56,079 nt of DNA from an uncultured Candidatus Peribacteria bacterium (GTDB lineage Bacteria > Patescibacteriota > Gracilibacteria > RBG-16-42-10). The position numbers and the translations under genes were made by a program. The stretch covers positions 496,001-552,079 of the forward strand of contig CAZERA010000001.1 in assembly GCA_964514565.1 (NCBI GenBank). Direction: 5' to 3'. The notes below the pieces were generated by a model that was given only the letters and a program-made list of their open reading frames with translations, was not told the DNA's origin and ran no database searches. Of the stretch, positions 1 through 56,079 are shown in pieces. Positions within the stretch are counted from its first letter, which is position 1; every line of letters begins with the position of its first letter.

Positions 1-853
1 TAGAGTTTTCTAGATTGACTCCATGAATATATTTGTGAGGTGCTGCTTTTACTAAAGCGTCAAATTGTTTTTGGAGATTCTCGATTGTCGCCCTGTCGCC
101 CAAATCTAATTTAGCCATATAAGCTTCATACTCAGCCTGCGTATATTGTTTGTTGAGAATGCAATATTGCTTGTGTTGTTGATTGACGCAGAGCAGACAG
201 TCTTTGCAATCAATACAATTTTTGAGGAAAAAGCTGTCACGACAGTTGGTACAATCCTCACTAAAGAATAAATGGTAGCAACCAGTGGAAACCATTACTT
301 CATAACAAAGCTCGGAGGTTTGGAGATACGAACACTCCATACAGTTGCGAGAGTGCTTGAGCACATTGCAATAATAAGAGTCTTCGTTGAAATCAGCATC
401 AAAGGTCAAATAGCAGTTTTTGCTGTTGCCGGCGAAGTTGATATACGAACAATTGTTTTCTTCAGCATCGGGAGAAGAGACCAAGGCAGGTAGCGGTACC
501 TTTTTGAGCAACTCATCATATTGATCAAAAAAAGTACGACTAAAATCATAAGCTTGGCCAAACTGACTAGGATCATGGCTGCTATCCCACCAACAAGTCA
601 GACAGTAGACTTGATAAGGTTTGTCAGCGGCATAAATCGAAATAATCTCTTTGTGACAGTGCTGACACTGACGGTGGTAGAGTTTGCGTTCATTACGCCA
701 AGCATGGCGGCGTTGCTTGCGACAATCAGGACAAAGACTGGGAGGAGGGAGAAGCATCTTTTGCGTACCAATAGTTGGCGAAAGATTCTCCAGCTTCTGA
801 ATATCATCAGGTGTAATTTCAAATGAGGTTTTGCAGTGTGCACAAGTAGTCAT
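1..853 (-). CDS. Cys-rich zinc-ribbon/solenoid protein, paralog P1 (3' end outside window; absent from ORF track)
   Basis: Manual translation from ATG at 853: MTTCAHCKTSFEITPDD...LCPDCRKQRRHAWRNERKLYHRQCQHCHKEIISIY...VYCLTCWW...NSKNCYLTFD. The frame is open to the window edge and colinear with the six full-length paralogs. Confidence 0.93.
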   Translation of the reverse strand, partial: MTTCAHCKTSFEITPDDIQKLENLSPTIGTQKMLLPPPSLCPDCRKQRRHAWRNERKLYHRQCQHCHKEIISIYAADKPYQVYCLTCWWDSSHDPSQFGQAYDFSRTFFDQYDELLKKVPLPALVSSPDAEENNCSYINFAGNSKNCYLTFDADFNEDSYYCNVLKHSRNCMECSYLQTSELCYEVMVSTGCYHLFFSEDCTNCRDSFFLKNCIDCKDCLLCVNQQHKQYCILNKQYTQAEYEAYMAKLDLGDRATIENLQKQFDALVKAAPHKYIHGVNLENS

Positions 854-865
854 AGGTCTTTAATT

Positions 866-902
866 AATTTAAAATTTTAAATTGTAAATCTTGAATTTTA
901 AA
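866..902. repeat. AT-rich 7-bp tandem repeat tract
   Basis: aatttaa aatttta aattgta aatcttg aatttta, directly downstream of the P2 stop. Confidence 0.75.
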
Positions 903-2579
903 CTAAGTGGTTAGGTTTAAGTAACACGGCTCGCAGTAAATCTTTTCTGGTCTGTCTGGAGAGTATGTGGTTTGTAAGGCAGTTTGGCATTGGTTACAGT
1001 TTCTGGCATAGAGCTTTCTGCCATTTCTACTATTTACGCGGGATTGGTGGCGGCAGTTGAAGCATCTCTCTGGGGCTGGGATATTGAGGTTTCTGTAATA
1101 ACTTAGTTCTTGCTGAATCAATCGATAGTTTTTGCTACAGCTACTACAAGTTAGGATGTCTTTGGTGATGGTATCGCTAATATCTTTGATCTCTTTGGGT
1201 AAAGTGACCTTGGGGCCTTCATAACGATTGTGGCTAGCAATATCACGCCAAGCTAAGTGGTCATGCTCAATCTGTTCTTTGGACTGAGGATAATATTCTT
1301 GCGCTACTGTTTCGTTGTAGGCAAAAGGGGAGATCGTTGATGGGAAGAATTCACCCCACTCTTTGGTACCGATCATGTGCGTGATAATTTTGGGCACTAA
1401 AATTTCATACTGGTCTTTGGAATATTGTTTATTAAAGATGCAATACTGTTTGTTCCGCAGTCCGACACAGCCGAAACAATCCTGACATGACTGACAAAGA
1501 TCGCAGTAGATCAGACTGGTGCTACGTACCCAACAATTCATACTGAAAAGACAGTGGTAGACATTGGTGGCCACATTGGCTAGTTCATAGCCGAGCTGGC
1601 CATTGGTGCTATAAAAGGTCCAATCATAGGAGTCTTTGCAATCGACAATAAAGGAACTGTATTTACAGTTTTCTGCTTTGGAGATATCAAAACAGTTTTC
1701 TAAATTACGACTGTTTTGAATAAAGTCTCCTGTACAGTTTTCTGAGCTCAAGATATGTACTGCTTGGTGGGGAGATTGTAAGACGAGGGCTTGAAATTCT
1801 TCTTTGTATTGATCGATCTTTTGACAGAAGTTATTCAAGAACTCTGCTTTGAGTGCTTTGAATTCAGCTTCACTGTATTGTTTATTTTTGAAGCAAAAGC
1901 TTTTATTGCGCATGCCCATACACATGATCATGTCATGACAGCCAACACAGTCTTGAATGAAGTAAGAATCATAACAATTTGTCACACTTTTTCCCCAAAG
2001 TACGCGGTAGCATTTATGAGCATCGGCTACTTCGTAGCAAAGTTCACTGTTGTAGGTAAACAAAAAATCGACACAGTCTTTATTACTTAAAGCATAAACT
2101 CCGTAGTAACAATCTTGATTTTCGTCTGCTGTATGAATCAAATAACAATTTTTGTTGTAGCCGGCAAAACTAGTAAAGTCCGAGTTTTCATTTTGCATGG
2201 TATTGAGCGACATGCGTGGCACATCTCGCATGAGCTCTTGAAATTGAACAAAAAAAGGGCGATTGAAATCAAAGTCTCTACCATAGTCTAATGCATCCCA
2301 TTGGTCAGACCACCACAGTGAAGTTTCATATACTTTGGAAGTAGAATCCGGAGCATACAAAGAAATAATTTGTTTCTGGCTCAAATCACAATGACGATTG
2401 TAAAGCTGACGTTCATTGCGAAAACTCATTCGCCGTTGTTCTCGACAAGGAGGACATAGTGTCGGAGTGGGGATAGGGAATTTCTGACCAGCTACGATCG
2501 GACTAACTTTGTCATAAAAGTTTAGATCTTCATCAGTAACAGTGAATTGTTGTTGGCAATGTGGGCAGACTTTGTTCAT
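903..2579 (-). CDS. Cys-rich zinc-ribbon/solenoid protein, paralog P2
   Basis: Start moved to ATG 2579 (MNKVCPHC) by alignment with paralogs. N- and C-terminal CxxC modules, two central Cys/Asn/Ser repeat blocks each ending C.GL.NK.(F/Y)C..NKQYS, and a C-terminal CxxC-x17-CxxC. Confidence 0.92.
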   Translation of the reverse strand: MNKVCPHCQQQFTVTDEDLNFYDKVSPIVAGQKFPIPTPTLCPPCREQRRMSFRNERQLYNRHCDLSQKQIISLYAPDSTSKVYETSLWWSDQWDALDYGRDFDFNRPFFVQFQELMRDVPRMSLNTMQNENSDFTSFAGYNKNCYLIHTADENQDCYYGVYALSNKDCVDFLFTYNSELCYEVADAHKCYRVLWGKSVTNCYDSYFIQDCVGCHDMIMCMGMRNKSFCFKNKQYSEAEFKALKAEFLNNFCQKIDQYKEEFQALVLQSPHQAVHILSSENCTGDFIQNSRNLENCFDISKAENCKYSSFIVDCKDSYDWTFYSTNGQLGYELANVATNVYHCLFSMNCWVRSTSLIYCDLCQSCQDCFGCVGLRNKQYCIFNKQYSKDQYEILVPKIITHMIGTKEWGEFFPSTISPFAYNETVAQEYYPQSKEQIEHDHLAWRDIASHNRYEGPKVTLPKEIKDISDTITKDILTCSSCSKNYRLIQQELSYYRNLNIPAPERCFNCRHQSRVNSRNGRKLYARNCNQCQTALQTTYSPDRPEKIYCEPCYLNLTT

Positions 2580-2688
2580 AGTTTTGTACAATATCGCAAA
2601 GGGATTGTGGCACACGAAAAGAGCAGTTCACGCTTGGCAGATACACATGGTGCTTGCCATAAGGTGAAATTGTTTTCTAACTGTCGAT

Positions 2689-2716
2689 AGTGTAGCAGAT
2701 TGTGAACGAGTGTAAA
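2689..2716 (-). promoter_or_regulatory. sigma70-type promoter for P2
   Basis: Minus strand TTTACA-N16-TACACT with extended TG, implying a ~100-nt leader. Confidence 0.55.
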
Positions 2717-2854
2717 CGCTCTATGCTAATTTGTGGGAGGGTGATCAAGCATTCGATGGCTTAGCTCAATCATAATTACTAGCAGTAAAATCTGTAGAAA
2801 CATTTTTACAACAGGCTGTATTCTGATCAATCTTTGTTTCCAATCACTGATTTT

Positions 2855-2896
2855 AGTTTTAAATTTAAAATCTAGAATTTAAAATTCTAAATTAAC
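2855..2896. repeat. AT-rich 7-bp tandem repeat tract
   Basis: agtttta aatttaa aatctag aatttaa aattcta aattaac, just downstream of the P3 stop. Confidence 0.75.
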
Positions 2897-2908
2897 TTCT
2901 CAGTCTGG

Positions 2909-4564
2909 TTAGTGATTGAGTGACTGGTAGCAGGTTTCACAAAGTACTCGTACTTCCTTGGGGTTGTACACTGTCATGACTGCTTGGTGACACTGAGTGC
3001 ATTGCTGTGGCTTAGCTTCCATGACTGTAAGACTACTTTGAATCTTTTCTAGGCGCGCAATTGGGGAAACTGTGGGAATTGGAATGCCCATTCGGCGATA
3101 AGCTTGGAGCTCTTGTTTGATGATTTTATATTTCTTACCGGTCACCCGACATTTGATGACAGAATCTACAATGTCATCTTTTACGTCCAAAATATTGTCT
3201 GGAATCTGGTAGGTTTGTTCAAAAGGTTCGACTAGATCTTCTTTCCAGGTAAAGCCTAACTCTTGAGCATTTTCTTTGGAGGTTGGAATGAATACTTGTG
3301 CCTCTGAACGGTTGTAATCCATCGGCGCCATTTCGGCCGGAAAGAACTGACCATATTCGCCAGCTATTTTCATTTGGTCTTTTATCTTTGCTACTAAAGC
3401 GAAGTATTCTTCTTTGGAATATTGTTTGTTGAGAATACAATACTGTTTACGTTTGAGGCCGACACAACCAAAACAATCAGTCGAGCCAAAACCGACAAAC
3501 ATGCAGTATTCTAGGTCGCGAATGTTGGTGTAGCAGTCGTAGCAAAACTTGATGTTGTAGGCATTGTCTCCGACAGCTGAACTGTAGTATAGATTTTCAC
3601 CATTTTGACCAAAGCCATCACAGACAAAGGCATTACGAGTTTGATAAATCATTTGAATCGACCACTCGATATTTTCTGCATCAGAAGCAAATAAAGAGTT
3701 GTGGCAGTTCTTGGTATGATTGAGATAATTGCCATCAGCGTTCTCATTACTTTTGCCTTGCATGAAACGGACTGCCGCATTTTTCTTGAGCTTCTGAAAT
3801 GTAGCGCGTTCAGTATCTAAAGTAGTACGGCTACCTAGATCAATAGCAGCGACGCTCTCTTCATATGCTTCTTTGCTCAAAGGTTCGTTGCGGAAATAAT
3901 ATTCTTTGTTGTTTAAATTGCTGCTGCCATAGCAGTGCTTGCAGTTGTGGCAGTCGTATAGGAATGAACTGTCACTACAGTTTGAGCAGTTTTCCCCGTA
4001 GCGCACATTATAACAATTATTGATTTGAATGCAGCCGAAACACAATTCACAATTGGTGGTATAGACTGAGTCAATAATATCTTTGCTGTCGATCACAGTT
4101 CTAGAAAAAAGCACATCTTCGCCATTGATGACACCAAAAGATAAGTAGCAGTTTTTTACATTGAGTACGCCATTGGTGTAGTCGCTATTCTCCATCGTAG
4201 AGCGAATACATTCCAAGCTCGGCAATGGGGCTTTCTTGAGCAGCTCTTCCATCTGTTCAAAAAATGAACGTGCAGGATCATACTTCTGGCCAAAGCTGAG
4301 TGGATCCCAATCGTCGCTCATCCAAGTATCGATGTCATAAACAACTAATCCTTTGTGGGGTGGAATAAAGGTCAAAATATCTTTGCCAGTCAATGCACAT
4401 GTGGTTGGATACAAAAAAATGCTACTCAAGAATGCACAAACCCGTCTGAGTCTTTCCAGTGGAGCTATCGTCGGTAGAGGAATGCCTTGTTCCGCACAAA
4501 AGCTTCCCTCTAGATCGGTAATAGTGAAGTTTTGACCAGTGAGCGTGCAGATTCTTTGCTGCAT
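2909..4564 (-). CDS. Cys-rich protein, paralog P3 (subtype with degenerate Zn sites)
   Basis: 551-aa ORF with the same architecture. Terminal motifs are CTLT, CALT and CRVT, with only the last CTQC/CETC site intact. Most similar to P6. Confidence 0.92.
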   Translation of the reverse strand: MQQRICTLTGQNFTITDLEGSFCAEQGIPLPTIAPLERLRRVCAFLSSIFLYPTTCALTGKDILTFIPPHKGLVVYDIDTWMSDDWDPLSFGQKYDPARSFFEQMEELLKKAPLPSLECIRSTMENSDYTNGVLNVKNCYLSFGVINGEDVLFSRTVIDSKDIIDSVYTTNCELCFGCIQINNCYNVRYGENCSNCSDSSFLYDCHNCKHCYGSSNLNNKEYYFRNEPLSKEAYEESVAAIDLGSRTTLDTERATFQKLKKNAAVRFMQGKSNENADGNYLNHTKNCHNSLFASDAENIEWSIQMIYQTRNAFVCDGFGQNGENLYYSSAVGDNAYNIKFCYDCYTNIRDLEYCMFVGFGSTDCFGCVGLKRKQYCILNKQYSKEEYFALVAKIKDQMKIAGEYGQFFPAEMAPMDYNRSEAQVFIPTSKENAQELGFTWKEDLVEPFEQTYQIPDNILDVKDDIVDSVIKCRVTGKKYKIIKQELQAYRRMGIPIPTVSPIARLEKIQSSLTVMEAKPQQCTQCHQAVMTVYNPKEVRVLCETCYQSLNH

Positions 4565-4576
4565 AGAAAAAACTGA

Positions 4577-4933
4577 TTACTTCTTGAGGTCCCCGATATA
4601 AAAGCTTGCAAGAAGTGTCCGAGTTTCAGGCTGATGAGGTGTACCTTCTCCTGGGCGATCTTCAAATAAAGTAGTAGCGTCTTTGCCACAGCCTTGAGTA
4701 ATCACTGGACCACCTGGATGTTGACCTGCCTTAATGAAATCAGTCACATTGTATACTTTGTCGTGAATCACCATCCAACAATCAGTAGCTTGGTTATGAG
4801 CTGTCACGTCACTCATTGTATATGCTGTACCTGTAGGAGCTGGTGTTACGGTAGTAGTTGGTGTGCTGACTGTAGCTTCTCCACATGCAGTCAGTAGACT
4901 TGCGAAGGTGACGAGTAATGCTAATTTTTTCAT
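4577..4933 (-). CDS. cytochrome b5-like heme/steroid-binding domain lipoprotein
   Basis: Lipobox LLTAC, Thr/Pro linker, then YTMSDVTAHN..DCWMVIHDKVYNVTDF...HPGG.VI...CGKDAT..F...H...YIGDL, the classic cytochrome b5 signature with two His. Confidence 0.92.
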   Translation of the reverse strand: MKKLALLVTFASLLTACGEATVSTPTTTVTPAPTGTAYTMSDVTAHNQATDCWMVIHDKVYNVTDFIKAGQHPGGPVITQGCGKDATTLFEDRPGEGTPHQPETRTLLASFYIGDLKK

Positions 4934-5008
4934 AAAGATGGTTATTAAACAGAGATATCATAGACCTAAATGTACTAGATGTGTAATAAGATTCTGGATA
5001 AACGATAG

Positions 5009-6703
5009 CTAAAGGATTGCTTCAGCGTAACATTTCTCACACAGTACTCTTTCGCTTCGCTCAGGCGCATAAACACTTTGTACAGCTGCCTGACATTGGC
5101 AGCAGTTTCTGGCCCAGAGATGTCTAGGTGGGCGTAGCTTTTGTCTGTCAGTATGTCTTTGGTCAGGATGGCGGTGTGGAATGGGGATACCTTGGCGACG
5201 ATAGTAGGCGAGCTCTGGTTTGATGATGCGAAATAATCTACCTGTGACTTCACAAGCGATAGCAGTATCGAGAATATCATCTGTAACTTGGTTGATGTCA
5301 TCAGTAATTTCTGCTGCTGGGACTACTTGTTTTACAGCTGGCCGAGGCGCTTCGTAATCACTCCAATGAAATCCTTGTGCTAGTGCTTGTTCTTTGGTCA
5401 AAGGGAAAAACTCTTGAGCGACAGTTTCATTGTAGCCAAAAGGCGAGAGCCAAGGAGGAAAGAATTCTGCCCATTCACCCAGTGCTATCATTTGTTCAAT
5501 AATGCGGGGAACAAGCTGTTCGTATTCTTCTTTTGAGTATTGGGTATTGAGGATGCAGTACTCTTTGTGTTTGAGCCCTACACAACCAAACAGATTGCTA
5601 CTGCCTTGCCAACAGAACGCTGAGTGGTAGATATCGTGACTATCGAAACAGGTGTAGTAGTTCCCAATCATTTGCTGACATCCAAGACCAATCATGGCTG
5701 CATTGTATGCTAGTGATGTCGTGTTGCCCCATATGTCGATGTCATAGCAGTCGGTAGCGTCGAGGAGCATGTTGGTACAGAAACGGCAGTCGCGCAGGTC
5801 ATTGCAGTCAAAACAGTCAGCGGTATTTTGGCAATTATTGATATTGTTACCTGTACTGTTCTCATTCATTCTGCCTCTGAATGCTTTTTTAGGTTGCTGG
5901 GCAAAAAATTGTTCTGCTTTTTGTTTGAAATCTTGAAGGTGTTGGTAGCTATTTAGTTGTAGACCTTTGAGAATTTGTTCGTATTCTGATGGTGAGTATG
6001 GTCTGTTAAATATGTAATACTCTTTTTGTTGCAGGTTTGAACAGCCAATACAATGTTTGCAGCCGATACAATCAATCAAGAAAAAAGAGTCACTACAGTT
6101 TTCACTAAAGCGGCTGTATTTGAGGTTGTAGCAATTAGTACAGTTGATGGTTTCGTAGTTGAGTTCACAGCTTTTGATACAGAGAAAGTCTGTACAGTCT
6201 TGGATAGTGTGAAACGTCTCGCCATAAAAAGAATCTTTGCTTTGTTCTCCATCAAAAATCAGGTAGCTATTCACACATTTGAGCACATCATTGGTGTAGT
6301 CACTGTTGATACCGTCTCCCCAGACAATTAAGCCAAGCTTGGGAACGGCTTTCCATAGATCATTCCATTGTTCGAAAAAGGATTTTGAAAAATCATAAGG
6401 TTTACCATAATTGATGGGATCCCAGTTATCATTCCACCAACAGCTATTACAATAAACTAAAGTATCTTTGTTGGGTGAATAGATAGAAATAACTGCTTTC
6501 TGACAGGCAGCACAAGTGCGGTTGTATACTTTTCTTTCATTACGAAAAGCCTGACGGCGTTGTTGGCGACAATCAGGGCAAAGCTTTGGAGCTGCTACTG
6601 GATACTTTTTACCACCAAAAACAGGTGACACTTTGTCGTAGAATGCCAAGTCACGGTCTTCAATGGCAAAGCTTTGCTGACATTTACTACAACTATGATT
6701 CAT
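5009..6703 (-). CDS. Cys-rich protein, paralog P4
   Basis: Start moved to ATG 6703 (MNHSCSKC). Same architecture as P2. Confidence 0.92.
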   Translation of the reverse strand: MNHSCSKCQQSFAIEDRDLAFYDKVSPVFGGKKYPVAAPKLCPDCRQQRRQAFRNERKVYNRTCAACQKAVISIYSPNKDTLVYCNSCWWNDNWDPINYGKPYDFSKSFFEQWNDLWKAVPKLGLIVWGDGINSDYTNDVLKCVNSYLIFDGEQSKDSFYGETFHTIQDCTDFLCIKSCELNYETINCTNCYNLKYSRFSENCSDSFFLIDCIGCKHCIGCSNLQQKEYYIFNRPYSPSEYEQILKGLQLNSYQHLQDFKQKAEQFFAQQPKKAFRGRMNENSTGNNINNCQNTADCFDCNDLRDCRFCTNMLLDATDCYDIDIWGNTTSLAYNAAMIGLGCQQMIGNYYTCFDSHDIYHSAFCWQGSSNLFGCVGLKHKEYCILNTQYSKEEYEQLVPRIIEQMIALGEWAEFFPPWLSPFGYNETVAQEFFPLTKEQALAQGFHWSDYEAPRPAVKQVVPAAEITDDINQVTDDILDTAIACEVTGRLFRIIKPELAYYRRQGIPIPHRHPDQRHTDRQKLRPPRHLWARNCCQCQAAVQSVYAPERSERVLCEKCYAEAIL

Positions 6704-6723
6704 AGCAATAATTACTTGAAACA

Positions 6724-6752
6724 ATAGTAGACAAAGGCCAGACAAATGGAAA
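6724..6752 (-). promoter_or_regulatory. putative sigma70 promoter for P4
   Basis: TTTCCA-N17-TACTAT, with the -10 about 21 bp from the ATG. Confidence 0.4.
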
Positions 6753-6777
6753 GTTCGGTGGACTTAAGTAAACAGCA

Positions 6778-8406
6778 TTAAGCTCTTATTTCTGCTTGAT
6801 AACACTTTGTGCAAAAAATAGTTTCTGGTCGATCTGGTGCATATGGAGAGGCTAGCTCTACTTGGCATTTTTGGCATTGGCGAGGGTAGAGCTTTCTTGG
6901 TAGTAAGCTTGCTACGCGATTTTTTTGTCTACATATGAAGCAATATCTAGGAAGGGTGAGCTGATGGCTTCTATAAAATTCCAGCTCTTGAGCTAAGATT
7001 TTATAGGATTTGGCACATGAGTTACATGCCAAAGGTGATTCAGTAATAGTATCTGAAACATCGTCGATAGCGTCGGGTAGATTGGATCCCTGACTAATAG
7101 GCATGCCAGCTTGATTATCCGGAGATTGCTCGATCTGTATATTAGGAAAGAGACTGATTGAGGTAGGGAAGAATTCACTCCATTCACCAGTTTTTTGCAT
7201 GTGTGCGATCAATTGCGGGACCAAGCTTTCATATGCTTCTTTGCTATATTGTTTGTTGAAAATACAATACTGCTTGCGTCTTAGTCCAATGCAGCCAAAA
7301 CAATTGTTGGAATAAAAACAGTGATCGGAGTAATACATCTCATAACAATTCCAACACGTAGTAGAAAACAACATGCGATAACCAAACCAGCAGTCTTGCA
7401 CTTCGTAGAGCAACTCAGAGTTTTGATAGCCACAGTAGTTGCCATCATACGAATCTTTTAGTTGTCCACCGTCCGAAATATATTTACAGTCCTGAGCCTG
7501 GTTGATGTGATAGCAGTCGTAGCAATTTTTACACCTGTCCAGAAAATCTCCAGTGCAGTCTTCACTATAGCTAATCGTGGCATAGCGATGGGGCAGGGTA
7601 GCAAAGAAATCGTTTACTTTTTGTTTCAGGATTTGAAGGCCTTGGTGTGAGGATTTTTGTAGCAATAAAGCGGCCATTATTTTTTTGTATTCTTCAGCTG
7701 AATAAGCTTGATTGAAAATGTAGTACTGCTTGTGAGCAAGACCAAAGCAGCCAAAACAATCATGGCAGTCATCACAGTAGTAGCAAAAATAGCAGTCACT
7801 AAGTGCATTGGAATATAAACAAAACTGACTATTGTAGGAGGTGAGACAGGCGAGCAGCTCGTAGCTCAACTCACAACTAGCGGACCAGTACATATCTAAA
7901 CAATTGCGGCAGTCATCGATCGAGTCTGAATAGTAGCAGTCTTGATTGCCATCAGCATTGAAAATTAAGTAGCAATTTTTGTTGTGTGAAGCATAGTTAA
8001 TATATTCACTATTTTCAGCATTGCGATTGATGAGCGCTAGTCTCGGCACTGAGGTTCTGAGCTGGGCAAATTGGCTGAAAAATGTTTGCGCAAAGTCATA
8101 GGGGACACCAAAATCGCTAGCATCCCATTTGTCCGACCACCAACACTCTTTGCAATAAACTGGATACTCAGTATCCGTAGGATAAATGGCAATAATCGAC
8201 TTGTGACATAATGAACAAGCTCGATTGTACAAAGAGTAATCATTGCGAGTAGCCAGTCTTCGTTTTTCTCGACAGCTTGGGCAATGAGTCGGAGGTAGTA
8301 CGGCAATTGTTTGTCCGGAAATAGTTGGCGATACCTTTCGATAAAAATCAGTATCGTGCTCAGTAACTTCAAATGATTCTTGGCATTGCAAACAATCGCG
8401 CATCAT
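6778..8406 (-). CDS. Cys-rich protein, paralog P5
   Basis: 542 aa, 42 Cys by hand count, and all eight terminal CxxC pairs intact. Confidence 0.92.
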   Translation of the reverse strand: MMRDCLQCQESFEVTEHDTDFYRKVSPTISGQTIAVLPPTHCPSCREKRRLATRNDYSLYNRACSLCHKSIIAIYPTDTEYPVYCKECWWSDKWDASDFGVPYDFAQTFFSQFAQLRTSVPRLALINRNAENSEYINYASHNKNCYLIFNADGNQDCYYSDSIDDCRNCLDMYWSASCELSYELLACLTSYNSQFCLYSNALSDCYFCYYCDDCHDCFGCFGLAHKQYYIFNQAYSAEEYKKIMAALLLQKSSHQGLQILKQKVNDFFATLPHRYATISYSEDCTGDFLDRCKNCYDCYHINQAQDCKYISDGGQLKDSYDGNYCGYQNSELLYEVQDCWFGYRMLFSTTCWNCYEMYYSDHCFYSNNCFGCIGLRRKQYCIFNKQYSKEAYESLVPQLIAHMQKTGEWSEFFPTSISLFPNIQIEQSPDNQAGMPISQGSNLPDAIDDVSDTITESPLACNSCAKSYKILAQELEFYRSHQLTLPRYCFICRQKNRVASLLPRKLYPRQCQKCQVELASPYAPDRPETIFCTKCYQAEIRA

Positions 8407-8429
8407 ACTGGACAGCTAGAATTACTGGC

Positions 8430-8457
8430 AGTATATGATGCTGCTCGCATAATGCAA
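8430..8457 (-). promoter_or_regulatory. putative sigma70 promoter for P5
   Basis: TTGCAT-N16-TATACT, with the -10 about 24 bp from the ATG. Confidence 0.55.
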
Positions 8458-8489
8458 AGTGACAATACTATTCAACTACCCGTCGACCA

Positions 8490-9860
8490 TTACTCCGCAA
8501 TCGTTATGCGATGGTACAGCTTTTGATTGCGAGTAATGGTCGCAATGTCAGTAACAATCACAACACTGATTGGCCCATATATCCTGGTAGAGTCTCCAGC
8601 AGTATTCGTTTCTCGAGCGCTGACGTGAAAGTCATCACAACGTCCATTGTCAGTCCAACTAATAGTGACTCCTCCTCGATTGGGTATATTGCCAATTACC
8701 CAGTGAGCCCGTCTGATTTGATCTACTATTGGTCTGCGTAAACCGTAAGCTAGGGGGATTGCATCAGCAGGATCTGCTAAGCAGTGACTTAGTTCATTGG
8801 TACGGGCTAAAAGTGCCCTTCGTACAGCCTCTTCTAAAGGTGAGTGTGTTTGGTCTGTAGCTAAGAATGGGCTAGAACTATAAATGAGAGTTGGTAACGA
8901 TCTAGTGGCAACAGGAGATCTCTGTGGTTGTGTTGGTGTAACGATCGGAAGAGTAGGCCGTGGTTGTGGAGTTATAGGATTTACTTGTCTTGTGTTGGTA
9001 CTTGTTTCAGCAGCGATTTGTGTTGCTCTGCGAGTGAAACCAATCCCTGCGCCAATGATAGCAACTGTTCCGAGTACTAATGCTAATAAACCAGCGTCTT
9101 TACGTGCAGGTATAGTTGATAATGTGCTTGGAGCATCTGATTCGGCAGCAATAAATCTACCCAAATCGGTTGGTAGAGCTCCTGGAGATGGCAATGGTCT
9201 TTCCGTGTCAAAAACTGGTTCTAATTGCGCCTCTATTGGCGAAGCTGGGGCTGGGTTGTTGCCCTTTTTCGTAAATCCCCCGGCCTGAGCAATCTCTTGT
9301 CTAACATTTGCTTCTGTTGCCGCATGAATAATTGAAAGACAAGCTGCAATTTGATTGAGCTTGGCACTAATTAAGTCTAAAGGTAACCAATTGTCATTGA
9401 AGTCACCAAGCAAAAGACTGGCATGAAAAGAAAGGCTAGTTGCTACATGATCTGATGGTGATTGCTCTTCAGTAATTTGATCTCTAATAGTGCTTAAAAT
9501 CACCTCAATGAATTTGTGGGGATCTAAGGTCATAATGTGGTTGAATGCCTCTATGGCTAGTTCGCGGTCACCAATTTCATTGATGGTCGTGTCAGGCAAA
9601 GAACGAATGTGGAGTTCAATTGCCTTGATGATATCTCTACAGTATTTTGCTGCTAAGGTCTTTGTCTTCGCTACTTTAGTTTTGATGTCAGAAGCGTCTA
9701 CATCTTGGCTAATTACAGCTAATGTCGCCCCCAAAAAAGCTTGACCTGCTTTTATTGTGTTTAGCACTCCGCGCTTTTCAGCTGTTTTCGTCCTGATTCT
9801 GATATCCAGATCGGTGAAGCTAACAATAGCTGATGTTTCAGTTGGTGAGTCAATAGACAT
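8490..9860 (-). CDS. hypothetical single-pass membrane protein
   Basis: 456-aa ORF: helical N-terminus, hydrophobic segment AGLLALVLGTVAIIGAGIGF, Pro/Thr-rich linker, and a C-terminal domain with two Cys. Confidence 0.75.
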   Translation of the reverse strand: MSIDSPTETSAIVSFTDLDIRIRTKTAEKRGVLNTIKAGQAFLGATLAVISQDVDASDIKTKVAKTKTLAAKYCRDIIKAIELHIRSLPDTTINEIGDRELAIEAFNHIMTLDPHKFIEVILSTIRDQITEEQSPSDHVATSLSFHASLLLGDFNDNWLPLDLISAKLNQIAACLSIIHAATEANVRQEIAQAGGFTKKGNNPAPASPIEAQLEPVFDTERPLPSPGALPTDLGRFIAAESDAPSTLSTIPARKDAGLLALVLGTVAIIGAGIGFTRRATQIAAETSTNTRQVNPITPQPRPTLPIVTPTQPQRSPVATRSLPTLIYSSSPFLATDQTHSPLEEAVRRALLARTNELSHCLADPADAIPLAYGLRRPIVDQIRRAHWVIGNIPNRGGVTISWTDNGRCDDFHVSARETNTAGDSTRIYGPISVVIVTDIATITRNQKLYHRITIAE

Positions 9861-9954
9861 AAGAAAATTGCTTGTTGATCAAAAGAGCTCACAATCTAAA
9901 ACAAACCGAGCATTTTGTCTATGAATGTCGCCAATTGGACAAAGAAAGCTGTTG

Positions 9955-10791
9955 TTACAAGCGTAATCCAAATAATCCCCCTAGGATGATGGCCAAGATA
10001 AACAACACCAATATTACTGGTACTGCAATAACAGCACCCAACATGATTTTGCTAGCAATGCCCGCTTTTCCAGTACTCTCCGATCCAGGTAAGATAGCTT
10101 GAGAATGATCTGCTTTTGTAGTAGGCAATGTGGCTAGTCGTTCTGTTTGAGTGATGCTGATAGTATGTACTATTTTGAGTAACAATATAATGAAAGCAAT
10201 ATAACAAAGACTAGCTACCATATAAAAGAAAGTAGCAATACTGATCAATTGAATATCTTGTGCTGAATTGAGACTAATCGTTGTTGAAGTATGCAAAGTA
10301 ATAGCGATGTAGTAAGCAATTGAACCTGTGATCGCTGATCCCCACCAAGTTTTCACTGTCTGCCAATTGGTAGGATCTACTACCTTTTGCCAGATCTCAC
10401 GCATGTTGATATATGGTCCGCGAAGATTGACGATCGGTACAATACATTCTCCAATTACAGCGCCTGGAGTATTGGCAGTTTCTTGATCCAAAGCATAAAG
10501 ATTGCGATATGCCTGATAGAACCAAACTAGAAAGATCACTACTGCTGCCCAAAACAATGAGTCAAAAAGAGAAGCATTGTGATCATACCAACTAATGATT
10601 GGATTATTGAGCCAATTAAATATGCCCGGATTGTTGTTGAGTAAAGCCCAATTGCCTATGAATACCACTAATGTCACTAAGCATATCTCAGCGATTGCCA
10701 CTACTCCATAAATGCTTAAGAGCATGGATAGGGTTTTGAGGGAAGTGAAGGGGACGTTGAGTTGGAAGTAGGACTTTTTTTGTGGAAGCAT
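9955..10791 (-). CDS. DUF4328-like membrane protein
   Basis: FLVWFYQAYRNL...PGAVIGECIVPIVNLRGPYINMREIW matches the DUF4328 pattern (W..RA..N...AV...F.P..NL..PY....E.W). Several TM helices. Confidence 0.75.
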   Translation of the reverse strand: MLPQKKSYFQLNVPFTSLKTLSMLLSIYGVVAIAEICLVTLVVFIGNWALLNNNPGIFNWLNNPIISWYDHNASLFDSLFWAAVVIFLVWFYQAYRNLYALDQETANTPGAVIGECIVPIVNLRGPYINMREIWQKVVDPTNWQTVKTWWGSAITGSIAYYIAITLHTSTTISLNSAQDIQLISIATFFYMVASLCYIAFIILLLKIVHTISITQTERLATLPTTKADHSQAILPGSESTGKAGIASKIMLGAVIAVPVILVLFILAIILGGLFGLRL

Positions 10792-10798
10792 GGGAATT

Positions 10799-10833
10799 AA
10801 TTAACAATTTACAATTCTCAATTTACAGTTTTT
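10799..10833. repeat. AT-rich 7-bp tandem repeat tract
   Basis: aattaac aatttac aattctc aatttac agttttt, downstream of P6. Confidence 0.7.
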
Positions 10834-10850
10834 TTGAGGGGAGAAGGCTT

Positions 10851-12500
10851 CTATGTTTCGGCTTTTTCGTAGCACTCTTGGCAGAGGACTGGTTGATCTT
10901 TGGGGTTGTGGACGCTTCTGAGTGATTGGTTGCAATTGCTGCACTGAATGTCTTGGAGGGGGAGGATTTTGTTTTGGTAGAGTTTTAATTTGATGCGTTC
11001 TAGTGGCGCTACTTGAGGTAACGGTATTTTGAGTTGTTGGTATGCTTGTAACTCTTGTTTGATGATGCGATAGCGTTTGCCGGATTTGGTACAGATGTAA
11101 ACATTACCAAGCATGCTCTCATCTGCATCTTTGATGTTATCTACCAAAGTAGATGTTGGAGCAGGTGATTCTGGTTTATCTTCTGCCCAGCTGAAACCTC
11201 GCGCCAAGGCTTCTTCTTTGGTCATCGGACAATAGGTCATTCCTTCAGACTCATTGTAGTGACAATAGCTCATCGATGGTGGGAAAAATTGCCCATACTC
11301 TTTGGTCTGGCGCATATGTTCGCGTAGCTTTTCTACCAATGCTAAGTACTCTTCTTTTGAATACTGTTTGTTCAGTATGCAATACTGTTTCTTTTTGAGT
11401 CCAACGCAACCAAAACAGTCACTAGAGCTTGAGGTATAGATACAGTATTCGAGATCACGGACATTGTTCCAAGTATGTAAGCAAAACTTGAGATTGTATG
11501 CATTTTGACCGCAACTCATACAGCGATAAATCAACTCAGCACCATTACCAAATCCGGTAAAATCAATACAGTCTTTGGCTTTGTTGAGCTGTACGCCGTT
11601 TTCGATATCTTGAGAGGTGTTTACGAAATAGCAATCTTGGCAGTTTTGAGTGCTATTGAGCTCATCGCCGGTAGAGTTTTCGTTTTGACTACCGAGCAAA
11701 TATTTAATTGGGAATTGTTTTTTGAAAGCAGCAAATTTTTGTTTCTCAGCTTGGACAGTTTGGTAACTACCCAAATCAATTGTGGCCATCTTGGCTTCAT
11801 AATCTTCTTTGCTGAGCGCCTGATTATAAAAATGATATTCTTTGTTGCGTAAGTTTACACATCCATAGCAGTGCTTGAGTCCGCGACAGTTGTACACAAG
11901 AGCAGAATCTGAACAATTAGCACTTTGCTCACTATGGCGGACATTGTAACAATTGGTGACTTGGTAACAGTCATAACACAATTCACAATCAGTACCCCAG
12001 AGGGTGTCGATCGTGTTTTTACAACGAATTAGTCCTGAAGAGAACATACAATCTTGATCTTCTGAACCAATGATCAATAAGTAACAGTTTTTGACATAGC
12101 CGACTCCATTGCAGTAGTCACTATTCTCAACGCTAGCTTTGTCTACAATCAAGTTTGGGGCAGGGACTGCTTTTTGGAGCTCAGCCATTTGCGCCAAGAA
12201 GGGACGATTCCAATCAATCTCTTTGCCATAGCTCATTGGATCCCAACGATCAGATTGCCATTCATCGATTTCATAGACAGTGAAGCCTTTTTCTGGAGGG
12301 ATACAGCTCAAGATGTTTTTCTTGGTTGCAGCACACTCAGTATTGTACAAAAAGACAGCATTGGAGAAGCTATACATCTGACGCATGCGTTCTTGTGGTG
12401 CTATCTCTGGTAGAGGGATATTGTGTTCTAGACAGTACTTTTCTTCTCGGTCAGATACCTGGAAAGGGTTGCCACTGATACGGCAAATCTTTTGTTGCAT
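10851..12500 (-). CDS. Cys-rich protein, paralog P6 (subtype with degenerate Zn sites)
   Basis: Start moved to ATG 12500 (MQQKICRISG, compare P3 MQQRICTLTG). Motifs CRIS, CAAT and CTKS, with final CSNC/CQEC intact. Confidence 0.92.
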   Translation of the reverse strand: MQQKICRISGNPFQVSDREEKYCLEHNIPLPEIAPQERMRQMYSFSNAVFLYNTECAATKKNILSCIPPEKGFTVYEIDEWQSDRWDPMSYGKEIDWNRPFLAQMAELQKAVPAPNLIVDKASVENSDYCNGVGYVKNCYLLIIGSEDQDCMFSSGLIRCKNTIDTLWGTDCELCYDCYQVTNCYNVRHSEQSANCSDSALVYNCRGLKHCYGCVNLRNKEYHFYNQALSKEDYEAKMATIDLGSYQTVQAEKQKFAAFKKQFPIKYLLGSQNENSTGDELNSTQNCQDCYFVNTSQDIENGVQLNKAKDCIDFTGFGNGAELIYRCMSCGQNAYNLKFCLHTWNNVRDLEYCIYTSSSSDCFGCVGLKKKQYCILNKQYSKEEYLALVEKLREHMRQTKEYGQFFPPSMSYCHYNESEGMTYCPMTKEEALARGFSWAEDKPESPAPTSTLVDNIKDADESMLGNVYICTKSGKRYRIIKQELQAYQQLKIPLPQVAPLERIKLKLYQNKILPLQDIQCSNCNQSLRSVHNPKDQPVLCQECYEKAET

Positions 12501-12522
12501 AAGAACAAGTTTACTTGAGCCG

Positions 12523-12551
12523 ACTATAGGAAAGAGCTGTCTTTTTAGCAA
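12523..12551 (-). promoter_or_regulatory. putative sigma70 promoter for P6
   Basis: TTGCTA-N17-TATAGT, with the -10 about 23 bp from the ATG. Confidence 0.6.
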
Positions 12552-12582
12552 TCTTTCTTGAGTAGTTAAACGGATCTTAACT

Positions 12583-14277
12583 TTAGGCTATAACTAGTTG
12601 ATAACATGTTTCACAGAGTATTTTTTCTGGTCTCTCGGGAGCGTATGAGGTCACTACTTTTTTTTGACATTGATCACATGTTCTCTGCCATAGTTTTCTT
12701 GGAGGTTTAGCCTCTTTTCTTTGTGAATTACGTAAGTCTGGGTGCTTGCGTGGTAAGGGGATATCGTGTGTTCGGTAAAAATTAAGCTCGGGCTTTGTGA
12801 TACGAAATGGTCTCTGTGTAATCGAACACTGAATAGCAACTTGTAAAATATTGTCGTCAACATCAGTAATACTATCGGATAGCTCAGTATTCGTAAGTAT
12901 CGTTTTAACTTGCGGCTGGGGAGCTTTATAAGCTGACCAAGTAAAACCTTTTTCAAGTGCAATAGCTTCACTCAAGGGATAATACTCTTGAGCTACAGTT
13001 TCATTGTAACCAAAGGCAGATAGCTGTGAAGGAAAGAATTCTCCGAATTCACCAGTTTTTTGCATATGCCCGGCTATTTGTGCTGCGAGTATTTCATAAT
13101 CCTCGGCACTATATTGTTTATTGAGGATAGCGTATCTGGCATGATTCTTGAGGCCAGCGCAGCCAAAGATATCGCTACACCCCAAGACACAAAAAGTAGA
13201 ATGATAAATGCGTTGCGCCCCAAATGAGGCATAATAACTAGCTAATATTGCCTGTGCACCTTCACCAATACAAGAGCTATTAAAGACTAAGCTAGTATTG
13301 CTGCCCCATTTATCAACATCTTCACAGTCAGTAGCAGTTTGAATAAGCTGACAACAATAGCGACAATCTTGAATGTCTTTGCAGTCAAAACAATCAAAAC
13401 TATTTTGGCTGTTTACTATATTGTTGCCTGTACAATTCTCAGCTTGATTCCCTCGGTAAGCACGGCGGGGGAACTTTTGAAAGAAATCATTTACCTGAAT
13501 CTTCATGTTTTCTCGCTGCGTGAAATTCTCTAAATGAAATGATTGAATAGTCCTTTCGTATTCTTCTTTGGTATAAGGTTTATTGAAAATAAAGTATTCT
13601 TTTTGGTTTAGATTAATACAGCCAAAGCAATGCTTGAGATTGCTACAATCCATCAAGAAATAACTATCACTACAATTTTGACTAAAAGAACAGTGCTGTA
13701 CGTTGTAGCAATTGAGACAATTGCTGCACTCGTAGCAAAACTGTGATTGTTGTAAACATAGTCCATCAACACAATCATTGTTTGAATTGAAAGTTTCTAA
13801 ATACAAACAATCTTGGGCATTGCCGCCATCGAAACATAAATAGCAGTTTTTTAGCTGGCCGCAGCTATTATTATAATCACTATTTTCTGTTTCAATTAAG
13901 ATAACTCCCAACTTAGGCACGACGTTGAATAGTTCGCGGAATTGGTCGAAAAACGGCTGGTTGGGATTAAAATCTCTACCATAACTGAAAGGATCCCATT
14001 GATCACTCCAATAACAACTGGGACAATAAACTGTAATTGATTTATCTGAGCTATAAATACTGATGATGTCTTTTTGACATAGTGAACATGAGCGCTGATA
14101 CAGATTTCTTTCATTACGAAATGCTAGCCGTCTTTGTTGGCGGCAAGTTGGGCAAAGCGCAGGATCAGAAATAAGATACTTTTTGTGGTTAAAAACAGGT
14201 GAAATTTTATTATAAAAACTGTTGTCCTGCTCATTGAGGGTGAATGTTTGGGTGCAATGGTTACAGGCTTTTTCCAT
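12583..14277 (-). CDS. Cys-rich protein, paralog P7
   Basis: Start moved to ATG 14277 (MEKACNHC). Same architecture, most similar to P4. Confidence 0.92.
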   Translation of the reverse strand: MEKACNHCTQTFTLNEQDNSFYNKISPVFNHKKYLISDPALCPTCRQQRRLAFRNERNLYQRSCSLCQKDIISIYSSDKSITVYCPSCYWSDQWDPFSYGRDFNPNQPFFDQFRELFNVVPKLGVILIETENSDYNNSCGQLKNCYLCFDGGNAQDCLYLETFNSNNDCVDGLCLQQSQFCYECSNCLNCYNVQHCSFSQNCSDSYFLMDCSNLKHCFGCINLNQKEYFIFNKPYTKEEYERTIQSFHLENFTQRENMKIQVNDFFQKFPRRAYRGNQAENCTGNNIVNSQNSFDCFDCKDIQDCRYCCQLIQTATDCEDVDKWGSNTSLVFNSSCIGEGAQAILASYYASFGAQRIYHSTFCVLGCSDIFGCAGLKNHARYAILNKQYSAEDYEILAAQIAGHMQKTGEFGEFFPSQLSAFGYNETVAQEYYPLSEAIALEKGFTWSAYKAPQPQVKTILTNTELSDSITDVDDNILQVAIQCSITQRPFRITKPELNFYRTHDIPLPRKHPDLRNSQRKEAKPPRKLWQRTCDQCQKKVVTSYAPERPEKILCETCYQLVIA

Positions 14278-14297
14278 AAAAGTATTTACTATCGATA

Positions 14298-14326
14298 ATA
14301 GTAGAGAAATATGGTCGCGATTGAAA
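14298..14326 (-). promoter_or_regulatory. putative sigma70 promoter for P7
   Basis: TTTCAA-N17-TACTAT, with the -10 about 21 bp from the ATG. The -10 is one arm of a TACTAT-N5-ATAGTA inverted repeat (14287-14303). Confidence 0.4.
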
Positions 14327-14463
14327 GACATTTTATGTACTAGCTTGTCTGTAAGTCCACTTTCAATTTCGCAGCAGGTTCGAAGTATACACAAAAATAA
14401 ATCCTCATTTGTTTTCTCAATTTCAACATCATGCTATGCTTGCTACTAGATTGATATATTTTT

Positions 14464-15351
14464 ATGAAAAGTGATGAACTGATAGCTAAGCTCGATCAGG
14501 CTTTTTCGATTGCCGATATATTCGACCAATGGCATTGGAATTTTGATGATGAGTTTAAAAAACGGGCGGTGCCAAAGTTTATGATACCTGAGCACAATAC
14601 TGGTCTGATGTTTGATTATACTGATGAAGTGAATCATATCTACACTGCTTTTTCTCCTAGTACTTTTGTATTGGAGCAAATTGTGAAAGCGGGCATTAAA
14701 GGAGTGCTTCTGGTTGTGAAGCATGCTTTTGATTGGGATGGCCGTAGTAGTGGTATTGGTTTTAGCCCATTTTCTTTACGTGACTATGAGCTGATGGAGG
14801 AGGGGCAGATTTCTATTTACTCTTTGCATACCCCTTGGGATCGCAACCGTAATGATACGTTTGTTTCTACTGCTTATGGATTTGCTAAAAAGATTGGTTT
14901 ACAAGTAGAACGCGAGTTTGCCGAAGAGCCAGATAATCCTGGTTTGGTGCTTGGCTTAATCGGTACATTACCTGTAGATACGATTGATGATTTACAAAAA
15001 AGCTTAACTGCTACTTTGGGCTATGCCGTGAAGGTTTTCAAAAAACAGGATCAGGTCAGAAAGGTAGCAATAGTGACTGGTGGAGGATTCCTGCCATCAC
15101 TGATGCGAGAAGCAATTGATCTTGGTTGTGATACTTACATCACTGGTATCATTACCGGTAACGCTGCAGAGTACAGTTTGAACTCTTATCCCAAGACAAA
15201 AGCTAAAGTAGATTTATTACCAATCAATGTGGTAGGGGCGTCACATTATCTAACAGAGAAATGGGCTCCACAGTTTTCAGTACCATACTTTGAGCAATTC
15301 GCACCTAGTAGTTTTGTTGAGGATATAAGCGCTCTAGAAAAGCTTGAATAA
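14464..15351 (+). CDS. Nif3-like dinuclear metal-centre protein
   Basis: Motifs LLVVKHAF, IYSLHTPWD, KVAIVTGGG, GCDTYITG and SHYLTEKW of the NIF3/YbgI family. Confidence 0.88.
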   Translation: MKSDELIAKLDQAFSIADIFDQWHWNFDDEFKKRAVPKFMIPEHNTGLMFDYTDEVNHIYTAFSPSTFVLEQIVKAGIKGVLLVVKHAFDWDGRSSGIGFSPFSLRDYELMEEGQISIYSLHTPWDRNRNDTFVSTAYGFAKKIGLQVEREFAEEPDNPGLVLGLIGTLPVDTIDDLQKSLTATLGYAVKVFKKQDQVRKVAIVTGGGFLPSLMREAIDLGCDTYITGIITGNAAEYSLNSYPKTKAKVDLLPINVVGASHYLTEKWAPQFSVPYFEQFAPSSFVEDISALEKLE

Positions 15352-15387
15352 TAATTCTGAACTTACATAATGAGCTAGAAGCAGGAA

Positions 15388-16347
15388 TTATTTCCTAATA
15401 TATTGGTGCGATGTACGCAGAGCATCAAGCTGAGCTTCAACTTCATTTGATCCAGGAAAGGCAATTTCTATTGTTCCTCTTTGTATTTCTTGACGATTAG
15501 GGCCGGACAAGATTGTATTTACTCTAGCAAAGTTAAATCGGCCATTGGTGCGAAATGGATCTTGTAAGGCTACGGTGATCACGCTGCCAGGTGTTAGTTT
15601 GCTTAAATCAGGGACGGCTACTTTTTGGCCACCTGCTGCTAAGAAATCTCGTGGCATTTTTATAACTGAATTGATCAGCGATGCCCCCAGTGGCAATACT
15701 AGATCCATGTAAGTAGCAATTTGGAAACCTGGAGATGCTCTTTCATAGTCAGTCATGACTACGCGCGCCTTTACCGGAACTGACATCCGAATTTCACTTT
15801 GGTCACTGCTGACAAATGCATGATTGTCGTAAATGGCAGTTGTCTTGATACTTCTATCTATCCACTTACCACCAGCAACTGGTTTACCGAGTGGAGTGGC
15901 AACTATAGTGATTGCTCGCCGCTGATTAGTTACCATTTTGATTGTGGCTGTTCCACCTCTGATCTCTTCAGGTTTGAATTGGTCGGCACTTGCTGCCACT
16001 ATTTTTAGTTCAGTTTGAATGAGTTTTCTGAATCTCATTTCTTGAGCAGCAACAAACTCTTCACCTGCTTCAAGTAAAGTTTTTCCTAAGTCTGTCATCG
16101 CAATCAATGCATCGGGTCCATGTATCATCGAATCACTTGGACCACTAAAAAAGAGGCGACTTTCTCCAGTTGCCTTTTGACATACTTGGTCGATATCTAC
16201 ATTTGCAAGTACATCCCTTACTGGATCGCGCACTGTTTCATCAGGCAGATCTGTTTGCAGCGCTATTCTGATAGATTCGAAGTCTTCATGTGCTTGGGCA
16301 ATGAATGGATGTCTGCTAAGAGGTATCGAAGGTTGACCGAAGGCCAT
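15388..16347 (-). CDS. hypothetical protein, possible double hot-dog fold (paralog A)
   Basis: 319 aa with LFFSG....IHGPD.LI.M motif. Colinear with 16407..17354. The fold is inferred. Confidence 0.7.
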   Translation of the reverse strand: MAFGQPSIPLSRHPFIAQAHEDFESIRIALQTDLPDETVRDPVRDVLANVDIDQVCQKATGESRLFFSGPSDSMIHGPDALIAMTDLGKTLLEAGEEFVAAQEMRFRKLIQTELKIVAASADQFKPEEIRGGTATIKMVTNQRRAITIVATPLGKPVAGGKWIDRSIKTTAIYDNHAFVSSDQSEIRMSVPVKARVVMTDYERASPGFQIATYMDLVLPLGASLINSVIKMPRDFLAAGGQKVAVPDLSKLTPGSVITVALQDPFRTNGRFNFARVNTILSGPNRQEIQRGTIEIAFPGSNEVEAQLDALRTSHQYIRK

Positions 16348-16406
16348 GGTTTAAATTTAAGGTAATTGGAACTGAAAACAGTAAGTTATTGCCTAAGGTA
16401 AACTGA

Positions 16407-17354
16407 TTATCTAATGAGCGGGTGGGATGATACTTGCATCGTAACTACATCTGCTACAAGCTTTGAATTGGGCATGGCAATCTCTATAGTTGCTGATGCT
16501 ATTTCTTTTGCATCGCGAGTAATAAGAGTTGTTTTTAAAACTCCGAAACTAAATCTTTTCTTGCATACCAATGGATCCTGCAATTCGATCGTAAATAGGC
16601 CGTCTTCTTCTAAGTTTGCCAGATTAGGGATTGTCATCTTTTTGCAACCTGCTGCCAGCATCATTTGGGCACCAGCAAATTTTTTCATCATATTGCCACC
16701 CGCTTGTAAGGCTAAGTCAAAGAAAGTGGCTAGTTGGATTGCTGGAGAAAAAATATCGCGACCACTCATAGTTGGGGGCCCACTAGTTAAGTATCTTCTT
16801 TCAACACAGTCGGTTTTGATTGTTTCTACCATAGTGTCGCCAAAAATACCTGATACTGCTGCAATCCTTCCTACCCACTGCCCCCCAGCTACTGGTGTTG
16901 GTAGTGCTGTTCCTGTTATTGTTAGCAATCGACCTTGATTAGTAGTCACTTTTAAAATTACTGCTGCCTGAGCAAGCTCGTCTTTTGATATTTGATCCGG
17001 GGTTGTTGCTACTAATGCTAGCTCACTTCTTACAATTTCTCGAAATTGTGCTTCACGGATAGATGTTATCTCTTCACCACTATCTAGGAGCTTTCTCGCT
17101 ATTTCTACCATTGGAATTAAGGTGTCCGGTCCATGAATAAATCCAGCACTCACTCCACTGAAAAATAACCGTGTTTCGCCTCTAGCTTTTTGGAGCGCGC
17201 GATCTACGTGGCCAACTACAAGGCTATCCAAGATTGGTGTGCGTTCGGTAGCATCTGATTGAACAGTTTTTAAGCCAATCTTAATTGGTCTGGAAGTGGA
17301 AGGGTGTGAGACACGGTAAGCCGTCGGCTCGGTTGGTTGTCTATTGAATGCCAC
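16407..17354 (-). CDS. hypothetical protein, possible double hot-dog fold (paralog B)
   Basis: GTG start (MAFNRQP versus MAFGQP). Shares IHGPD, TNQ.R..TI, PVAGG.W, SP..Q.AT..DL.L, LAAG and LQDP blocks with paralog A. Confidence 0.7.
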   Translation of the reverse strand: MAFNRQPTEPTAYRVSHPSTSRPIKIGLKTVQSDATERTPILDSLVVGHVDRALQKARGETRLFFSGVSAGFIHGPDTLIPMVEIARKLLDSGEEITSIREAQFREIVRSELALVATTPDQISKDELAQAAVILKVTTNQGRLLTITGTALPTPVAGGQWVGRIAAVSGIFGDTMVETIKTDCVERRYLTSGPPTMSGRDIFSPAIQLATFFDLALQAGGNMMKKFAGAQMMLAAGCKKMTIPNLANLEEDGLFTIELQDPLVCKKRFSFGVLKTTLITRDAKEIASATIEIAMPNSKLVADVVTMQVSSHPLIR

Positions 17355-17501
17355 AAATAAATATAATGAAGGTTGATTATAATGCTGTTATTTTGCTTGT
17401 CAATTTGTCATAATTAAATTGTTGGATGTTTATCAATAAGGCTTGAATTTCTACTTTTCTTTAGCAATTGTTTGGACTAGTATCTCACCTCAACTATTTT
17501 T

Positions 17502-18278
17502 ATGGGTGGATCAAGGTGCGGAAGTAAAGATACGATTGGTTTGGCTGCAAAAGCTAGTCTTCGTAAATGGTGTCCTAGCCAAAATCTACCCAAAGCTTGT
17601 TTCACTTGGGCAGAAAAGCATGCGTTAAAGTTAACAGATGGAACAATAGTCACTCCTAGTCTGAGCCTTTATCGAGGTACTGATCCCACTAAGCTTGTTT
17701 TAAGTGTGATTGATGATCAGGGGAATCCACGTGTTAGACTGCAAGCTATTTTAGCTGATCATAGTACTAGTACTTTATCCTTCGATTTAGTGACCAGATC
17801 TTGTCATCCATTTGCCACTTGGAAAGAGCACAAATCAGATGCTCAAACCAATGAAGTCTCCACTGCGGAGTTATTAATGGATACTGCAAAATGGCCTCGT
17901 GCTTGGCAGCGAGTGGGAACAAAACGAGAAGCTCTTGAAGTGTTTGTTTGTACTGATATTGTGGCTCGGGGAATGATTGTGGTCAGAGCCACTGCAGCAG
18001 ATTTGGCTAAACACTACTCGCTTGAGCGTTTGGTTTATTCATTTTCACATGTGGCTGACTCTTTGCATGGCAATACCTATCCATCAGCGCAGTTTAGTAG
18101 CAGAAATGGTGGCGCAATGGAAGTCCATCTAGTACCAGAAAACCATCGCAGTGTAGTAGGAGATAAAGCCTGTATTCGTGGCATGCTTCTGCCTGATGAA
18201 CATGTGGAGGTACCACTCAATCCACAGCTCGTTGCTCTGTATCGTGAGGTGCTAAAGAGTGTAGTTAGTTCAACTTAA
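17502..18278 (+). CDS. hypothetical protein
   Basis: 258-aa ORF filling the gap between genes. Exact start uncertain. Confidence 0.6.
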   Translation: MGGSRCGSKDTIGLAAKASLRKWCPSQNLPKACFTWAEKHALKLTDGTIVTPSLSLYRGTDPTKLVLSVIDDQGNPRVRLQAILADHSTSTLSFDLVTRSCHPFATWKEHKSDAQTNEVSTAELLMDTAKWPRAWQRVGTKREALEVFVCTDIVARGMIVVRATAADLAKHYSLERLVYSFSHVADSLHGNTYPSAQFSSRNGGAMEVHLVPENHRSVVGDKACIRGMLLPDEHVEVPLNPQLVALYREVLKSVVSST

Positions 18279-19359
18279 TACTAGCTAGTACTTGTTGATA
18301 CGTTGATTCATCTAAGTCAGGATTTTTAGCAAAAGCAAAATATCGAGTCTGACCGTCTTTGGCGCGCAGGTCAGTGACAATGTGTTTAATATTTCTCCAA
18401 CTTGGTTGATCGGAAAAAGTAGCCACATTTGCTTTCTTTTCAATCTCATAACGTTTAGTAGTATAAGCACCTTGTCCTACTTGGAGGTCTTTAGTACTGA
18501 GGACATTGACTGTAGTGAGTGTTTGAAACTGGTCAGCATCAAAAAATGAAATGTACATTTGTGATCGGCTGCGTGCTGTGTCTGTGCCACTTAGTGAAAA
18601 TAAATTGAGCGCTTTCCGGGATGGAATATATTCAGCTTCCCATCCTTTTGGAATAGAGAGTGTGAGTGGAAAGTCTTTTGCGCCAATATCATTACTATTA
18701 AAAAGGCGCTCAGGGTGATCGATTACTACTTGATGTTGAGTGAAAAAATCTTGGGGATTGAGCCATTTACTAACTGATTCAGCGGTAGTTTCATAGCCAT
18801 TGAGACGCGCATCGTTGCCTGCATACAGTCCAAAGTGCAGATGCTTCCTTTCACCATCTGTTTCGGTACTGAATCCTTTGCCTAGATCGGCTAGAAACTG
18901 ACCAGCTTTCACTTGATCACCGACTTTGACCGCTGCTGATTGCAAAGCAATGTGGCCATAAAGACTATGGATAGTTTTGCCATCGATAGTATGTTTGATT
19001 CTGATAAATCCACCGTAGCCGGAGACGAATTGGACGACTTCTACTTGGCCATCAGCTATCGCTTTGACTGGTACATCAGCATCAGTGTCGGTGAATTCAA
19101 TGTCGTCTGCCACATGGTAACCAGTGAAGCGATCTTGAATATATTCACCAAATACTTTTAGTGTTTTTCGTTTTCCATATTGCTCGATTGGTAAGACAAT
19201 TGAGTGGGTTTGTGCTGGAGGAGTAGTAATCGTGGAGGATGGTACAGTTGCAGGAGTTGTGGTGGTATTAAGACTAATGTCAGCCGAGGTAGTGGGTTCA
19301 GCAGTAGTACAGCTAGTCAGGATGCTTAAGCTGCAAAGAAGCAAAGCAATAGTTTTCAT
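18265..19359 (-). CDS. M23 family metallopeptidase lipoprotein with PsbP-like C-terminal domain
   Basis: Lipobox ILTSC. YHVADD (HxxxD), PVKAIADGQV, GYGGFIRIKH, SLYGH, VKVGDQVKAGQ and HLHFG (HxH). Confidence 0.9.
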   Translation of the reverse strand: MKTIALLLCSLSILTSCTTAEPTTSADISLNTTTTPATVPSSTITTPPAQTHSIVLPIEQYGKRKTLKVFGEYIQDRFTGYHVADDIEFTDTDADVPVKAIADGQVEVVQFVSGYGGFIRIKHTIDGKTIHSLYGHIALQSAAVKVGDQVKAGQFLADLGKGFSTETDGERKHLHFGLYAGNDARLNGYETTAESVSKWLNPQDFFTQHQVVIDHPERLFNSNDIGAKDFPLTLSIPKGWEAEYIPSRKALNLFSLSGTDTARSRSQMYISFFDADQFQTLTTVNVLSTKDLQVGQGAYTTKRYEIEKKANVATFSDQPSWRNIKHIVTDLRAKDGQTRYFAFAKNPDLDESTYQQVLASIKLN

Positions 19360-19507
19360 AAGCTGTGGGTTTAAAGACCATTACACCTTATCACCGCACG
19401 GGCATTGAAGAAACTAATCTGGCATAGTCACTTCTGACAGAAGTGCTTTAATTGTTATTTGGCTGCCAATTGGTTATAATAAAGTGTAATAATTATAACT
19501 TTTGTCT

Positions 19508-21421
19508 ATGTTGGAGCATCGTCGTGGTGATGAGGGCAGTACTGAGAACATCCGTGCATTTCCATTACGACCGGCTGAGGAGGTTGGTCAGCAGGCCTTA
19601 CAGATTAAACAATATATTGATGGTGAGAAAAAGCCTCTGGAACTTACTCATGATGAATTGAGCTCTCTTCAAACATTTGAAGCTGGTTTGAATCAAGAAT
19701 TGTATCCAGTATCAAAGCTAAATATTAAGTTTCAATTACTTTATCTAGATCACTTTTTGACTCCTGCCGGGGCTACTATGCTGGCTGCAGATTTTCCTGG
19801 TGAGGTAATTCCTACTGACATCGCAGGATTGAAACAATTCTTTTATGCCAAGCGAGCATTTTTTAATGGCAAAGATGCAGCCAAGATCAAACAGAAATAC
19901 GAGTCAGAAAGTTTGAAGGCTTCTACTGCACAACTCAGTAAGAGCCTGTTGCCAGCTGATAGTACGACCGGTCATTTGGATGTCGTAGCTGCTCAAGCAC
20001 CTCAAATTATGAGTGTGATTCTCAATACAGATGTATTACGAAAAAAATGGGAAAACCTTCGTCAACTTCGTAAAAAGATTAGAACAATTGAAGACGAACT
20101 AGTTGCTTCAACAGATAGCGATAATTTACGCACAGCTAAAAAAGAAGTGATCTTGATGTATCGTCATCGTATCAATGAAATTTTGATGCAATTGTATGGT
20201 GATTTGTACTTGCTCAAAAGCAAAGAAGAAGTGGTCGGTACTGAAGGTTTGAATCCAGACGAAGTAGCTTTGACTGAGGGAATCAAAGGGTACAAAAATT
20301 TGGAGCGTAGCTTGAGTTTGTTGGACAAGATGTTGCGTGGAGTTGGTGAGATGGAAGGTGAAGAGGGAAAGGCTAGTTATACTCAGGTCAGCAACAGCAC
20401 CAGAGCAGCTGCCACAGCAATTATCAATACTTTGCGTCCATTTGTGGAAGATACCAAAGATGCTGCAATGCGTGAAAAAGGAATCGATCCTAAAAAGGTA
20501 AATAATAAGGATCAATACATCACGCCAGCTGAGCGTAAAGTATTTGGGGATACCGTTCTGGCCCATTATGGTTTGCTAAGTGAGGTTCCTGCTGGTCCTG
20601 AAAGTTTGGAAAGAAGCGGTCCAGCTGAAGATGGTAATTGGCAATTTGTAACTGGTACTACTGGTGCCATGGCTGTGGATCCTACCAAACGTATAGTGCG
20701 TGATGCATCTCAAAGTCGTAGCGTTGATGAAGCTTTGGCTGTGGGGACGGCTCATGAAGTTGAGGGGCATGCTTTACAAGCAGTGAATCGCCAAGCGATA
20801 CCATTAAAAATCATGGATGGTGTGAATGCTGATCGTCGCACTGTGCTGGCAGAAAGTGGGGCAGTAAGCAACGAAAAGCAGATGAACAAAGCGATGTTTG
20901 GTTTTGATCGTTATTCCACTGGTATTGATTCTATTCCTGGTCTAGAGGCTAGATTACAGGGCAAGAGTTATTTGGAATGTGTAGATGTGATCTATGAAAG
21001 TAAGATGAAAAATGTGCGAGAAAAGTATGACCTCACTCAACCTGACCAAAGGGCAGCTTTTATGCTAGTAGCTCGCAAGACTTTGGATGGTGTGATTGAG
21101 AGAACCAAGCGTCTGTTCCGTAGTACCGATACCAAGTTTATTGGTTTTGATCGTACTGCAAAATACATCACCAATAGCCAAGAGGCTGCTTATACAGAGC
21201 AAGAGATTGTATTTGATAAGCTCAAAGAATTGGGGCTAGAAAAATTAGCTTATTTGGGACTGAATCTCCGTACTGCCTTGTCATTACTGAAACTGGGCTT
21301 GCTTGATTTGGATAAGATCAAGACTCCAGAATTCAAGACGCTAGAGCTTTGGGAAAAAGGCGGAGTGGCACCAAATGGTGAAATAATTGCGCCAGTAAAA
21401 GATAAGTACAAGCTGGATTAA
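19508..21421 (+). CDS. DUF1704/MATCAP-like HExxxH metallopeptidase
   Basis: AHEVEGHALQAVN followed about 20 aa later by LAESGA (compare HE...H....N ... EEGLA of DUF1704). ATG 19508 preferred over TTG 19502. Confidence 0.65.
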   Translation: MLEHRRGDEGSTENIRAFPLRPAEEVGQQALQIKQYIDGEKKPLELTHDELSSLQTFEAGLNQELYPVSKLNIKFQLLYLDHFLTPAGATMLAADFPGEVIPTDIAGLKQFFYAKRAFFNGKDAAKIKQKYESESLKASTAQLSKSLLPADSTTGHLDVVAAQAPQIMSVILNTDVLRKKWENLRQLRKKIRTIEDELVASTDSDNLRTAKKEVILMYRHRINEILMQLYGDLYLLKSKEEVVGTEGLNPDEVALTEGIKGYKNLERSLSLLDKMLRGVGEMEGEEGKASYTQVSNSTRAAATAIINTLRPFVEDTKDAAMREKGIDPKKVNNKDQYITPAERKVFGDTVLAHYGLLSEVPAGPESLERSGPAEDGNWQFVTGTTGAMAVDPTKRIVRDASQSRSVDEALAVGTAHEVEGHALQAVNRQAIPLKIMDGVNADRRTVLAESGAVSNEKQMNKAMFGFDRYSTGIDSIPGLEARLQGKSYLECVDVIYESKMKNVREKYDLTQPDQRAAFMLVARKTLDGVIERTKRLFRSTDTKFIGFDRTAKYITNSQEAAYTEQEIVFDKLKELGLEKLAYLGLNLRTALSLLKLGLLDLDKIKTPEFKTLELWEKGGVAPNGEIIAPVKDKYKLD

Positions 21422-21457
21422 GCTGCCTAAGCTCCGAGTTTAGATTTAGCAAAAGTT

Positions 21458-21497
21458 GGCCAAGGATCTGGTCCCGCGTCTGCGGGACTCTTCTTGG
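21458..21497. repeat. GC-rich palindrome (CCCGC-N4-GCGGG family) in a longer hairpin
   Basis: GTCCCGC-gtct-GCGGGAC at 21471-21488, flanked by gccaagga and tcttggc arms. Confidence 0.65.
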
Positions 21498-21545
21498 CTC
21501 TTTGGCCTGAGTTTGTTATTTTGATGGTACCTAAAAACAAAACTG

Positions 21546-23297
21546 ATGTGGATGGTAATTAAAGCAGCATTACGAGCAGTCCCCAAGTATAAAGGCAGTG
21601 TTGCTTTGTATTGTTTGTTGAGTCTTGTTTTGATTGGTTTTGGAGTATATCAACCATATCTGTATAAACAAGCAATCGATGGCCTGATTTTTATTTTGAG
21701 CCCCGCAAATAGTGGGCATGAGAGTAATACTTTGATGTGGATTTTGCTTTGGTTTGGTGTGAGTTATGTCACGAATATTTTCACCACTGTTAAAGACTGG
21801 ATCTTTTGGCATCAGTTTTCCAATCCTAGTTTCATTGATTACCTGCATGATGGATATGAACGATTACTCAATTTTCAGTACGATTTTTTTGTCCAGAAGA
21901 AGTCCGGGGAAGTAATGAAAATACTAGATGATGGAGTAGAAGCATACAGTTCATTGATCAATACTATATTTCAACAACTACTTATTCCTATCCTTTCGTT
22001 TTTTGTTCTCTTGGTCTTCGCTTGGTCTCAAAGTAAAGAATTGACCCTTACTTGTTTGGCAATTGTCCCTATTCAAGCTGTCTGGTCGTACTTTACTTAC
22101 AAGAAAACGTCACCTCATTCTAAGAAGGCCAGTGAGGGATGGCACAAACTATTTGGCAATATTGCTGATGTTATCAACAACATCATGACGACCAAATCAT
22201 TTCACCAAGAAAAGAAAGAGCTAAAAAAAGCAGATATCGCTAGTGATCAAGCAATGGCCTATGCTTCAAAGAGTGAAGCTACCTGGTTGGTTTTTGATAT
22301 GCTTGATCTCAATACCATAGCTCAAGCAGCAGTAATTTTGATTGGTTACTTCTTGATCAAGAATGGTCAAATCAGCGTGGGTACATTGTTGATGTTTACT
22401 ACTATCCTCAATCAACTACTTTTGCCAGTGCGACTAATTAAGAGCAATATTAAACACATTCAAACTAATATTATTCGTTATCAAAAGTTCCAGAAGATGC
22501 TCAAGGATGCACCTGTGGTTCCTTTGGCAACTAAAGGTCACACCCAATCAAAAACTGAAGGGATTATATCACTAAGAAATGTCAGCTTTGCTTATGGCAA
22601 TAAGCGCAAGGTATTGAATAGCATCAATCTCGATATTTTACCTGGAGAGAAAGTGGCATTTGTGGGACACTCTGGGGCTGGTAAGTCGACAATAGCTCTA
22701 CTACTGATGCGTTTTTACGATGTAACAAAAGGAAGTATTTCTCTCGATGGAGTTGATTTGAGGAAATGGGACTATGATAATCTGCGCTCTCATTTCGGTG
22801 TGGTCTGGCAAGAAAACATTTTGTTCCATGACACTGTTTTGAATAATATTCGTTATAGCAAACCTCAAGCTAAAAAAGAGACAGTAATTGTAGCTGCTAA
22901 ACAGGCTCATGCGCATGACTATATCGAAAAGTTTCCCAAAGGATATGAGTCCATAGTGGGGGATAGAGGAATTCGTCTATCGGGTGGAGAAAAACAGCGA
23001 GTGGCTATTGCCCGTGCTTTAATTAAAAATCCCCGGATTGTGATCCTTGATGAAGCCACTAGTGCCCTGGATAGTATCACTGAGAAAGAAGTACAAAAAG
23101 GAATTCAGAATTTGATCGCTGATCGTACTGCTATTATCATTGCTCATAGGCTTTCTACAGTGCAACACTGTGACAAAATCGTAGTAATGGATCAGGGTAA
23201 AATTATAGCAGTTGGTAAACATGCAGAGCTACTCAAGACCAATAAGCAATATAAAGAAATGGTGACTTTACAGACGAACGGTTTCTTTCCTGCTTAG
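21546..23297 (+). CDS. ABC exporter, fused permease/ATPase (MsbA/MdlB-like)
   Basis: N-terminal TM domain, Walker A GHSGAGKS, LSGGEKQR signature, ILDEATSALD and IAHRLST. Confidence 0.95.
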   Translation: MWMVIKAALRAVPKYKGSVALYCLLSLVLIGFGVYQPYLYKQAIDGLIFILSPANSGHESNTLMWILLWFGVSYVTNIFTTVKDWIFWHQFSNPSFIDYLHDGYERLLNFQYDFFVQKKSGEVMKILDDGVEAYSSLINTIFQQLLIPILSFFVLLVFAWSQSKELTLTCLAIVPIQAVWSYFTYKKTSPHSKKASEGWHKLFGNIADVINNIMTTKSFHQEKKELKKADIASDQAMAYASKSEATWLVFDMLDLNTIAQAAVILIGYFLIKNGQISVGTLLMFTTILNQLLLPVRLIKSNIKHIQTNIIRYQKFQKMLKDAPVVPLATKGHTQSKTEGIISLRNVSFAYGNKRKVLNSINLDILPGEKVAFVGHSGAGKSTIALLLMRFYDVTKGSISLDGVDLRKWDYDNLRSHFGVVWQENILFHDTVLNNIRYSKPQAKKETVIVAAKQAHAHDYIEKFPKGYESIVGDRGIRLSGGEKQRVAIARALIKNPRIVILDEATSALDSITEKEVQKGIQNLIADRTAIIIAHRLSTVQHCDKIVVMDQGKIIAVGKHAELLKTNKQYKEMVTLQTNGFFPA

Positions 23298-23415
23298 TTC
23301 AGTGGCGCCTTTTATATTGTGTTTGATCAAGGTGATTGAAGTAAACGTGACCAGGGATATGAATGATTCATTCACTGATTGAGAGAGCGAATTTCTTCTG
23401 TGTTTGATAATTTCC

Positions 23416-23444
23416 TTGCAATAATGACCTATCTTTCATATATT
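23416..23444 (+). promoter_or_regulatory. sigma70 promoter for the tRNA pair
   Basis: TTGCAA-N17-TATATT followed by a GC-rich discriminator-like stretch just before tRNA-Met. Confidence 0.65.
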
Positions 23445-23457
23445 AGGGGCGCTCCGA

Positions 23458-23534
23458 GGCAGGATAGCTCAGTTGGTTAGAGCGCGGGACTCATAAGCCT
23501 GAGGTCGACGGTTCAAATCCGTCTCCTGCTACCA
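23458..23534 (+). tRNA. tRNA-Met(CAT), probably elongator
   Basis: 77-nt cloverleaf: acceptor GGCAGGA/TCCTGCT, D arm GCTC/GAGC, loop CTCATAA, T arm GACGG-TTCAAAT-CCGTC, encoded CCA. The paired 1-72 position argues against initiator. Ile2 cannot be fully excluded. Confidence 0.93.
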
Positions 23535-23619
23535 ATATTTCGCCATTGCGATTCAAAGGATCAGAGCAAGCATGAGGTAGAAGTTCTTATACTTATTCTC
23601 ATACTTCACCAAGTGTCGC

Positions 23620-23695
23620 GCCCTTGTAGCTCAGTTGGTAGAGCACGTCCATGGTAAGGACGGGGTCACCAGTTCAAATCTGGTCAAGGGCTCCA
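23620..23695 (+). tRNA. tRNA-Thr(GGT)
   Basis: 76-nt cloverleaf: GCCCTTG/CAAGGGC, anticodon arm CGTCC-ATGGTAA-GGACG, T arm ACCAG-TTCAAAT-CTGGT, encoded CCA. Confidence 0.96.
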
Positions 23696-23729
23696 CGAGT
23701 CCCCCCGCGTATGCGGGCGGCGAGTCTTT

Positions 23730-23804
23730 TTCCTATTTCCTTGCTCCTTTTGCTCGACACCCAGTCATATGGACTCGAAGGAAAGAGGAACGAGGAAATA
23801 GGAA
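23730..23804. terminator. long imperfect inverted repeat built from 7-bp units, possible bidirectional terminator
   Basis: ttcctat ttccttg ctccttt ... gaaagaggaacgaggaaataggaa, between the tRNAs and the convergent gene, with a T-run shortly after. Confidence 0.55.
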
Positions 23805-23814
23805 TTAAGTTTTT

Positions 23815-24630
23815 TTATTGCATGTGATCTATATCCATTGCTGATGGTGTGCCTGTTTGGTTTACTTGGAAAGTGATTGGGAAGGTGAGTATGTAGTCTT
23901 GAGACTTGATTTGGAGGAATCCTGTATAAGTGCCAGCTTCTGGGAACGTGGTCATGAAGTCTAGTTTGCCGTCTTTGGGGATCTCGATATCGATGGGGTG
24001 GGTGTGGAGGAAGGTTTCTGATTTGGTGTGTTCTAGAATGATGAAGTGGCCTGCTGATCCTAGGTATGGTTGGAGATCAGAAAAGGGTTTGCCGTCTTTC
24101 GTGAGTTGGATGGAAAGATTGTTTGAGTTGGCAGGGGCGAGAGTTAACTGCGCAGTGATGTTAGCGTTTGTGAATTTAAGATCTGGTGTGAGCGGAGGAT
24201 ACTGAATAGTGTCGTTTACTGCTCCGACCGTTATTTCTGTACTTGCTACCTGTTCTGCTTTGTCTTTGATTTTGTAGTCGGCATATACTTCATAGGTGCC
24301 TGGTGTTTTGATGGTTGGGTTTACACTCCAAAACTGATCCCCAGTATCTGGATGCAGATGTTGAAATTCACTGAGGTCATTTTTGACGATGATCACATGC
24401 AACTTTTTAGTATGTGTTTCCACTAGGTCTTGGTCAAAGATATAACTTCCATCTGGATTTCTGAGCAGGAATTTGAGATTGATAACGCCTGTCTCAGAGA
24501 AACGGCTACTTTCTAAAACTAATTGTGGTTTACTTGTGGCTGTAGGTGTCGGATCGGTGCTGCAAGCGTTGAGGACCAATGTGCTAGTGATCAAGGTCAG
24601 GGAGAGTAGCGCTGCTGTATAATTTTTCAT
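23815..24630 (-). CDS. His-motif (probable copper/heavy-metal-binding) lipoprotein
   Basis: Start MKNYTAALL, lipobox LNAC. Two Ig-like repeats with HTKKLHVIIV..DLSEFQHLHP and GHFIIL......FLHTHP. Confidence 0.75.
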   Translation of the reverse strand: MKNYTAALLSLTLITSTLVLNACSTDPTPTATSKPQLVLESSRFSETGVINLKFLLRNPDGSYIFDQDLVETHTKKLHVIIVKNDLSEFQHLHPDTGDQFWSVNPTIKTPGTYEVYADYKIKDKAEQVASTEITVGAVNDTIQYPPLTPDLKFTNANITAQLTLAPANSNNLSIQLTKDGKPFSDLQPYLGSAGHFIILEHTKSETFLHTHPIDIEIPKDGKLDFMTTFPEAGTYTGFLQIKSQDYILTFPITFQVNQTGTPSAMDIDHMQ

Positions 24631-24740
24631 AAATAGTGACATAATTGCTAATAGGAACTTCTCACAGATAAAAAGTCTCTGTCAATAATGCAATTTGGTG
24701 GTGCTTAAACTATAGTGCTCATGACTTTCACTTATTTCTC

Positions 24741-25352
24741 ATGAAGAACGCTATTATTGGACTTTTGATCGGTATCATAATCGTTGGCGCTGGCTATGCT
24801 GGTTATCAATATATCTATCCCGAACCTGAATGGATGACCGTCGCTCCTCCTCGTGATGATAGTCATGATTTCCATGTCCATGCTGACTTTGCTGTCTATA
24901 TCAATGGTCAGAAATTTGATTTTACTCAACCCCAATACATGACTAGTACCAATGTCTGTCATGCTGAATTCCAATCCAAGCATCTCCATATGCATGATAT
25001 GAATGGTGACGTGGTCCATAGTCATGAAGATGGTCAACACTGGTCACAATTTTTCGACACGATTGGTTTCAAAATGACTGACACGAGTATCACTACCGAT
25101 GATGGCAAAGAATATAAGAATGATGGGAATAAGAAATGGCACTTTCTCATCAATGGCCAAGAGGTTTCCACTATTGCTGACCACGCCTTTGTTGATCTAG
25201 ATCGTGTACTGTTTAGCTACGGTGATATCACTCCCCAGGTCCTCAAAACTGAGATGGATGCTGTCACCAGTAAATCATGTATTTACTCCAAGAAGTGTCC
25301 AGTACCAGAAGGTGTCGTATTGCCTCCTGAAAACTGCAGTAGCGATATCTAA
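24741..25352 (+). CDS. membrane-anchored His-rich protein (probable metal binding)
   Basis: N-terminal TM helix, HDFHVHADF, HLHMHDMNGDVVHSHE and a C-terminal Cys cluster. Confidence 0.75.
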   Translation: MKNAIIGLLIGIIIVGAGYAGYQYIYPEPEWMTVAPPRDDSHDFHVHADFAVYINGQKFDFTQPQYMTSTNVCHAEFQSKHLHMHDMNGDVVHSHEDGQHWSQFFDTIGFKMTDTSITTDDGKEYKNDGNKKWHFLINGQEVSTIADHAFVDLDRVLFSYGDITPQVLKTEMDAVTSKSCIYSKKCPVPEGVVLPPENCSSDI

Positions 25353-25399
25353 AGGTGAGAGGTATAGTAACAGTTACTTAGCCCCTTACTTCTATTCTT

Positions 25400-26191
25400 A
25401 TGAAAAAACTACTGATGAGTCTTGGTGTTGTTTTAGTGATCGGAGTCGTGGCTGTGACTAGTATATTTGTCGTTCGTAGCTATAGATTTGCCAATATCAA
25501 GGCGGTAGATTTACCTCCTGATACAGATTTTACGCAACTTACTCAGACAGCTTCACCAGTGGCTACTGTTTCTACTAAAGCATCAACCAAACCCGTCGCT
25601 ACTGCTACTTCAGTCACGACGCCATCTGCACTCAATCTCAAAGCGCCTTTTTATGCACAAGCTCCTCTTGGTAATTGGGATTATCCTTGGCAAGAAGCAT
25701 GCGAAGAAGCTTCAGTACTTTTAGCAGCCAATGAATACTTTGGTCATCAGTGGACTGCAGACCAATTCAACCAACAGATTTTGCAAATAGTGGATTGGGA
25801 GAATAAAACTTTTGGTGACTACAAGCATACCACTATGGCTCAGACCAGTAAGATGCTTAATGAATACTTAAAACTGGACACCAAGATTCATGAGAATCCT
25901 GATTTGAGTACTATCAAACAAATATTAGCTGATGGGCATTTTATTATCTTGCCCTTTGCTGGCAAAGAAGTAGGCAATCCTTACTACAACAATGGCGGTC
26001 CTACCTACCATGTGATTTTAGCCAAAGGGTATACTGCTGACGATGAATTGATTACTCATGATGTAGGCACGAAGCATGGCGAAAACTATGTCTATGATTG
26101 GAGTACTATCGATGCTGCAATGCATGACTTCAATGACCCCATTGATGGTGGGGCAAAAAGAATTATTGAAGTATTTCCTCCCCAATCATAA
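25400..26191 (+). CDS. C39-like (papain-fold) cysteine peptidase, membrane anchored
   Basis: QAPLGNW...WQEACEEAS (catalytic Cys), YHVILAKGY (His) and ITHDVGT (Asp). Confidence 0.85.
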   Translation: MKKLLMSLGVVLVIGVVAVTSIFVVRSYRFANIKAVDLPPDTDFTQLTQTASPVATVSTKASTKPVATATSVTTPSALNLKAPFYAQAPLGNWDYPWQEACEEASVLLAANEYFGHQWTADQFNQQILQIVDWENKTFGDYKHTTMAQTSKMLNEYLKLDTKIHENPDLSTIKQILADGHFIILPFAGKEVGNPYYNNGGPTYHVILAKGYTADDELITHDVGTKHGENYVYDWSTIDAAMHDFNDPIDGGAKRIIEVFPPQS

Positions 26192-26193
26192 GT

Positions 26194-27468
26194 ATGCTTA
26201 GTCAGATCAGTAAGAAAATTACCTTTTCATCATTGGTCCAATATGCAGGCAAAGTAGTGCAGATTCTGCTCTCTACTATCAGTCTCAAATTGGTATCAGG
26301 ATTCTTGAGCCAGCATGACTACGGCATCTACGCCACTATTACTGAGTACTGTTTGTTCCTTTCAGCTGCAGCCAATCTCGGTCTCTTTGCTAATATTGTG
26401 AGACGTATGGCTGATAAGCCTCGAGATGGTGGGATATTTCTCAACGCGCTTTTTATCCGGTTACTTTCAGCCATTACTATTTTTGTCATTGGTGTGCTGT
26501 ATTTAGGTATCAGTGGTGCAAGTGATATTATCTTGATTGGTAGTTTGGCTTTCTTGAGTAGTTTGTTCTTGGACTATGTCACATCAATTTGTGATGCAGT
26601 TTTGCAGGTGCAGTATCGGATGGGGCAGGCGATGGTTGCTTTGATTCTGGGGCGTTTTGCTAATGTGATCGCCCTTTGGTACTTCACCACTCATTATATT
26701 TCAGGTGTTGGTAGTATCTTTCCCTTGTTGGTAATAACTATTGGTGGCGCCTTGGTCACTGCTTTGGTCAGTGTGGTTTTTGTGATTAGGAAATTAGATT
26801 GGCATTGGCATTTGAGTACCAAACTCATGGGACAGATTTTGTGGGTGAGTGTACCTTTTGGTTTGATTAATATCATCAACAATCTCTACTTCCGTTTCTT
26901 ACCAGATTATTTTGCCAACCGCGTTTTGACTGAAGCTCAGTTTGCTACTTTTGCTTTGTCCTTTCGGATCATGCAAGTATTAGCCTTGGCATCAACATTC
27001 ATCATGTTTTCTGCTTTGCCCGCTTTGACTGCCATGATCGACGAGAAAAAGTTTGCTCAGGCTTATGCTCTGTATCGCAAGATTAGCCGAGTATTGATTG
27101 GTGGAGGACTAGCTTTGGTAGTATTGGGTAGTTTGTTGGGACCTACGCTCCTGACTTTTGTGACGCATCAAAAGTATGTCCTACCCGAGCTATGGTTTGT
27201 GTTTCCGATGATGTTGGTCTTGGCTGCAATTTCGTATGGCTATGATGTGACTTTAATTACGCTCTTCGCGCTTGGCAAAGAGCGCTGGTGGTTGGCTAGA
27301 GAATGTTTAGTTCTGGTAGTGGCGCTTTTATTATTTGGTCTAACTTATTTATTCAAAGATAGCCTCACTGATCTGTGGATTATTGTGGGCACAGCAGTGA
27401 TAGCAGAAGCTTTGATTGTATTTCTGGGAATCAGGAAAGTGACTAGAGAATTTAGAGCAAGGATTTAG
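26194..27468 (+). CDS. oligosaccharide flippase (Wzx/MOP family)
   Basis: About 12 TM helices. LS..DYGIYA....Y.......ANLGL...IVR pattern. Confidence 0.85.
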   Translation: MLSQISKKITFSSLVQYAGKVVQILLSTISLKLVSGFLSQHDYGIYATITEYCLFLSAAANLGLFANIVRRMADKPRDGGIFLNALFIRLLSAITIFVIGVLYLGISGASDIILIGSLAFLSSLFLDYVTSICDAVLQVQYRMGQAMVALILGRFANVIALWYFTTHYISGVGSIFPLLVITIGGALVTALVSVVFVIRKLDWHWHLSTKLMGQILWVSVPFGLINIINNLYFRFLPDYFANRVLTEAQFATFALSFRIMQVLALASTFIMFSALPALTAMIDEKKFAQAYALYRKISRVLIGGGLALVVLGSLLGPTLLTFVTHQKYVLPELWFVFPMMLVLAAISYGYDVTLITLFALGKERWWLARECLVLVVALLLFGLTYLFKDSLTDLWIIVGTAVIAEALIVFLGIRKVTREFRARI

Positions 27469-27476
27469 AAACTACG

Positions 27477-28391
27477 TTATTTCTTTTTTGTTTCAAATCT
27501 CTCTAGTGCTGCAACTAAAATAGGTGGCAATGCTGAGCGTGAAATATTTAGTTTTGCTAGTGCTATTGTTAAGTCATTTGCTGCCTTGGGACCAACTAAT
27601 GTTCTAGTCAAAACTTCTGCGTCTGGATGGGTGATTGGTGGCAGTCTTAGCAGTGCTCGCAATTCTACTACTGGTGAGATTGTGTCTGGATTAGTAATAT
27701 CTGCCCCGCTTAAAGATGCTAATAGGTGCAATGCTTTCTCTGCTTTACTTAGTGGCACTTCTACGGACTTTGATTGAACAACTGGTTTAATTGCAGCTGC
27801 AACAAATGTTGTGCTGGAAACTACTCGATCACTATGGTTAGCTACAGGTAATCCTTTTGATGTCTCTACTACAACAGGAGCTAGGGCGACCTGAATTGGG
27901 TCAGCCTCCCTTAGCCAAGCTGGAATATCTTTTGGTGCAATACCTGATTGGGCTTCTAATGCCGTAACTATTTCTTTTCTGGTGCTACTTGCAGCTACTT
28001 TCAATGCAGGAGCTAAAAGTTTAGTGATAGCTGTTCTAGCCTCAGTTGTTTTTGCTTCCCATGCCCGATCCAACAATGCAATTAAATCTGCTTCTCCGTT
28101 CGGGGCTTTTAGAGATTCAAGAGGTTCGGCAGCAACATCAATAATAACGAGTGGTTTTGCTGATTGCGTGACGTTGGATGGGCCAGATCTCAATTCTCTT
28201 GGCAATAATGGGCTTACTCTATGTGGCACAATATTTCCTGGCACTTCTAGAACTGCAACTACAGATGATCTTTCAGTTTCAATGCTTTGTTTTGCACGAC
28301 CGCGGGCAGCTGCTTCGGCTACTTCTCGTGTCGCTGCTAAAGCTGCTAAATCAGGTTTGCCTTTTTCTATAAAATCGTGACCATTGCACAT
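27477..28391 (-). CDS. hypothetical Ala-rich protein
   Basis: 304-aa ORF with no recognisable motif. Confidence 0.65.
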   Translation of the reverse strand: MCNGHDFIEKGKPDLAALAATREVAEAAARGRAKQSIETERSSVVAVLEVPGNIVPHRVSPLLPRELRSGPSNVTQSAKPLVIIDVAAEPLESLKAPNGEADLIALLDRAWEAKTTEARTAITKLLAPALKVAASSTRKEIVTALEAQSGIAPKDIPAWLREADPIQVALAPVVVETSKGLPVANHSDRVVSSTTFVAAAIKPVVQSKSVEVPLSKAEKALHLLASLSGADITNPDTISPVVELRALLRLPPITHPDAEVLTRTLVGPKAANDLTIALAKLNISRSALPPILVAALERFETKKK

Positions 28392-28416
28392 AAGTATTTT
28401 TTAGTAAGCTAAAGTA

Positions 28417-31400
28417 TCACAAGGTGCATAGTTTCTCAAATTGATCAGCATCATCTCTAATGATAGCTGGAAAACGCTTAGCCGATTCCATAAATGTATC
28501 TTGGATTACTGCTCTTACTTCCCCAGTAATCCCTTTGTCATCTCGTTCTTCAGCAACGATTCGAGCATTGGTGAATTTACTAATCATTTGCCAATGTTTT
28601 AACGTTGTTGTATCGGCAGTTTGTACCGTAGCTTTGGGATCAAAGATCCAGGGAGCTTCATACAGTGCAGTTAACAATTTGTAGCGATCAAGAATAGCCG
28701 AGACTCTTCTAATTAAGTTTTCGCCCAAATCACTAAAATAGCCACCATTTTCAAAATGCATCAGTGGGGTGCCTACTTTTTGATAGAGATCCAGGTCGTT
28801 GAGATGTCTACGGCCAAGCATATCGGTTCGACAACCTGGACTAAGGATGTCATATGGTAAGTTGCGCAATCGAATGCCATCACCATAAGCCATGATATAG
28901 GCATTGGTTTTGCTATTTTGGGTCTTGGTAGACCAGGCATCTACTGCGTAATGCGGGGTAGCCTCGGTTGCTAAAAGCATGGTAGCCCCTAGTATTCTTT
29001 CAGTCGCATCATGTTTACGTGGCTTTAATCTGCCGGGCAAACATGTTTGCATGTCAAAGTTGCGATCATCGAAAAGACCTTTTTTCTTCAGATAAAGCAT
29101 GCATAGTTTTATTTCCTCAGAAGTGCCTGGCCGAAAGAGTAAGGTTTTGCCAGCATGAATAGTAGAAAATGGGGAAGTACCGAGGCCAAGCTGGCCAATC
29201 AGAGCATCAACTACTGCTAGATCAACTGCTTTATCTACGTGTAGTTTTGCACCTAAAGGTAAATAACCTGGGCGCGAAATGCGAGATCTTAGTAAATAAT
29301 CCCAAGCGGGTGCTAAATCATCATTTTCATCCGGGGGCTCGACTCCCTCCTGCCAACTTTCGGCAAGAATAGCAAGCATCTCAGCCATCTTATTTGATTT
29401 GAGTGTGCCAATCTTTGCTGCTACTCGTCTAGGTAATCTTGCTGGTACTAATTGAGTAATGCCTTCAGTATTTGCTTTCACTGGTTGGTTTGCTTTATGC
29501 CACAGTTCGCGGGCCACGTGGATATCCGTGTCTAAAGAACCATTTACTGAGCTCAACAATGCTCTTTGTGGGGTCGCCAATGAGTGAGGGTGACGTAAGA
29601 GAAAACCATAAAAAGTGTCCTGACGAGTTAAGGTGATAGCTTCTATGTTATTTATTTGCTCTGTTTGTTCGGGAAATGCCAAACGGGCAATTTGGCAAGC
29701 CTGACAGAAAGCATGCAGCACAGTATCTTTCACAATCACTACCGGTGTGTCGGTACTAAACAGTGATTTGATATCGCTTTCATTGGTTAGTGCTTCGAAC
29801 TCAAATAAAGTTGCCATTAGCTCTACCGGAATTCTTTTGGGCAAGTCCTGGCCCATGAGCTTTTGATAGCTTTTACAAGTAGCAGCTCTCACTCCGAAAT
29901 GTAATCTTTGGCCAAAAGCTGGGTACTTGGCCTTTACTTCATTGACACGTTCGAAATGATATTTGAGGTCTCGTTCCTCAATGGGGGCTTCCTTAAGAAT
30001 GTGCTCACTCAGAGAGATTGTTGTCAATCCTAGGCCGTTTTCTTCGATCGGACCGATGCCAAAGATATATCGGCAAATGATCAAGTCGGGTTGTGCATCC
30101 TGACCCATTCTTTTCGCAAAGTGATGATAGCCCGCTTCAGCCACTAAGAGCCGGGCACATGGTAGATAGCGTTCTCTAGCCCCTTCGTTGCCGGCAATAA
30201 AATCATCAGCAAAAGCTTTATACATATTGGAGAGCTCTTGCCCTTGCCAAGGCATGCTGTTTGTTAGGGGGAGAGTGATGACTGGCATGATCTCACGTCT
30301 AGTTAAGCCTTGCGGTAGTAAAGTGTCGTACCATCTTGCGCGGGTTCTAGGATTGGGGAGCTTTGCTAATGTAAGGATGTCTTCCCCGAGCTCCGCTGCG
30401 GTTGGTAATGCATCTTTGAGTTGATGCTCACTTGATGCTCGTGAGTGATCAGCAACAATCTGAACCAAGTAGCTGAGTTGGCTTATGGCATTATCCATCG
30501 TAGCAGGATTGGCACTGTCCTCACTAGCAGTGATCACCCCGAATGTATCGACGAAAAGTTGGTGGTGTGGGGTTTTGTATGTGCTGAGCAGTATTCCAAA
30601 AGCTTGGCTTCGGTGTTGAGGTGATATTTGGGGAACAGTTGCTTGGGCTGTGCTTTGTGCCAAGACTCCCACGGCAACCTGTTCTGTGGAATCACTGGTG
30701 GTGATAGCTCCATAGAATCTTCTGGCCCCGCCATAGTTTCTAAACTCTGGATATACTGAATCTGGATTGAGCTGATAAAGTCTGATAAGCCCTTTAATAC
30801 ATGCTCGCATTGAGCGATTACGGTCGTTATCAAGCCAGGCAATTTGATGGATAAAGTCTATTTGTACTGCCGGTGGGATTTTAGCGACTACTAAATCACT
30901 GACTAACTGGCCGATACCACCTTCGTATCCTTTGAGGTGATTGGCTAGATTCAATACAGTCAGGTAGGCAGATCCCAAAGCTTCACCATATATCATAGGC
31001 AGATACAGGAGCTCCGTTACCTCAGCTTGATCTACATCAGATGCTTTTAGTTGCTCAATTACCCCTCCTATATGGACATGTCCGTCCGATTGGGAGAATT
31101 TTTTGTAGACATGAAAAATCTTTTCTAATGGATTGGGATGGTGGCGAATAAGAAATGCGGCAGCGCTAATCACGGCAGCTAATAGTGATGGGTGACAGTT
31201 ACTAGCTGCACTTCCCAATTGCATCATTTGCTGATTTTTCCAATAGCGAACTGAGCTATACACCTCATCATCTCTGTATTTGTGTGTTTCTTTATTGGCT
31301 TGAGCTGCACCTTCTACGGCTAGATAGTATTGCTCAATGCTTTCAACTATATCTAGGCTGACTTTCCCTGCCAACAACCGTTCTTTTACCTTTTTCCAGC

Positions 31401-31503
31401 CAATATCTCTAATTTTTGAGTCTAAATCACAGAGGAAATCTCGTAGGGATCTCAAGTCACTCCAATCATCTGGTCCGTCAGTATCGTCCTCCCACAAATC
31501 CAT
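28417..31503 (-). CDS. large hypothetical protein
   Basis: 1028-aa uninterrupted ORF with no confident family. Confidence 0.8.
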   Translation of the reverse strand: MDLWEDDTDGPDDWSDLRSLRDFLCDLDSKIRDIGWKKVKERLLAGKVSLDIVESIEQYYLAVEGAAQANKETHKYRDDEVYSSVRYWKNQQMMQLGSAASNCHPSLLAAVISAAAFLIRHHPNPLEKIFHVYKKFSQSDGHVHIGGVIEQLKASDVDQAEVTELLYLPMIYGEALGSAYLTVLNLANHLKGYEGGIGQLVSDLVVAKIPPAVQIDFIHQIAWLDNDRNRSMRACIKGLIRLYQLNPDSVYPEFRNYGGARRFYGAITTSDSTEQVAVGVLAQSTAQATVPQISPQHRSQAFGILLSTYKTPHHQLFVDTFGVITASEDSANPATMDNAISQLSYLVQIVADHSRASSEHQLKDALPTAAELGEDILTLAKLPNPRTRARWYDTLLPQGLTRREIMPVITLPLTNSMPWQGQELSNMYKAFADDFIAGNEGARERYLPCARLLVAEAGYHHFAKRMGQDAQPDLIICRYIFGIGPIEENGLGLTTISLSEHILKEAPIEERDLKYHFERVNEVKAKYPAFGQRLHFGVRAATCKSYQKLMGQDLPKRIPVELMATLFEFEALTNESDIKSLFSTDTPVVIVKDTVLHAFCQACQIARLAFPEQTEQINNIEAITLTRQDTFYGFLLRHPHSLATPQRALLSSVNGSLDTDIHVARELWHKANQPVKANTEGITQLVPARLPRRVAAKIGTLKSNKMAEMLAILAESWQEGVEPPDENDDLAPAWDYLLRSRISRPGYLPLGAKLHVDKAVDLAVVDALIGQLGLGTSPFSTIHAGKTLLFRPGTSEEIKLCMLYLKKKGLFDDRNFDMQTCLPGRLKPRKHDATERILGATMLLATEATPHYAVDAWSTKTQNSKTNAYIMAYGDGIRLRNLPYDILSPGCRTDMLGRRHLNDLDLYQKVGTPLMHFENGGYFSDLGENLIRRVSAILDRYKLLTALYEAPWIFDPKATVQTADTTTLKHWQMISKFTNARIVAEERDDKGITGEVRAVIQDTFMESAKRFPAIIRDDADQFEKLCTL

Positions 31504-31671
31504 ACACTGAATTAAATTTTAGTAGCGATACTACAACATTGTCCTTTCGCCTGGCAATAGTGAAGGGGGTGTGAAAAATACTGTACATAGGCTGCATTTA
31601 CATCTTAGCCACATTCTTGTATTGTGACTCACCAATATTTGATTGGAAATCATAATTTTACAACACAAGAA

Positions 31672-32934
31672 ATGAGTGCTGATTTTTTATCGTCAGAAAA
31701 AAAAGAGCAGTTGGCAACGCGAGATGTTCGCAATTTCGATTTACATGTCTTAGCAGGAAAGGTTGAGTTGGGGGCTACTATACTTGATCAGTTTTATGTG
31801 GCACCTGATGTCTTGGTGACTCGCAATGGAATACGAGAATTAGACTTGCCTCGAGGACACTTACATATCGATCAAATGCATCTAACTCGTCAATTGGGGA
31901 GATTTGGAGCTGGGTTACAGTACGAAATTGGTATTGCTGAGGTGGGAAAATTTGAACTGCCAGGATCAGGAAAGCGAAGAGCGTATAGTTTATTGGCTCA
32001 TAATAATATCCAGGCTCATCCTCATTTCATGGTCTGGTACCCAGGGTTTGGTCATAGTTTGGTGGCTAAAAGTACTAAGTGGGAGATGGCCATTCAGGCT
32101 CAGATTGCCCATGCTCTCGGAGTGAATATTCTCTGTGTGAATCCGGGGGGGCGTGGCGTGCCTACATCAGGTTCCACTCGGGGTGTTGCCAACATTTCTG
32201 CTGCAACAATGATTGAAGACACTATTCATACTACGGATGGATTAATTAATGGAGTCTTAGCCAATGCTAAAGTGCCTAATGATCAACCAACTGACGTGAT
32301 TGTTGTCGGGCACTCTTTGGGCGCAGCTTTGGCTCGTGCATATGCTTATGACATCGCTACTAGTATGTCACGAAGGATACTACGTGGTTTGATCCAAGAG
32401 GCCCCTATCGGGGCAGATATTTGCGAGGACATCATGAATCTAAAACATATAGAGGCTATTGTAGCTTTAGTGCCTGAATGTCTTGCTCGAACTGCGTTCA
32501 CATCCCGAGGCATGCAACTGCAAGTTAAGGATTTGATTCGTTTGTTTTATGGCGAAAATTGTTCTCCGCTTAATGCTGCTCTGTCAGCTTGGGGACTGGT
32601 ACCAGGCGAGGCCAGAAATTTCCTCGACCTTAGTTTATTACCGGGTGATTTGGAGAGATTCGTTGATACAGTTACATTTCCAGGTGATTCAATGAAAAAA
32701 ACTGTGAGAGGAGTTGGGAGTCAAATTATTTACCCATCCAGGGATGCTATCTTTTTTAGAGGGCCAGGTTCGGGCCAATCTCCTACTGATAAGATGTGGT
32801 TGGCAACCCGCAAGCTTGGTACAACCGGATTTGGATTGGAAGGACCGCATTGTTTTGTTACACCTGACCCTACTGTTGCGGAAAAAGATGCTGTAAGAAA
32901 TATGTACAAAAATGTTTTTAATCTTAGTGATTGA
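31672..32934 (+). CDS. alpha/beta hydrolase
   Basis: YPGFG oxyanion loop, NPGGRG, nucleophile elbow VVGHSLGA, RDAIF (Asp) and GPHCF (His). ATG 31672 preferred. Confidence 0.8.
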   Translation: MSADFLSSEKKEQLATRDVRNFDLHVLAGKVELGATILDQFYVAPDVLVTRNGIRELDLPRGHLHIDQMHLTRQLGRFGAGLQYEIGIAEVGKFELPGSGKRRAYSLLAHNNIQAHPHFMVWYPGFGHSLVAKSTKWEMAIQAQIAHALGVNILCVNPGGRGVPTSGSTRGVANISAATMIEDTIHTTDGLINGVLANAKVPNDQPTDVIVVGHSLGAALARAYAYDIATSMSRRILRGLIQEAPIGADICEDIMNLKHIEAIVALVPECLARTAFTSRGMQLQVKDLIRLFYGENCSPLNAALSAWGLVPGEARNFLDLSLLPGDLERFVDTVTFPGDSMKKTVRGVGSQIIYPSRDAIFFRGPGSGQSPTDKMWLATRKLGTTGFGLEGPHCFVTPDPTVAEKDAVRNMYKNVFNLSD

Positions 32935-32958
32935 GTGCGTGTTGCTTTTTAGCTTATA

Positions 32959-32987
32959 TTGACGCCAAGTGTTATAGGCAGTATTCT
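32959..32987 (+). promoter_or_regulatory. sigma70 promoter for DEAD-box helicase
   Basis: TTGACG-N17-TATTCT about 85 bp upstream of the ATG. Confidence 0.6.
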
Positions 32988-33072
32988 GCGGTTATGGTTT
33001 CGTAATTGCTCTTGATTCGGTCTTGAAGTACATTAGGGAACTAATAAATATTTATTTTTCTTTGTTCCCTTT

Positions 33073-34930
33073 ATGTCTTCTTCGCCAACGGTGTCTACCT
33101 TTTCTGACTTAGAACTTGATCAAGAGATCTTGCAAGTACTAGCCAAGAATCGCATGGTTACTCCTACACCAATTCAACAAAAAGCTATTCCAATCGTCCT
33201 GACTGGAAAAGACTTGATTGGTATTGCCCAAACTGGTACTGGTAAAACCTTTGCTTTTGGTTTGCCTACCCTTCATCGTCTCCAAACCCTCAAGGGTAAG
33301 GCTTTGGTGATCGTTCCTACTCGTGAATTAGCTTTCCAAGTAGAAGAATCCCTCAAATCTTATTCACATGCGATGAAGATTTTGAGCGTGTGTTTGATTG
33401 GTGGCGCTCCAATGGGTGGTCAAAAACAAATCTTGGCTAAAAAGCCTCGTTTGATTATTGCTACTCCAGGTCGTTTGATCGATCATTTAGAGCAACGCAC
33501 TGTTCAACTCCAAGATGTACAAGTTTTGATCTTGGATGAAGCAGATCGCATGTTTGATATGGGTTTTGCTCCTCAAATTCAACGTATTGTTGAGCATGTC
33601 GGCAAAGAACGTCAGACTTTGCTTTTCTCAGCTACTATGCCTGGTCCAATTGCTAAGCTAGCAACTAAGCACATGATCAATCCACAACGCGTGGAGATTG
33701 CTTCAGCTGGTACTGTTGCTGACAAGGTCGAGCAAGGTGCTTACATGGTCAAACGCCCTCAGAAAACTGCTTTACTAGCCACTCTGCTCAGTCAGAGTTT
33801 TGGTACTGCTTTGGTGTTTACTCGTACCAAACATGGTGCCAAGAATCTCACTCGTATTATCAAACAATTAGGTTATTCAGTAGCTGAAATCCATTCCAAT
33901 CGTTCACTCGGCCAACGTCGCCAGGCTCTTGAGGGTTTCAAAACTGGTCGCTATAGAGTATTGATCGCTACTGATATCGCTGCTCGTGGTATCGATGTGG
34001 CTGGTATTGAATTGGTAGTCAACTATGATTTACCAGAAAATCCTGAAGATTATGTGCATCGTATTGGTCGTACAGCTCGTGCTGGTTTGACTGGTAAAGC
34101 ATTATCTTTTGCTACTCCTGATCAAGCTTTCGAAGTAAAACGCATAGAGCGTCTCACTCGGATCATGATTCCTCGTCTTGAACTACCTGAACTTTTAGAA
34201 ATTCCTGAGATGGCTCATCGTGAAGAAGACGATCGTCCTCAGCGCTTTGATCGTAAACGTAGTTTCGGTGGTGGTAGCAGTCGTGGTGGTTCTCGCCCAT
34301 ATCGTGGCGGTTCATCAGCTGGTGCTAGCCAAGAAGGTGCAATTAGCTCTAGCTCAAATATTGATGCTGGTGGGCCTCAAGGCGGTAGTTCTTCTTATAG
34401 TCGTCCATCTGGAGATCGCCCAAGTGGCGGTAGTGGATATAGTCGTGGTCCTCGTCGTGAAGGCGGTGGTTCATACGGTCGTCCAAGTGGCGGTAGCTCA
34501 TACGGTCGCNNNNNNNNNNNNNNNNNNNNNNNNNNNNNNNNNNNNNNNNNNNNNNNNNNNNNNNNNNNNNNNNNNNNNNNNNNNNNNNNNNNNNNNNNNN
34601 NNNNNNNNNGGTAGCTCATACGGTCGCCCATCGGGCGGTAGTAGCTATGGTCGTCGCGAAGGTGGCAGCTCTTATGGTCGCCCATCAGGAGATCGTCCAA
34701 GCGGTGGTAGTAGTTACAAACCTCGTCGCGAGGGGGGTAGCTCATACGGCTTTGGTGGTCACAGCAGTGATGGTCAAGATCGTCCAAGTCGCGGTGGTTT
34801 TGGTGCTAAACGCGGTGGCTTTGGTGGTAAACCATCAGGCGATCGTCGTACTAGTCGTGAACCACGTCGTGGAGACAAGCGTCCTGGTAATGCAGGCAAT
34901 CCACCACCACGGTTTGAGAGTAAATGGTAA
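33073..34930 (+). CDS. DEAD-box RNA helicase (RhlE/CshA-like) with Gly/Ser/Arg-rich repeat tail, spanning an assembly gap
   Basis: Q motif PTPIQ, AQTGTGKT, PTRELA, TPGR, DEAD, SAT, ARGID and HRIGRTAR. The GGSSYGRPS tail continues after the N-run to TAA 34930. Confidence 0.95.
34510..34609. other. scaffold gap (100 N)
   Basis: Run of exactly 100 N inside tandem coding repeats. Confidence 0.99.
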
Positions 34931-34950
34931 AATCCCGCAAGCGCGGGATA

Positions 34951-34980
34951 GGTCAGAGGTCAAAGGTACGAGGGCAGAGG
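34951..34980 (-). repeat. 7-bp repeat tract, CTCTGAY/CTCGTAC family
   Basis: The reverse complement reads ctctgcc ctcgtac ctttgac ctctgac. Confidence 0.75.
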
Positions 34981-34997
34981 TTTTGAGTAATGATATG

Positions 34998-35030
34998 AAA
35001 GGTCTTCCAGGTTGCTGGAGGGCCTTTTTT
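34998..35030 (+). terminator. Rho-independent terminator
   Basis: aaaggtcttccag-gttg-ctggagggccttt plus T-run, downstream of the helicase. Confidence 0.8.
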
Positions 35031-35282
35031 GTGAGATTGCTTTGGGGAAGAGTTGTTGATGAAATTCAAGGGTTTTCTTGGGAAAGAGAAATCTGTCGTA
35101 GAATGTCTTCAACACCATTGGTTTTATGGGTGAAATGCTTTATAATAAAGGGAAAGTTAATTTTAGGCTGCTTAATTAAATGATTAGTTCTGAGCTTGAG
35201 GTTATGCTTAAATAAAAGTTTTTGCTAAAGCTGTCAAATGTACGTATATTGCACTAGAAATAATAGTCACTTGTAGTTTCCC

Positions 35283-37544
35283 ATGAAGCTGACTAGTCCT
35301 CACCATATTGCCGGGAAATGTATTGCCTTGGCCGTCCGCGTGCCACAGGGTGACAATACACTTAAAAAAGAAAAGATTTTCGAAGGGCTATTGGTGACTC
35401 TCAAAAAGTCTCTTAAACATGAGACGATTTCTTTAGAAATGGTGTCATATAGACAGCATATTTACTTCTATATCTATATCCCAGCTTACCTGGTGGAATT
35501 GGTCGAGGGCCAAATCTATGCTACTTATCCAGATTGTGAAATCAATCGAGTAGGGGATTATGTGAGTGAGCATGTGCTCAAAACGTATCATGTGGTGGGC
35601 AGTGAGATTAAACTAAAACGTTCCGATATTTATCCATTCAAAACATATACGCACTTTGAAGGTGACTCTGAATCGAGTCTCTTTGCTGTTTTGACCAAGG
35701 GTGATAAGCAAGATCAAGCTTGGATTCAAATGGTAGTGACTCCTATCTCGGATACTTGGTTTTTTAACTTTTGGCGTTCTTGTAAGATCCGATTTCGCCG
35801 TATCCGTGGTTTTTTTCGTCTCAAGAATCGTTTCAAAACGCAGGATGTCGCAGGTATTGAAGACAAAGCGATCAAAGCGAAAGTACAAAAAGACTATTAT
35901 CAGATTGCCATTCGAGTGGCTTATCTCAGTACTGAGAGTGAAAAAGCATCACAACGTTTACGTGCTTTGGTAGAAGCTTTCTCTCCATTCAATACTGATG
36001 ATCTCAACAGCTTCAAACCTTCAGGTACTCTGCAAGGGCTAGCATTTTTGCGTAAATATAAGTCACGTGTGCAGTCACCAGATTTTCAAGTAAATACGGA
36101 AGAATTAGCTTCGCTGTACCACTTCCCCAATGCTGATATGATCCCTCATATCGTGCATGTATTAGCTCGTAAAGGCCAACCACCACTAGATTTGCCTGTG
36201 AAGGGGACGGATGAAGACAAAAACATTTGTTTATTTGGCACTACCAATTTTCACAATCAGAACAATATCTTTGGTATGAAGCGCTCAGACCGCCAACGCC
36301 ATCTGTATGTGATCGGAAAAAGTGGTGTGGGTAAAAGTAAATTGTTTGAATTGTTGTCGATCGAGGACGTAATGAATGGTCATGGTATTGCGGTACTTGA
36401 TCCGCATGGAGATTTGATTGAGGATATTATTAAACGTATTCCTGAGTCTCGCATCAAAGATGTGATCTACTTCGATCCATCTGATACTGATTTTCCTATT
36501 GCCTTCAATCCTTTGGAGCAGGTTGCCCCTCAATACAAGATGCGAGTGACGATTGGTTTTATTGAGATTTTCAAGAAACTGTTTGGTAGCAACTGGACGC
36601 CTCGTCTGGAGCATGTACTGCGCTATACCACCTTGGCTTTGCTTGATTCACCCAATACTACGGTACTTAGTATCGTGAAAATGCTAACTGACAAAAACTA
36701 TCGTCAGAAAATCGTAGCGAGAATTGAAGATTCAGTCGTCAAAAACTTTTGGGTCAATGAATTTGCTGGTTGGAGTGAGAAATTCGACAATGAAGCGATC
36801 ATGCCAGTGCTCAATAAAGTAGGCCAGTTTATCTCTACTGCACTGATTCGAAACATGGTGGGGCAGCCTGAGAACAAGCTCAACATGCGTACGATCATGG
36901 ATGAACGCAAGATTTTGCTAGTGAAGCTCTCACGTGGTCTTTTGGGTGATGAGAATAGTAATTTGCTAGGAGCGATGTTGATTACCAAAATTCAACAAGC
37001 AGCGATGAGTCGGGCTGATATTCGTGAAGAAGACCGCAAACCGTTCTTTCTCTATGTAGATGAGTTTCAAAACTTTGCTACTGATACCTTTGAACAAATC
37101 TTGTCTGAAGCCCGTAAATACCGCTTGTCCGTGACGCTTGCTCATCAATTCATGGCTCAGCTGACACCAGCACTACGTTCTACTGTATTTGGTAATGTAG
37201 GTTCTATTGTCAGCTTCCGTGTCGGTGCTGATGATGCTGCGATTTTAGAAAAAGAATACACACCAGTATTTAAAGTAAGAGATATCATCAATCTCGGTGT
37301 GCAAGAATTTTATGTGAAGATGGCGATCGATGGTGAGACTCGTGATGCCTTCTCTGGCAAGACTCTAGCCGTACAGTATCCTGAAAAGAACTTCCGTAAT
37401 GAAATCATTGCCAATTCACACAAAGTTTATGGTAAGCCACGTAGACAGGTAGAAGAAGATTTAGCTAAATGGAGTCAGGTCGGTAGTGAGCCAGACAAAG
37501 TAGTGCAAAATCAAGATGAAGACTTCGCTAAGCCGTTGGTTTAG
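35283..37544 (+). CDS. VirB4/TraG-like (type IV secretion coupling) ATPase
   Basis: DRQRHLYVIGKSGVGKS Walker A, LDPHGDL, FNPLE, LYVDEFQNF Walker B, SEARKYRL and AHQF..QL. Confidence 0.9.
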   Translation: MKLTSPHHIAGKCIALAVRVPQGDNTLKKEKIFEGLLVTLKKSLKHETISLEMVSYRQHIYFYIYIPAYLVELVEGQIYATYPDCEINRVGDYVSEHVLKTYHVVGSEIKLKRSDIYPFKTYTHFEGDSESSLFAVLTKGDKQDQAWIQMVVTPISDTWFFNFWRSCKIRFRRIRGFFRLKNRFKTQDVAGIEDKAIKAKVQKDYYQIAIRVAYLSTESEKASQRLRALVEAFSPFNTDDLNSFKPSGTLQGLAFLRKYKSRVQSPDFQVNTEELASLYHFPNADMIPHIVHVLARKGQPPLDLPVKGTDEDKNICLFGTTNFHNQNNIFGMKRSDRQRHLYVIGKSGVGKSKLFELLSIEDVMNGHGIAVLDPHGDLIEDIIKRIPESRIKDVIYFDPSDTDFPIAFNPLEQVAPQYKMRVTIGFIEIFKKLFGSNWTPRLEHVLRYTTLALLDSPNTTVLSIVKMLTDKNYRQKIVARIEDSVVKNFWVNEFAGWSEKFDNEAIMPVLNKVGQFISTALIRNMVGQPENKLNMRTIMDERKILLVKLSRGLLGDENSNLLGAMLITKIQQAAMSRADIREEDRKPFFLYVDEFQNFATDTFEQILSEARKYRLSVTLAHQFMAQLTPALRSTVFGNVGSIVSFRVGADDAAILEKEYTPVFKVRDIINLGVQEFYVKMAIDGETRDAFSGKTLAVQYPEKNFRNEIIANSHKVYGKPRRQVEEDLAKWSQVGSEPDKVVQNQDEDFAKPLV

Positions 37545-37986
37545 TTTGAGCTAGTGGATAAAGAATATCGGCAATCTCACGACGTTGTTGTTCGTGAATG
37601 GCACTCAACTGATCAGTCAGTATTCTTAATGCAGATCGCAAGAGAAACTGTACCTCGTGATCATCATCATCCGTGATGTCACTACTAGCATGTACTAAAA
37701 ATAAGGCTAATGCTGTTTGTAATGCTTCTTCGCTAAACTTAATTTTAGTACTTTCAGTAGCAGTCTCGCAGTTGTAGTAACTAAATTGTTTGCCAAGGAA
37801 GACTGCTAATACTCTCAGTGCTTCACTATCATCACTGACTACAGCAGTAAGTTTAGTACCTAGTGACTGTCCATATGCAGGTGAACATCCGCGCATCTCC
37901 AGTGCAGTACGGATAATGTGTCTACTAGTACTTACTAATATTTCTTTACTGCGAACTATTTCCACTGCTGTTTTATGTTGATTCAT
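37528..37986 (-). CDS. hypothetical protein
   Basis: 152-aa ORF, convergent and overlapping the ATPase stop. Confidence 0.6.
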   Translation of the reverse strand: MNQHKTAVEIVRSKEILVSTSRHIIRTALEMRGCSPAYGQSLGTKLTAVVSDDSEALRVLAVFLGKQFSYYNCETATESTKIKFSEEALQTALALFLVHASSDITDDDDHEVQFLLRSALRILTDQLSAIHEQQRREIADILYPLAQTKPTA

Positions 37987-38001
37987 AAGTTTCTTGGGGA
38001 A

Positions 38002-38910
38002 CTATTTAGCTGGTTGACTAATGTCAGCATTGGTATCGACAGTATCTGCCAACATCCTAATACCGATAGCTTCAAGTCGTTTGGGTGCAATTAATCCAGT
38101 GTTGAGCGTATGCGCTATGTCATCAAAGTGAATCAATCCTAACTCAATTAATTCCGAAACATAGGAGGCAGGGGCATGTTGTAAAAGACAAACAGTGGCT
38201 GCACTAGGAATTGGTAGCAATGTTCTAGCCAGGCCATTGCGGGTTAGCCATTTGTTAAACTCCTTGGATGACCGTGTTAGTAGTTTTTGAGTATGATTAT
38301 GATCATCTGCTGCTTCCTGTTTTACGCCATGAGCAGTTTGTAACTTAACTATGGCGTACTTATGTTCGGCATCGACTCCATGATGCATGCAGCTATTTCC
38401 CTGCAGAAAGATGTCGGTGGGAGATCCCAACTGTGGTATCTGTTCTTGAAATCTAGTTCGACTGCTGACTGTAGCCCGATCGATCTTGGTATTGAGCTCG
38501 GCCAATTCTCTCGCAACTTCTTCTGCATATTCAGCCTCATATTCTTCTCCTAGCAGTACCGACAATATCCTCGAAGGATCTACCGTACTATAAAGGGCCT
38601 GGTCTTTCAGAAAGAGAAGTTCTGCTTGCAGATCGCCATCATCTCCAAGGTCTGCCAAGCAACTTAAAGGACCAGCATTTTTGAGTATCTTTTTAGCCGA
38701 CTCAGTATCTGTCTTATCACTCGTAAAAAACAACCTCACCGGTATTTCGGGAAGGGGGAGTGTCTGAGTGCCGTTTAATGGCCAGTCAATAATGAACCTT
38801 GCTAAAGTGATTCGTGACTGTTGTTGCCAGCCAGCAAGCATAGTTTCCTTTGCATGGGCATCAAGTTTTTCAGCTAGTAAGTAACGTTTGGTTGCTAGAA
38901 ATTTTGCCAT
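38002..38910 (-). CDS. hypothetical protein
   Basis: 302-aa ORF, 15 bp upstream of the 152-aa ORF. Confidence 0.7.
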   Translation of the reverse strand: MAKFLATKRYLLAEKLDAHAKETMLAGWQQQSRITLARFIIDWPLNGTQTLPLPEIPVRLFFTSDKTDTESAKKILKNAGPLSCLADLGDDGDLQAELLFLKDQALYSTVDPSRILSVLLGEEYEAEYAEEVARELAELNTKIDRATVSSRTRFQEQIPQLGSPTDIFLQGNSCMHHGVDAEHKYAIVKLQTAHGVKQEAADDHNHTQKLLTRSSKEFNKWLTRNGLARTLLPIPSAATVCLLQHAPASYVSELIELGLIHFDDIAHTLNTGLIAPKRLEAIGIRMLADTVDTNADISQPAK

Positions 38911-39005
38911 TGTGGTGTTTTAAAACAAAATTGATTCAGCGAAAGTAAGCGAGATTAGATCAACTATATAAAAATGGCAATGGGTGCTATTTAACTGAAT
39001 CATAC

Positions 39006-39038
39006 TGTGGATCAAGCATTATCCACATATGTGGATAA
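39006..39038. promoter_or_regulatory. DnaA-box cluster
   Basis: TGTGGATCA (39006-14, one mismatch), TTATCCACA (39019-27, perfect) and TGTGGATAA (39030-38, perfect). Confidence 0.75.
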
Positions 39039-39147
39039 ATACGCCCATACATTTCTTACCTCTTCCCTTTTAATTCTTACCTAGAGCTATAACTGTCTTG
39101 CAGTTTAACAAAGAACCTTTATAGTGGAATTGAGTGTCCCCCCTCCT

Positions 39148-39897
39148 ATGACTACTAGTCTCCCGATTTCACTTGCTGCGGAACCGGTTTTTTACTTGGG
39201 CGCTTTTCCAGTGACTAATGCTTTTTTGACTAGTGTGCTTTTGTCACTAATAGTAGCGATCCTTTTGCTTTTCTTGCCCCGCAAATTGAGCTATATCCCT
39301 ACTGGTGTCCAAAATGGTTTGGAATGGGTGTATGAACAGCTCATGGGACTCGTCAACTCAGTAGTGGGTGACCAGAAGCTCAGTCGAGAGGTGATGCCTC
39401 TCATCAGTACTTTTTTCTTGTTTATTATTTTGCACAACTGGTTGGGGCTACTGCCTGGTTTTGGTGCCATTGGTTTCCATGAAATCCATGAAGGCAAAGA
39501 AGTGTTTGTTCCTTTGCTCCGTGGCTCCAATAGTGACATCAATCAAACTCTCGCTTTGTCTCTCGTCACTGTTACAGCACTCCAATACTATGGTTTTAAA
39601 TACAATGGTAAGAGTTACCTCAAGAAATTTTTCAATTTCAAAAATCCAATTACTGTGTTTGTTGGTTTTTTGGAATTGATTTCCGATTTAGTTAAGATCC
39701 TTTCCTTCACCTTCCGTCTTTATGGCAACATCTTTGCTGGCGAAGTGCTGCTGATTGTTATTTCTGCTTTTGTACCTTATATCGCCCCCATTCCCTTTTT
39801 GGCTCTAGAAATATTTGCTGGATTCATTCAGGCCGTAGTGTTTTGTATGCTGAGTTTGGTTTTCTTTAAACAAGCTACTCAGTCTCATGCTCACTAG
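39148..39897 (+). CDS. atpB: F0F1 ATP synthase subunit a
   Basis: QNGLEW, NWLGLLPG and SFTFRLYGNIFAGE (essential Arg), plus FIQAVVF. ATG 39148 preferred. Confidence 0.96.
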   Translation: MTTSLPISLAAEPVFYLGAFPVTNAFLTSVLLSLIVAILLLFLPRKLSYIPTGVQNGLEWVYEQLMGLVNSVVGDQKLSREVMPLISTFFLFIILHNWLGLLPGFGAIGFHEIHEGKEVFVPLLRGSNSDINQTLALSLVTVTALQYYGFKYNGKSYLKKFFNFKNPITVFVGFLELISDLVKILSFTFRLYGNIFAGEVLLIVISAFVPYIAPIPFLALEIFAGFIQAVVFCMLSLVFFKQATQSHAH

Positions 39898-39902
39898 ATC
39901 CT

Positions 39903-39933
39903 TCTCCCCCTCTCCTAATGGAAGCGGGGGAGA
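39903..39933. other. intergenic hairpin between atpB and atpE
   Basis: tctcccc ... ggggaga stem. Function unknown (mRNA stability element or repeat remnant). Confidence 0.45.
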
Positions 39934-39966
39934 GAGATTTAGCTCTCCCATTTTTAATTTCTTTTT

Positions 39967-40182
39967 ATGTCCAAAGAGTTTGCAATAGCGATGATCATGG
40001 TTGGTTCTGCTATTGGTCCTGCGCTCGCTATCGGTTTGATTGGCTTTTCTGGTCTCCGTGCTATGGGCCGCAATCCTGAGGTTTCTGACAAAGTACAAGG
40101 TGTAATGACTTTGGCTCTAGCGTTCGCGGAGGCGTTAGCTATTTATGGTTTGGTAATGTCTTTGATTATTCAATTTACTTAA
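39967..40182 (+). CDS. atpE: ATP synthase subunit c
   Basis: Two TM helices, RNP loop and AFAEALAIY. Confidence 0.96.
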   Translation: MSKEFAIAMIMVGSAIGPALAIGLIGFSGLRAMGRNPEVSDKVQGVMTLALAFAEALAIYGLVMSLIIQFT

Positions 40183-40196
40183 ATTACTAGTCTCCT

Positions 40197-40709
40197 ATGG
40201 CTGAGCTCTTCGAAAAACTGGGTATCAATTGGTCGCTTTTCCTAGCTCAACTAGTCAATTTTGTTTTGCTCTTTTTGTTAGTAAAACGCTTTTTGTTTTT
40301 GCCACTCGGCAAGATTTTGACCAAACGTCAGCAAGACGTGGTGAAGTTGGTTAGTGACCAGGAAGAAGCCAAAGAAAAAGCATTGGAAGCTAAGTCCTAT
40401 TATCTCACCTCGGTCCAACAAGCACGCCAAGAAGCCCAAAAGATTATTCATGAAGCGACTGAGGCAAGTGAAAAGAAATCAGCTCTACTTTTGGCTGAAG
40501 CTCGAGCAGAATTAGCAAAATTACAAGCCCGTCATCAGACTCAGCTAGCACATGAAGTAGAAGAGGCTCGTGAGAAACTATTACAAGAAAGCGTAACCAT
40601 TGCTCTCAATCTTTCCGAAAAAGTACTGCGCCATGAGCTCAAAGATAAGAAAGAGTATCAAAAAGCTTTGCTCAAAGAATTAGAGACTACTATTTCTGCC
40701 CAATTATGA
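40197..40709 (+). CDS. atpF: ATP synthase subunit b
   Basis: LGINWSLFLAQLVNF..L..L....LF.PL...L..RQ followed by a coiled coil. Operon position. Confidence 0.93.
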   Translation: MAELFEKLGINWSLFLAQLVNFVLLFLLVKRFLFLPLGKILTKRQQDVVKLVSDQEEAKEKALEAKSYYLTSVQQARQEAQKIIHEATEASEKKSALLLAEARAELAKLQARHQTQLAHEVEEAREKLLQESVTIALNLSEKVLRHELKDKKEYQKALLKELETTISAQL

Positions 40710-41221
40710 TTACTTTGGCTCAAGAAATTCGCACTTTTTTCCAAACTGCTTCTTTTCAGTCTGCTGAATTGGATCTCTTGGAGCCGATTTTGACTGATGA
40801 CCAACTAGTCAAATGTTTGGCTAATGAGGATATCCCTCTCACCAAAAAAATTCAGGCTTTGCAACAAGTCCATGTCGATACGGCTACCATCGATGATTTA
40901 TTTTTCTTTGCCCAGCTCCAACATAATCATGGTCTGCAGTTCATGGCTATAAAACCCTATATTACTGGTATTTTGGCTGAACAATCTGGTGCAGCATTTG
41001 TAGAAATTTATACTCGTGAACCAATTACTAAAGTCACGGCCAAAGAAATGGAGAATAATCTGCAAGCGCAGCTTTTTAGTTCATATACTCAATGTCATTT
41101 TCACTTTATGGTTGATCCCGATATCATTGGTGGTTTCCGGGTTTGTCACCAAGATACGGTTTGGGATTACACCGTAGAGGCCCAATTGACCGCTTTCCAT
41201 CAACAATTTATCTCTTTATGA
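40706..41221 (+). CDS. atpH: ATP synthase subunit delta (divergent)
   Basis: C-terminal [11 protein letters not shown]......WDYTV..QL motif. ATGA overlaps with atpF and atpA. Confidence 0.85.
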
Positions 41222-42750
41222 TCTCACCTCAAAAGTTACACGAACAAGTGAAGCAAGCGATGGGTGCTTTGACTGCACCACTTACTTCCAAACATGTAGG
41301 TACAGTCTTGGAAACAGGGGATAATATTGCTTTAGTCTCAGGCCTCTCTGAAGCGATGATTGGGGAAAAGATCGTCTTCCCTCATGAGATCTTGGGGATA
41401 GTACTCAATCTCTCTGATGAGCATGTTGGTTGTGCGTTATTTGGTCCTACCCATTTGCTCAAAGAAGGTGATGAGGCGCAAAGCACTGGTGAGATTATGT
41501 CTGTACCAGTAGGTGAGGCCTTGATTGGGCGAGTAGTTGATGTCTTTGGTGCCCCACTGGATAACCGTGGGCCGATCAAAACCAAACTACGCCGGCCCAT
41601 TGAACAAAAAGCTCCGGGTATCATTGGTCGTGCTGAGGTCTCTCGACCATTACAAACTGGTATCAAAGCAATCGATAGTATGATCCCAATTGGTCGTGGT
41701 CAACGTGAGCTGATCATTGGTGATCGTCAGACTGGTAAAACAGCAGTAGCGATCGATACTATTATCAATCAAAAGAATCAAAATATTATTTGTATCTATG
41801 TGGCGATTGGTCAGAAAGATTCTACCTTGGCCAAGCTTGTCGGCATGTTGGAAGAAAAGGGCGCTTTGGAATACACCATCATTGTCTCAGCTAGTGCTTC
41901 TTCACCGGGACCACTACAATTCATGGCTCCATATGCTGGCTGTGCGATGGCGGAAGCATTCATGGTAGAGGGAAAAGATGTCTTGATCGTTTACGATGAT
42001 TTGTCGAAGCACGCAGTCGCTTATCGTGAACTTTCCTTGCTACTCGATCGTCCACCAGGACGTGAAGCGTATCCAGGAGATATTTTCTATGTGCATGCGC
42101 GTTTATTAGAACGTTCTGCCCAACTTTCTGAAGAAAAAGGTGGTGGTTCAATTACCGCTTTACCAATTATTGAAACGCAGGCAGGTGATGTGTCTGCTTA
42201 TATTCCAACCAATGTCATTTCTATTACTGATGGTCAGATCTATCTAGAGACAGATTTGTTTTACTCTGGTATCAGACCGGCAGTGAATGTGGGATTGTCA
42301 GTATCTCGTGTCGGAGGCAAAGCGCAAATTAAAGCGATGCGCAAAGTATCTGGTCGCATGCGTTTGGACTTGGCTCAGTACCGTGAGTTGGAGGCCTTTG
42401 CTCAAATCGGTTCAGATTTAGATACTGCTACCAAGAACCAACTCGAGCGTGGTAAACGTCTCACTGAGGTACTCAAACAGCCACAGTATCAGCCACTTGC
42501 CATTCAAAAACAGGTAGTCATCATTTACGCTACCAATGAAGGCTTCTTGGACAAAGTCCCTTTAGAAAAGATTACTGCCTGTGAGAAAGCAATCTATCAA
42601 TATTTGGATACCCTAGGTGAAGACATTCAGTCCCAAATCATCAAAGAAAAACAGCTAACTCCAGAAATAGAAGCAGCTATTCGTAAAGTGCTACCAGAAA
42701 TAATTGATCCATTTATTAACCAACCTACAGAAGGTAATGTTAAAGGCTAA
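41218..42750 (+). CDS. atpA: ATP synthase subunit alpha
   Basis: [27 protein letters not shown] and VISITDGQI. Start at ATG 41218. Confidence 0.98.
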
Positions 42751-42770
42751 GTTTCAGAGATCTCAGCAAC

Positions 42771-42805
42771 CTCTGCTCTCTGACCTCGTATCTCTGATCT
42801 CATAT
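42771..42805 (+). repeat. 7-bp repeat tract, CTCTGAY/CTCGTAY family
   Basis: ctctgct ctctgac ctcgtat ctctgat ctcatat, between atpA and atpG. Confidence 0.8.
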
Positions 42806-42807
42806 TC

Positions 42808-45061
<2,254 letters not shown>

Positions 45062-45062
45062 T

Positions 45063-45482
45063 ATGCTTTGTACGATTCTAGGCATCGACGAACAAGTACT
45101 GTCTGGCCAGATCAAAGCTTTATCACTTTGGACTGCAGATGGTCAAGTGACTATTATGGAGCATCACGAGCCATGTTTGATGCTACTAGTCAGTGGTGAG
45201 CTGGTAGTTCAATTCCAAGAGAAAGCTGAGCGACTGCGTCGGTTTATTGGTGGTGGCTTCCTAGAAGTGCGCAAAGAAGAAGTGATTGTCTTAGCTGATG
45301 TTGCTGAGAATCTAGATCAATGGACTGCTACAGAAGCTGAGGCTGCTAAGCAGAGAGCAGAGCAGGCAGTTACTGAGGCTGTGAGTGAAGAGTCACTGAT
45401 TTATGCCAAGGCTCAGCTGGCGAAGTCGCTAGCAAGATTGAAGGTGGTGCATCGTAAGAATAAGAGTACTAGTTATCGCTAG
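45063..45482 (+). CDS. atpC: ATP synthase subunit epsilon
   Basis: ATG 45063. GQVTIMEHHEP, IGGGFLEV...VIVLADVAE and a C-terminal helical hairpin. Confidence 0.92.
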   Translation: MLCTILGIDEQVLSGQIKALSLWTADGQVTIMEHHEPCLMLLVSGELVVQFQEKAERLRRFIGGGFLEVRKEEVIVLADVAENLDQWTATEAEAAKQRAEQAVTEAVSEESLIYAKAQLAKSLARLKVVHRKNKSTSYR

Positions 45483-45521
45483 GCTGTGAGTGGCTCTATT
45501 TGGGCTTAGGTAATGAATCGT

Positions 45522-45558
45522 TTCTAACTTTTGCCCTCTGACCTCGTACCTCTGATCT
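45522..45558 (+). repeat. 7-bp repeat tract, CTCTGAY/CTCGTAC family
   Basis: ttctaac ttttgcc ctctgac ctcgtac ctctgat, between convergent atpC and trmB-like genes. Confidence 0.75.
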
Positions 45559-45563
45559 AATTT

Positions 45564-46337
45564 CTAGCTTGCTTTATCCCAAAGACTATAAAACATCGAC
45601 CTCAGCATATTGGTGATGTATTGGTCTTCAATCACTATCGCTTGGCATGCTACTGGTTGCCAGAATACGGTTTTGTTGGCGAAGAGTTGGAATGATGTTT
45701 CAAATACTTCGTCGGCTAGGTAGACTCGACTTTCACGTAGCTGTTCTTTATCTTTTCTTTGCATGAAGCGACATTCTTCAGAGGGAAGCATCAAGGCACG
45801 CATTTTGATGCCATTGGTCACTCGTTTCTTGAGCCATTTGTGCTCTGTTTCCCAAGTAATAAACTGTACGAAGTCTTTGATGGAACCGAAAAATTCATAG
45901 GCTTTGCTTTCTTCATCAGCAATGGAGAAAAGGAATTTTACGAAGGCATCAGAACCAGTCATGATTTTGATCTTGGATGGCTGACTACCTTGTTGGAATT
46001 GATCCATTAGTTCAGGCAAGATTTGGGTAAATGATTCTTCTACATGTTCGATCTCTTTTTTTTGACTACGGATTTTTTGTAATACGGTAGTAGGAGCATG
46101 TAGTTGCAGTCTACTGTTGCCACCAATCGCTTTATTGAAAGAAACCAAGTCCGCTTCCTCTAGCTCAGTAATCAATCGATAGAGCAGCGGTCTGGAAATG
46201 TTTTGTTTTCGGGCTAGCTCAGAAAAGTTTATAGTGCTATTTTCTAGGAGATTTTTGTAGAGTGTTACAGCTGGTCCAGAGACACCGATTTTGGTAAGTG
46301 TCACTAGTAACTCTTGATGGAGTGGTGAGATAGACAT
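45564..46337 (-). CDS. TrmB-family transcriptional regulator
   Basis: N-terminal wHTH (LYKNLL......SELARK.NISRPLLYRLITEL...LV) and a C-terminal PLD-like effector domain (KKRV..GIKMRAL, IFANK-like QLFANK, AIVIED..I.NM.RSMF..LW). Confidence 0.88.
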   Translation of the reverse strand: MSISPLHQELLVTLTKIGVSGPAVTLYKNLLENSTINFSELARKQNISRPLLYRLITELEEADLVSFNKAIGGNSRLQLHAPTTVLQKIRSQKKEIEHVEESFTQILPELMDQFQQGSQPSKIKIMTGSDAFVKFLFSIADEESKAYEFFGSIKDFVQFITWETEHKWLKKRVTNGIKMRALMLPSEECRFMQRKDKEQLRESRVYLADEVFETSFQLFANKTVFWQPVACQAIVIEDQYITNMLRSMFYSLWDKAS

Positions 46338-46348
46338 AGAAATAGATC

Positions 46349-46367
46349 TGTAATAAATAGTGTTACA
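46349..46367. promoter_or_regulatory. candidate operator (imperfect palindrome)
   Basis: TGTAATA-aatag-TGTTACA, 12 bp upstream of the trmB-like start. Confidence 0.5.
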
Positions 46368-46497
46368 ATTGAGCGAGATATTCAGTTGATATTTCTATAC
46401 TCTATTTACCTACTCGTCAACTGTGCTATAGTCACACACTACAAATCAATGTTCCTCTGGGAATGGATCAAGCCAGATTCGCCCTAACGATTGTTAT

Positions 46498-47433
46498 ATG
46501 CAGCAAGAAGATTTAATCACGCGTCCTAGCCAATTACGAGGTTTGTCAGCCACGGGTATTGCTTCATTTGATTGTAAAGCGAGATATCTAGCGGGGGATC
46601 AAAGACCATTGTCAGTTTTTTATAATAGAGCAGCTCGCTATTTTGATATAGCTGATGAATATAGTAATGTTTTCCCAGATTGTACTGATACCTGGCAAAT
46701 TGGTGGCTTTGTGGCCGCTCGTGAACAAATTCTATTGGATCAAACAATTAGGGCTTTACGAGCAGGTACTGTCCAAAACGTGGTTGTACTTGCAAGTGGA
46801 CTGTCAGCGACTGGCGCTTATCTGAGAGATTTTGTATCTCGTGAATTGCCACCTGATCAATCTGTGCAGATTATTTGTACTGACTTGGCTGAACCACTGT
46901 GTTTACAGAGAGCTCTATGTCGTCATATTTTGGAATCTTACACTCCTCGAGGTGTAAGTTTTAAACCTCTCAACGTTTTAGAAAAAGATGACTGGCAAGA
47001 GCTAGCGGGGAAGCTTAGTCCAGGTGGTGTTGCTATTATTTGTGAAGGATTGCTTGGTTATTTTAGTATGGAAAAAGTAACCAAATTTTTTTCTAATGCT
47101 CAAGCACTCCTAAAAGAACATAGTGGCTTTTTAGTTACAGATATTGCTACTAGAAAGGGTCTGAAAAACACCCTCTTTGACGGAGATTCAGAGAAGCTAT
47201 TACAGCAATTCTACACTGTTGCTGAGGTGAAACATGAAGAGGTAGCTTTTGCTGACGGTGAAGAGTGTCTTGATTATCTAGCTGACCATGGTCTAGATGC
47301 AGTCAGAGTTGGTTTACAAAATTCAGTTGAGTTTTATCAACCACATTTAGTGAATGCTCATGATCGTCAGAAGCTGGATAAAATACTGAAGGCTGCTGTT
47401 TGCATCGATGTGCGCGTGCCCTCAAGAGTTTAA
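46498..47433 (+). CDS. class I SAM-dependent methyltransferase (leucine carboxyl methyltransferase-like)
   Basis: NVVVLASGLS, CTDL, LNVL and IICEGLLGYF motifs. Extended -10 TGCTATAGT upstream. Confidence 0.8.
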   Translation: MQQEDLITRPSQLRGLSATGIASFDCKARYLAGDQRPLSVFYNRAARYFDIADEYSNVFPDCTDTWQIGGFVAAREQILLDQTIRALRAGTVQNVVVLASGLSATGAYLRDFVSRELPPDQSVQIICTDLAEPLCLQRALCRHILESYTPRGVSFKPLNVLEKDDWQELAGKLSPGGVAIICEGLLGYFSMEKVTKFFSNAQALLKEHSGFLVTDIATRKGLKNTLFDGDSEKLLQQFYTVAEVKHEEVAFADGEECLDYLADHGLDAVRVGLQNSVEFYQPHLVNAHDRQKLDKILKAAVCIDVRVPSRV

Positions 47434-47886
47434 CCATAAAATTGCGCCATTGAGCACAGTCGCGAAACTGACCCAAGCTAAGTATGGGATTAGTAAATAG
47501 CCGGCTACTTTGTCAGTTCTCAAAAAGCTAATTAGTGTTGCTGCGATCAAAACCAGCATCAGAACAATATCTATCATGCCCAGTAGTGGTGAACGGAGAC
47601 CAAAGAAAAGGGGAGACCAGATCGCATTAAATCCTAACTGTATCCAATACAAAGTCATCTTGGCCATAGGTACTTTGGTTTGAGTCCAAATCCGGTAACA
47701 AGCCACACCCATCAAAATATAAAGTAGGGTCCAAACTGGACCAAATAACCAATTGGGAGGAGAAAAGCTAGGCTTAGTAAGCAGTGGATACCAATTCTGA
47801 ATAGCGTCAGTAGTAAACAAAGCACCGAGGCCACCCGCTAAAAGTGGCAATGCCAAAGATATGACAAGCTTGAGTGGATTTTTCAT
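47422..47886 (-). CDS. tspO: TspO/MBR tryptophan-rich sensory protein
   Basis: WYPLLTKPSFSPPNWLFGPVWTLLY, QLGFNAIWSPLFFG and LIPYLAWVSFA..LN. Confidence 0.96.
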   Translation of the reverse strand: MKNPLKLVISLALPLLAGGLGALFTTDAIQNWYPLLTKPSFSPPNWLFGPVWTLLYILMGVACYRIWTQTKVPMAKMTLYWIQLGFNAIWSPLFFGLRSPLLGMIDIVLMLVLIAATLISFLRTDKVAGYLLIPYLAWVSFATVLNGAILWLNS

Positions 47887-47969
47887 AATCAGTATTTATT
47901 AACTCGTACTTCTTACCTTTTACCTATAAGAAACATTCTTGTATAGTAGCCATACACTTTTTAGATTGC

Positions 47970-49247
47970 ATGAATTCACAATCTCTTGCTCAAGACGATC
48001 CTGCTATTGCAGCTTTGATCGCTCAAGAAACAGCGCGTCAGCAAAATGGTTTGGAGATGATTCCTTCTGAGAATCATACTTCACAAGCTGTATTGGAAGC
48101 GCTCGGCAGTCGTCTAACTGATAAGTATTCTGAAGGCTACCCTGGTACGCGTTATTACGGTGGCTGTGAATTTGTCGATCAAGTAGAAAACATCGCTCGG
48201 GATCGAGCCAAAAAACTGTTTGGTTGTACTCATGCCAATGTGCAAGCTTATTCTGGTGGGCCAGCCAACTTGGCCGCTCACTATGCATTGTTAGAACCGG
48301 GGGACGTCACTATGGGTTTGAAACTTCCACATGGTGGCCACATGACACATGGTCTCAAGATCAATTTTTCTGGTACGCTCTATCACAATGTGCAGTATTC
48401 AGTACGAGCAGACGGCTATATCGATATCGATGATATGTGGAAGATTGCCAAAGAGCATCAACCGAAAATGATTATTGTAGGAGCCACTGCATATCCTCGT
48501 ATTTATGAATGGGAAAAGTATCGTGAAATTGCTGATAGTGTAGGAGCTTGGTTGCTAGCTGACATTAGTCATATCGCCGGTTTAGTAGTGGGTGGAGTAC
48601 ATCCGAGTCCCATCGGTATTGCTGATGTGGTTACTACTACTACCCACAAGACATTGCGTGGTCCACGTGGTGCTTTGATCCTCTGTAATGGTGATCCATC
48701 CCAACCACTCAAACCAGCGCCCAAGACTAAGGCTAACCTGCCTACTTTGATTGATCGCGCCATCATTCCTGGTCTGCAGGGGGGGCCACATAACCATCAA
48801 ACAGCTGCTATTGCCGTCGCGCTGCAAGAGGCAATGCAACCAAGTTTCGCTTTGTATGCTCAGCAAATAGTAAAAAATGCCCAGACTTTGGCTGAAGGGT
48901 TATTGAGCAAAGGCTATACTTTGATTACTGGTGGTACTGACAATCATTTGTTAGTAATTGATCTCACCAATCACCAAATTACAGGCGCTCAAGCAGAGAA
49001 AGCTTTGAGTAAGGCTGGGATTACGGTCAACAAAAACACTATTCCCTTTGATCCTCGTACCCCTTACGATCCATCAGGTGTACGACTAGGCACTCCTGCC
49101 ATCACTACTCGAGGGATGAAAGAAGCTGAGATGCTGATGATCGTGAACTTTATCGATAGTGCTCTGCAAAACTGGCAAGATGACGCCAAGCTTAATAGTA
49201 TTCATCAAGAAGTGAGAGCTTTGTGTGATCAGTTTCCGATTGGGTAA
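47970..49247 (+). CDS. glyA: serine hydroxymethyltransferase
   Basis: EMIPSENH, KYSEGYPG.RYYGG, TTTTHKTLRGPRG (PLP Lys), QGGPH and SGVRLGTPA.TTRG. Confidence 0.98.
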   Translation: MNSQSLAQDDPAIAALIAQETARQQNGLEMIPSENHTSQAVLEALGSRLTDKYSEGYPGTRYYGGCEFVDQVENIARDRAKKLFGCTHANVQAYSGGPANLAAHYALLEPGDVTMGLKLPHGGHMTHGLKINFSGTLYHNVQYSVRADGYIDIDDMWKIAKEHQPKMIIVGATAYPRIYEWEKYREIADSVGAWLLADISHIAGLVVGGVHPSPIGIADVVTTTTHKTLRGPRGALILCNGDPSQPLKPAPKTKANLPTLIDRAIIPGLQGGPHNHQTAAIAVALQEAMQPSFALYAQQIVKNAQTLAEGLLSKGYTLITGGTDNHLLVIDLTNHQITGAQAEKALSKAGITVNKNTIPFDPRTPYDPSGVRLGTPAITTRGMKEAEMLMIVNFIDSALQNWQDDAKLNSIHQEVRALCDQFPIG

Positions 49248-49248
49248 C

Positions 49249-50496
49249 TTATTGGCGCCGGTGGTCTTCTGTTTTTGCTTCTACTATTTCATTGATTGCA
49301 CCGCGAACTTGGCGTGCATTTTTTGCCCGTATATCTAGAATCTTGGCTAGCACTTCAAAAGTGGAATGAATAGTTGTAAGTGAACGATATTCATCATCTT
49401 TATTGCTCACGTCACCATCCACGTATGGATAAGGATGGAAAACACTTGCTCGCAATTCATTGGATATTTTTACGATAGGGTGTAGGCTTTGAAATTCAGG
49501 TCTGAGTGTAAGTTCGCGTTTGCCATTTGGTAGATTCACGATAGACGCCAGTTCATACTTGAGTAGAAATGTCCTTACTAATACGCCCAAAGCATATTTG
49601 TCAGCAATATCGAGAGCATCTCGACGAAGTTCTTGTTGCACAATGAGCCTCCAATCATAGTAGCGTTCATTGAATACATCCTGCCCATTCACAACTTGTT
49701 CATAAAAACGAGCTGAGCCAAAATCAACTAATTTTGCTCGTCTTTTTGGTACTACCATGATATTTCCTTCACACAAATCATGATATTTGATTCTGCGTCG
49801 ATGCAACCAGCCAAGCCCCCGTGCTGCATCCGCAATACAACGTAAATAGTCACCTGCTGATAGGTCAGCGATAGAAAGGTTTTCAGCCTTCCCTCCTTCA
49901 TTTGCACACCATTCATAGAGTATTTCATCTTGACCGATTGCAATTGGTCTAGCGATTGGAGTGTCCTCGCTTGCATGATCAAGTAGTCTTAATAGATGGG
50001 ATGCCATTAATCTTTCATGGTCGAATTGTTGTCTCACCTCGGGGTTGTTACTGCGGCAGCGTTTGAGACCGACACGCTGATAGCTCTCAGTACCTCCAGT
50101 ATTTGGTATTCTAACAAATGCAGGAGTCACGCTAGCAAAGTTTCCTTGCACCGCAATTACTGCTGGACTAGAGATCTCCTGAGCATGGGTACCCGCTGAG
50201 TGACTTTTCCTATCAGGGAAAATACCGACAAGCGGAGTACCCTTACTGTCTTCCAAGACTTTTGGACCATTATTACGAATGTAAGTTTGTACAGCTTTTG
50301 GTAGCTGCGTGAAGGCTAAGGCATCTTTTATATCCCAACGCGTTGTCACTCTGGGACCGAATCCAATAGCCGACTGTCGCAATAAGTCTGGATGCTCTTT
50401 GAATACAGCTGCTCTTATTTCCTCAATCATCTCGCGTCTTTTTTGTTGTGCTGCTTCTGTTTCTTCAGAAACGTTTGCTACCAGTTCTAATGCCAT
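49249..50496 (-). CDS. Hanks-type Ser/Thr protein kinase-like protein
   Basis: QGNFASV (degenerate Gly loop), VGLK, helix-C Glu, YHDLCEGNIMV, LVDFGSA and DKYALG. Confidence 0.8.
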   Translation of the reverse strand: MALELVANVSEETEAAQQKRREMIEEIRAAVFKEHPDLLRQSAIGFGPRVTTRWDIKDALAFTQLPKAVQTYIRNNGPKVLEDSKGTPLVGIFPDRKSHSAGTHAQEISSPAVIAVQGNFASVTPAFVRIPNTGGTESYQRVGLKRCRSNNPEVRQQFDHERLMASHLLRLLDHASEDTPIARPIAIGQDEILYEWCANEGGKAENLSIADLSAGDYLRCIADAARGLGWLHRRRIKYHDLCEGNIMVVPKRRAKLVDFGSARFYEQVVNGQDVFNERYYDWRLIVQQELRRDALDIADKYALGVLVRTFLLKYELASIVNLPNGKRELTLRPEFQSLHPIVKISNELRASVFHPYPYVDGDVSNKDDEYRSLTTIHSTFEVLAKILDIRAKNARQVRGAINEIVEAKTEDHRRQ

Positions 50497-50518
50497 AATT
50501 GAGGAAAGTCTGCAGGAA

Positions 50519-53146
50519 TTATAGTGATTGAGGAGTAATCATTGCTACTCGTTGTTCGGTGTTTGGAGTAGTTCGTACTCTTTGAGCCAACATATTTGGT
50601 GAACGACTATATTCACCGAGGTTTCTCAGGGAATTAGTTCTGATCACTACTGCTGGTTCACCTGCTAGCATATTGATTCCTTGGGCATTAGTCCACTCTG
50701 TAATGACAATATCACCATCTGGAGTAGTACCAAAAGCGATGGTGTCACCATGGGCAATGTGGTGAAGAATATGATGAGCTCTAGAATTATAACTGGCTAA
50801 GTTCTCAAACATAATACTTTGATCTTCTAGACCTGCTACGTAGCCAGGGAAAGATAAACGAAAAGGAGTACTGCGCATGTAAGCATCCAAGGCATTGTAA
50901 ATATTGGCCATAGCATCATGTTGATCTACCCGATATTGCCAAGGATTACTCACATGTACTGTTTCATCAGCATGAAACGTGACTGCATTATAGCCAGGCA
51001 AAGCCACTGCAGCAGTATTTGCTGTGTTTGCTAGTCTGAGATTATCAGGAGTAAATGCTCCATTTTGATGCCAGAAGCGGTCATGACCAGCGATTGTGAC
51101 TGGAGCATAGTGCAGTACTTGTCTTACCCCGGCTTGGTCAGTGCCCATACTCATGCTATAAGCTGCTTGTTGGAAGGGTGCTACATGTTGAGGTTCTAGA
51201 TTAGAGTCGTACGTCGCGTTGTTTACAACCGGAGAGGGTTCGCTAACTGTCATGATGTCTTGAACGCCTTGATAGCCGTTCACAGCAGCAATAACAGTTG
51301 TAAATGCTACAGTTGCTTTGTGCCCTCTTAAAAAGTCGGCAAAGCTAAAATCGCTAACGCTTTGCTTGATTGCTCCAAACCAGTTCTTTACTTCAGCTAC
51401 GCCTTTTTTGAGTCCAGTGGTAAACTGAGACCAAAGTGAAGGCTGTGGTTCCAAATCAATTTCTTCTAATTTCTCTTCAGACTTTAGGTCTACTAGAGGT
51501 GCTTTAGTCTGAGGAACTGGAGGGAGTTTTGCTCTGGGATCAGGTACTTTCATTCCTAGTGCTTGATAATCACCAAAAAGCTTGTCGCTTAATAGTGAGC
51601 TTCCCAGCGCTTCATGGAAGTGAATTCTATTGAGTGGAGACAGACCCTCTGCCATTCTTGTAATTATGTCGGTCCTGCGTTTAGGCATTAGTTCAATCAG
51701 TTTTTTTGCCGTGGTGATTTGTTCTGTAAGTAGCTTTTTGTCAGTAATGAGTTGGTGTTCACTTGCTCTCTTTACAGCTACTGGAAAGACTGATTGTTGA
51801 CGCTGGTCGAGTGGTGCAATAGCCTCACGTATTAGCTTGGTGCTATTGAATGGAGCGTATTTAACTGACTGAATAAGGTCTGCTGCTGGTTTTTGTAAAG
51901 GATGAAGTGTTAGTTCTGTTTGAATTTTTTGGAGTAATGCTTTCCGTAATTTATATTCGTCTTGTGCACTAGTGGTGAGGGGGAGTAGTTGGTAGCCAAT
52001 TTCTAACAAAGGATAGACAATAGTAGTACGTGGTAAAGTCGCTTTCACAACCTGTGCAGCAATAGCATTGATTCGATCCGTATATCTTTGAGCTATATCT
52101 TGATTTTTTGCGGCTTCACTCGTTGGCTGTCTACGCATTAGTTGGTGAAATTTCCAAACCAAATTTCTTTGGTCAGGGAAAATCTTCGCTAGTCTCTCCA
52201 ACACTACAAAGTGAGTTTGTTTTTCAGTTATTGCTGTTTTTATCTCTTTGAGAACAATGTTGGTCATCACTCTTAGCTCTGTGACACGTTCGCGCAGTGC
52301 TTTATTGAACGCTAGTCTGAGATTTAAGTCTCTATAAGCAGGTAAAGTATGAAATCCGATTTCTAATGCTTCTAAATAATAACAATTGGTTTTTGCTTCA
52401 TGAGCTAATACTTGCAGAGCAATTGTTTCTATTTGTTGGGTATGTTTAGCTACGGTCGCTGCAATAGGTTCACCTTTTAGTGCTGGTGGATGAGCTAAAG
52501 CATTGCGTAATACTGGCCAGAAAAGATCTTTACCTTTGCGAGTAAAGACTTGCTGAGCTTGATTAACTAATTCAAAAGTTAGTTGTGGTTGCGCTTTGAT
52601 TTTTGAGGCTACCTCATAGGCTTTTGCTACCAATTGTCCTTCATCTTCAGAAAGATCTTCTACAGCAGGTTTCTGGTTCACTAAGTTGAATGCTTCATGA
52701 TCATCTAAAGGATCGTATTCCAACATCTCTACTTGTTCTGGCTTGAAACGGTGTGCCAAAGCAATGGTTGGAATAGCTGGTGGTAGCAACTGTACTTCAA
52801 CATCAGAGCTGTTCGCTGGTTCTTGTACTACGGTAATCCCAGCTTGAGCTAGGACTTGAGTACGATCATGTTGCCCACTGATCTCATCATCGCCATCATC
52901 TAGACCGAAATCGAAAACATCCTGGCTAGGTTCTTCGGCATCTAGAATATTTTCTAGTTCGCCTCGTGTCCCCTTGAGCATCATCTGAGAATTGGGTTTG
53001 TGGTCTTCAGGTAAAGCTACAAAGTCACTTGCTACTGCTAAATTAGATCCTTGCACGATATGTGCAATGGCAGGGCGCATGGTTTCTCGTTCTGGATTTG
53101 GTCCTGGTACAATAGCGAATCTACGAGCTGAAGGTGCTCTGGGCAT
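50519..53146 (-). CDS. large hypothetical protein with internal helical repeats and a probable TM segment
   Basis: 875 aa: acidic disordered N-terminus, repeated LEIG(F/Y)..LP...KAL blocks and hydrophobic ATVAFTTVIAAV. Confidence 0.8.
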   Translation of the reverse strand: MPRAPSARRFAIVPGPNPERETMRPAIAHIVQGSNLAVASDFVALPEDHKPNSQMMLKGTRGELENILDAEEPSQDVFDFGLDDGDDEISGQHDRTQVLAQAGITVVQEPANSSDVEVQLLPPAIPTIALAHRFKPEQVEMLEYDPLDDHEAFNLVNQKPAVEDLSEDEGQLVAKAYEVASKIKAQPQLTFELVNQAQQVFTRKGKDLFWPVLRNALAHPPALKGEPIAATVAKHTQQIETIALQVLAHEAKTNCYYLEALEIGFHTLPAYRDLNLRLAFNKALRERVTELRVMTNIVLKEIKTAITEKQTHFVVLERLAKIFPDQRNLVWKFHQLMRRQPTSEAAKNQDIAQRYTDRINAIAAQVVKATLPRTTIVYPLLEIGYQLLPLTTSAQDEYKLRKALLQKIQTELTLHPLQKPAADLIQSVKYAPFNSTKLIREAIAPLDQRQQSVFPVAVKRASEHQLITDKKLLTEQITTAKKLIELMPKRRTDIITRMAEGLSPLNRIHFHEALGSSLLSDKLFGDYQALGMKVPDPRAKLPPVPQTKAPLVDLKSEEKLEEIDLEPQPSLWSQFTTGLKKGVAEVKNWFGAIKQSVSDFSFADFLRGHKATVAFTTVIAAVNGYQGVQDIMTVSEPSPVVNNATYDSNLEPQHVAPFQQAAYSMSMGTDQAGVRQVLHYAPVTIAGHDRFWHQNGAFTPDNLRLANTANTAAVALPGYNAVTFHADETVHVSNPWQYRVDQHDAMANIYNALDAYMRSTPFRLSFPGYVAGLEDQSIMFENLASYNSRAHHILHHIAHGDTIAFGTTPDGDIVITEWTNAQGINMLAGEPAVVIRTNSLRNLGEYSRSPNMLAQRVRTTPNTEQRVAMITPQSL

Positions 53147-53293
53147 AAACAGTGGAATTAAAATTTCAAAAAAGTGCTAACAAAAGTTAAGACAAATTTA
53201 GGTTACAATTAAAGCTTAATTAGACCTCGATGTGGAGCTTGTGTCTAGTTTAACGGTGGACAAAAAATCAATATCTAAGCCAAAAGTATCTTT

Positions 53294-54181
53294 CTAAAGC
53301 ACTGGCTTGATTGCCTGTAGTTGAAAGTAGACAATTTCGCTCTTTGTTGTGGCATGACAACTAAAGAAATCTTCAATGCCAGTATTGATTTGTAGTAGCT
53401 CTATACTCACTCTTTGTTTGGCGAGGGATTCGAATATACAGGAAAACTTTTTTGCCTCAAGTTCTTGTGTTTCCACTAATTTCCATTGATTTATTTTTGC
53501 TTCTGTTTGAGCTTCAAGCAAATAGTAGAAGGCTACTTGTTCGATCCGTGCATAACATGATCGACCGGCAAAATGTTGGAGGTCAATTAAGCTCTGTTTC
53601 TCTGCTTCAATGATTTTTTTCAACCCGTCACTAGTCACTCGTCTGTAGTAATTCCCTTGTGGTAATGATACGACATTGGCAGCAAAGCGATCGCCACCCA
53701 GATGGCTCGATTGCCAAACCTGCTTGGTGTTTTCTGCGTCTTCAAACAAAGCCTGGCCTACTCGACCACAGCAAGGATCATGCTGGTCATTAGTACAAAT
53801 TAAATAAACTTGTTCAGTAGTTAAATACTGATCATATGCTTTATCTCCATCTATCATACTTTGCCATGAAAGGTTTTGAATATCTTCATAGCTTGCTAAT
53901 GGAATCCGATAGAGTCTCTGATCATTTTCAAAAGCAACTGCAAAGAATAGGACCTTTGTCGTACTTTCATCTTGAGTAATCACTTGTACTCGACTGTCTG
54001 GGCAAAGTGAAAAAATGGTAGTGAGATGTTTTCGATTTGGTTCACCGATATCGATACTAGCGAGTGCACTAGCTCCCCAAGGTTTGGGATGAGTGACAGC
54101 AATCCACACCTTGGCAGGGGAAGCAGTGCCAAGCCATGGTTCTTTGTGATCAGTAGAGATGCGTGAACAATTGTGTTCCAT
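53294..54181 (-). CDS. sucrase/ferredoxin-like (thioredoxin-fold Fe-S) protein
   Basis: Start ATG 54181 (MEHNCS...EPWLGTA...WIA..HPKPWG). YLICTND.HDPCCG..G, VWQSSHLGGDRFAANV..LP.G.YY, and C-terminal SC. Confidence 0.88.
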   Translation of the reverse strand: MEHNCSRISTDHKEPWLGTASPAKVWIAVTHPKPWGASALASIDIGEPNRKHLTTIFSLCPDSRVQVITQDESTTKVLFFAVAFENDQRLYRIPLASYEDIQNLSWQSMIDGDKAYDQYLTTEQVYLICTNDQHDPCCGRVGQALFEDAENTKQVWQSSHLGGDRFAANVVSLPQGNYYRRVTSDGLKKIIEAEKQSLIDLQHFAGRSCYARIEQVAFYYLLEAQTEAKINQWKLVETQELEAKKFSCIFESLAKQRVSIELLQINTGIEDFFSCHATTKSEIVYFQLQAIKPVL

Positions 54182-54235
54182 AAAGTAAAAGGGGAGTTTT
54201 ACTGATATTGCTGATTTGGAGTGATAAAAGCAAAT

Positions 54236-54375
54236 GGACTGAGTGATGGGTAATTCTACATTGTTTTCCACGGTACATTGTCGCCTGAGATACTTCACCC
54301 GCATACGCGGAGTTCGGTATGATGCCCCTAGGGGGCAGTCCAAGGCCAACCTCCCACGGTCCCATTCATCCCGAC
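54236..54375. ncRNA. candidate structured RNA (unclassified)
   Basis: GC-rich island in an AT-rich divergent intergenic region with nested complementary stems (see findings). Confidence 0.4.
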
Positions 54376-54384
54376 TAAAAAAAT

Positions 54385-54446
54385 CTCTGCTCTCTGACCT
54401 CTGATCTCGTACCTCTCTCTCTTCCCTCCTCTCGTATCTCTGATCT
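54385..54446 (+). repeat. 7-bp repeat tract, CTCTGAY/CTCGTAY family
   Basis: ctctgct ctctgac ctctgat ctcgtac ... ctcgtat ctctgat. Confidence 0.8.
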
Positions 54447-54464
54447 AAAATTGCTACAGTATTC

Positions 54465-55694
54465 ATGTCTTACCCCCACTCTATGGAAAATCATCCTCCA
54501 CGTCGTCATACAGCTTGGATTGTTGCTGCTATTATTTTTGATGGTCTGCTTATTTGTGTCGTGCTCTATTGGGTCAATAATATGAATACTGGACCTAAAT
54601 TGCCTCAACCAAATGTGGTTGCTACTAGTACAGCTGTCGCTATGGATGTAGCCACTACTCCTACTAGTACACTGTCGATTTCACCTATTACTACTACTCC
54701 ATTAGTGATGGCTAGCACTGGATCGGTGGTCCCAGCTACACCAGCTAGCTTTGGTGCTCTACCAGTGCTTGATTTCCCTCAAGTCCTTTCCATTACTGAT
54801 CAGAGCAAAAAAGTCAGTTGGAATGAAATTAGCTTTCAATACCCTGGCAACTGGACGGTAGGTGAGGGACGTGATGCTCGCGCTGGTATCACTTTTAGTA
54901 GTACTACCAAGGAAGTTATCAGTATGAGCTGTCCGGTACCTGAGATTGGTTTTGAAGGTTGGGATTTTGACCATCCAGTAATGAAGCTCGAACAAAATAT
55001 TCCTGGTACCAATAACCAATACAAAAAGTCATTAGTGATTGCTCAACCAGTACTACAATGGGGACCTGATGGTAAGCCAGTGTTGGATCCTAAAAACAAA
55101 ACAGGGTTGGGGTGGATTAGTATGCTTACTGTCACCAAGACCAACAATACATCAAAGGCGGCCGTTTATGGCTGTATGATGAACTCCACTTATAATCATG
55201 CTCCTACCGGCACTGAAAAACAGTCTCTGCAAACTATGTACAATTCAGTAGCGATCGATACCAGTGTCCCTGGCGACAACTCTATGGCTAGCATCATTCG
55301 TTATATCAACCAAAGCTACGCGTTCTCAATCGATTTCCCCAAGAGCTGGTCAAAGATTAAGGAAGAGAATCTAACTACTGCTTACAACAAAGATAACGAC
55401 AAACCTTATCGTGCTGTAATTAAACTTTCTCCTGCTGATGCTCCAGCTAAAAGTGGTCGTCATGTCCTGCTCTATATCTACGACAAAGCCCAACTAGGTG
55501 CTAATCCCGCCGAAGTTGATCAACAAGGCGTTACCTACCTAGGCATGAATGCGTACTATGGTTATTACTATTCAGGGTCAGGTTGTGATGCTGCTATGTC
55601 TGATACAGAGGGCTGTAAAACTATCGATGAAGTGAAGGCTACCAACGCAGAGATTGCTAAACTGATGAAGACGTTTCAACTGACGAAGAAGTAA
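54465..55694 (+). CDS. membrane-anchored surface protein with two PsbP-like domains
   Basis: N-terminal TM helix and Thr/Pro linker. ISFQYPGNW and YINQSYAFSIDFPKSW domain starts, each domain ending (M/L)..(S/T)(V/F). Confidence 0.75.
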   Translation: MSYPHSMENHPPRRHTAWIVAAIIFDGLLICVVLYWVNNMNTGPKLPQPNVVATSTAVAMDVATTPTSTLSISPITTTPLVMASTGSVVPATPASFGALPVLDFPQVLSITDQSKKVSWNEISFQYPGNWTVGEGRDARAGITFSSTTKEVISMSCPVPEIGFEGWDFDHPVMKLEQNIPGTNNQYKKSLVIAQPVLQWGPDGKPVLDPKNKTGLGWISMLTVTKTNNTSKAAVYGCMMNSTYNHAPTGTEKQSLQTMYNSVAIDTSVPGDNSMASIIRYINQSYAFSIDFPKSWSKIKEENLTTAYNKDNDKPYRAVIKLSPADAPAKSGRHVLLYIYDKAQLGANPAEVDQQGVTYLGMNAYYGYYYSGSGCDAAMSDTEGCKTIDEVKATNAEIAKLMKTFQLTKK

Positions 55695-55701
55695 GCATTT
55701 T

Positions 55702-55743
55702 AATTGTAAATTCTAAAATCTAAATTTTGAATTTTAAATTGTG
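55702..55743. repeat. AT-rich 7-bp tandem repeat tract
   Basis: aattgta aattcta aaatcta aattttg aatttta aattgtg, between convergent genes. Confidence 0.75.
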
Positions 55744-55812
55744 TTCTGGCTAACTTCTACCGCTTATGTGGAACCTAAGCTTTTACATTTCTTACCTCTT
55801 ACTTTTTCACTT

Positions 55813-56079
55813 TTATTTCACAAGCAAGAAAATGCCCCCCATCAAAAAGATAACAGCTATCACCTTCGTAACTATCTTATGCTCATGGAAGTAAAAGCTG
55901 CCTGAGACCAATGTCCAAAAGGCTTGGGCTGATCTGTATGCCGCACTAATAATCGAGGCAGGTGCATAACTATAAGCAAAGCCATCCAATACAGATCCTA
56001 ATCCCATGCTGCCAGCTTGAAGAAAGGCGAAGGGATGGGTAAACAATTTGAAAAGATTTTGTTTGTTGAATATTTGAGC
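55813..56079 (-). CDS. EamA/DMT-superfamily membrane transporter, C-terminal fragment
   Basis: Frame open to the window edge. AYSYAPASII.A..RS.....TLVSG..YFHE.....K......L..GI.LL is a typical EamA C-terminus. Confidence 0.8.
   Translation of the reverse strand, partial: AQIFNKQNLFKLFTHPFAFLQAGSMGLGSVLDGFAYSYAPASIISAAYRSAQAFWTLVSGSFYFHEHKIVTKVIAVIFLMGGIFLLVK

Follow-up and report, generated by a model that had tools for sequence, protein, structure and literature searches.

A Cys-rich family of finger-solenoid proteins genomically linked to a TrmB-type regulator and a VirD4-like ATPase in Patescibacteria

Introduction

Several described systems resemble parts of the locus reported here. Stand-alone bacterial proteins of 91-130 aa carry two fingers, zf_Tbcl and zf_Tbcl_2 (PF13451 + PF23477), the second of which matches NCBIfam TIGR04272 'CxxC-x17-CxxC'; a literature search found no paper on PF13451/PF23477. 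The antifreeze-type solenoid of Tenebrio molitor, TmAFP (PDB 1EZG), is a right-handed beta-helix with a 12-residue coil, according to an excerpt of PMC8038014, while pentapeptide-repeat and hexapeptide-repeat (LbH) solenoids have periods of 5 or 6. Large Cys-rich proteins of Peribacteria average 1,655 aa and have a predicted extracellular location, mostly with a signal peptide (PMC4736985, in excerpt). Of 5,713 VirD4-type genes counted across 2,918 Patescibacteria genomes, only 148 lie near virB4, and exaptation of such genes 'cannot be ruled out' in the words of the excerpted source (PMC12102498).

The family described below shares with the stand-alone proteins the two-finger order, the CxxC...CxxC spacing and a basic linker, but carries the module twice, on either side of a solenoid-and-helix stretch of about 360 residues, and many of its members have lost finger ligands. 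Like TmAFP, as its geometry is given in the same excerpt of PMC8038014, it has a 12-residue coil with small inward residues at positions 2, 5, 8 and 11, Cys being the commonest, and 1ezg is among the top structural matches (Z 6.2), but with an rmsd of 8.5 A over 82 residues. No sequence similarity between the two was found, the family lacks both a signal peptide and the Thr-Cys-Thr ice-binding face (its consensus is N/D-C-Y/F), and where the excerpt gives TmAFP obligate C2-C8 disulfides, the family has anti-correlated Cys at i/i+6. Membership of the TmAFP family was rejected, the resemblance being one of geometry alone. Pentapeptide-repeat and LbH solenoids are likewise acidic, and some of the weaker structural matches (Z 3.0-4.9) are LbH enzymes; the family period, however, is 12 with a 3-residue sublattice, and the window proteins had no Pfam match to pentapeptide-repeat or hexapeptide-repeat families. 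Related lineage, high Cys content and clustered genes also recall the large Peribacteria proteins as excerpted, an identity rejected on size (about 550 aa) and the absence of a signal peptide.

Results

An array of ten paralogs

The window, that is, the whole stretch of 56,079 nucleotides analysed, comes from an uncultured Candidatus Peribacteria bacterium. Its source had been assumed to be a CPR/Patescibacteria organism with a reduced genome, and the assembly (G000) is indeed 1.118 Mb at 92.7% completeness; the nearest named homologs of the family are labelled Abawacabacteria, Gracilibacteria or Peregrinibacteria. The first-pass annotation had called seven co-oriented genes (P1-P7), and all seven open reading frames lie where it placed them, all on the minus strand. 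Its guess that the array continues leftward was also correct, as ten co-oriented copies span G000:C1:489238-510394. The proteins run, over about 550 aa, in the order finger pair (module A), solenoid (block B), helices, solenoid (B'), helix and finger pair (A').

2..853, minus strand: P1 (array copy a4), N-terminal 284 aa; gene continues left of the window
903..2579, minus strand: P2 (a5), 558 aa from ATG; finger A2 degenerate (CSEL)
2909..4564, minus strand: P3 (a6), 551 aa; sole intact finger is the last, A'2
5009..6703, minus strand: P4 (a7), 564 aa from ATG; finger A'1 degenerate
6778..8406, minus strand: P5 (a8), 542 aa, 42 Cys, four fingers intact
9955..10791, minus strand: DUF4328 membrane protein, within the array
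10851..12500, minus strand: P6 (a9), 549 aa from ATG; sole intact finger is A'2
12583..14277, minus strand: P7 (a10), 564 aa from ATG; finger A'1 degenerate

The full P1 gene (G000:C1:495171-496853) encodes 560 aa with all four zinc fingers, and the count of 42 Cys reported earlier for P5 was reproduced. P2 is 33-43% identical to the other window copies, and orthologs of P4 and P6 in a same-genus genome (G301) are 71% and 81% identical. The G000 genome holds 15 copies, 10 in the array and 5 dispersed, all 15 with an open full-length frame; the DUF4328 gene lies within arrays in 3 of the 5 genomes compared.

Architecture and zinc fingers

Profile-profile comparison confirms both duplications of the proposed A-B-B'-A' plan (A vs A', 99.85%, E 1.3e-30; B vs B', 99.94%, E 1.8e-36; control A vs B, 0.3%), and the alignment shows the motifs quoted earlier, among them CFGCxxLRNKxYxIFNxxYSKEEY and CFGCxGLxxKxYCILNKQYSKEEY as closing motifs. 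P5 was the copy modelled with AF2 (pLDDT 83.7, pTM 0.84).

8122..8406, minus strand: P5 module A, residues 1-95; two treble-clef-type CxxC...CxxC fingers
7699..8034, minus strand: P5 block B, residues 125-236; beta-solenoid of 12-residue coils, Cys/Ser/small residues at 2/5/8/11
7243..7590, minus strand: P5 block B', residues 273-388; second solenoid, a B homolog of lower regularity
7147..7242, minus strand: P5 residues 389-420; helix, then TGEWGEFFP motif
6781..7035, minus strand: P5 module A', residues 458-542; basic double finger

Nowhere is the family more conserved than in residues 389-420 (P5 numbering; mean entropy 1.35). The proteins are cytoplasmic; as had been claimed, signal peptides and TM helices are lacking, no 19-residue window of the window copies reaching a Kyte-Doolittle value of 1.6. 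That value is exceeded by 6 of the 280 family proteins of the wider set, among them the G000 copies d4 and d5, in which the hydrophobic stretch lies in an N-terminal extension produced by earliest-start ORF calling. Net charge is -15.4 +/- 5.6 in the middle, +6.5 +/- 2.5 in the last 85 aa and +2.8 in the first 95 aa, the whole proteins being acidic (-8 to -14).

Judged by sequence, A and A' are divergent copies of the PF13451 + PF23477 double zinc finger. The family profile matches 20 of 20 stand-alone proteins (E 3e-11 to 2e-17), which score 85 bits on PF13451 and 54 bits on PF23477, whereas the window proteins fall under both cut-offs (at most 21.2 vs 24, and at most 19 vs 27). The modules bind zinc through Cys4 sites, because their ligands are kept or lost together: phi is 0.96-0.99 among C67, C85 and C88 (all present in 110 sequences, none in 165-169) and 0.96 for C464/C492. 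Of the zinc-ribbon caps proposed earlier, zinc binding is thus borne out and the ribbon type is not, Pfam pointing to treble-clef fingers. An Arg/Lys-rich helix joins the two fingers of a module. Finger A2 is intact in 110 and A'1 in 125 of 280 members, while the second finger of A' is present in 273; many members lack two or three of the four fingers and yet keep the solenoids, which argues that the fingers are not the core of function. The surroundings of the stand-alone gene are of a housekeeping kind; in 8 of 20 loci its neighbours are holB and a PSP1-domain gene.

Narrow solenoids with Cys in the core

The middle consists of a pair of beta-solenoids, both acidic and very narrow, built from 12-residue coils, a refinement of the earlier idea of a beta-solenoid with a Cys ladder. 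The register is maintained across 8 coils, and the structural matches include 3gq7 (Z 6.3, rmsd 3.2, 101 aligned) and 3ult (Z 5.8, rmsd 2.6). Cys frequency is 0.66, 0.38, 0.30 and 0.45 at positions 2, 5, 8 and 11 and at most 0.01 at the remaining eight. The suggested per-column check for a variable face gave low entropy for repeat positions 12 and 1-4 and high entropy for positions 6, 7, 9 and 10, so that half of each coil is conserved and half variable, a pattern that fits a diversified binder.

These cysteines had been read as metal or redox sensors, a reading that the alignment does not support. In the same alignment in which the finger ligands are almost perfectly coupled, no positive pairwise covariation was found among solenoid Cys (maximum phi 0.31), those at i/i+6 are anti-correlated (phi -0.29 to -0.46), and lattice positions are Cys in 48% of cases, with Ser (18%), Leu (8%), Val (5%), Ile (4%) and Gly (4%) as free replacements. 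Even in the last coil, the best conserved, the patterns LCCCC, CCCCC, LCCCS and SLCCC are all found. Being unpaired and exchanged with Ser, Leu or Val, the solenoid Cys, together with Ser or small hydrophobics at inward positions, look like core packing.

Spread and selection

The family comprises at least 1363 clusters at 50% identity and reaches 50 copies in a 0.9-Mb genome. The full-length form is present in only 14 of 300 sampled Patescibacteria genomes. It had been called uncharacterised, and a literature search likewise turned up no published description of a double-finger/solenoid family. The copies are not decaying, a dN/dS near 1 having been named as the sign of decay: the family is under purifying selection, with pN 0.115-0.41 against a saturated pS of 0.79-0.89 across the copies compared; for the six syntenic orthologs the values are pN 0.115-0.25 and pS 0.79-0.84. 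Rather than evolving fast, the paralogs are old and conserved; in the tree, 11 of the 15 G000 copies are closer to foreign proteins than to any sibling.

Gene neighbourhood

An unbiased survey, which covered 71 loci from 66 assemblies (1.11 Mb, 823 non-family ORFs), revealed a strong genomic link of the family with a TrmB-type regulator and a VirD4-like ATPase. Two neighbour clusters were outliers, TrmB-like in 26 loci and VirD4-like in 20, the next occurring in 6; the VirD4-like gene is absent within the flank in 51 of 71 loci, many flanks ending at contig ends. Counted under one profile criterion, VirD4-like density per Mb is 20.7 at family loci vs 2.7 in the G000 genome and 0 in control loci (196 kb), and TrmB-like density 36.9 vs 5.4 and 0. 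TrmB-like genes lie within 500 bp of a family gene in 26 of 37 cases (opposite strand in 25 of these 26, divergent in 21), VirD4-like genes in 16 of 25 (same strand in 15 of 16), with F>F>F>V> and V>F>F>V> as recurrent gene-order strings (F, family; V, VirD4-like). Three of the six TrmB-like genes of G000 adjoin family genes divergently, at gaps of 0-114 bp.

35283..37544, plus strand: soluble T4SS-type (VirD4/TraG-like) ATPase, 753 aa; 20.9 kb from the array

In the window this link is loosened, by the 20.9-kb gap and the opposite strand, while orthologs of this ATPase elsewhere directly follow family genes on the same strand. The first-pass annotation mentions neither the regulator nor the ATPase link. 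Two of the three ATPase genes in G000 lie within 21 kb of a family locus (chance probability about 0.15, a rough estimate from one genome). Like type IV coupling proteins (VirD4/TrwB/TraD/Cagbeta), the ATPase passes PF02534 (29.6 bits, cut-off 20.1) and PF12696 (23.7, cut-off 22); in Foldseek its best whole-length match is TrwK/VirB4 (E 1e-17, TM 0.30), and it also matches TrwB (E 4e-12, TMt 0.53), HerA (with dsDNA) and Cagbeta. Unlike the coupling proteins, it lacks a membrane anchor at the N-terminus (no Kyte-Doolittle window exceeds 1.6) and has instead a soluble N-domain of 330 residues without a Pfam match; no channel genes were found near it, nor was any VirB4 or channel component found at Pfam threshold in G000 (92.7% complete).

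Among same-class genomes, 7 of 7 that carry the full-length family have a close ortholog of the window ATPase (N-domain E <= 2.5e-48), against 0 of 9 that lack the family (best 3.5e-21), a contrast for which the E-value line was drawn after the data were seen and in which the genomes are kin. The N-domain as such was found in 299 of 301 Patescibacteria genomes and the family in 14 of 300, so most such ATPases work without it.

Discussion

We tentatively propose, as a possibility somewhat short of probable, that the family is a diversified client set of the VirD4-like ATPase. The variable coil half would offer a diversified surface for binding, whereas the ends, conserved like the helix/TGEWGEFFP segment, would form with that segment a common handle. 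A divergent TrmB-type regulator, n family genes and a co-directional, anchor-less VirD4/TraG-type hexameric ATPase would form a regulated unit, with the TrmB-type protein as on/off switch of the array; the family proteins would be many-to-one clients (cargo or cargo-presenting modules) recognised through the handle, which the ATPase might then move, unfold or hand on. One ATPase gene with many proteins of conserved ends (15-50 family genes per cognate ATPase) recalls type IV coupling proteins with their substrate or adaptor sets, though we know of no type IV substrate family with this finger-solenoid architecture. Putative effector sets are usually of differing folds, and the single fold of the family counts against a client set, as do the age and conservation of the paralogs, the lack of a VirB4 or channel component at threshold in G000, the distance and opposite strand of the ATPase gene in the window, the 51 loci with no VirD4-like gene in the flank and the far wider spread of the ATPase N-domain.

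The same gene ratio, the recurrent order F>F>F>V>, the lack of a signal peptide and a basic C-terminal module conserved in nearly all members would also suit effectors exported by type IV-like delivery into or onto the host of a presumably episymbiotic bacterium, their variable solenoid face binding host targets; some type IV substrates do have conserved or positively charged C-terminal recognition parts. Such export is rather improbable, given an ATPase without membrane anchor, no VirB4 or channel gene at threshold, orthologs under purifying selection without an arms-race pattern, and zinc-stabilised fingers and a rigid solenoid that would thread poorly. Stationary cytoplasmic nucleic-acid binders, in which two basic double fingers grip DNA or RNA, the solenoid is a rigid fixed-distance spacer and the paralogs differ in targets or partners, are unlikely as well, though with several points in their favour: the basic modules and Arg/Lys-rich inter-finger helix, a stand-alone ancestor near holB and a PSP1-domain gene, and an ATPase whose clade includes DNA translocases and which matches HerA and TrwB, and which would act on the same nucleic acid, not on proteins, for example when foreign DNA is taken up or processed. 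Against them stand the acidic whole protein, the frequent loss of A2 and A'1 with solenoids retained, and the absence, at threshold, of a match between family proteins and any nucleic-acid-binding family.

That the solenoid Cys ladders serve as ligands or redox-active thiols of metal or redox sensors or buffers we consider very improbable, despite CxxCxxCxxC runs in the last coil of both blocks and a Cys content of 6.9% in the 15 G000 copies vs 0.99% for ORFs of at least 200 aa (547 of the 3014 Cys in such ORFs, 18%, belong to these copies); their weak coupling beside the all-or-none finger ligands, the half-Cys lattice and the varying last coil speak against it. Self-assembly into a cytoskeletal or scaffold polymer of stacked solenoids, with paralogs as interchangeable subunits and the ATPase as assembly or disassembly factor, is improbable too. 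Beta-solenoids with exposed ends tend to stack, but in the confident P5 model other domains cap the solenoids at both ends. The conserved coil half could serve as a packing face, and the genomic investment is large, about 2% of G000 and roughly 8% of another genome, G314 (arithmetic from rounded sizes).

The cysteine-rich paralog array

The seven ORFs described in the first-pass annotation are present in the window, all on the minus strand:

1-853 (-): P1, the first 284 residues encoded by a gene continuing past the left window edge
903-2579 (-): P2
2909-4564 (-): P3
5009-6703 (-): P4
6778-8406 (-): P5
10851-12500 (-): P6
12583-14277 (-): P7

They are divergent paralogs as proposed, with full-length alignments in which identity to P2 is 33-43%, and the cysteine richness noted earlier is borne out (42 Cys in the 542 residues of P5), as is the lack of a signal peptide or TM helix, there being no suitable hydrophobic stretch in any window copy. 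The suspected extension of the array to the left was also found. A family profile run over the genome of the window (G000, in which the window is C1:496001-552079; 1,117,677 bases in 7 contigs, 92.7% complete) identifies 10 co-oriented copies at C1:489238-510394, with P1-P7 as copies a4-a10, and a total of 15 copies genome-wide, all with open, full-length frames; the five dispersed copies lie on C1 at 612 kb (one), C3 (two), C4 (one) and C6 (one).

The proposed A-B-B'-A' plan, two end modules enclosing two repeat blocks, holds in profile-profile comparison: A matches A' with 99.85% probability (E 1.3e-30) and B matches B' with 99.94% probability (E 1.8e-36), against 0.3% for the control comparison of A with B. 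An AlphaFold2 model of P5 from a 65-row alignment has a mean pLDDT of 83.7 and a pTM of 0.84, with block B at only 60-73.

A shorter subfamily comprises one dispersed copy (d2, G000:C3:19068-20609) and forms of ~515 aa in G301, a genome of the same genus, and in the sampled genomes G304 and G305; these match profile positions 1-516 only and are without the last, otherwise near-universal finger. A search for longer, fused forms gave a single match, the database protein P0268 (1,114 aa, 99% query coverage, twice the usual length), which has the appearance of a pair of neighbouring copies joined in one frame by fusion or a lost stop. The extra part of another database protein, P0250 (808 aa), holds no Pfam domain, and no Rosetta-stone clue to function emerged.

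Zinc-finger end modules

The window proteins fall below the gathering cut-offs of PF13451 zf_Tbcl and PF23477 zf_Tbcl_2 (24 and 27 bits), the best sub-threshold end-module scores being 21.2 bits (P2) and 19.0 bits (P4), with no match in P3; their TIGR04272 scores do not exceed 16, the cut-off being 36. Nothing in Pfam or NCBIfam matched the protein centre, the sub-threshold matches being confined to the two ends. Many Patescibacteria genomes without the full protein carry a small ORF that matches only profile positions 450-556. For all 20 of the stand-alone small proteins fetched (91-130 aa), comparison with the family profile gives E-values between 3e-11 and 2e-17, and the two that were scanned score 85/54 and 65/60 bits on PF13451/PF23477, well over the cut-offs. 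The end modules and bona fide PF13451+PF23477 members are homologous, with the two-finger order and the Cys4 ligands common to both. Because the stand-alone proteins match the family profile and also pass both Pfam models, A and A' are, judged by sequence, divergent copies of this two-finger unit.

The stand-alone PF13451+PF23477 gene (loci L108-L127) has a conserved, housekeeping neighbourhood, lying beside holB (DNA polymerase III delta'), PSP1-domain, M50 peptidase and TPR genes in eight of the 20 loci. By eye, among the matches listed for 19 genomes, no stand-alone finger gene lies <40 kb from a VirD4-like gene on one contig, which is a weak negative.

In a 280-protein alignment of the family, C67, C85 and C88 are jointly present in 110 proteins and jointly absent in 165-169 (phi 0.96-0.99), and C464 and C492 are coupled as closely (phi 0.96). 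The finger ligands are thus kept or lost all-or-none, as true metal sites behave. Intact sites are distributed as follows:

Intact zinc fingers (CCCC) in the 280-protein alignment
Finger A1: 242/280
Finger A2: 110/280
Finger A'1: 125/280
Finger A'2: 273/280

Among the 15 copies in this genome, five have all four fingers and one has none; P3, P6 and one dispersed copy retain the last finger alone.

The solenoid centre

Foldseek comparison of the P5 model with the PDB gave no match at E <= 0.001, the best hit (E 1.2) being a tandem zinc finger. A Foldseek-independent structure search placed modelled residues 125-225 on beta-solenoids, in agreement with the fold predicted for the centre by the first-pass annotation.

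Structural matches of P5 residues 125-225
phi29 gp12 (3gq7): Z 6.3, rmsd 3.2 A, 101 aligned
TmAFP (1ezg): Z 6.2, rmsd 8.5 A, 82 aligned
Ryegrass ice-binding protein (3ult): Z 5.8, rmsd 2.6 A, 94 aligned

Weaker matches included YadA-like heads (Z 4.7-5.7) and LbH enzymes (Z 3.0-4.9). As these Z values lie in the range that the tool calls common, we make a generic solenoid claim and no more.

The column entropy of block B has autocorrelation peaks at lag 12 (0.60) and lag 24 (0.38), and residues 132-227 form eight coils of 12 in perfect register. The anticipated Cys ladder is evident: cysteine is limited to repeat positions 2, 5, 8 and 11 (frequencies 0.66, 0.38, 0.30 and 0.45) and reaches at most 0.01 at the other eight. 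Per-column variability divides the coil into a conserved and a variable half, with low entropy at positions 12 and 1-4 and high entropy at 6, 7, 9 and 10. The lattice consists of 48% Cys, 18% Ser, 8% Leu, 5% Val, 4% Ile and 4% Gly, and block B has 51 distinct residue combinations at its five last-coil positions, with Cys swapping for Leu, Ser and Val. No positive pairing was found among the solenoid cysteines (maximum phi 0.31). Across the coil, at i/i+6, their correlation is negative (phi -0.29 to -0.46). Disulfide or metal pairing was rejected on this covariation. Given the absence of positive pairing and the free exchange of residues, the statistics suggest that these cysteines serve in core packing and not as disulfide or metal ligands. 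The predicted fold is a cytoplasmic beta-helix of 12-residue coils whose core would be packed by free Cys and Ser instead of disulfides, which makes it of interest in itself.

The coil of the Tenebrio antifreeze protein TmAFP, as described in PMC8038014, has the inward residues C2, S5, C8 and A11, with C2-C8 disulfides. The family coil likewise has 12 residues and an inward lattice at 2, 5, 8 and 11. It departs from TmAFP in the statistics of its i/i+6 cysteines, which are anti-correlated where TmAFP has an obligate 2-8 disulfide per coil; in the consensus of its conserved face, N/D-C-Y/F-L/Y in place of the Thr-x-Thr ice-binding face; and in having no hydrophobic N-terminus, TmAFP being secreted. 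The TmAFP superposition is itself poor (8.5 A over 82 residues), 3gq7 and 3ult fitting as well or better, and the block B model it rests on has a pLDDT of 60-73.

Searching PDB sequences with the family profile returned only LIM-type matches on the last finger (E 0.06-0.25), and block B alone had 0 matches at E <= 10. The ESM Atlas yielded unnamed Patescibacteria clusters only (0.94-0.95 for the whole protein, <=0.84 for the core), and the core has no named relative that we could find there or in Pfam, NCBIfam, PADLOC or the PDB.

Family size, distribution and selection

The Patescibacteria, with genomes of ~1 Mb and a presumed life on other cells, account for much of bacterial diversity. The family is among the largest gene investments in this phylum, with 15 copies here (~2% of the genome), 50 matches in one 0.9-Mb genome and at least 1363 clusters at 50% identity, yet it has no name, no Pfam model of its core and no paper that we could find. 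A word-indexed search gave 4157 matches at E <= 0.001 among 6289 candidates; those with a name are labelled Abawacabacteria, Gracilibacteria, Peregrinibacteria or Patescibacteria and annotated as 'hypothetical' or 'zinc-ribbon domain containing'. When 50%-identity representatives were searched exhaustively, 3527 matched at E <= 0.001, of which 2549 reached E <= 1e-10 and 1363 reached E <= 1e-30. In an even sample of 300 other genomes across the phylum, some match occurs in 117, full-length proteins (E <= 1e-160) in 14 and fragments in one more; within the class, 7 of 16 genomes have full-length copies. One genome counted here and in the ATPase N-domain tally below, G154, is flagged as unpublished, and no individual claim depends on it. 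Copy number can be high:

Family matches per sampled genome (E <= 1e-30; some matches are pieces at contig ends)
G314: 50 matches, ~0.9 Mb
G304: 39 matches, ~1.2 Mb
G119: 26 matches, ~0.9 Mb
G301: 21 matches, ~1.3 Mb
G305: 18 matches, ~1.1 Mb

Family members also occur on contigs labelled Gammaproteobacteria (L039), Woesearchaeota archaeon (L076) and Bdellovibrionales (L102). These contigs are probably mis-binned or mislabelled Patescibacteria, with lateral transfer as the alternative origin.

The family is old. A 280-protein tree places 11 of this genome's 15 copies closer to foreign proteins than to any sibling; the foreign sequences are matches to P5, and the remaining four copies may be undersampled. 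Orthologs in the same-genus genome G301 reach 81% identity for P6 and 71% for P4, and six syntenic ortholog pairs between the two genomes have pN of 0.115-0.25 against pS of 0.79-0.84. As pS (0.79-0.89) is saturated even within the genus, pN and pS were compared without forming a ratio. The copies show none of the decay that a dN/dS near 1 would have indicated and, on these values, clearly evolve under purifying selection. P5 lacks a close counterpart in G301, where its best match reaches 43%, yet has an ortholog at 64% in another genus and one at 80% elsewhere, so copies have also been gained and lost.

We found no description of the family in the literature, although the supplements of PMC12102498 and PMC4736985 could list such genes. 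The cysteine-rich proteins of Peribacteria (PMC4736985) are of a different class and extracellular, and 'cysteine-rich' in a CPR protein-family preprint (10.1101/335083) refers to CAP-domain proteins only. Treble-clef fingers, a beta-solenoid and a type IV-type ATPase are each familiar components; the way they are combined, and the gene unit itself, have not been described before.

Neighbouring regulator and ATPase genes

A TrmB-type HTH gene lies between array copies a1 and a2, left of the window and on the opposite strand (G000:C1:490951-491757, +). Its product has no Pfam match in its C-terminal two thirds, and it is the sole neighbour common to all five genomes whose arrays were compared (this one and four relatives). 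From 66 assemblies of species-representative genomes, 71 family loci were surveyed together with as much as 10 kb of flank (1.11 Mb in all), and their 823 non-family ORFs were clustered; TrmB-like genes occur in 26 loci and VirD4-like genes in 20, and the next cluster in only 6. TrmB-like genes lie <500 bp from a family gene in 26 of 37 cases, 25 of these on the opposite strand and 21 divergent. VirD4-like genes do so in 16 of 25 cases, 15 of them on the same strand, with a recurring gene order of F>F>F>V> (F, family gene; V, VirD4-like gene) and, in one subgroup, V>F>F>V>. Both kinds are enriched at family loci under one profile criterion, and the family is genomically linked to each.

Gene density by one profile criterion throughout
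VirD4-like: family loci 20.7/Mb; this genome 2.7/Mb; 196 kb of control loci 0; 7.7-fold over this genome
TrmB-like: family loci 36.9/Mb; this genome 5.4/Mb; 196 kb of control loci 0

TrmB-type HTH genes number six in this genome, which is unusually many regulators for 1.1 Mb, and three of the six abut family genes divergently at 0-114 bp: the array-linked gene across a 45-bp intergenic region, and two others at the junctions C4:34067/34068 and C3:103239-103353. There are three genes for the ATPase: the first lies 20.9 kb from the array, the second 5.9 kb from a dispersed copy, and the third on a contig that carries no copy. Taken alone, this proximity is not significant (by our own estimate, a chance of ~0.15). 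The features concerned in the window are:

35283-37544 (+): VirD4/TraG-like ATPase, 753 aa
35283-36272 (+): its residues 1-330, the N-domain
45564-46337 (-): a further TrmB-type HTH gene

Close orthologs of the window ATPase (N-domain E <= 2.5e-48) occur in 7/7 same-class genomes with the family and 0/9 without it (best 3.5e-21), a contrast that is supportive and not a formal test, the line having been drawn after seeing the data and the genomes being kin.

Type IV features of the ATPase

The ATPase passes the models PF02534 T4SS-DNA_transf (29.6 vs 20.1) and PF12696 TraG-D_C (23.7 vs 22), and the P-loop residues G345, G348, G350, K351 and S352 are invariant in 16 ATPase sequences. Unlike anchored type IV coupling proteins, it has no N-terminal TM anchor (no 19-residue window exceeds a mean hydropathy of 1.6). 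Residues 1-330 are modelled as a soluble, mixed alpha/beta domain, have no Pfam match and recur, mostly as 2-5 copies per genome, in 299 of the 301 Patescibacteria genomes sampled; this looks like a phylum-wide signature domain replacing the usual membrane anchor.

Structural matches of the ATPase model (pLDDT 73.6, pTM 0.55)
TrwK/VirB4: E 1e-17, whole length, but TM 0.30 and rmsd ~17 A
TrwB: E 4e-12, TMt 0.53
HerA: E 3e-12
Cagbeta: E 4e-11

For VirB4, no model reached threshold in this genome (92.7% complete) and PF03135 had no match; PF12846 gave sub-threshold hits only (<=23.1 vs 27.5 bits), to ORFs of 689 and 745 aa far from the arrays. Against PADLOC-DB 2.0, P2, P3, P4 and P5 matched 0 defence families at E <= 0.01, and the ATPase matched generic HerA/mad8 P-loop models only. 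A 2025 survey (PMC12102498) describes Patescibacteria homologues as divergent and counts 5,713 VirD4-type genes in 2,918 genomes, only 148 of them near virB4, leaving the role of the rest open. In one cultivated strain the homologue proved dispensable for epibiotic growth, and the authors write that exaptation 'cannot be ruled out' (PMC12102498).

Possible roles of the family

Our tentative reading, held with somewhat less than even confidence, is that the family proteins are diversified clients of the type IV-like ATPase without an anchor, which would recognise them via their shared ends or the conserved helix/TGEWGEFFP segment (P5 residues 389-420, the most conserved stretch of the family), the whole unit being controlled by a dedicated TrmB-type regulator. 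Clients here mean proteins that a type IV coupling protein would take as substrates or use as adaptors, and genetic linkage between the two sets of genes is observed. One ortholog group of VirD4-type ATPases would thereby gain a specific, testable partner family and regulator. Against the client reading, the ATPase is not adjacent to the array in the window, 51 of the 71 loci show no ATPase inside the flank covered, and most Patescibacteria carry such ATPases without the family.

The last 85 residues of the proteins are basic (+6.5 +/- 2.5), whereas the middle carries a strong negative charge (-15.4 +/- 5.6). The proteins might instead be stationary nucleic-acid binders, which we regard as unlikely. 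That they are exported effectors in the strict sense is rather more unlikely. A structural polymer is very unlikely. The metal or redox sensor favoured by the first-pass annotation is highly improbable: the solenoid cysteines are neither kept nor lost together and show no positive covariation, contrary to the use envisaged for them.

A bolder form of the client reading, quite unlikely in our judgement, would make the arrays the missing clients of 'orphan' VirD4-type ATPases: a repertoire of rigid, strongly acidic and possibly DNA-like solenoid rods with basic zinc-finger handles, by which an exapted anchor-less motor would grip them before passing them either to the host cell or to some machine at the cell surface. 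If true, this would be a new protein-delivery system specific to ultra-small episymbiotic bacteria and switched by its own TrmB-type regulator.

Other genes in the window

Several further genes of the window are worth listing:

4577-4933 (-): 118-aa cytochrome b5-like haem-binding domain (PF00173, E 2e-19) after a lipoprotein-type N-terminus, inside the array
8490-9860 (-): 456-aa ORF inside the array, with a Pro/Thr-rich middle and no family match
15388-16347 (-): 319-aa ORF
16407-17354 (-): 315-aa ORF
28417-31503 (-): 1028-aa ORF
50519-53146 (-): 875-aa ORF

A DUF4328 membrane protein is likewise encoded inside the array. To our eye, such an exported b5 domain is unexpected where the genome measures 1.1 Mb. 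Among the five arrays compared, the cytochrome b5 lipoprotein, the 456-aa ORF (kept at 42% over part of its length) and a SecDF-head-like gene recur only in the same-genus G301. The two large ORFs have no Pfam match at E <= 0.01. The adjacent 319-aa and 315-aa ORFs, also without a Pfam match, are paralogs of each other, and both match one ORF beside the G301 array at 35-36% identity.
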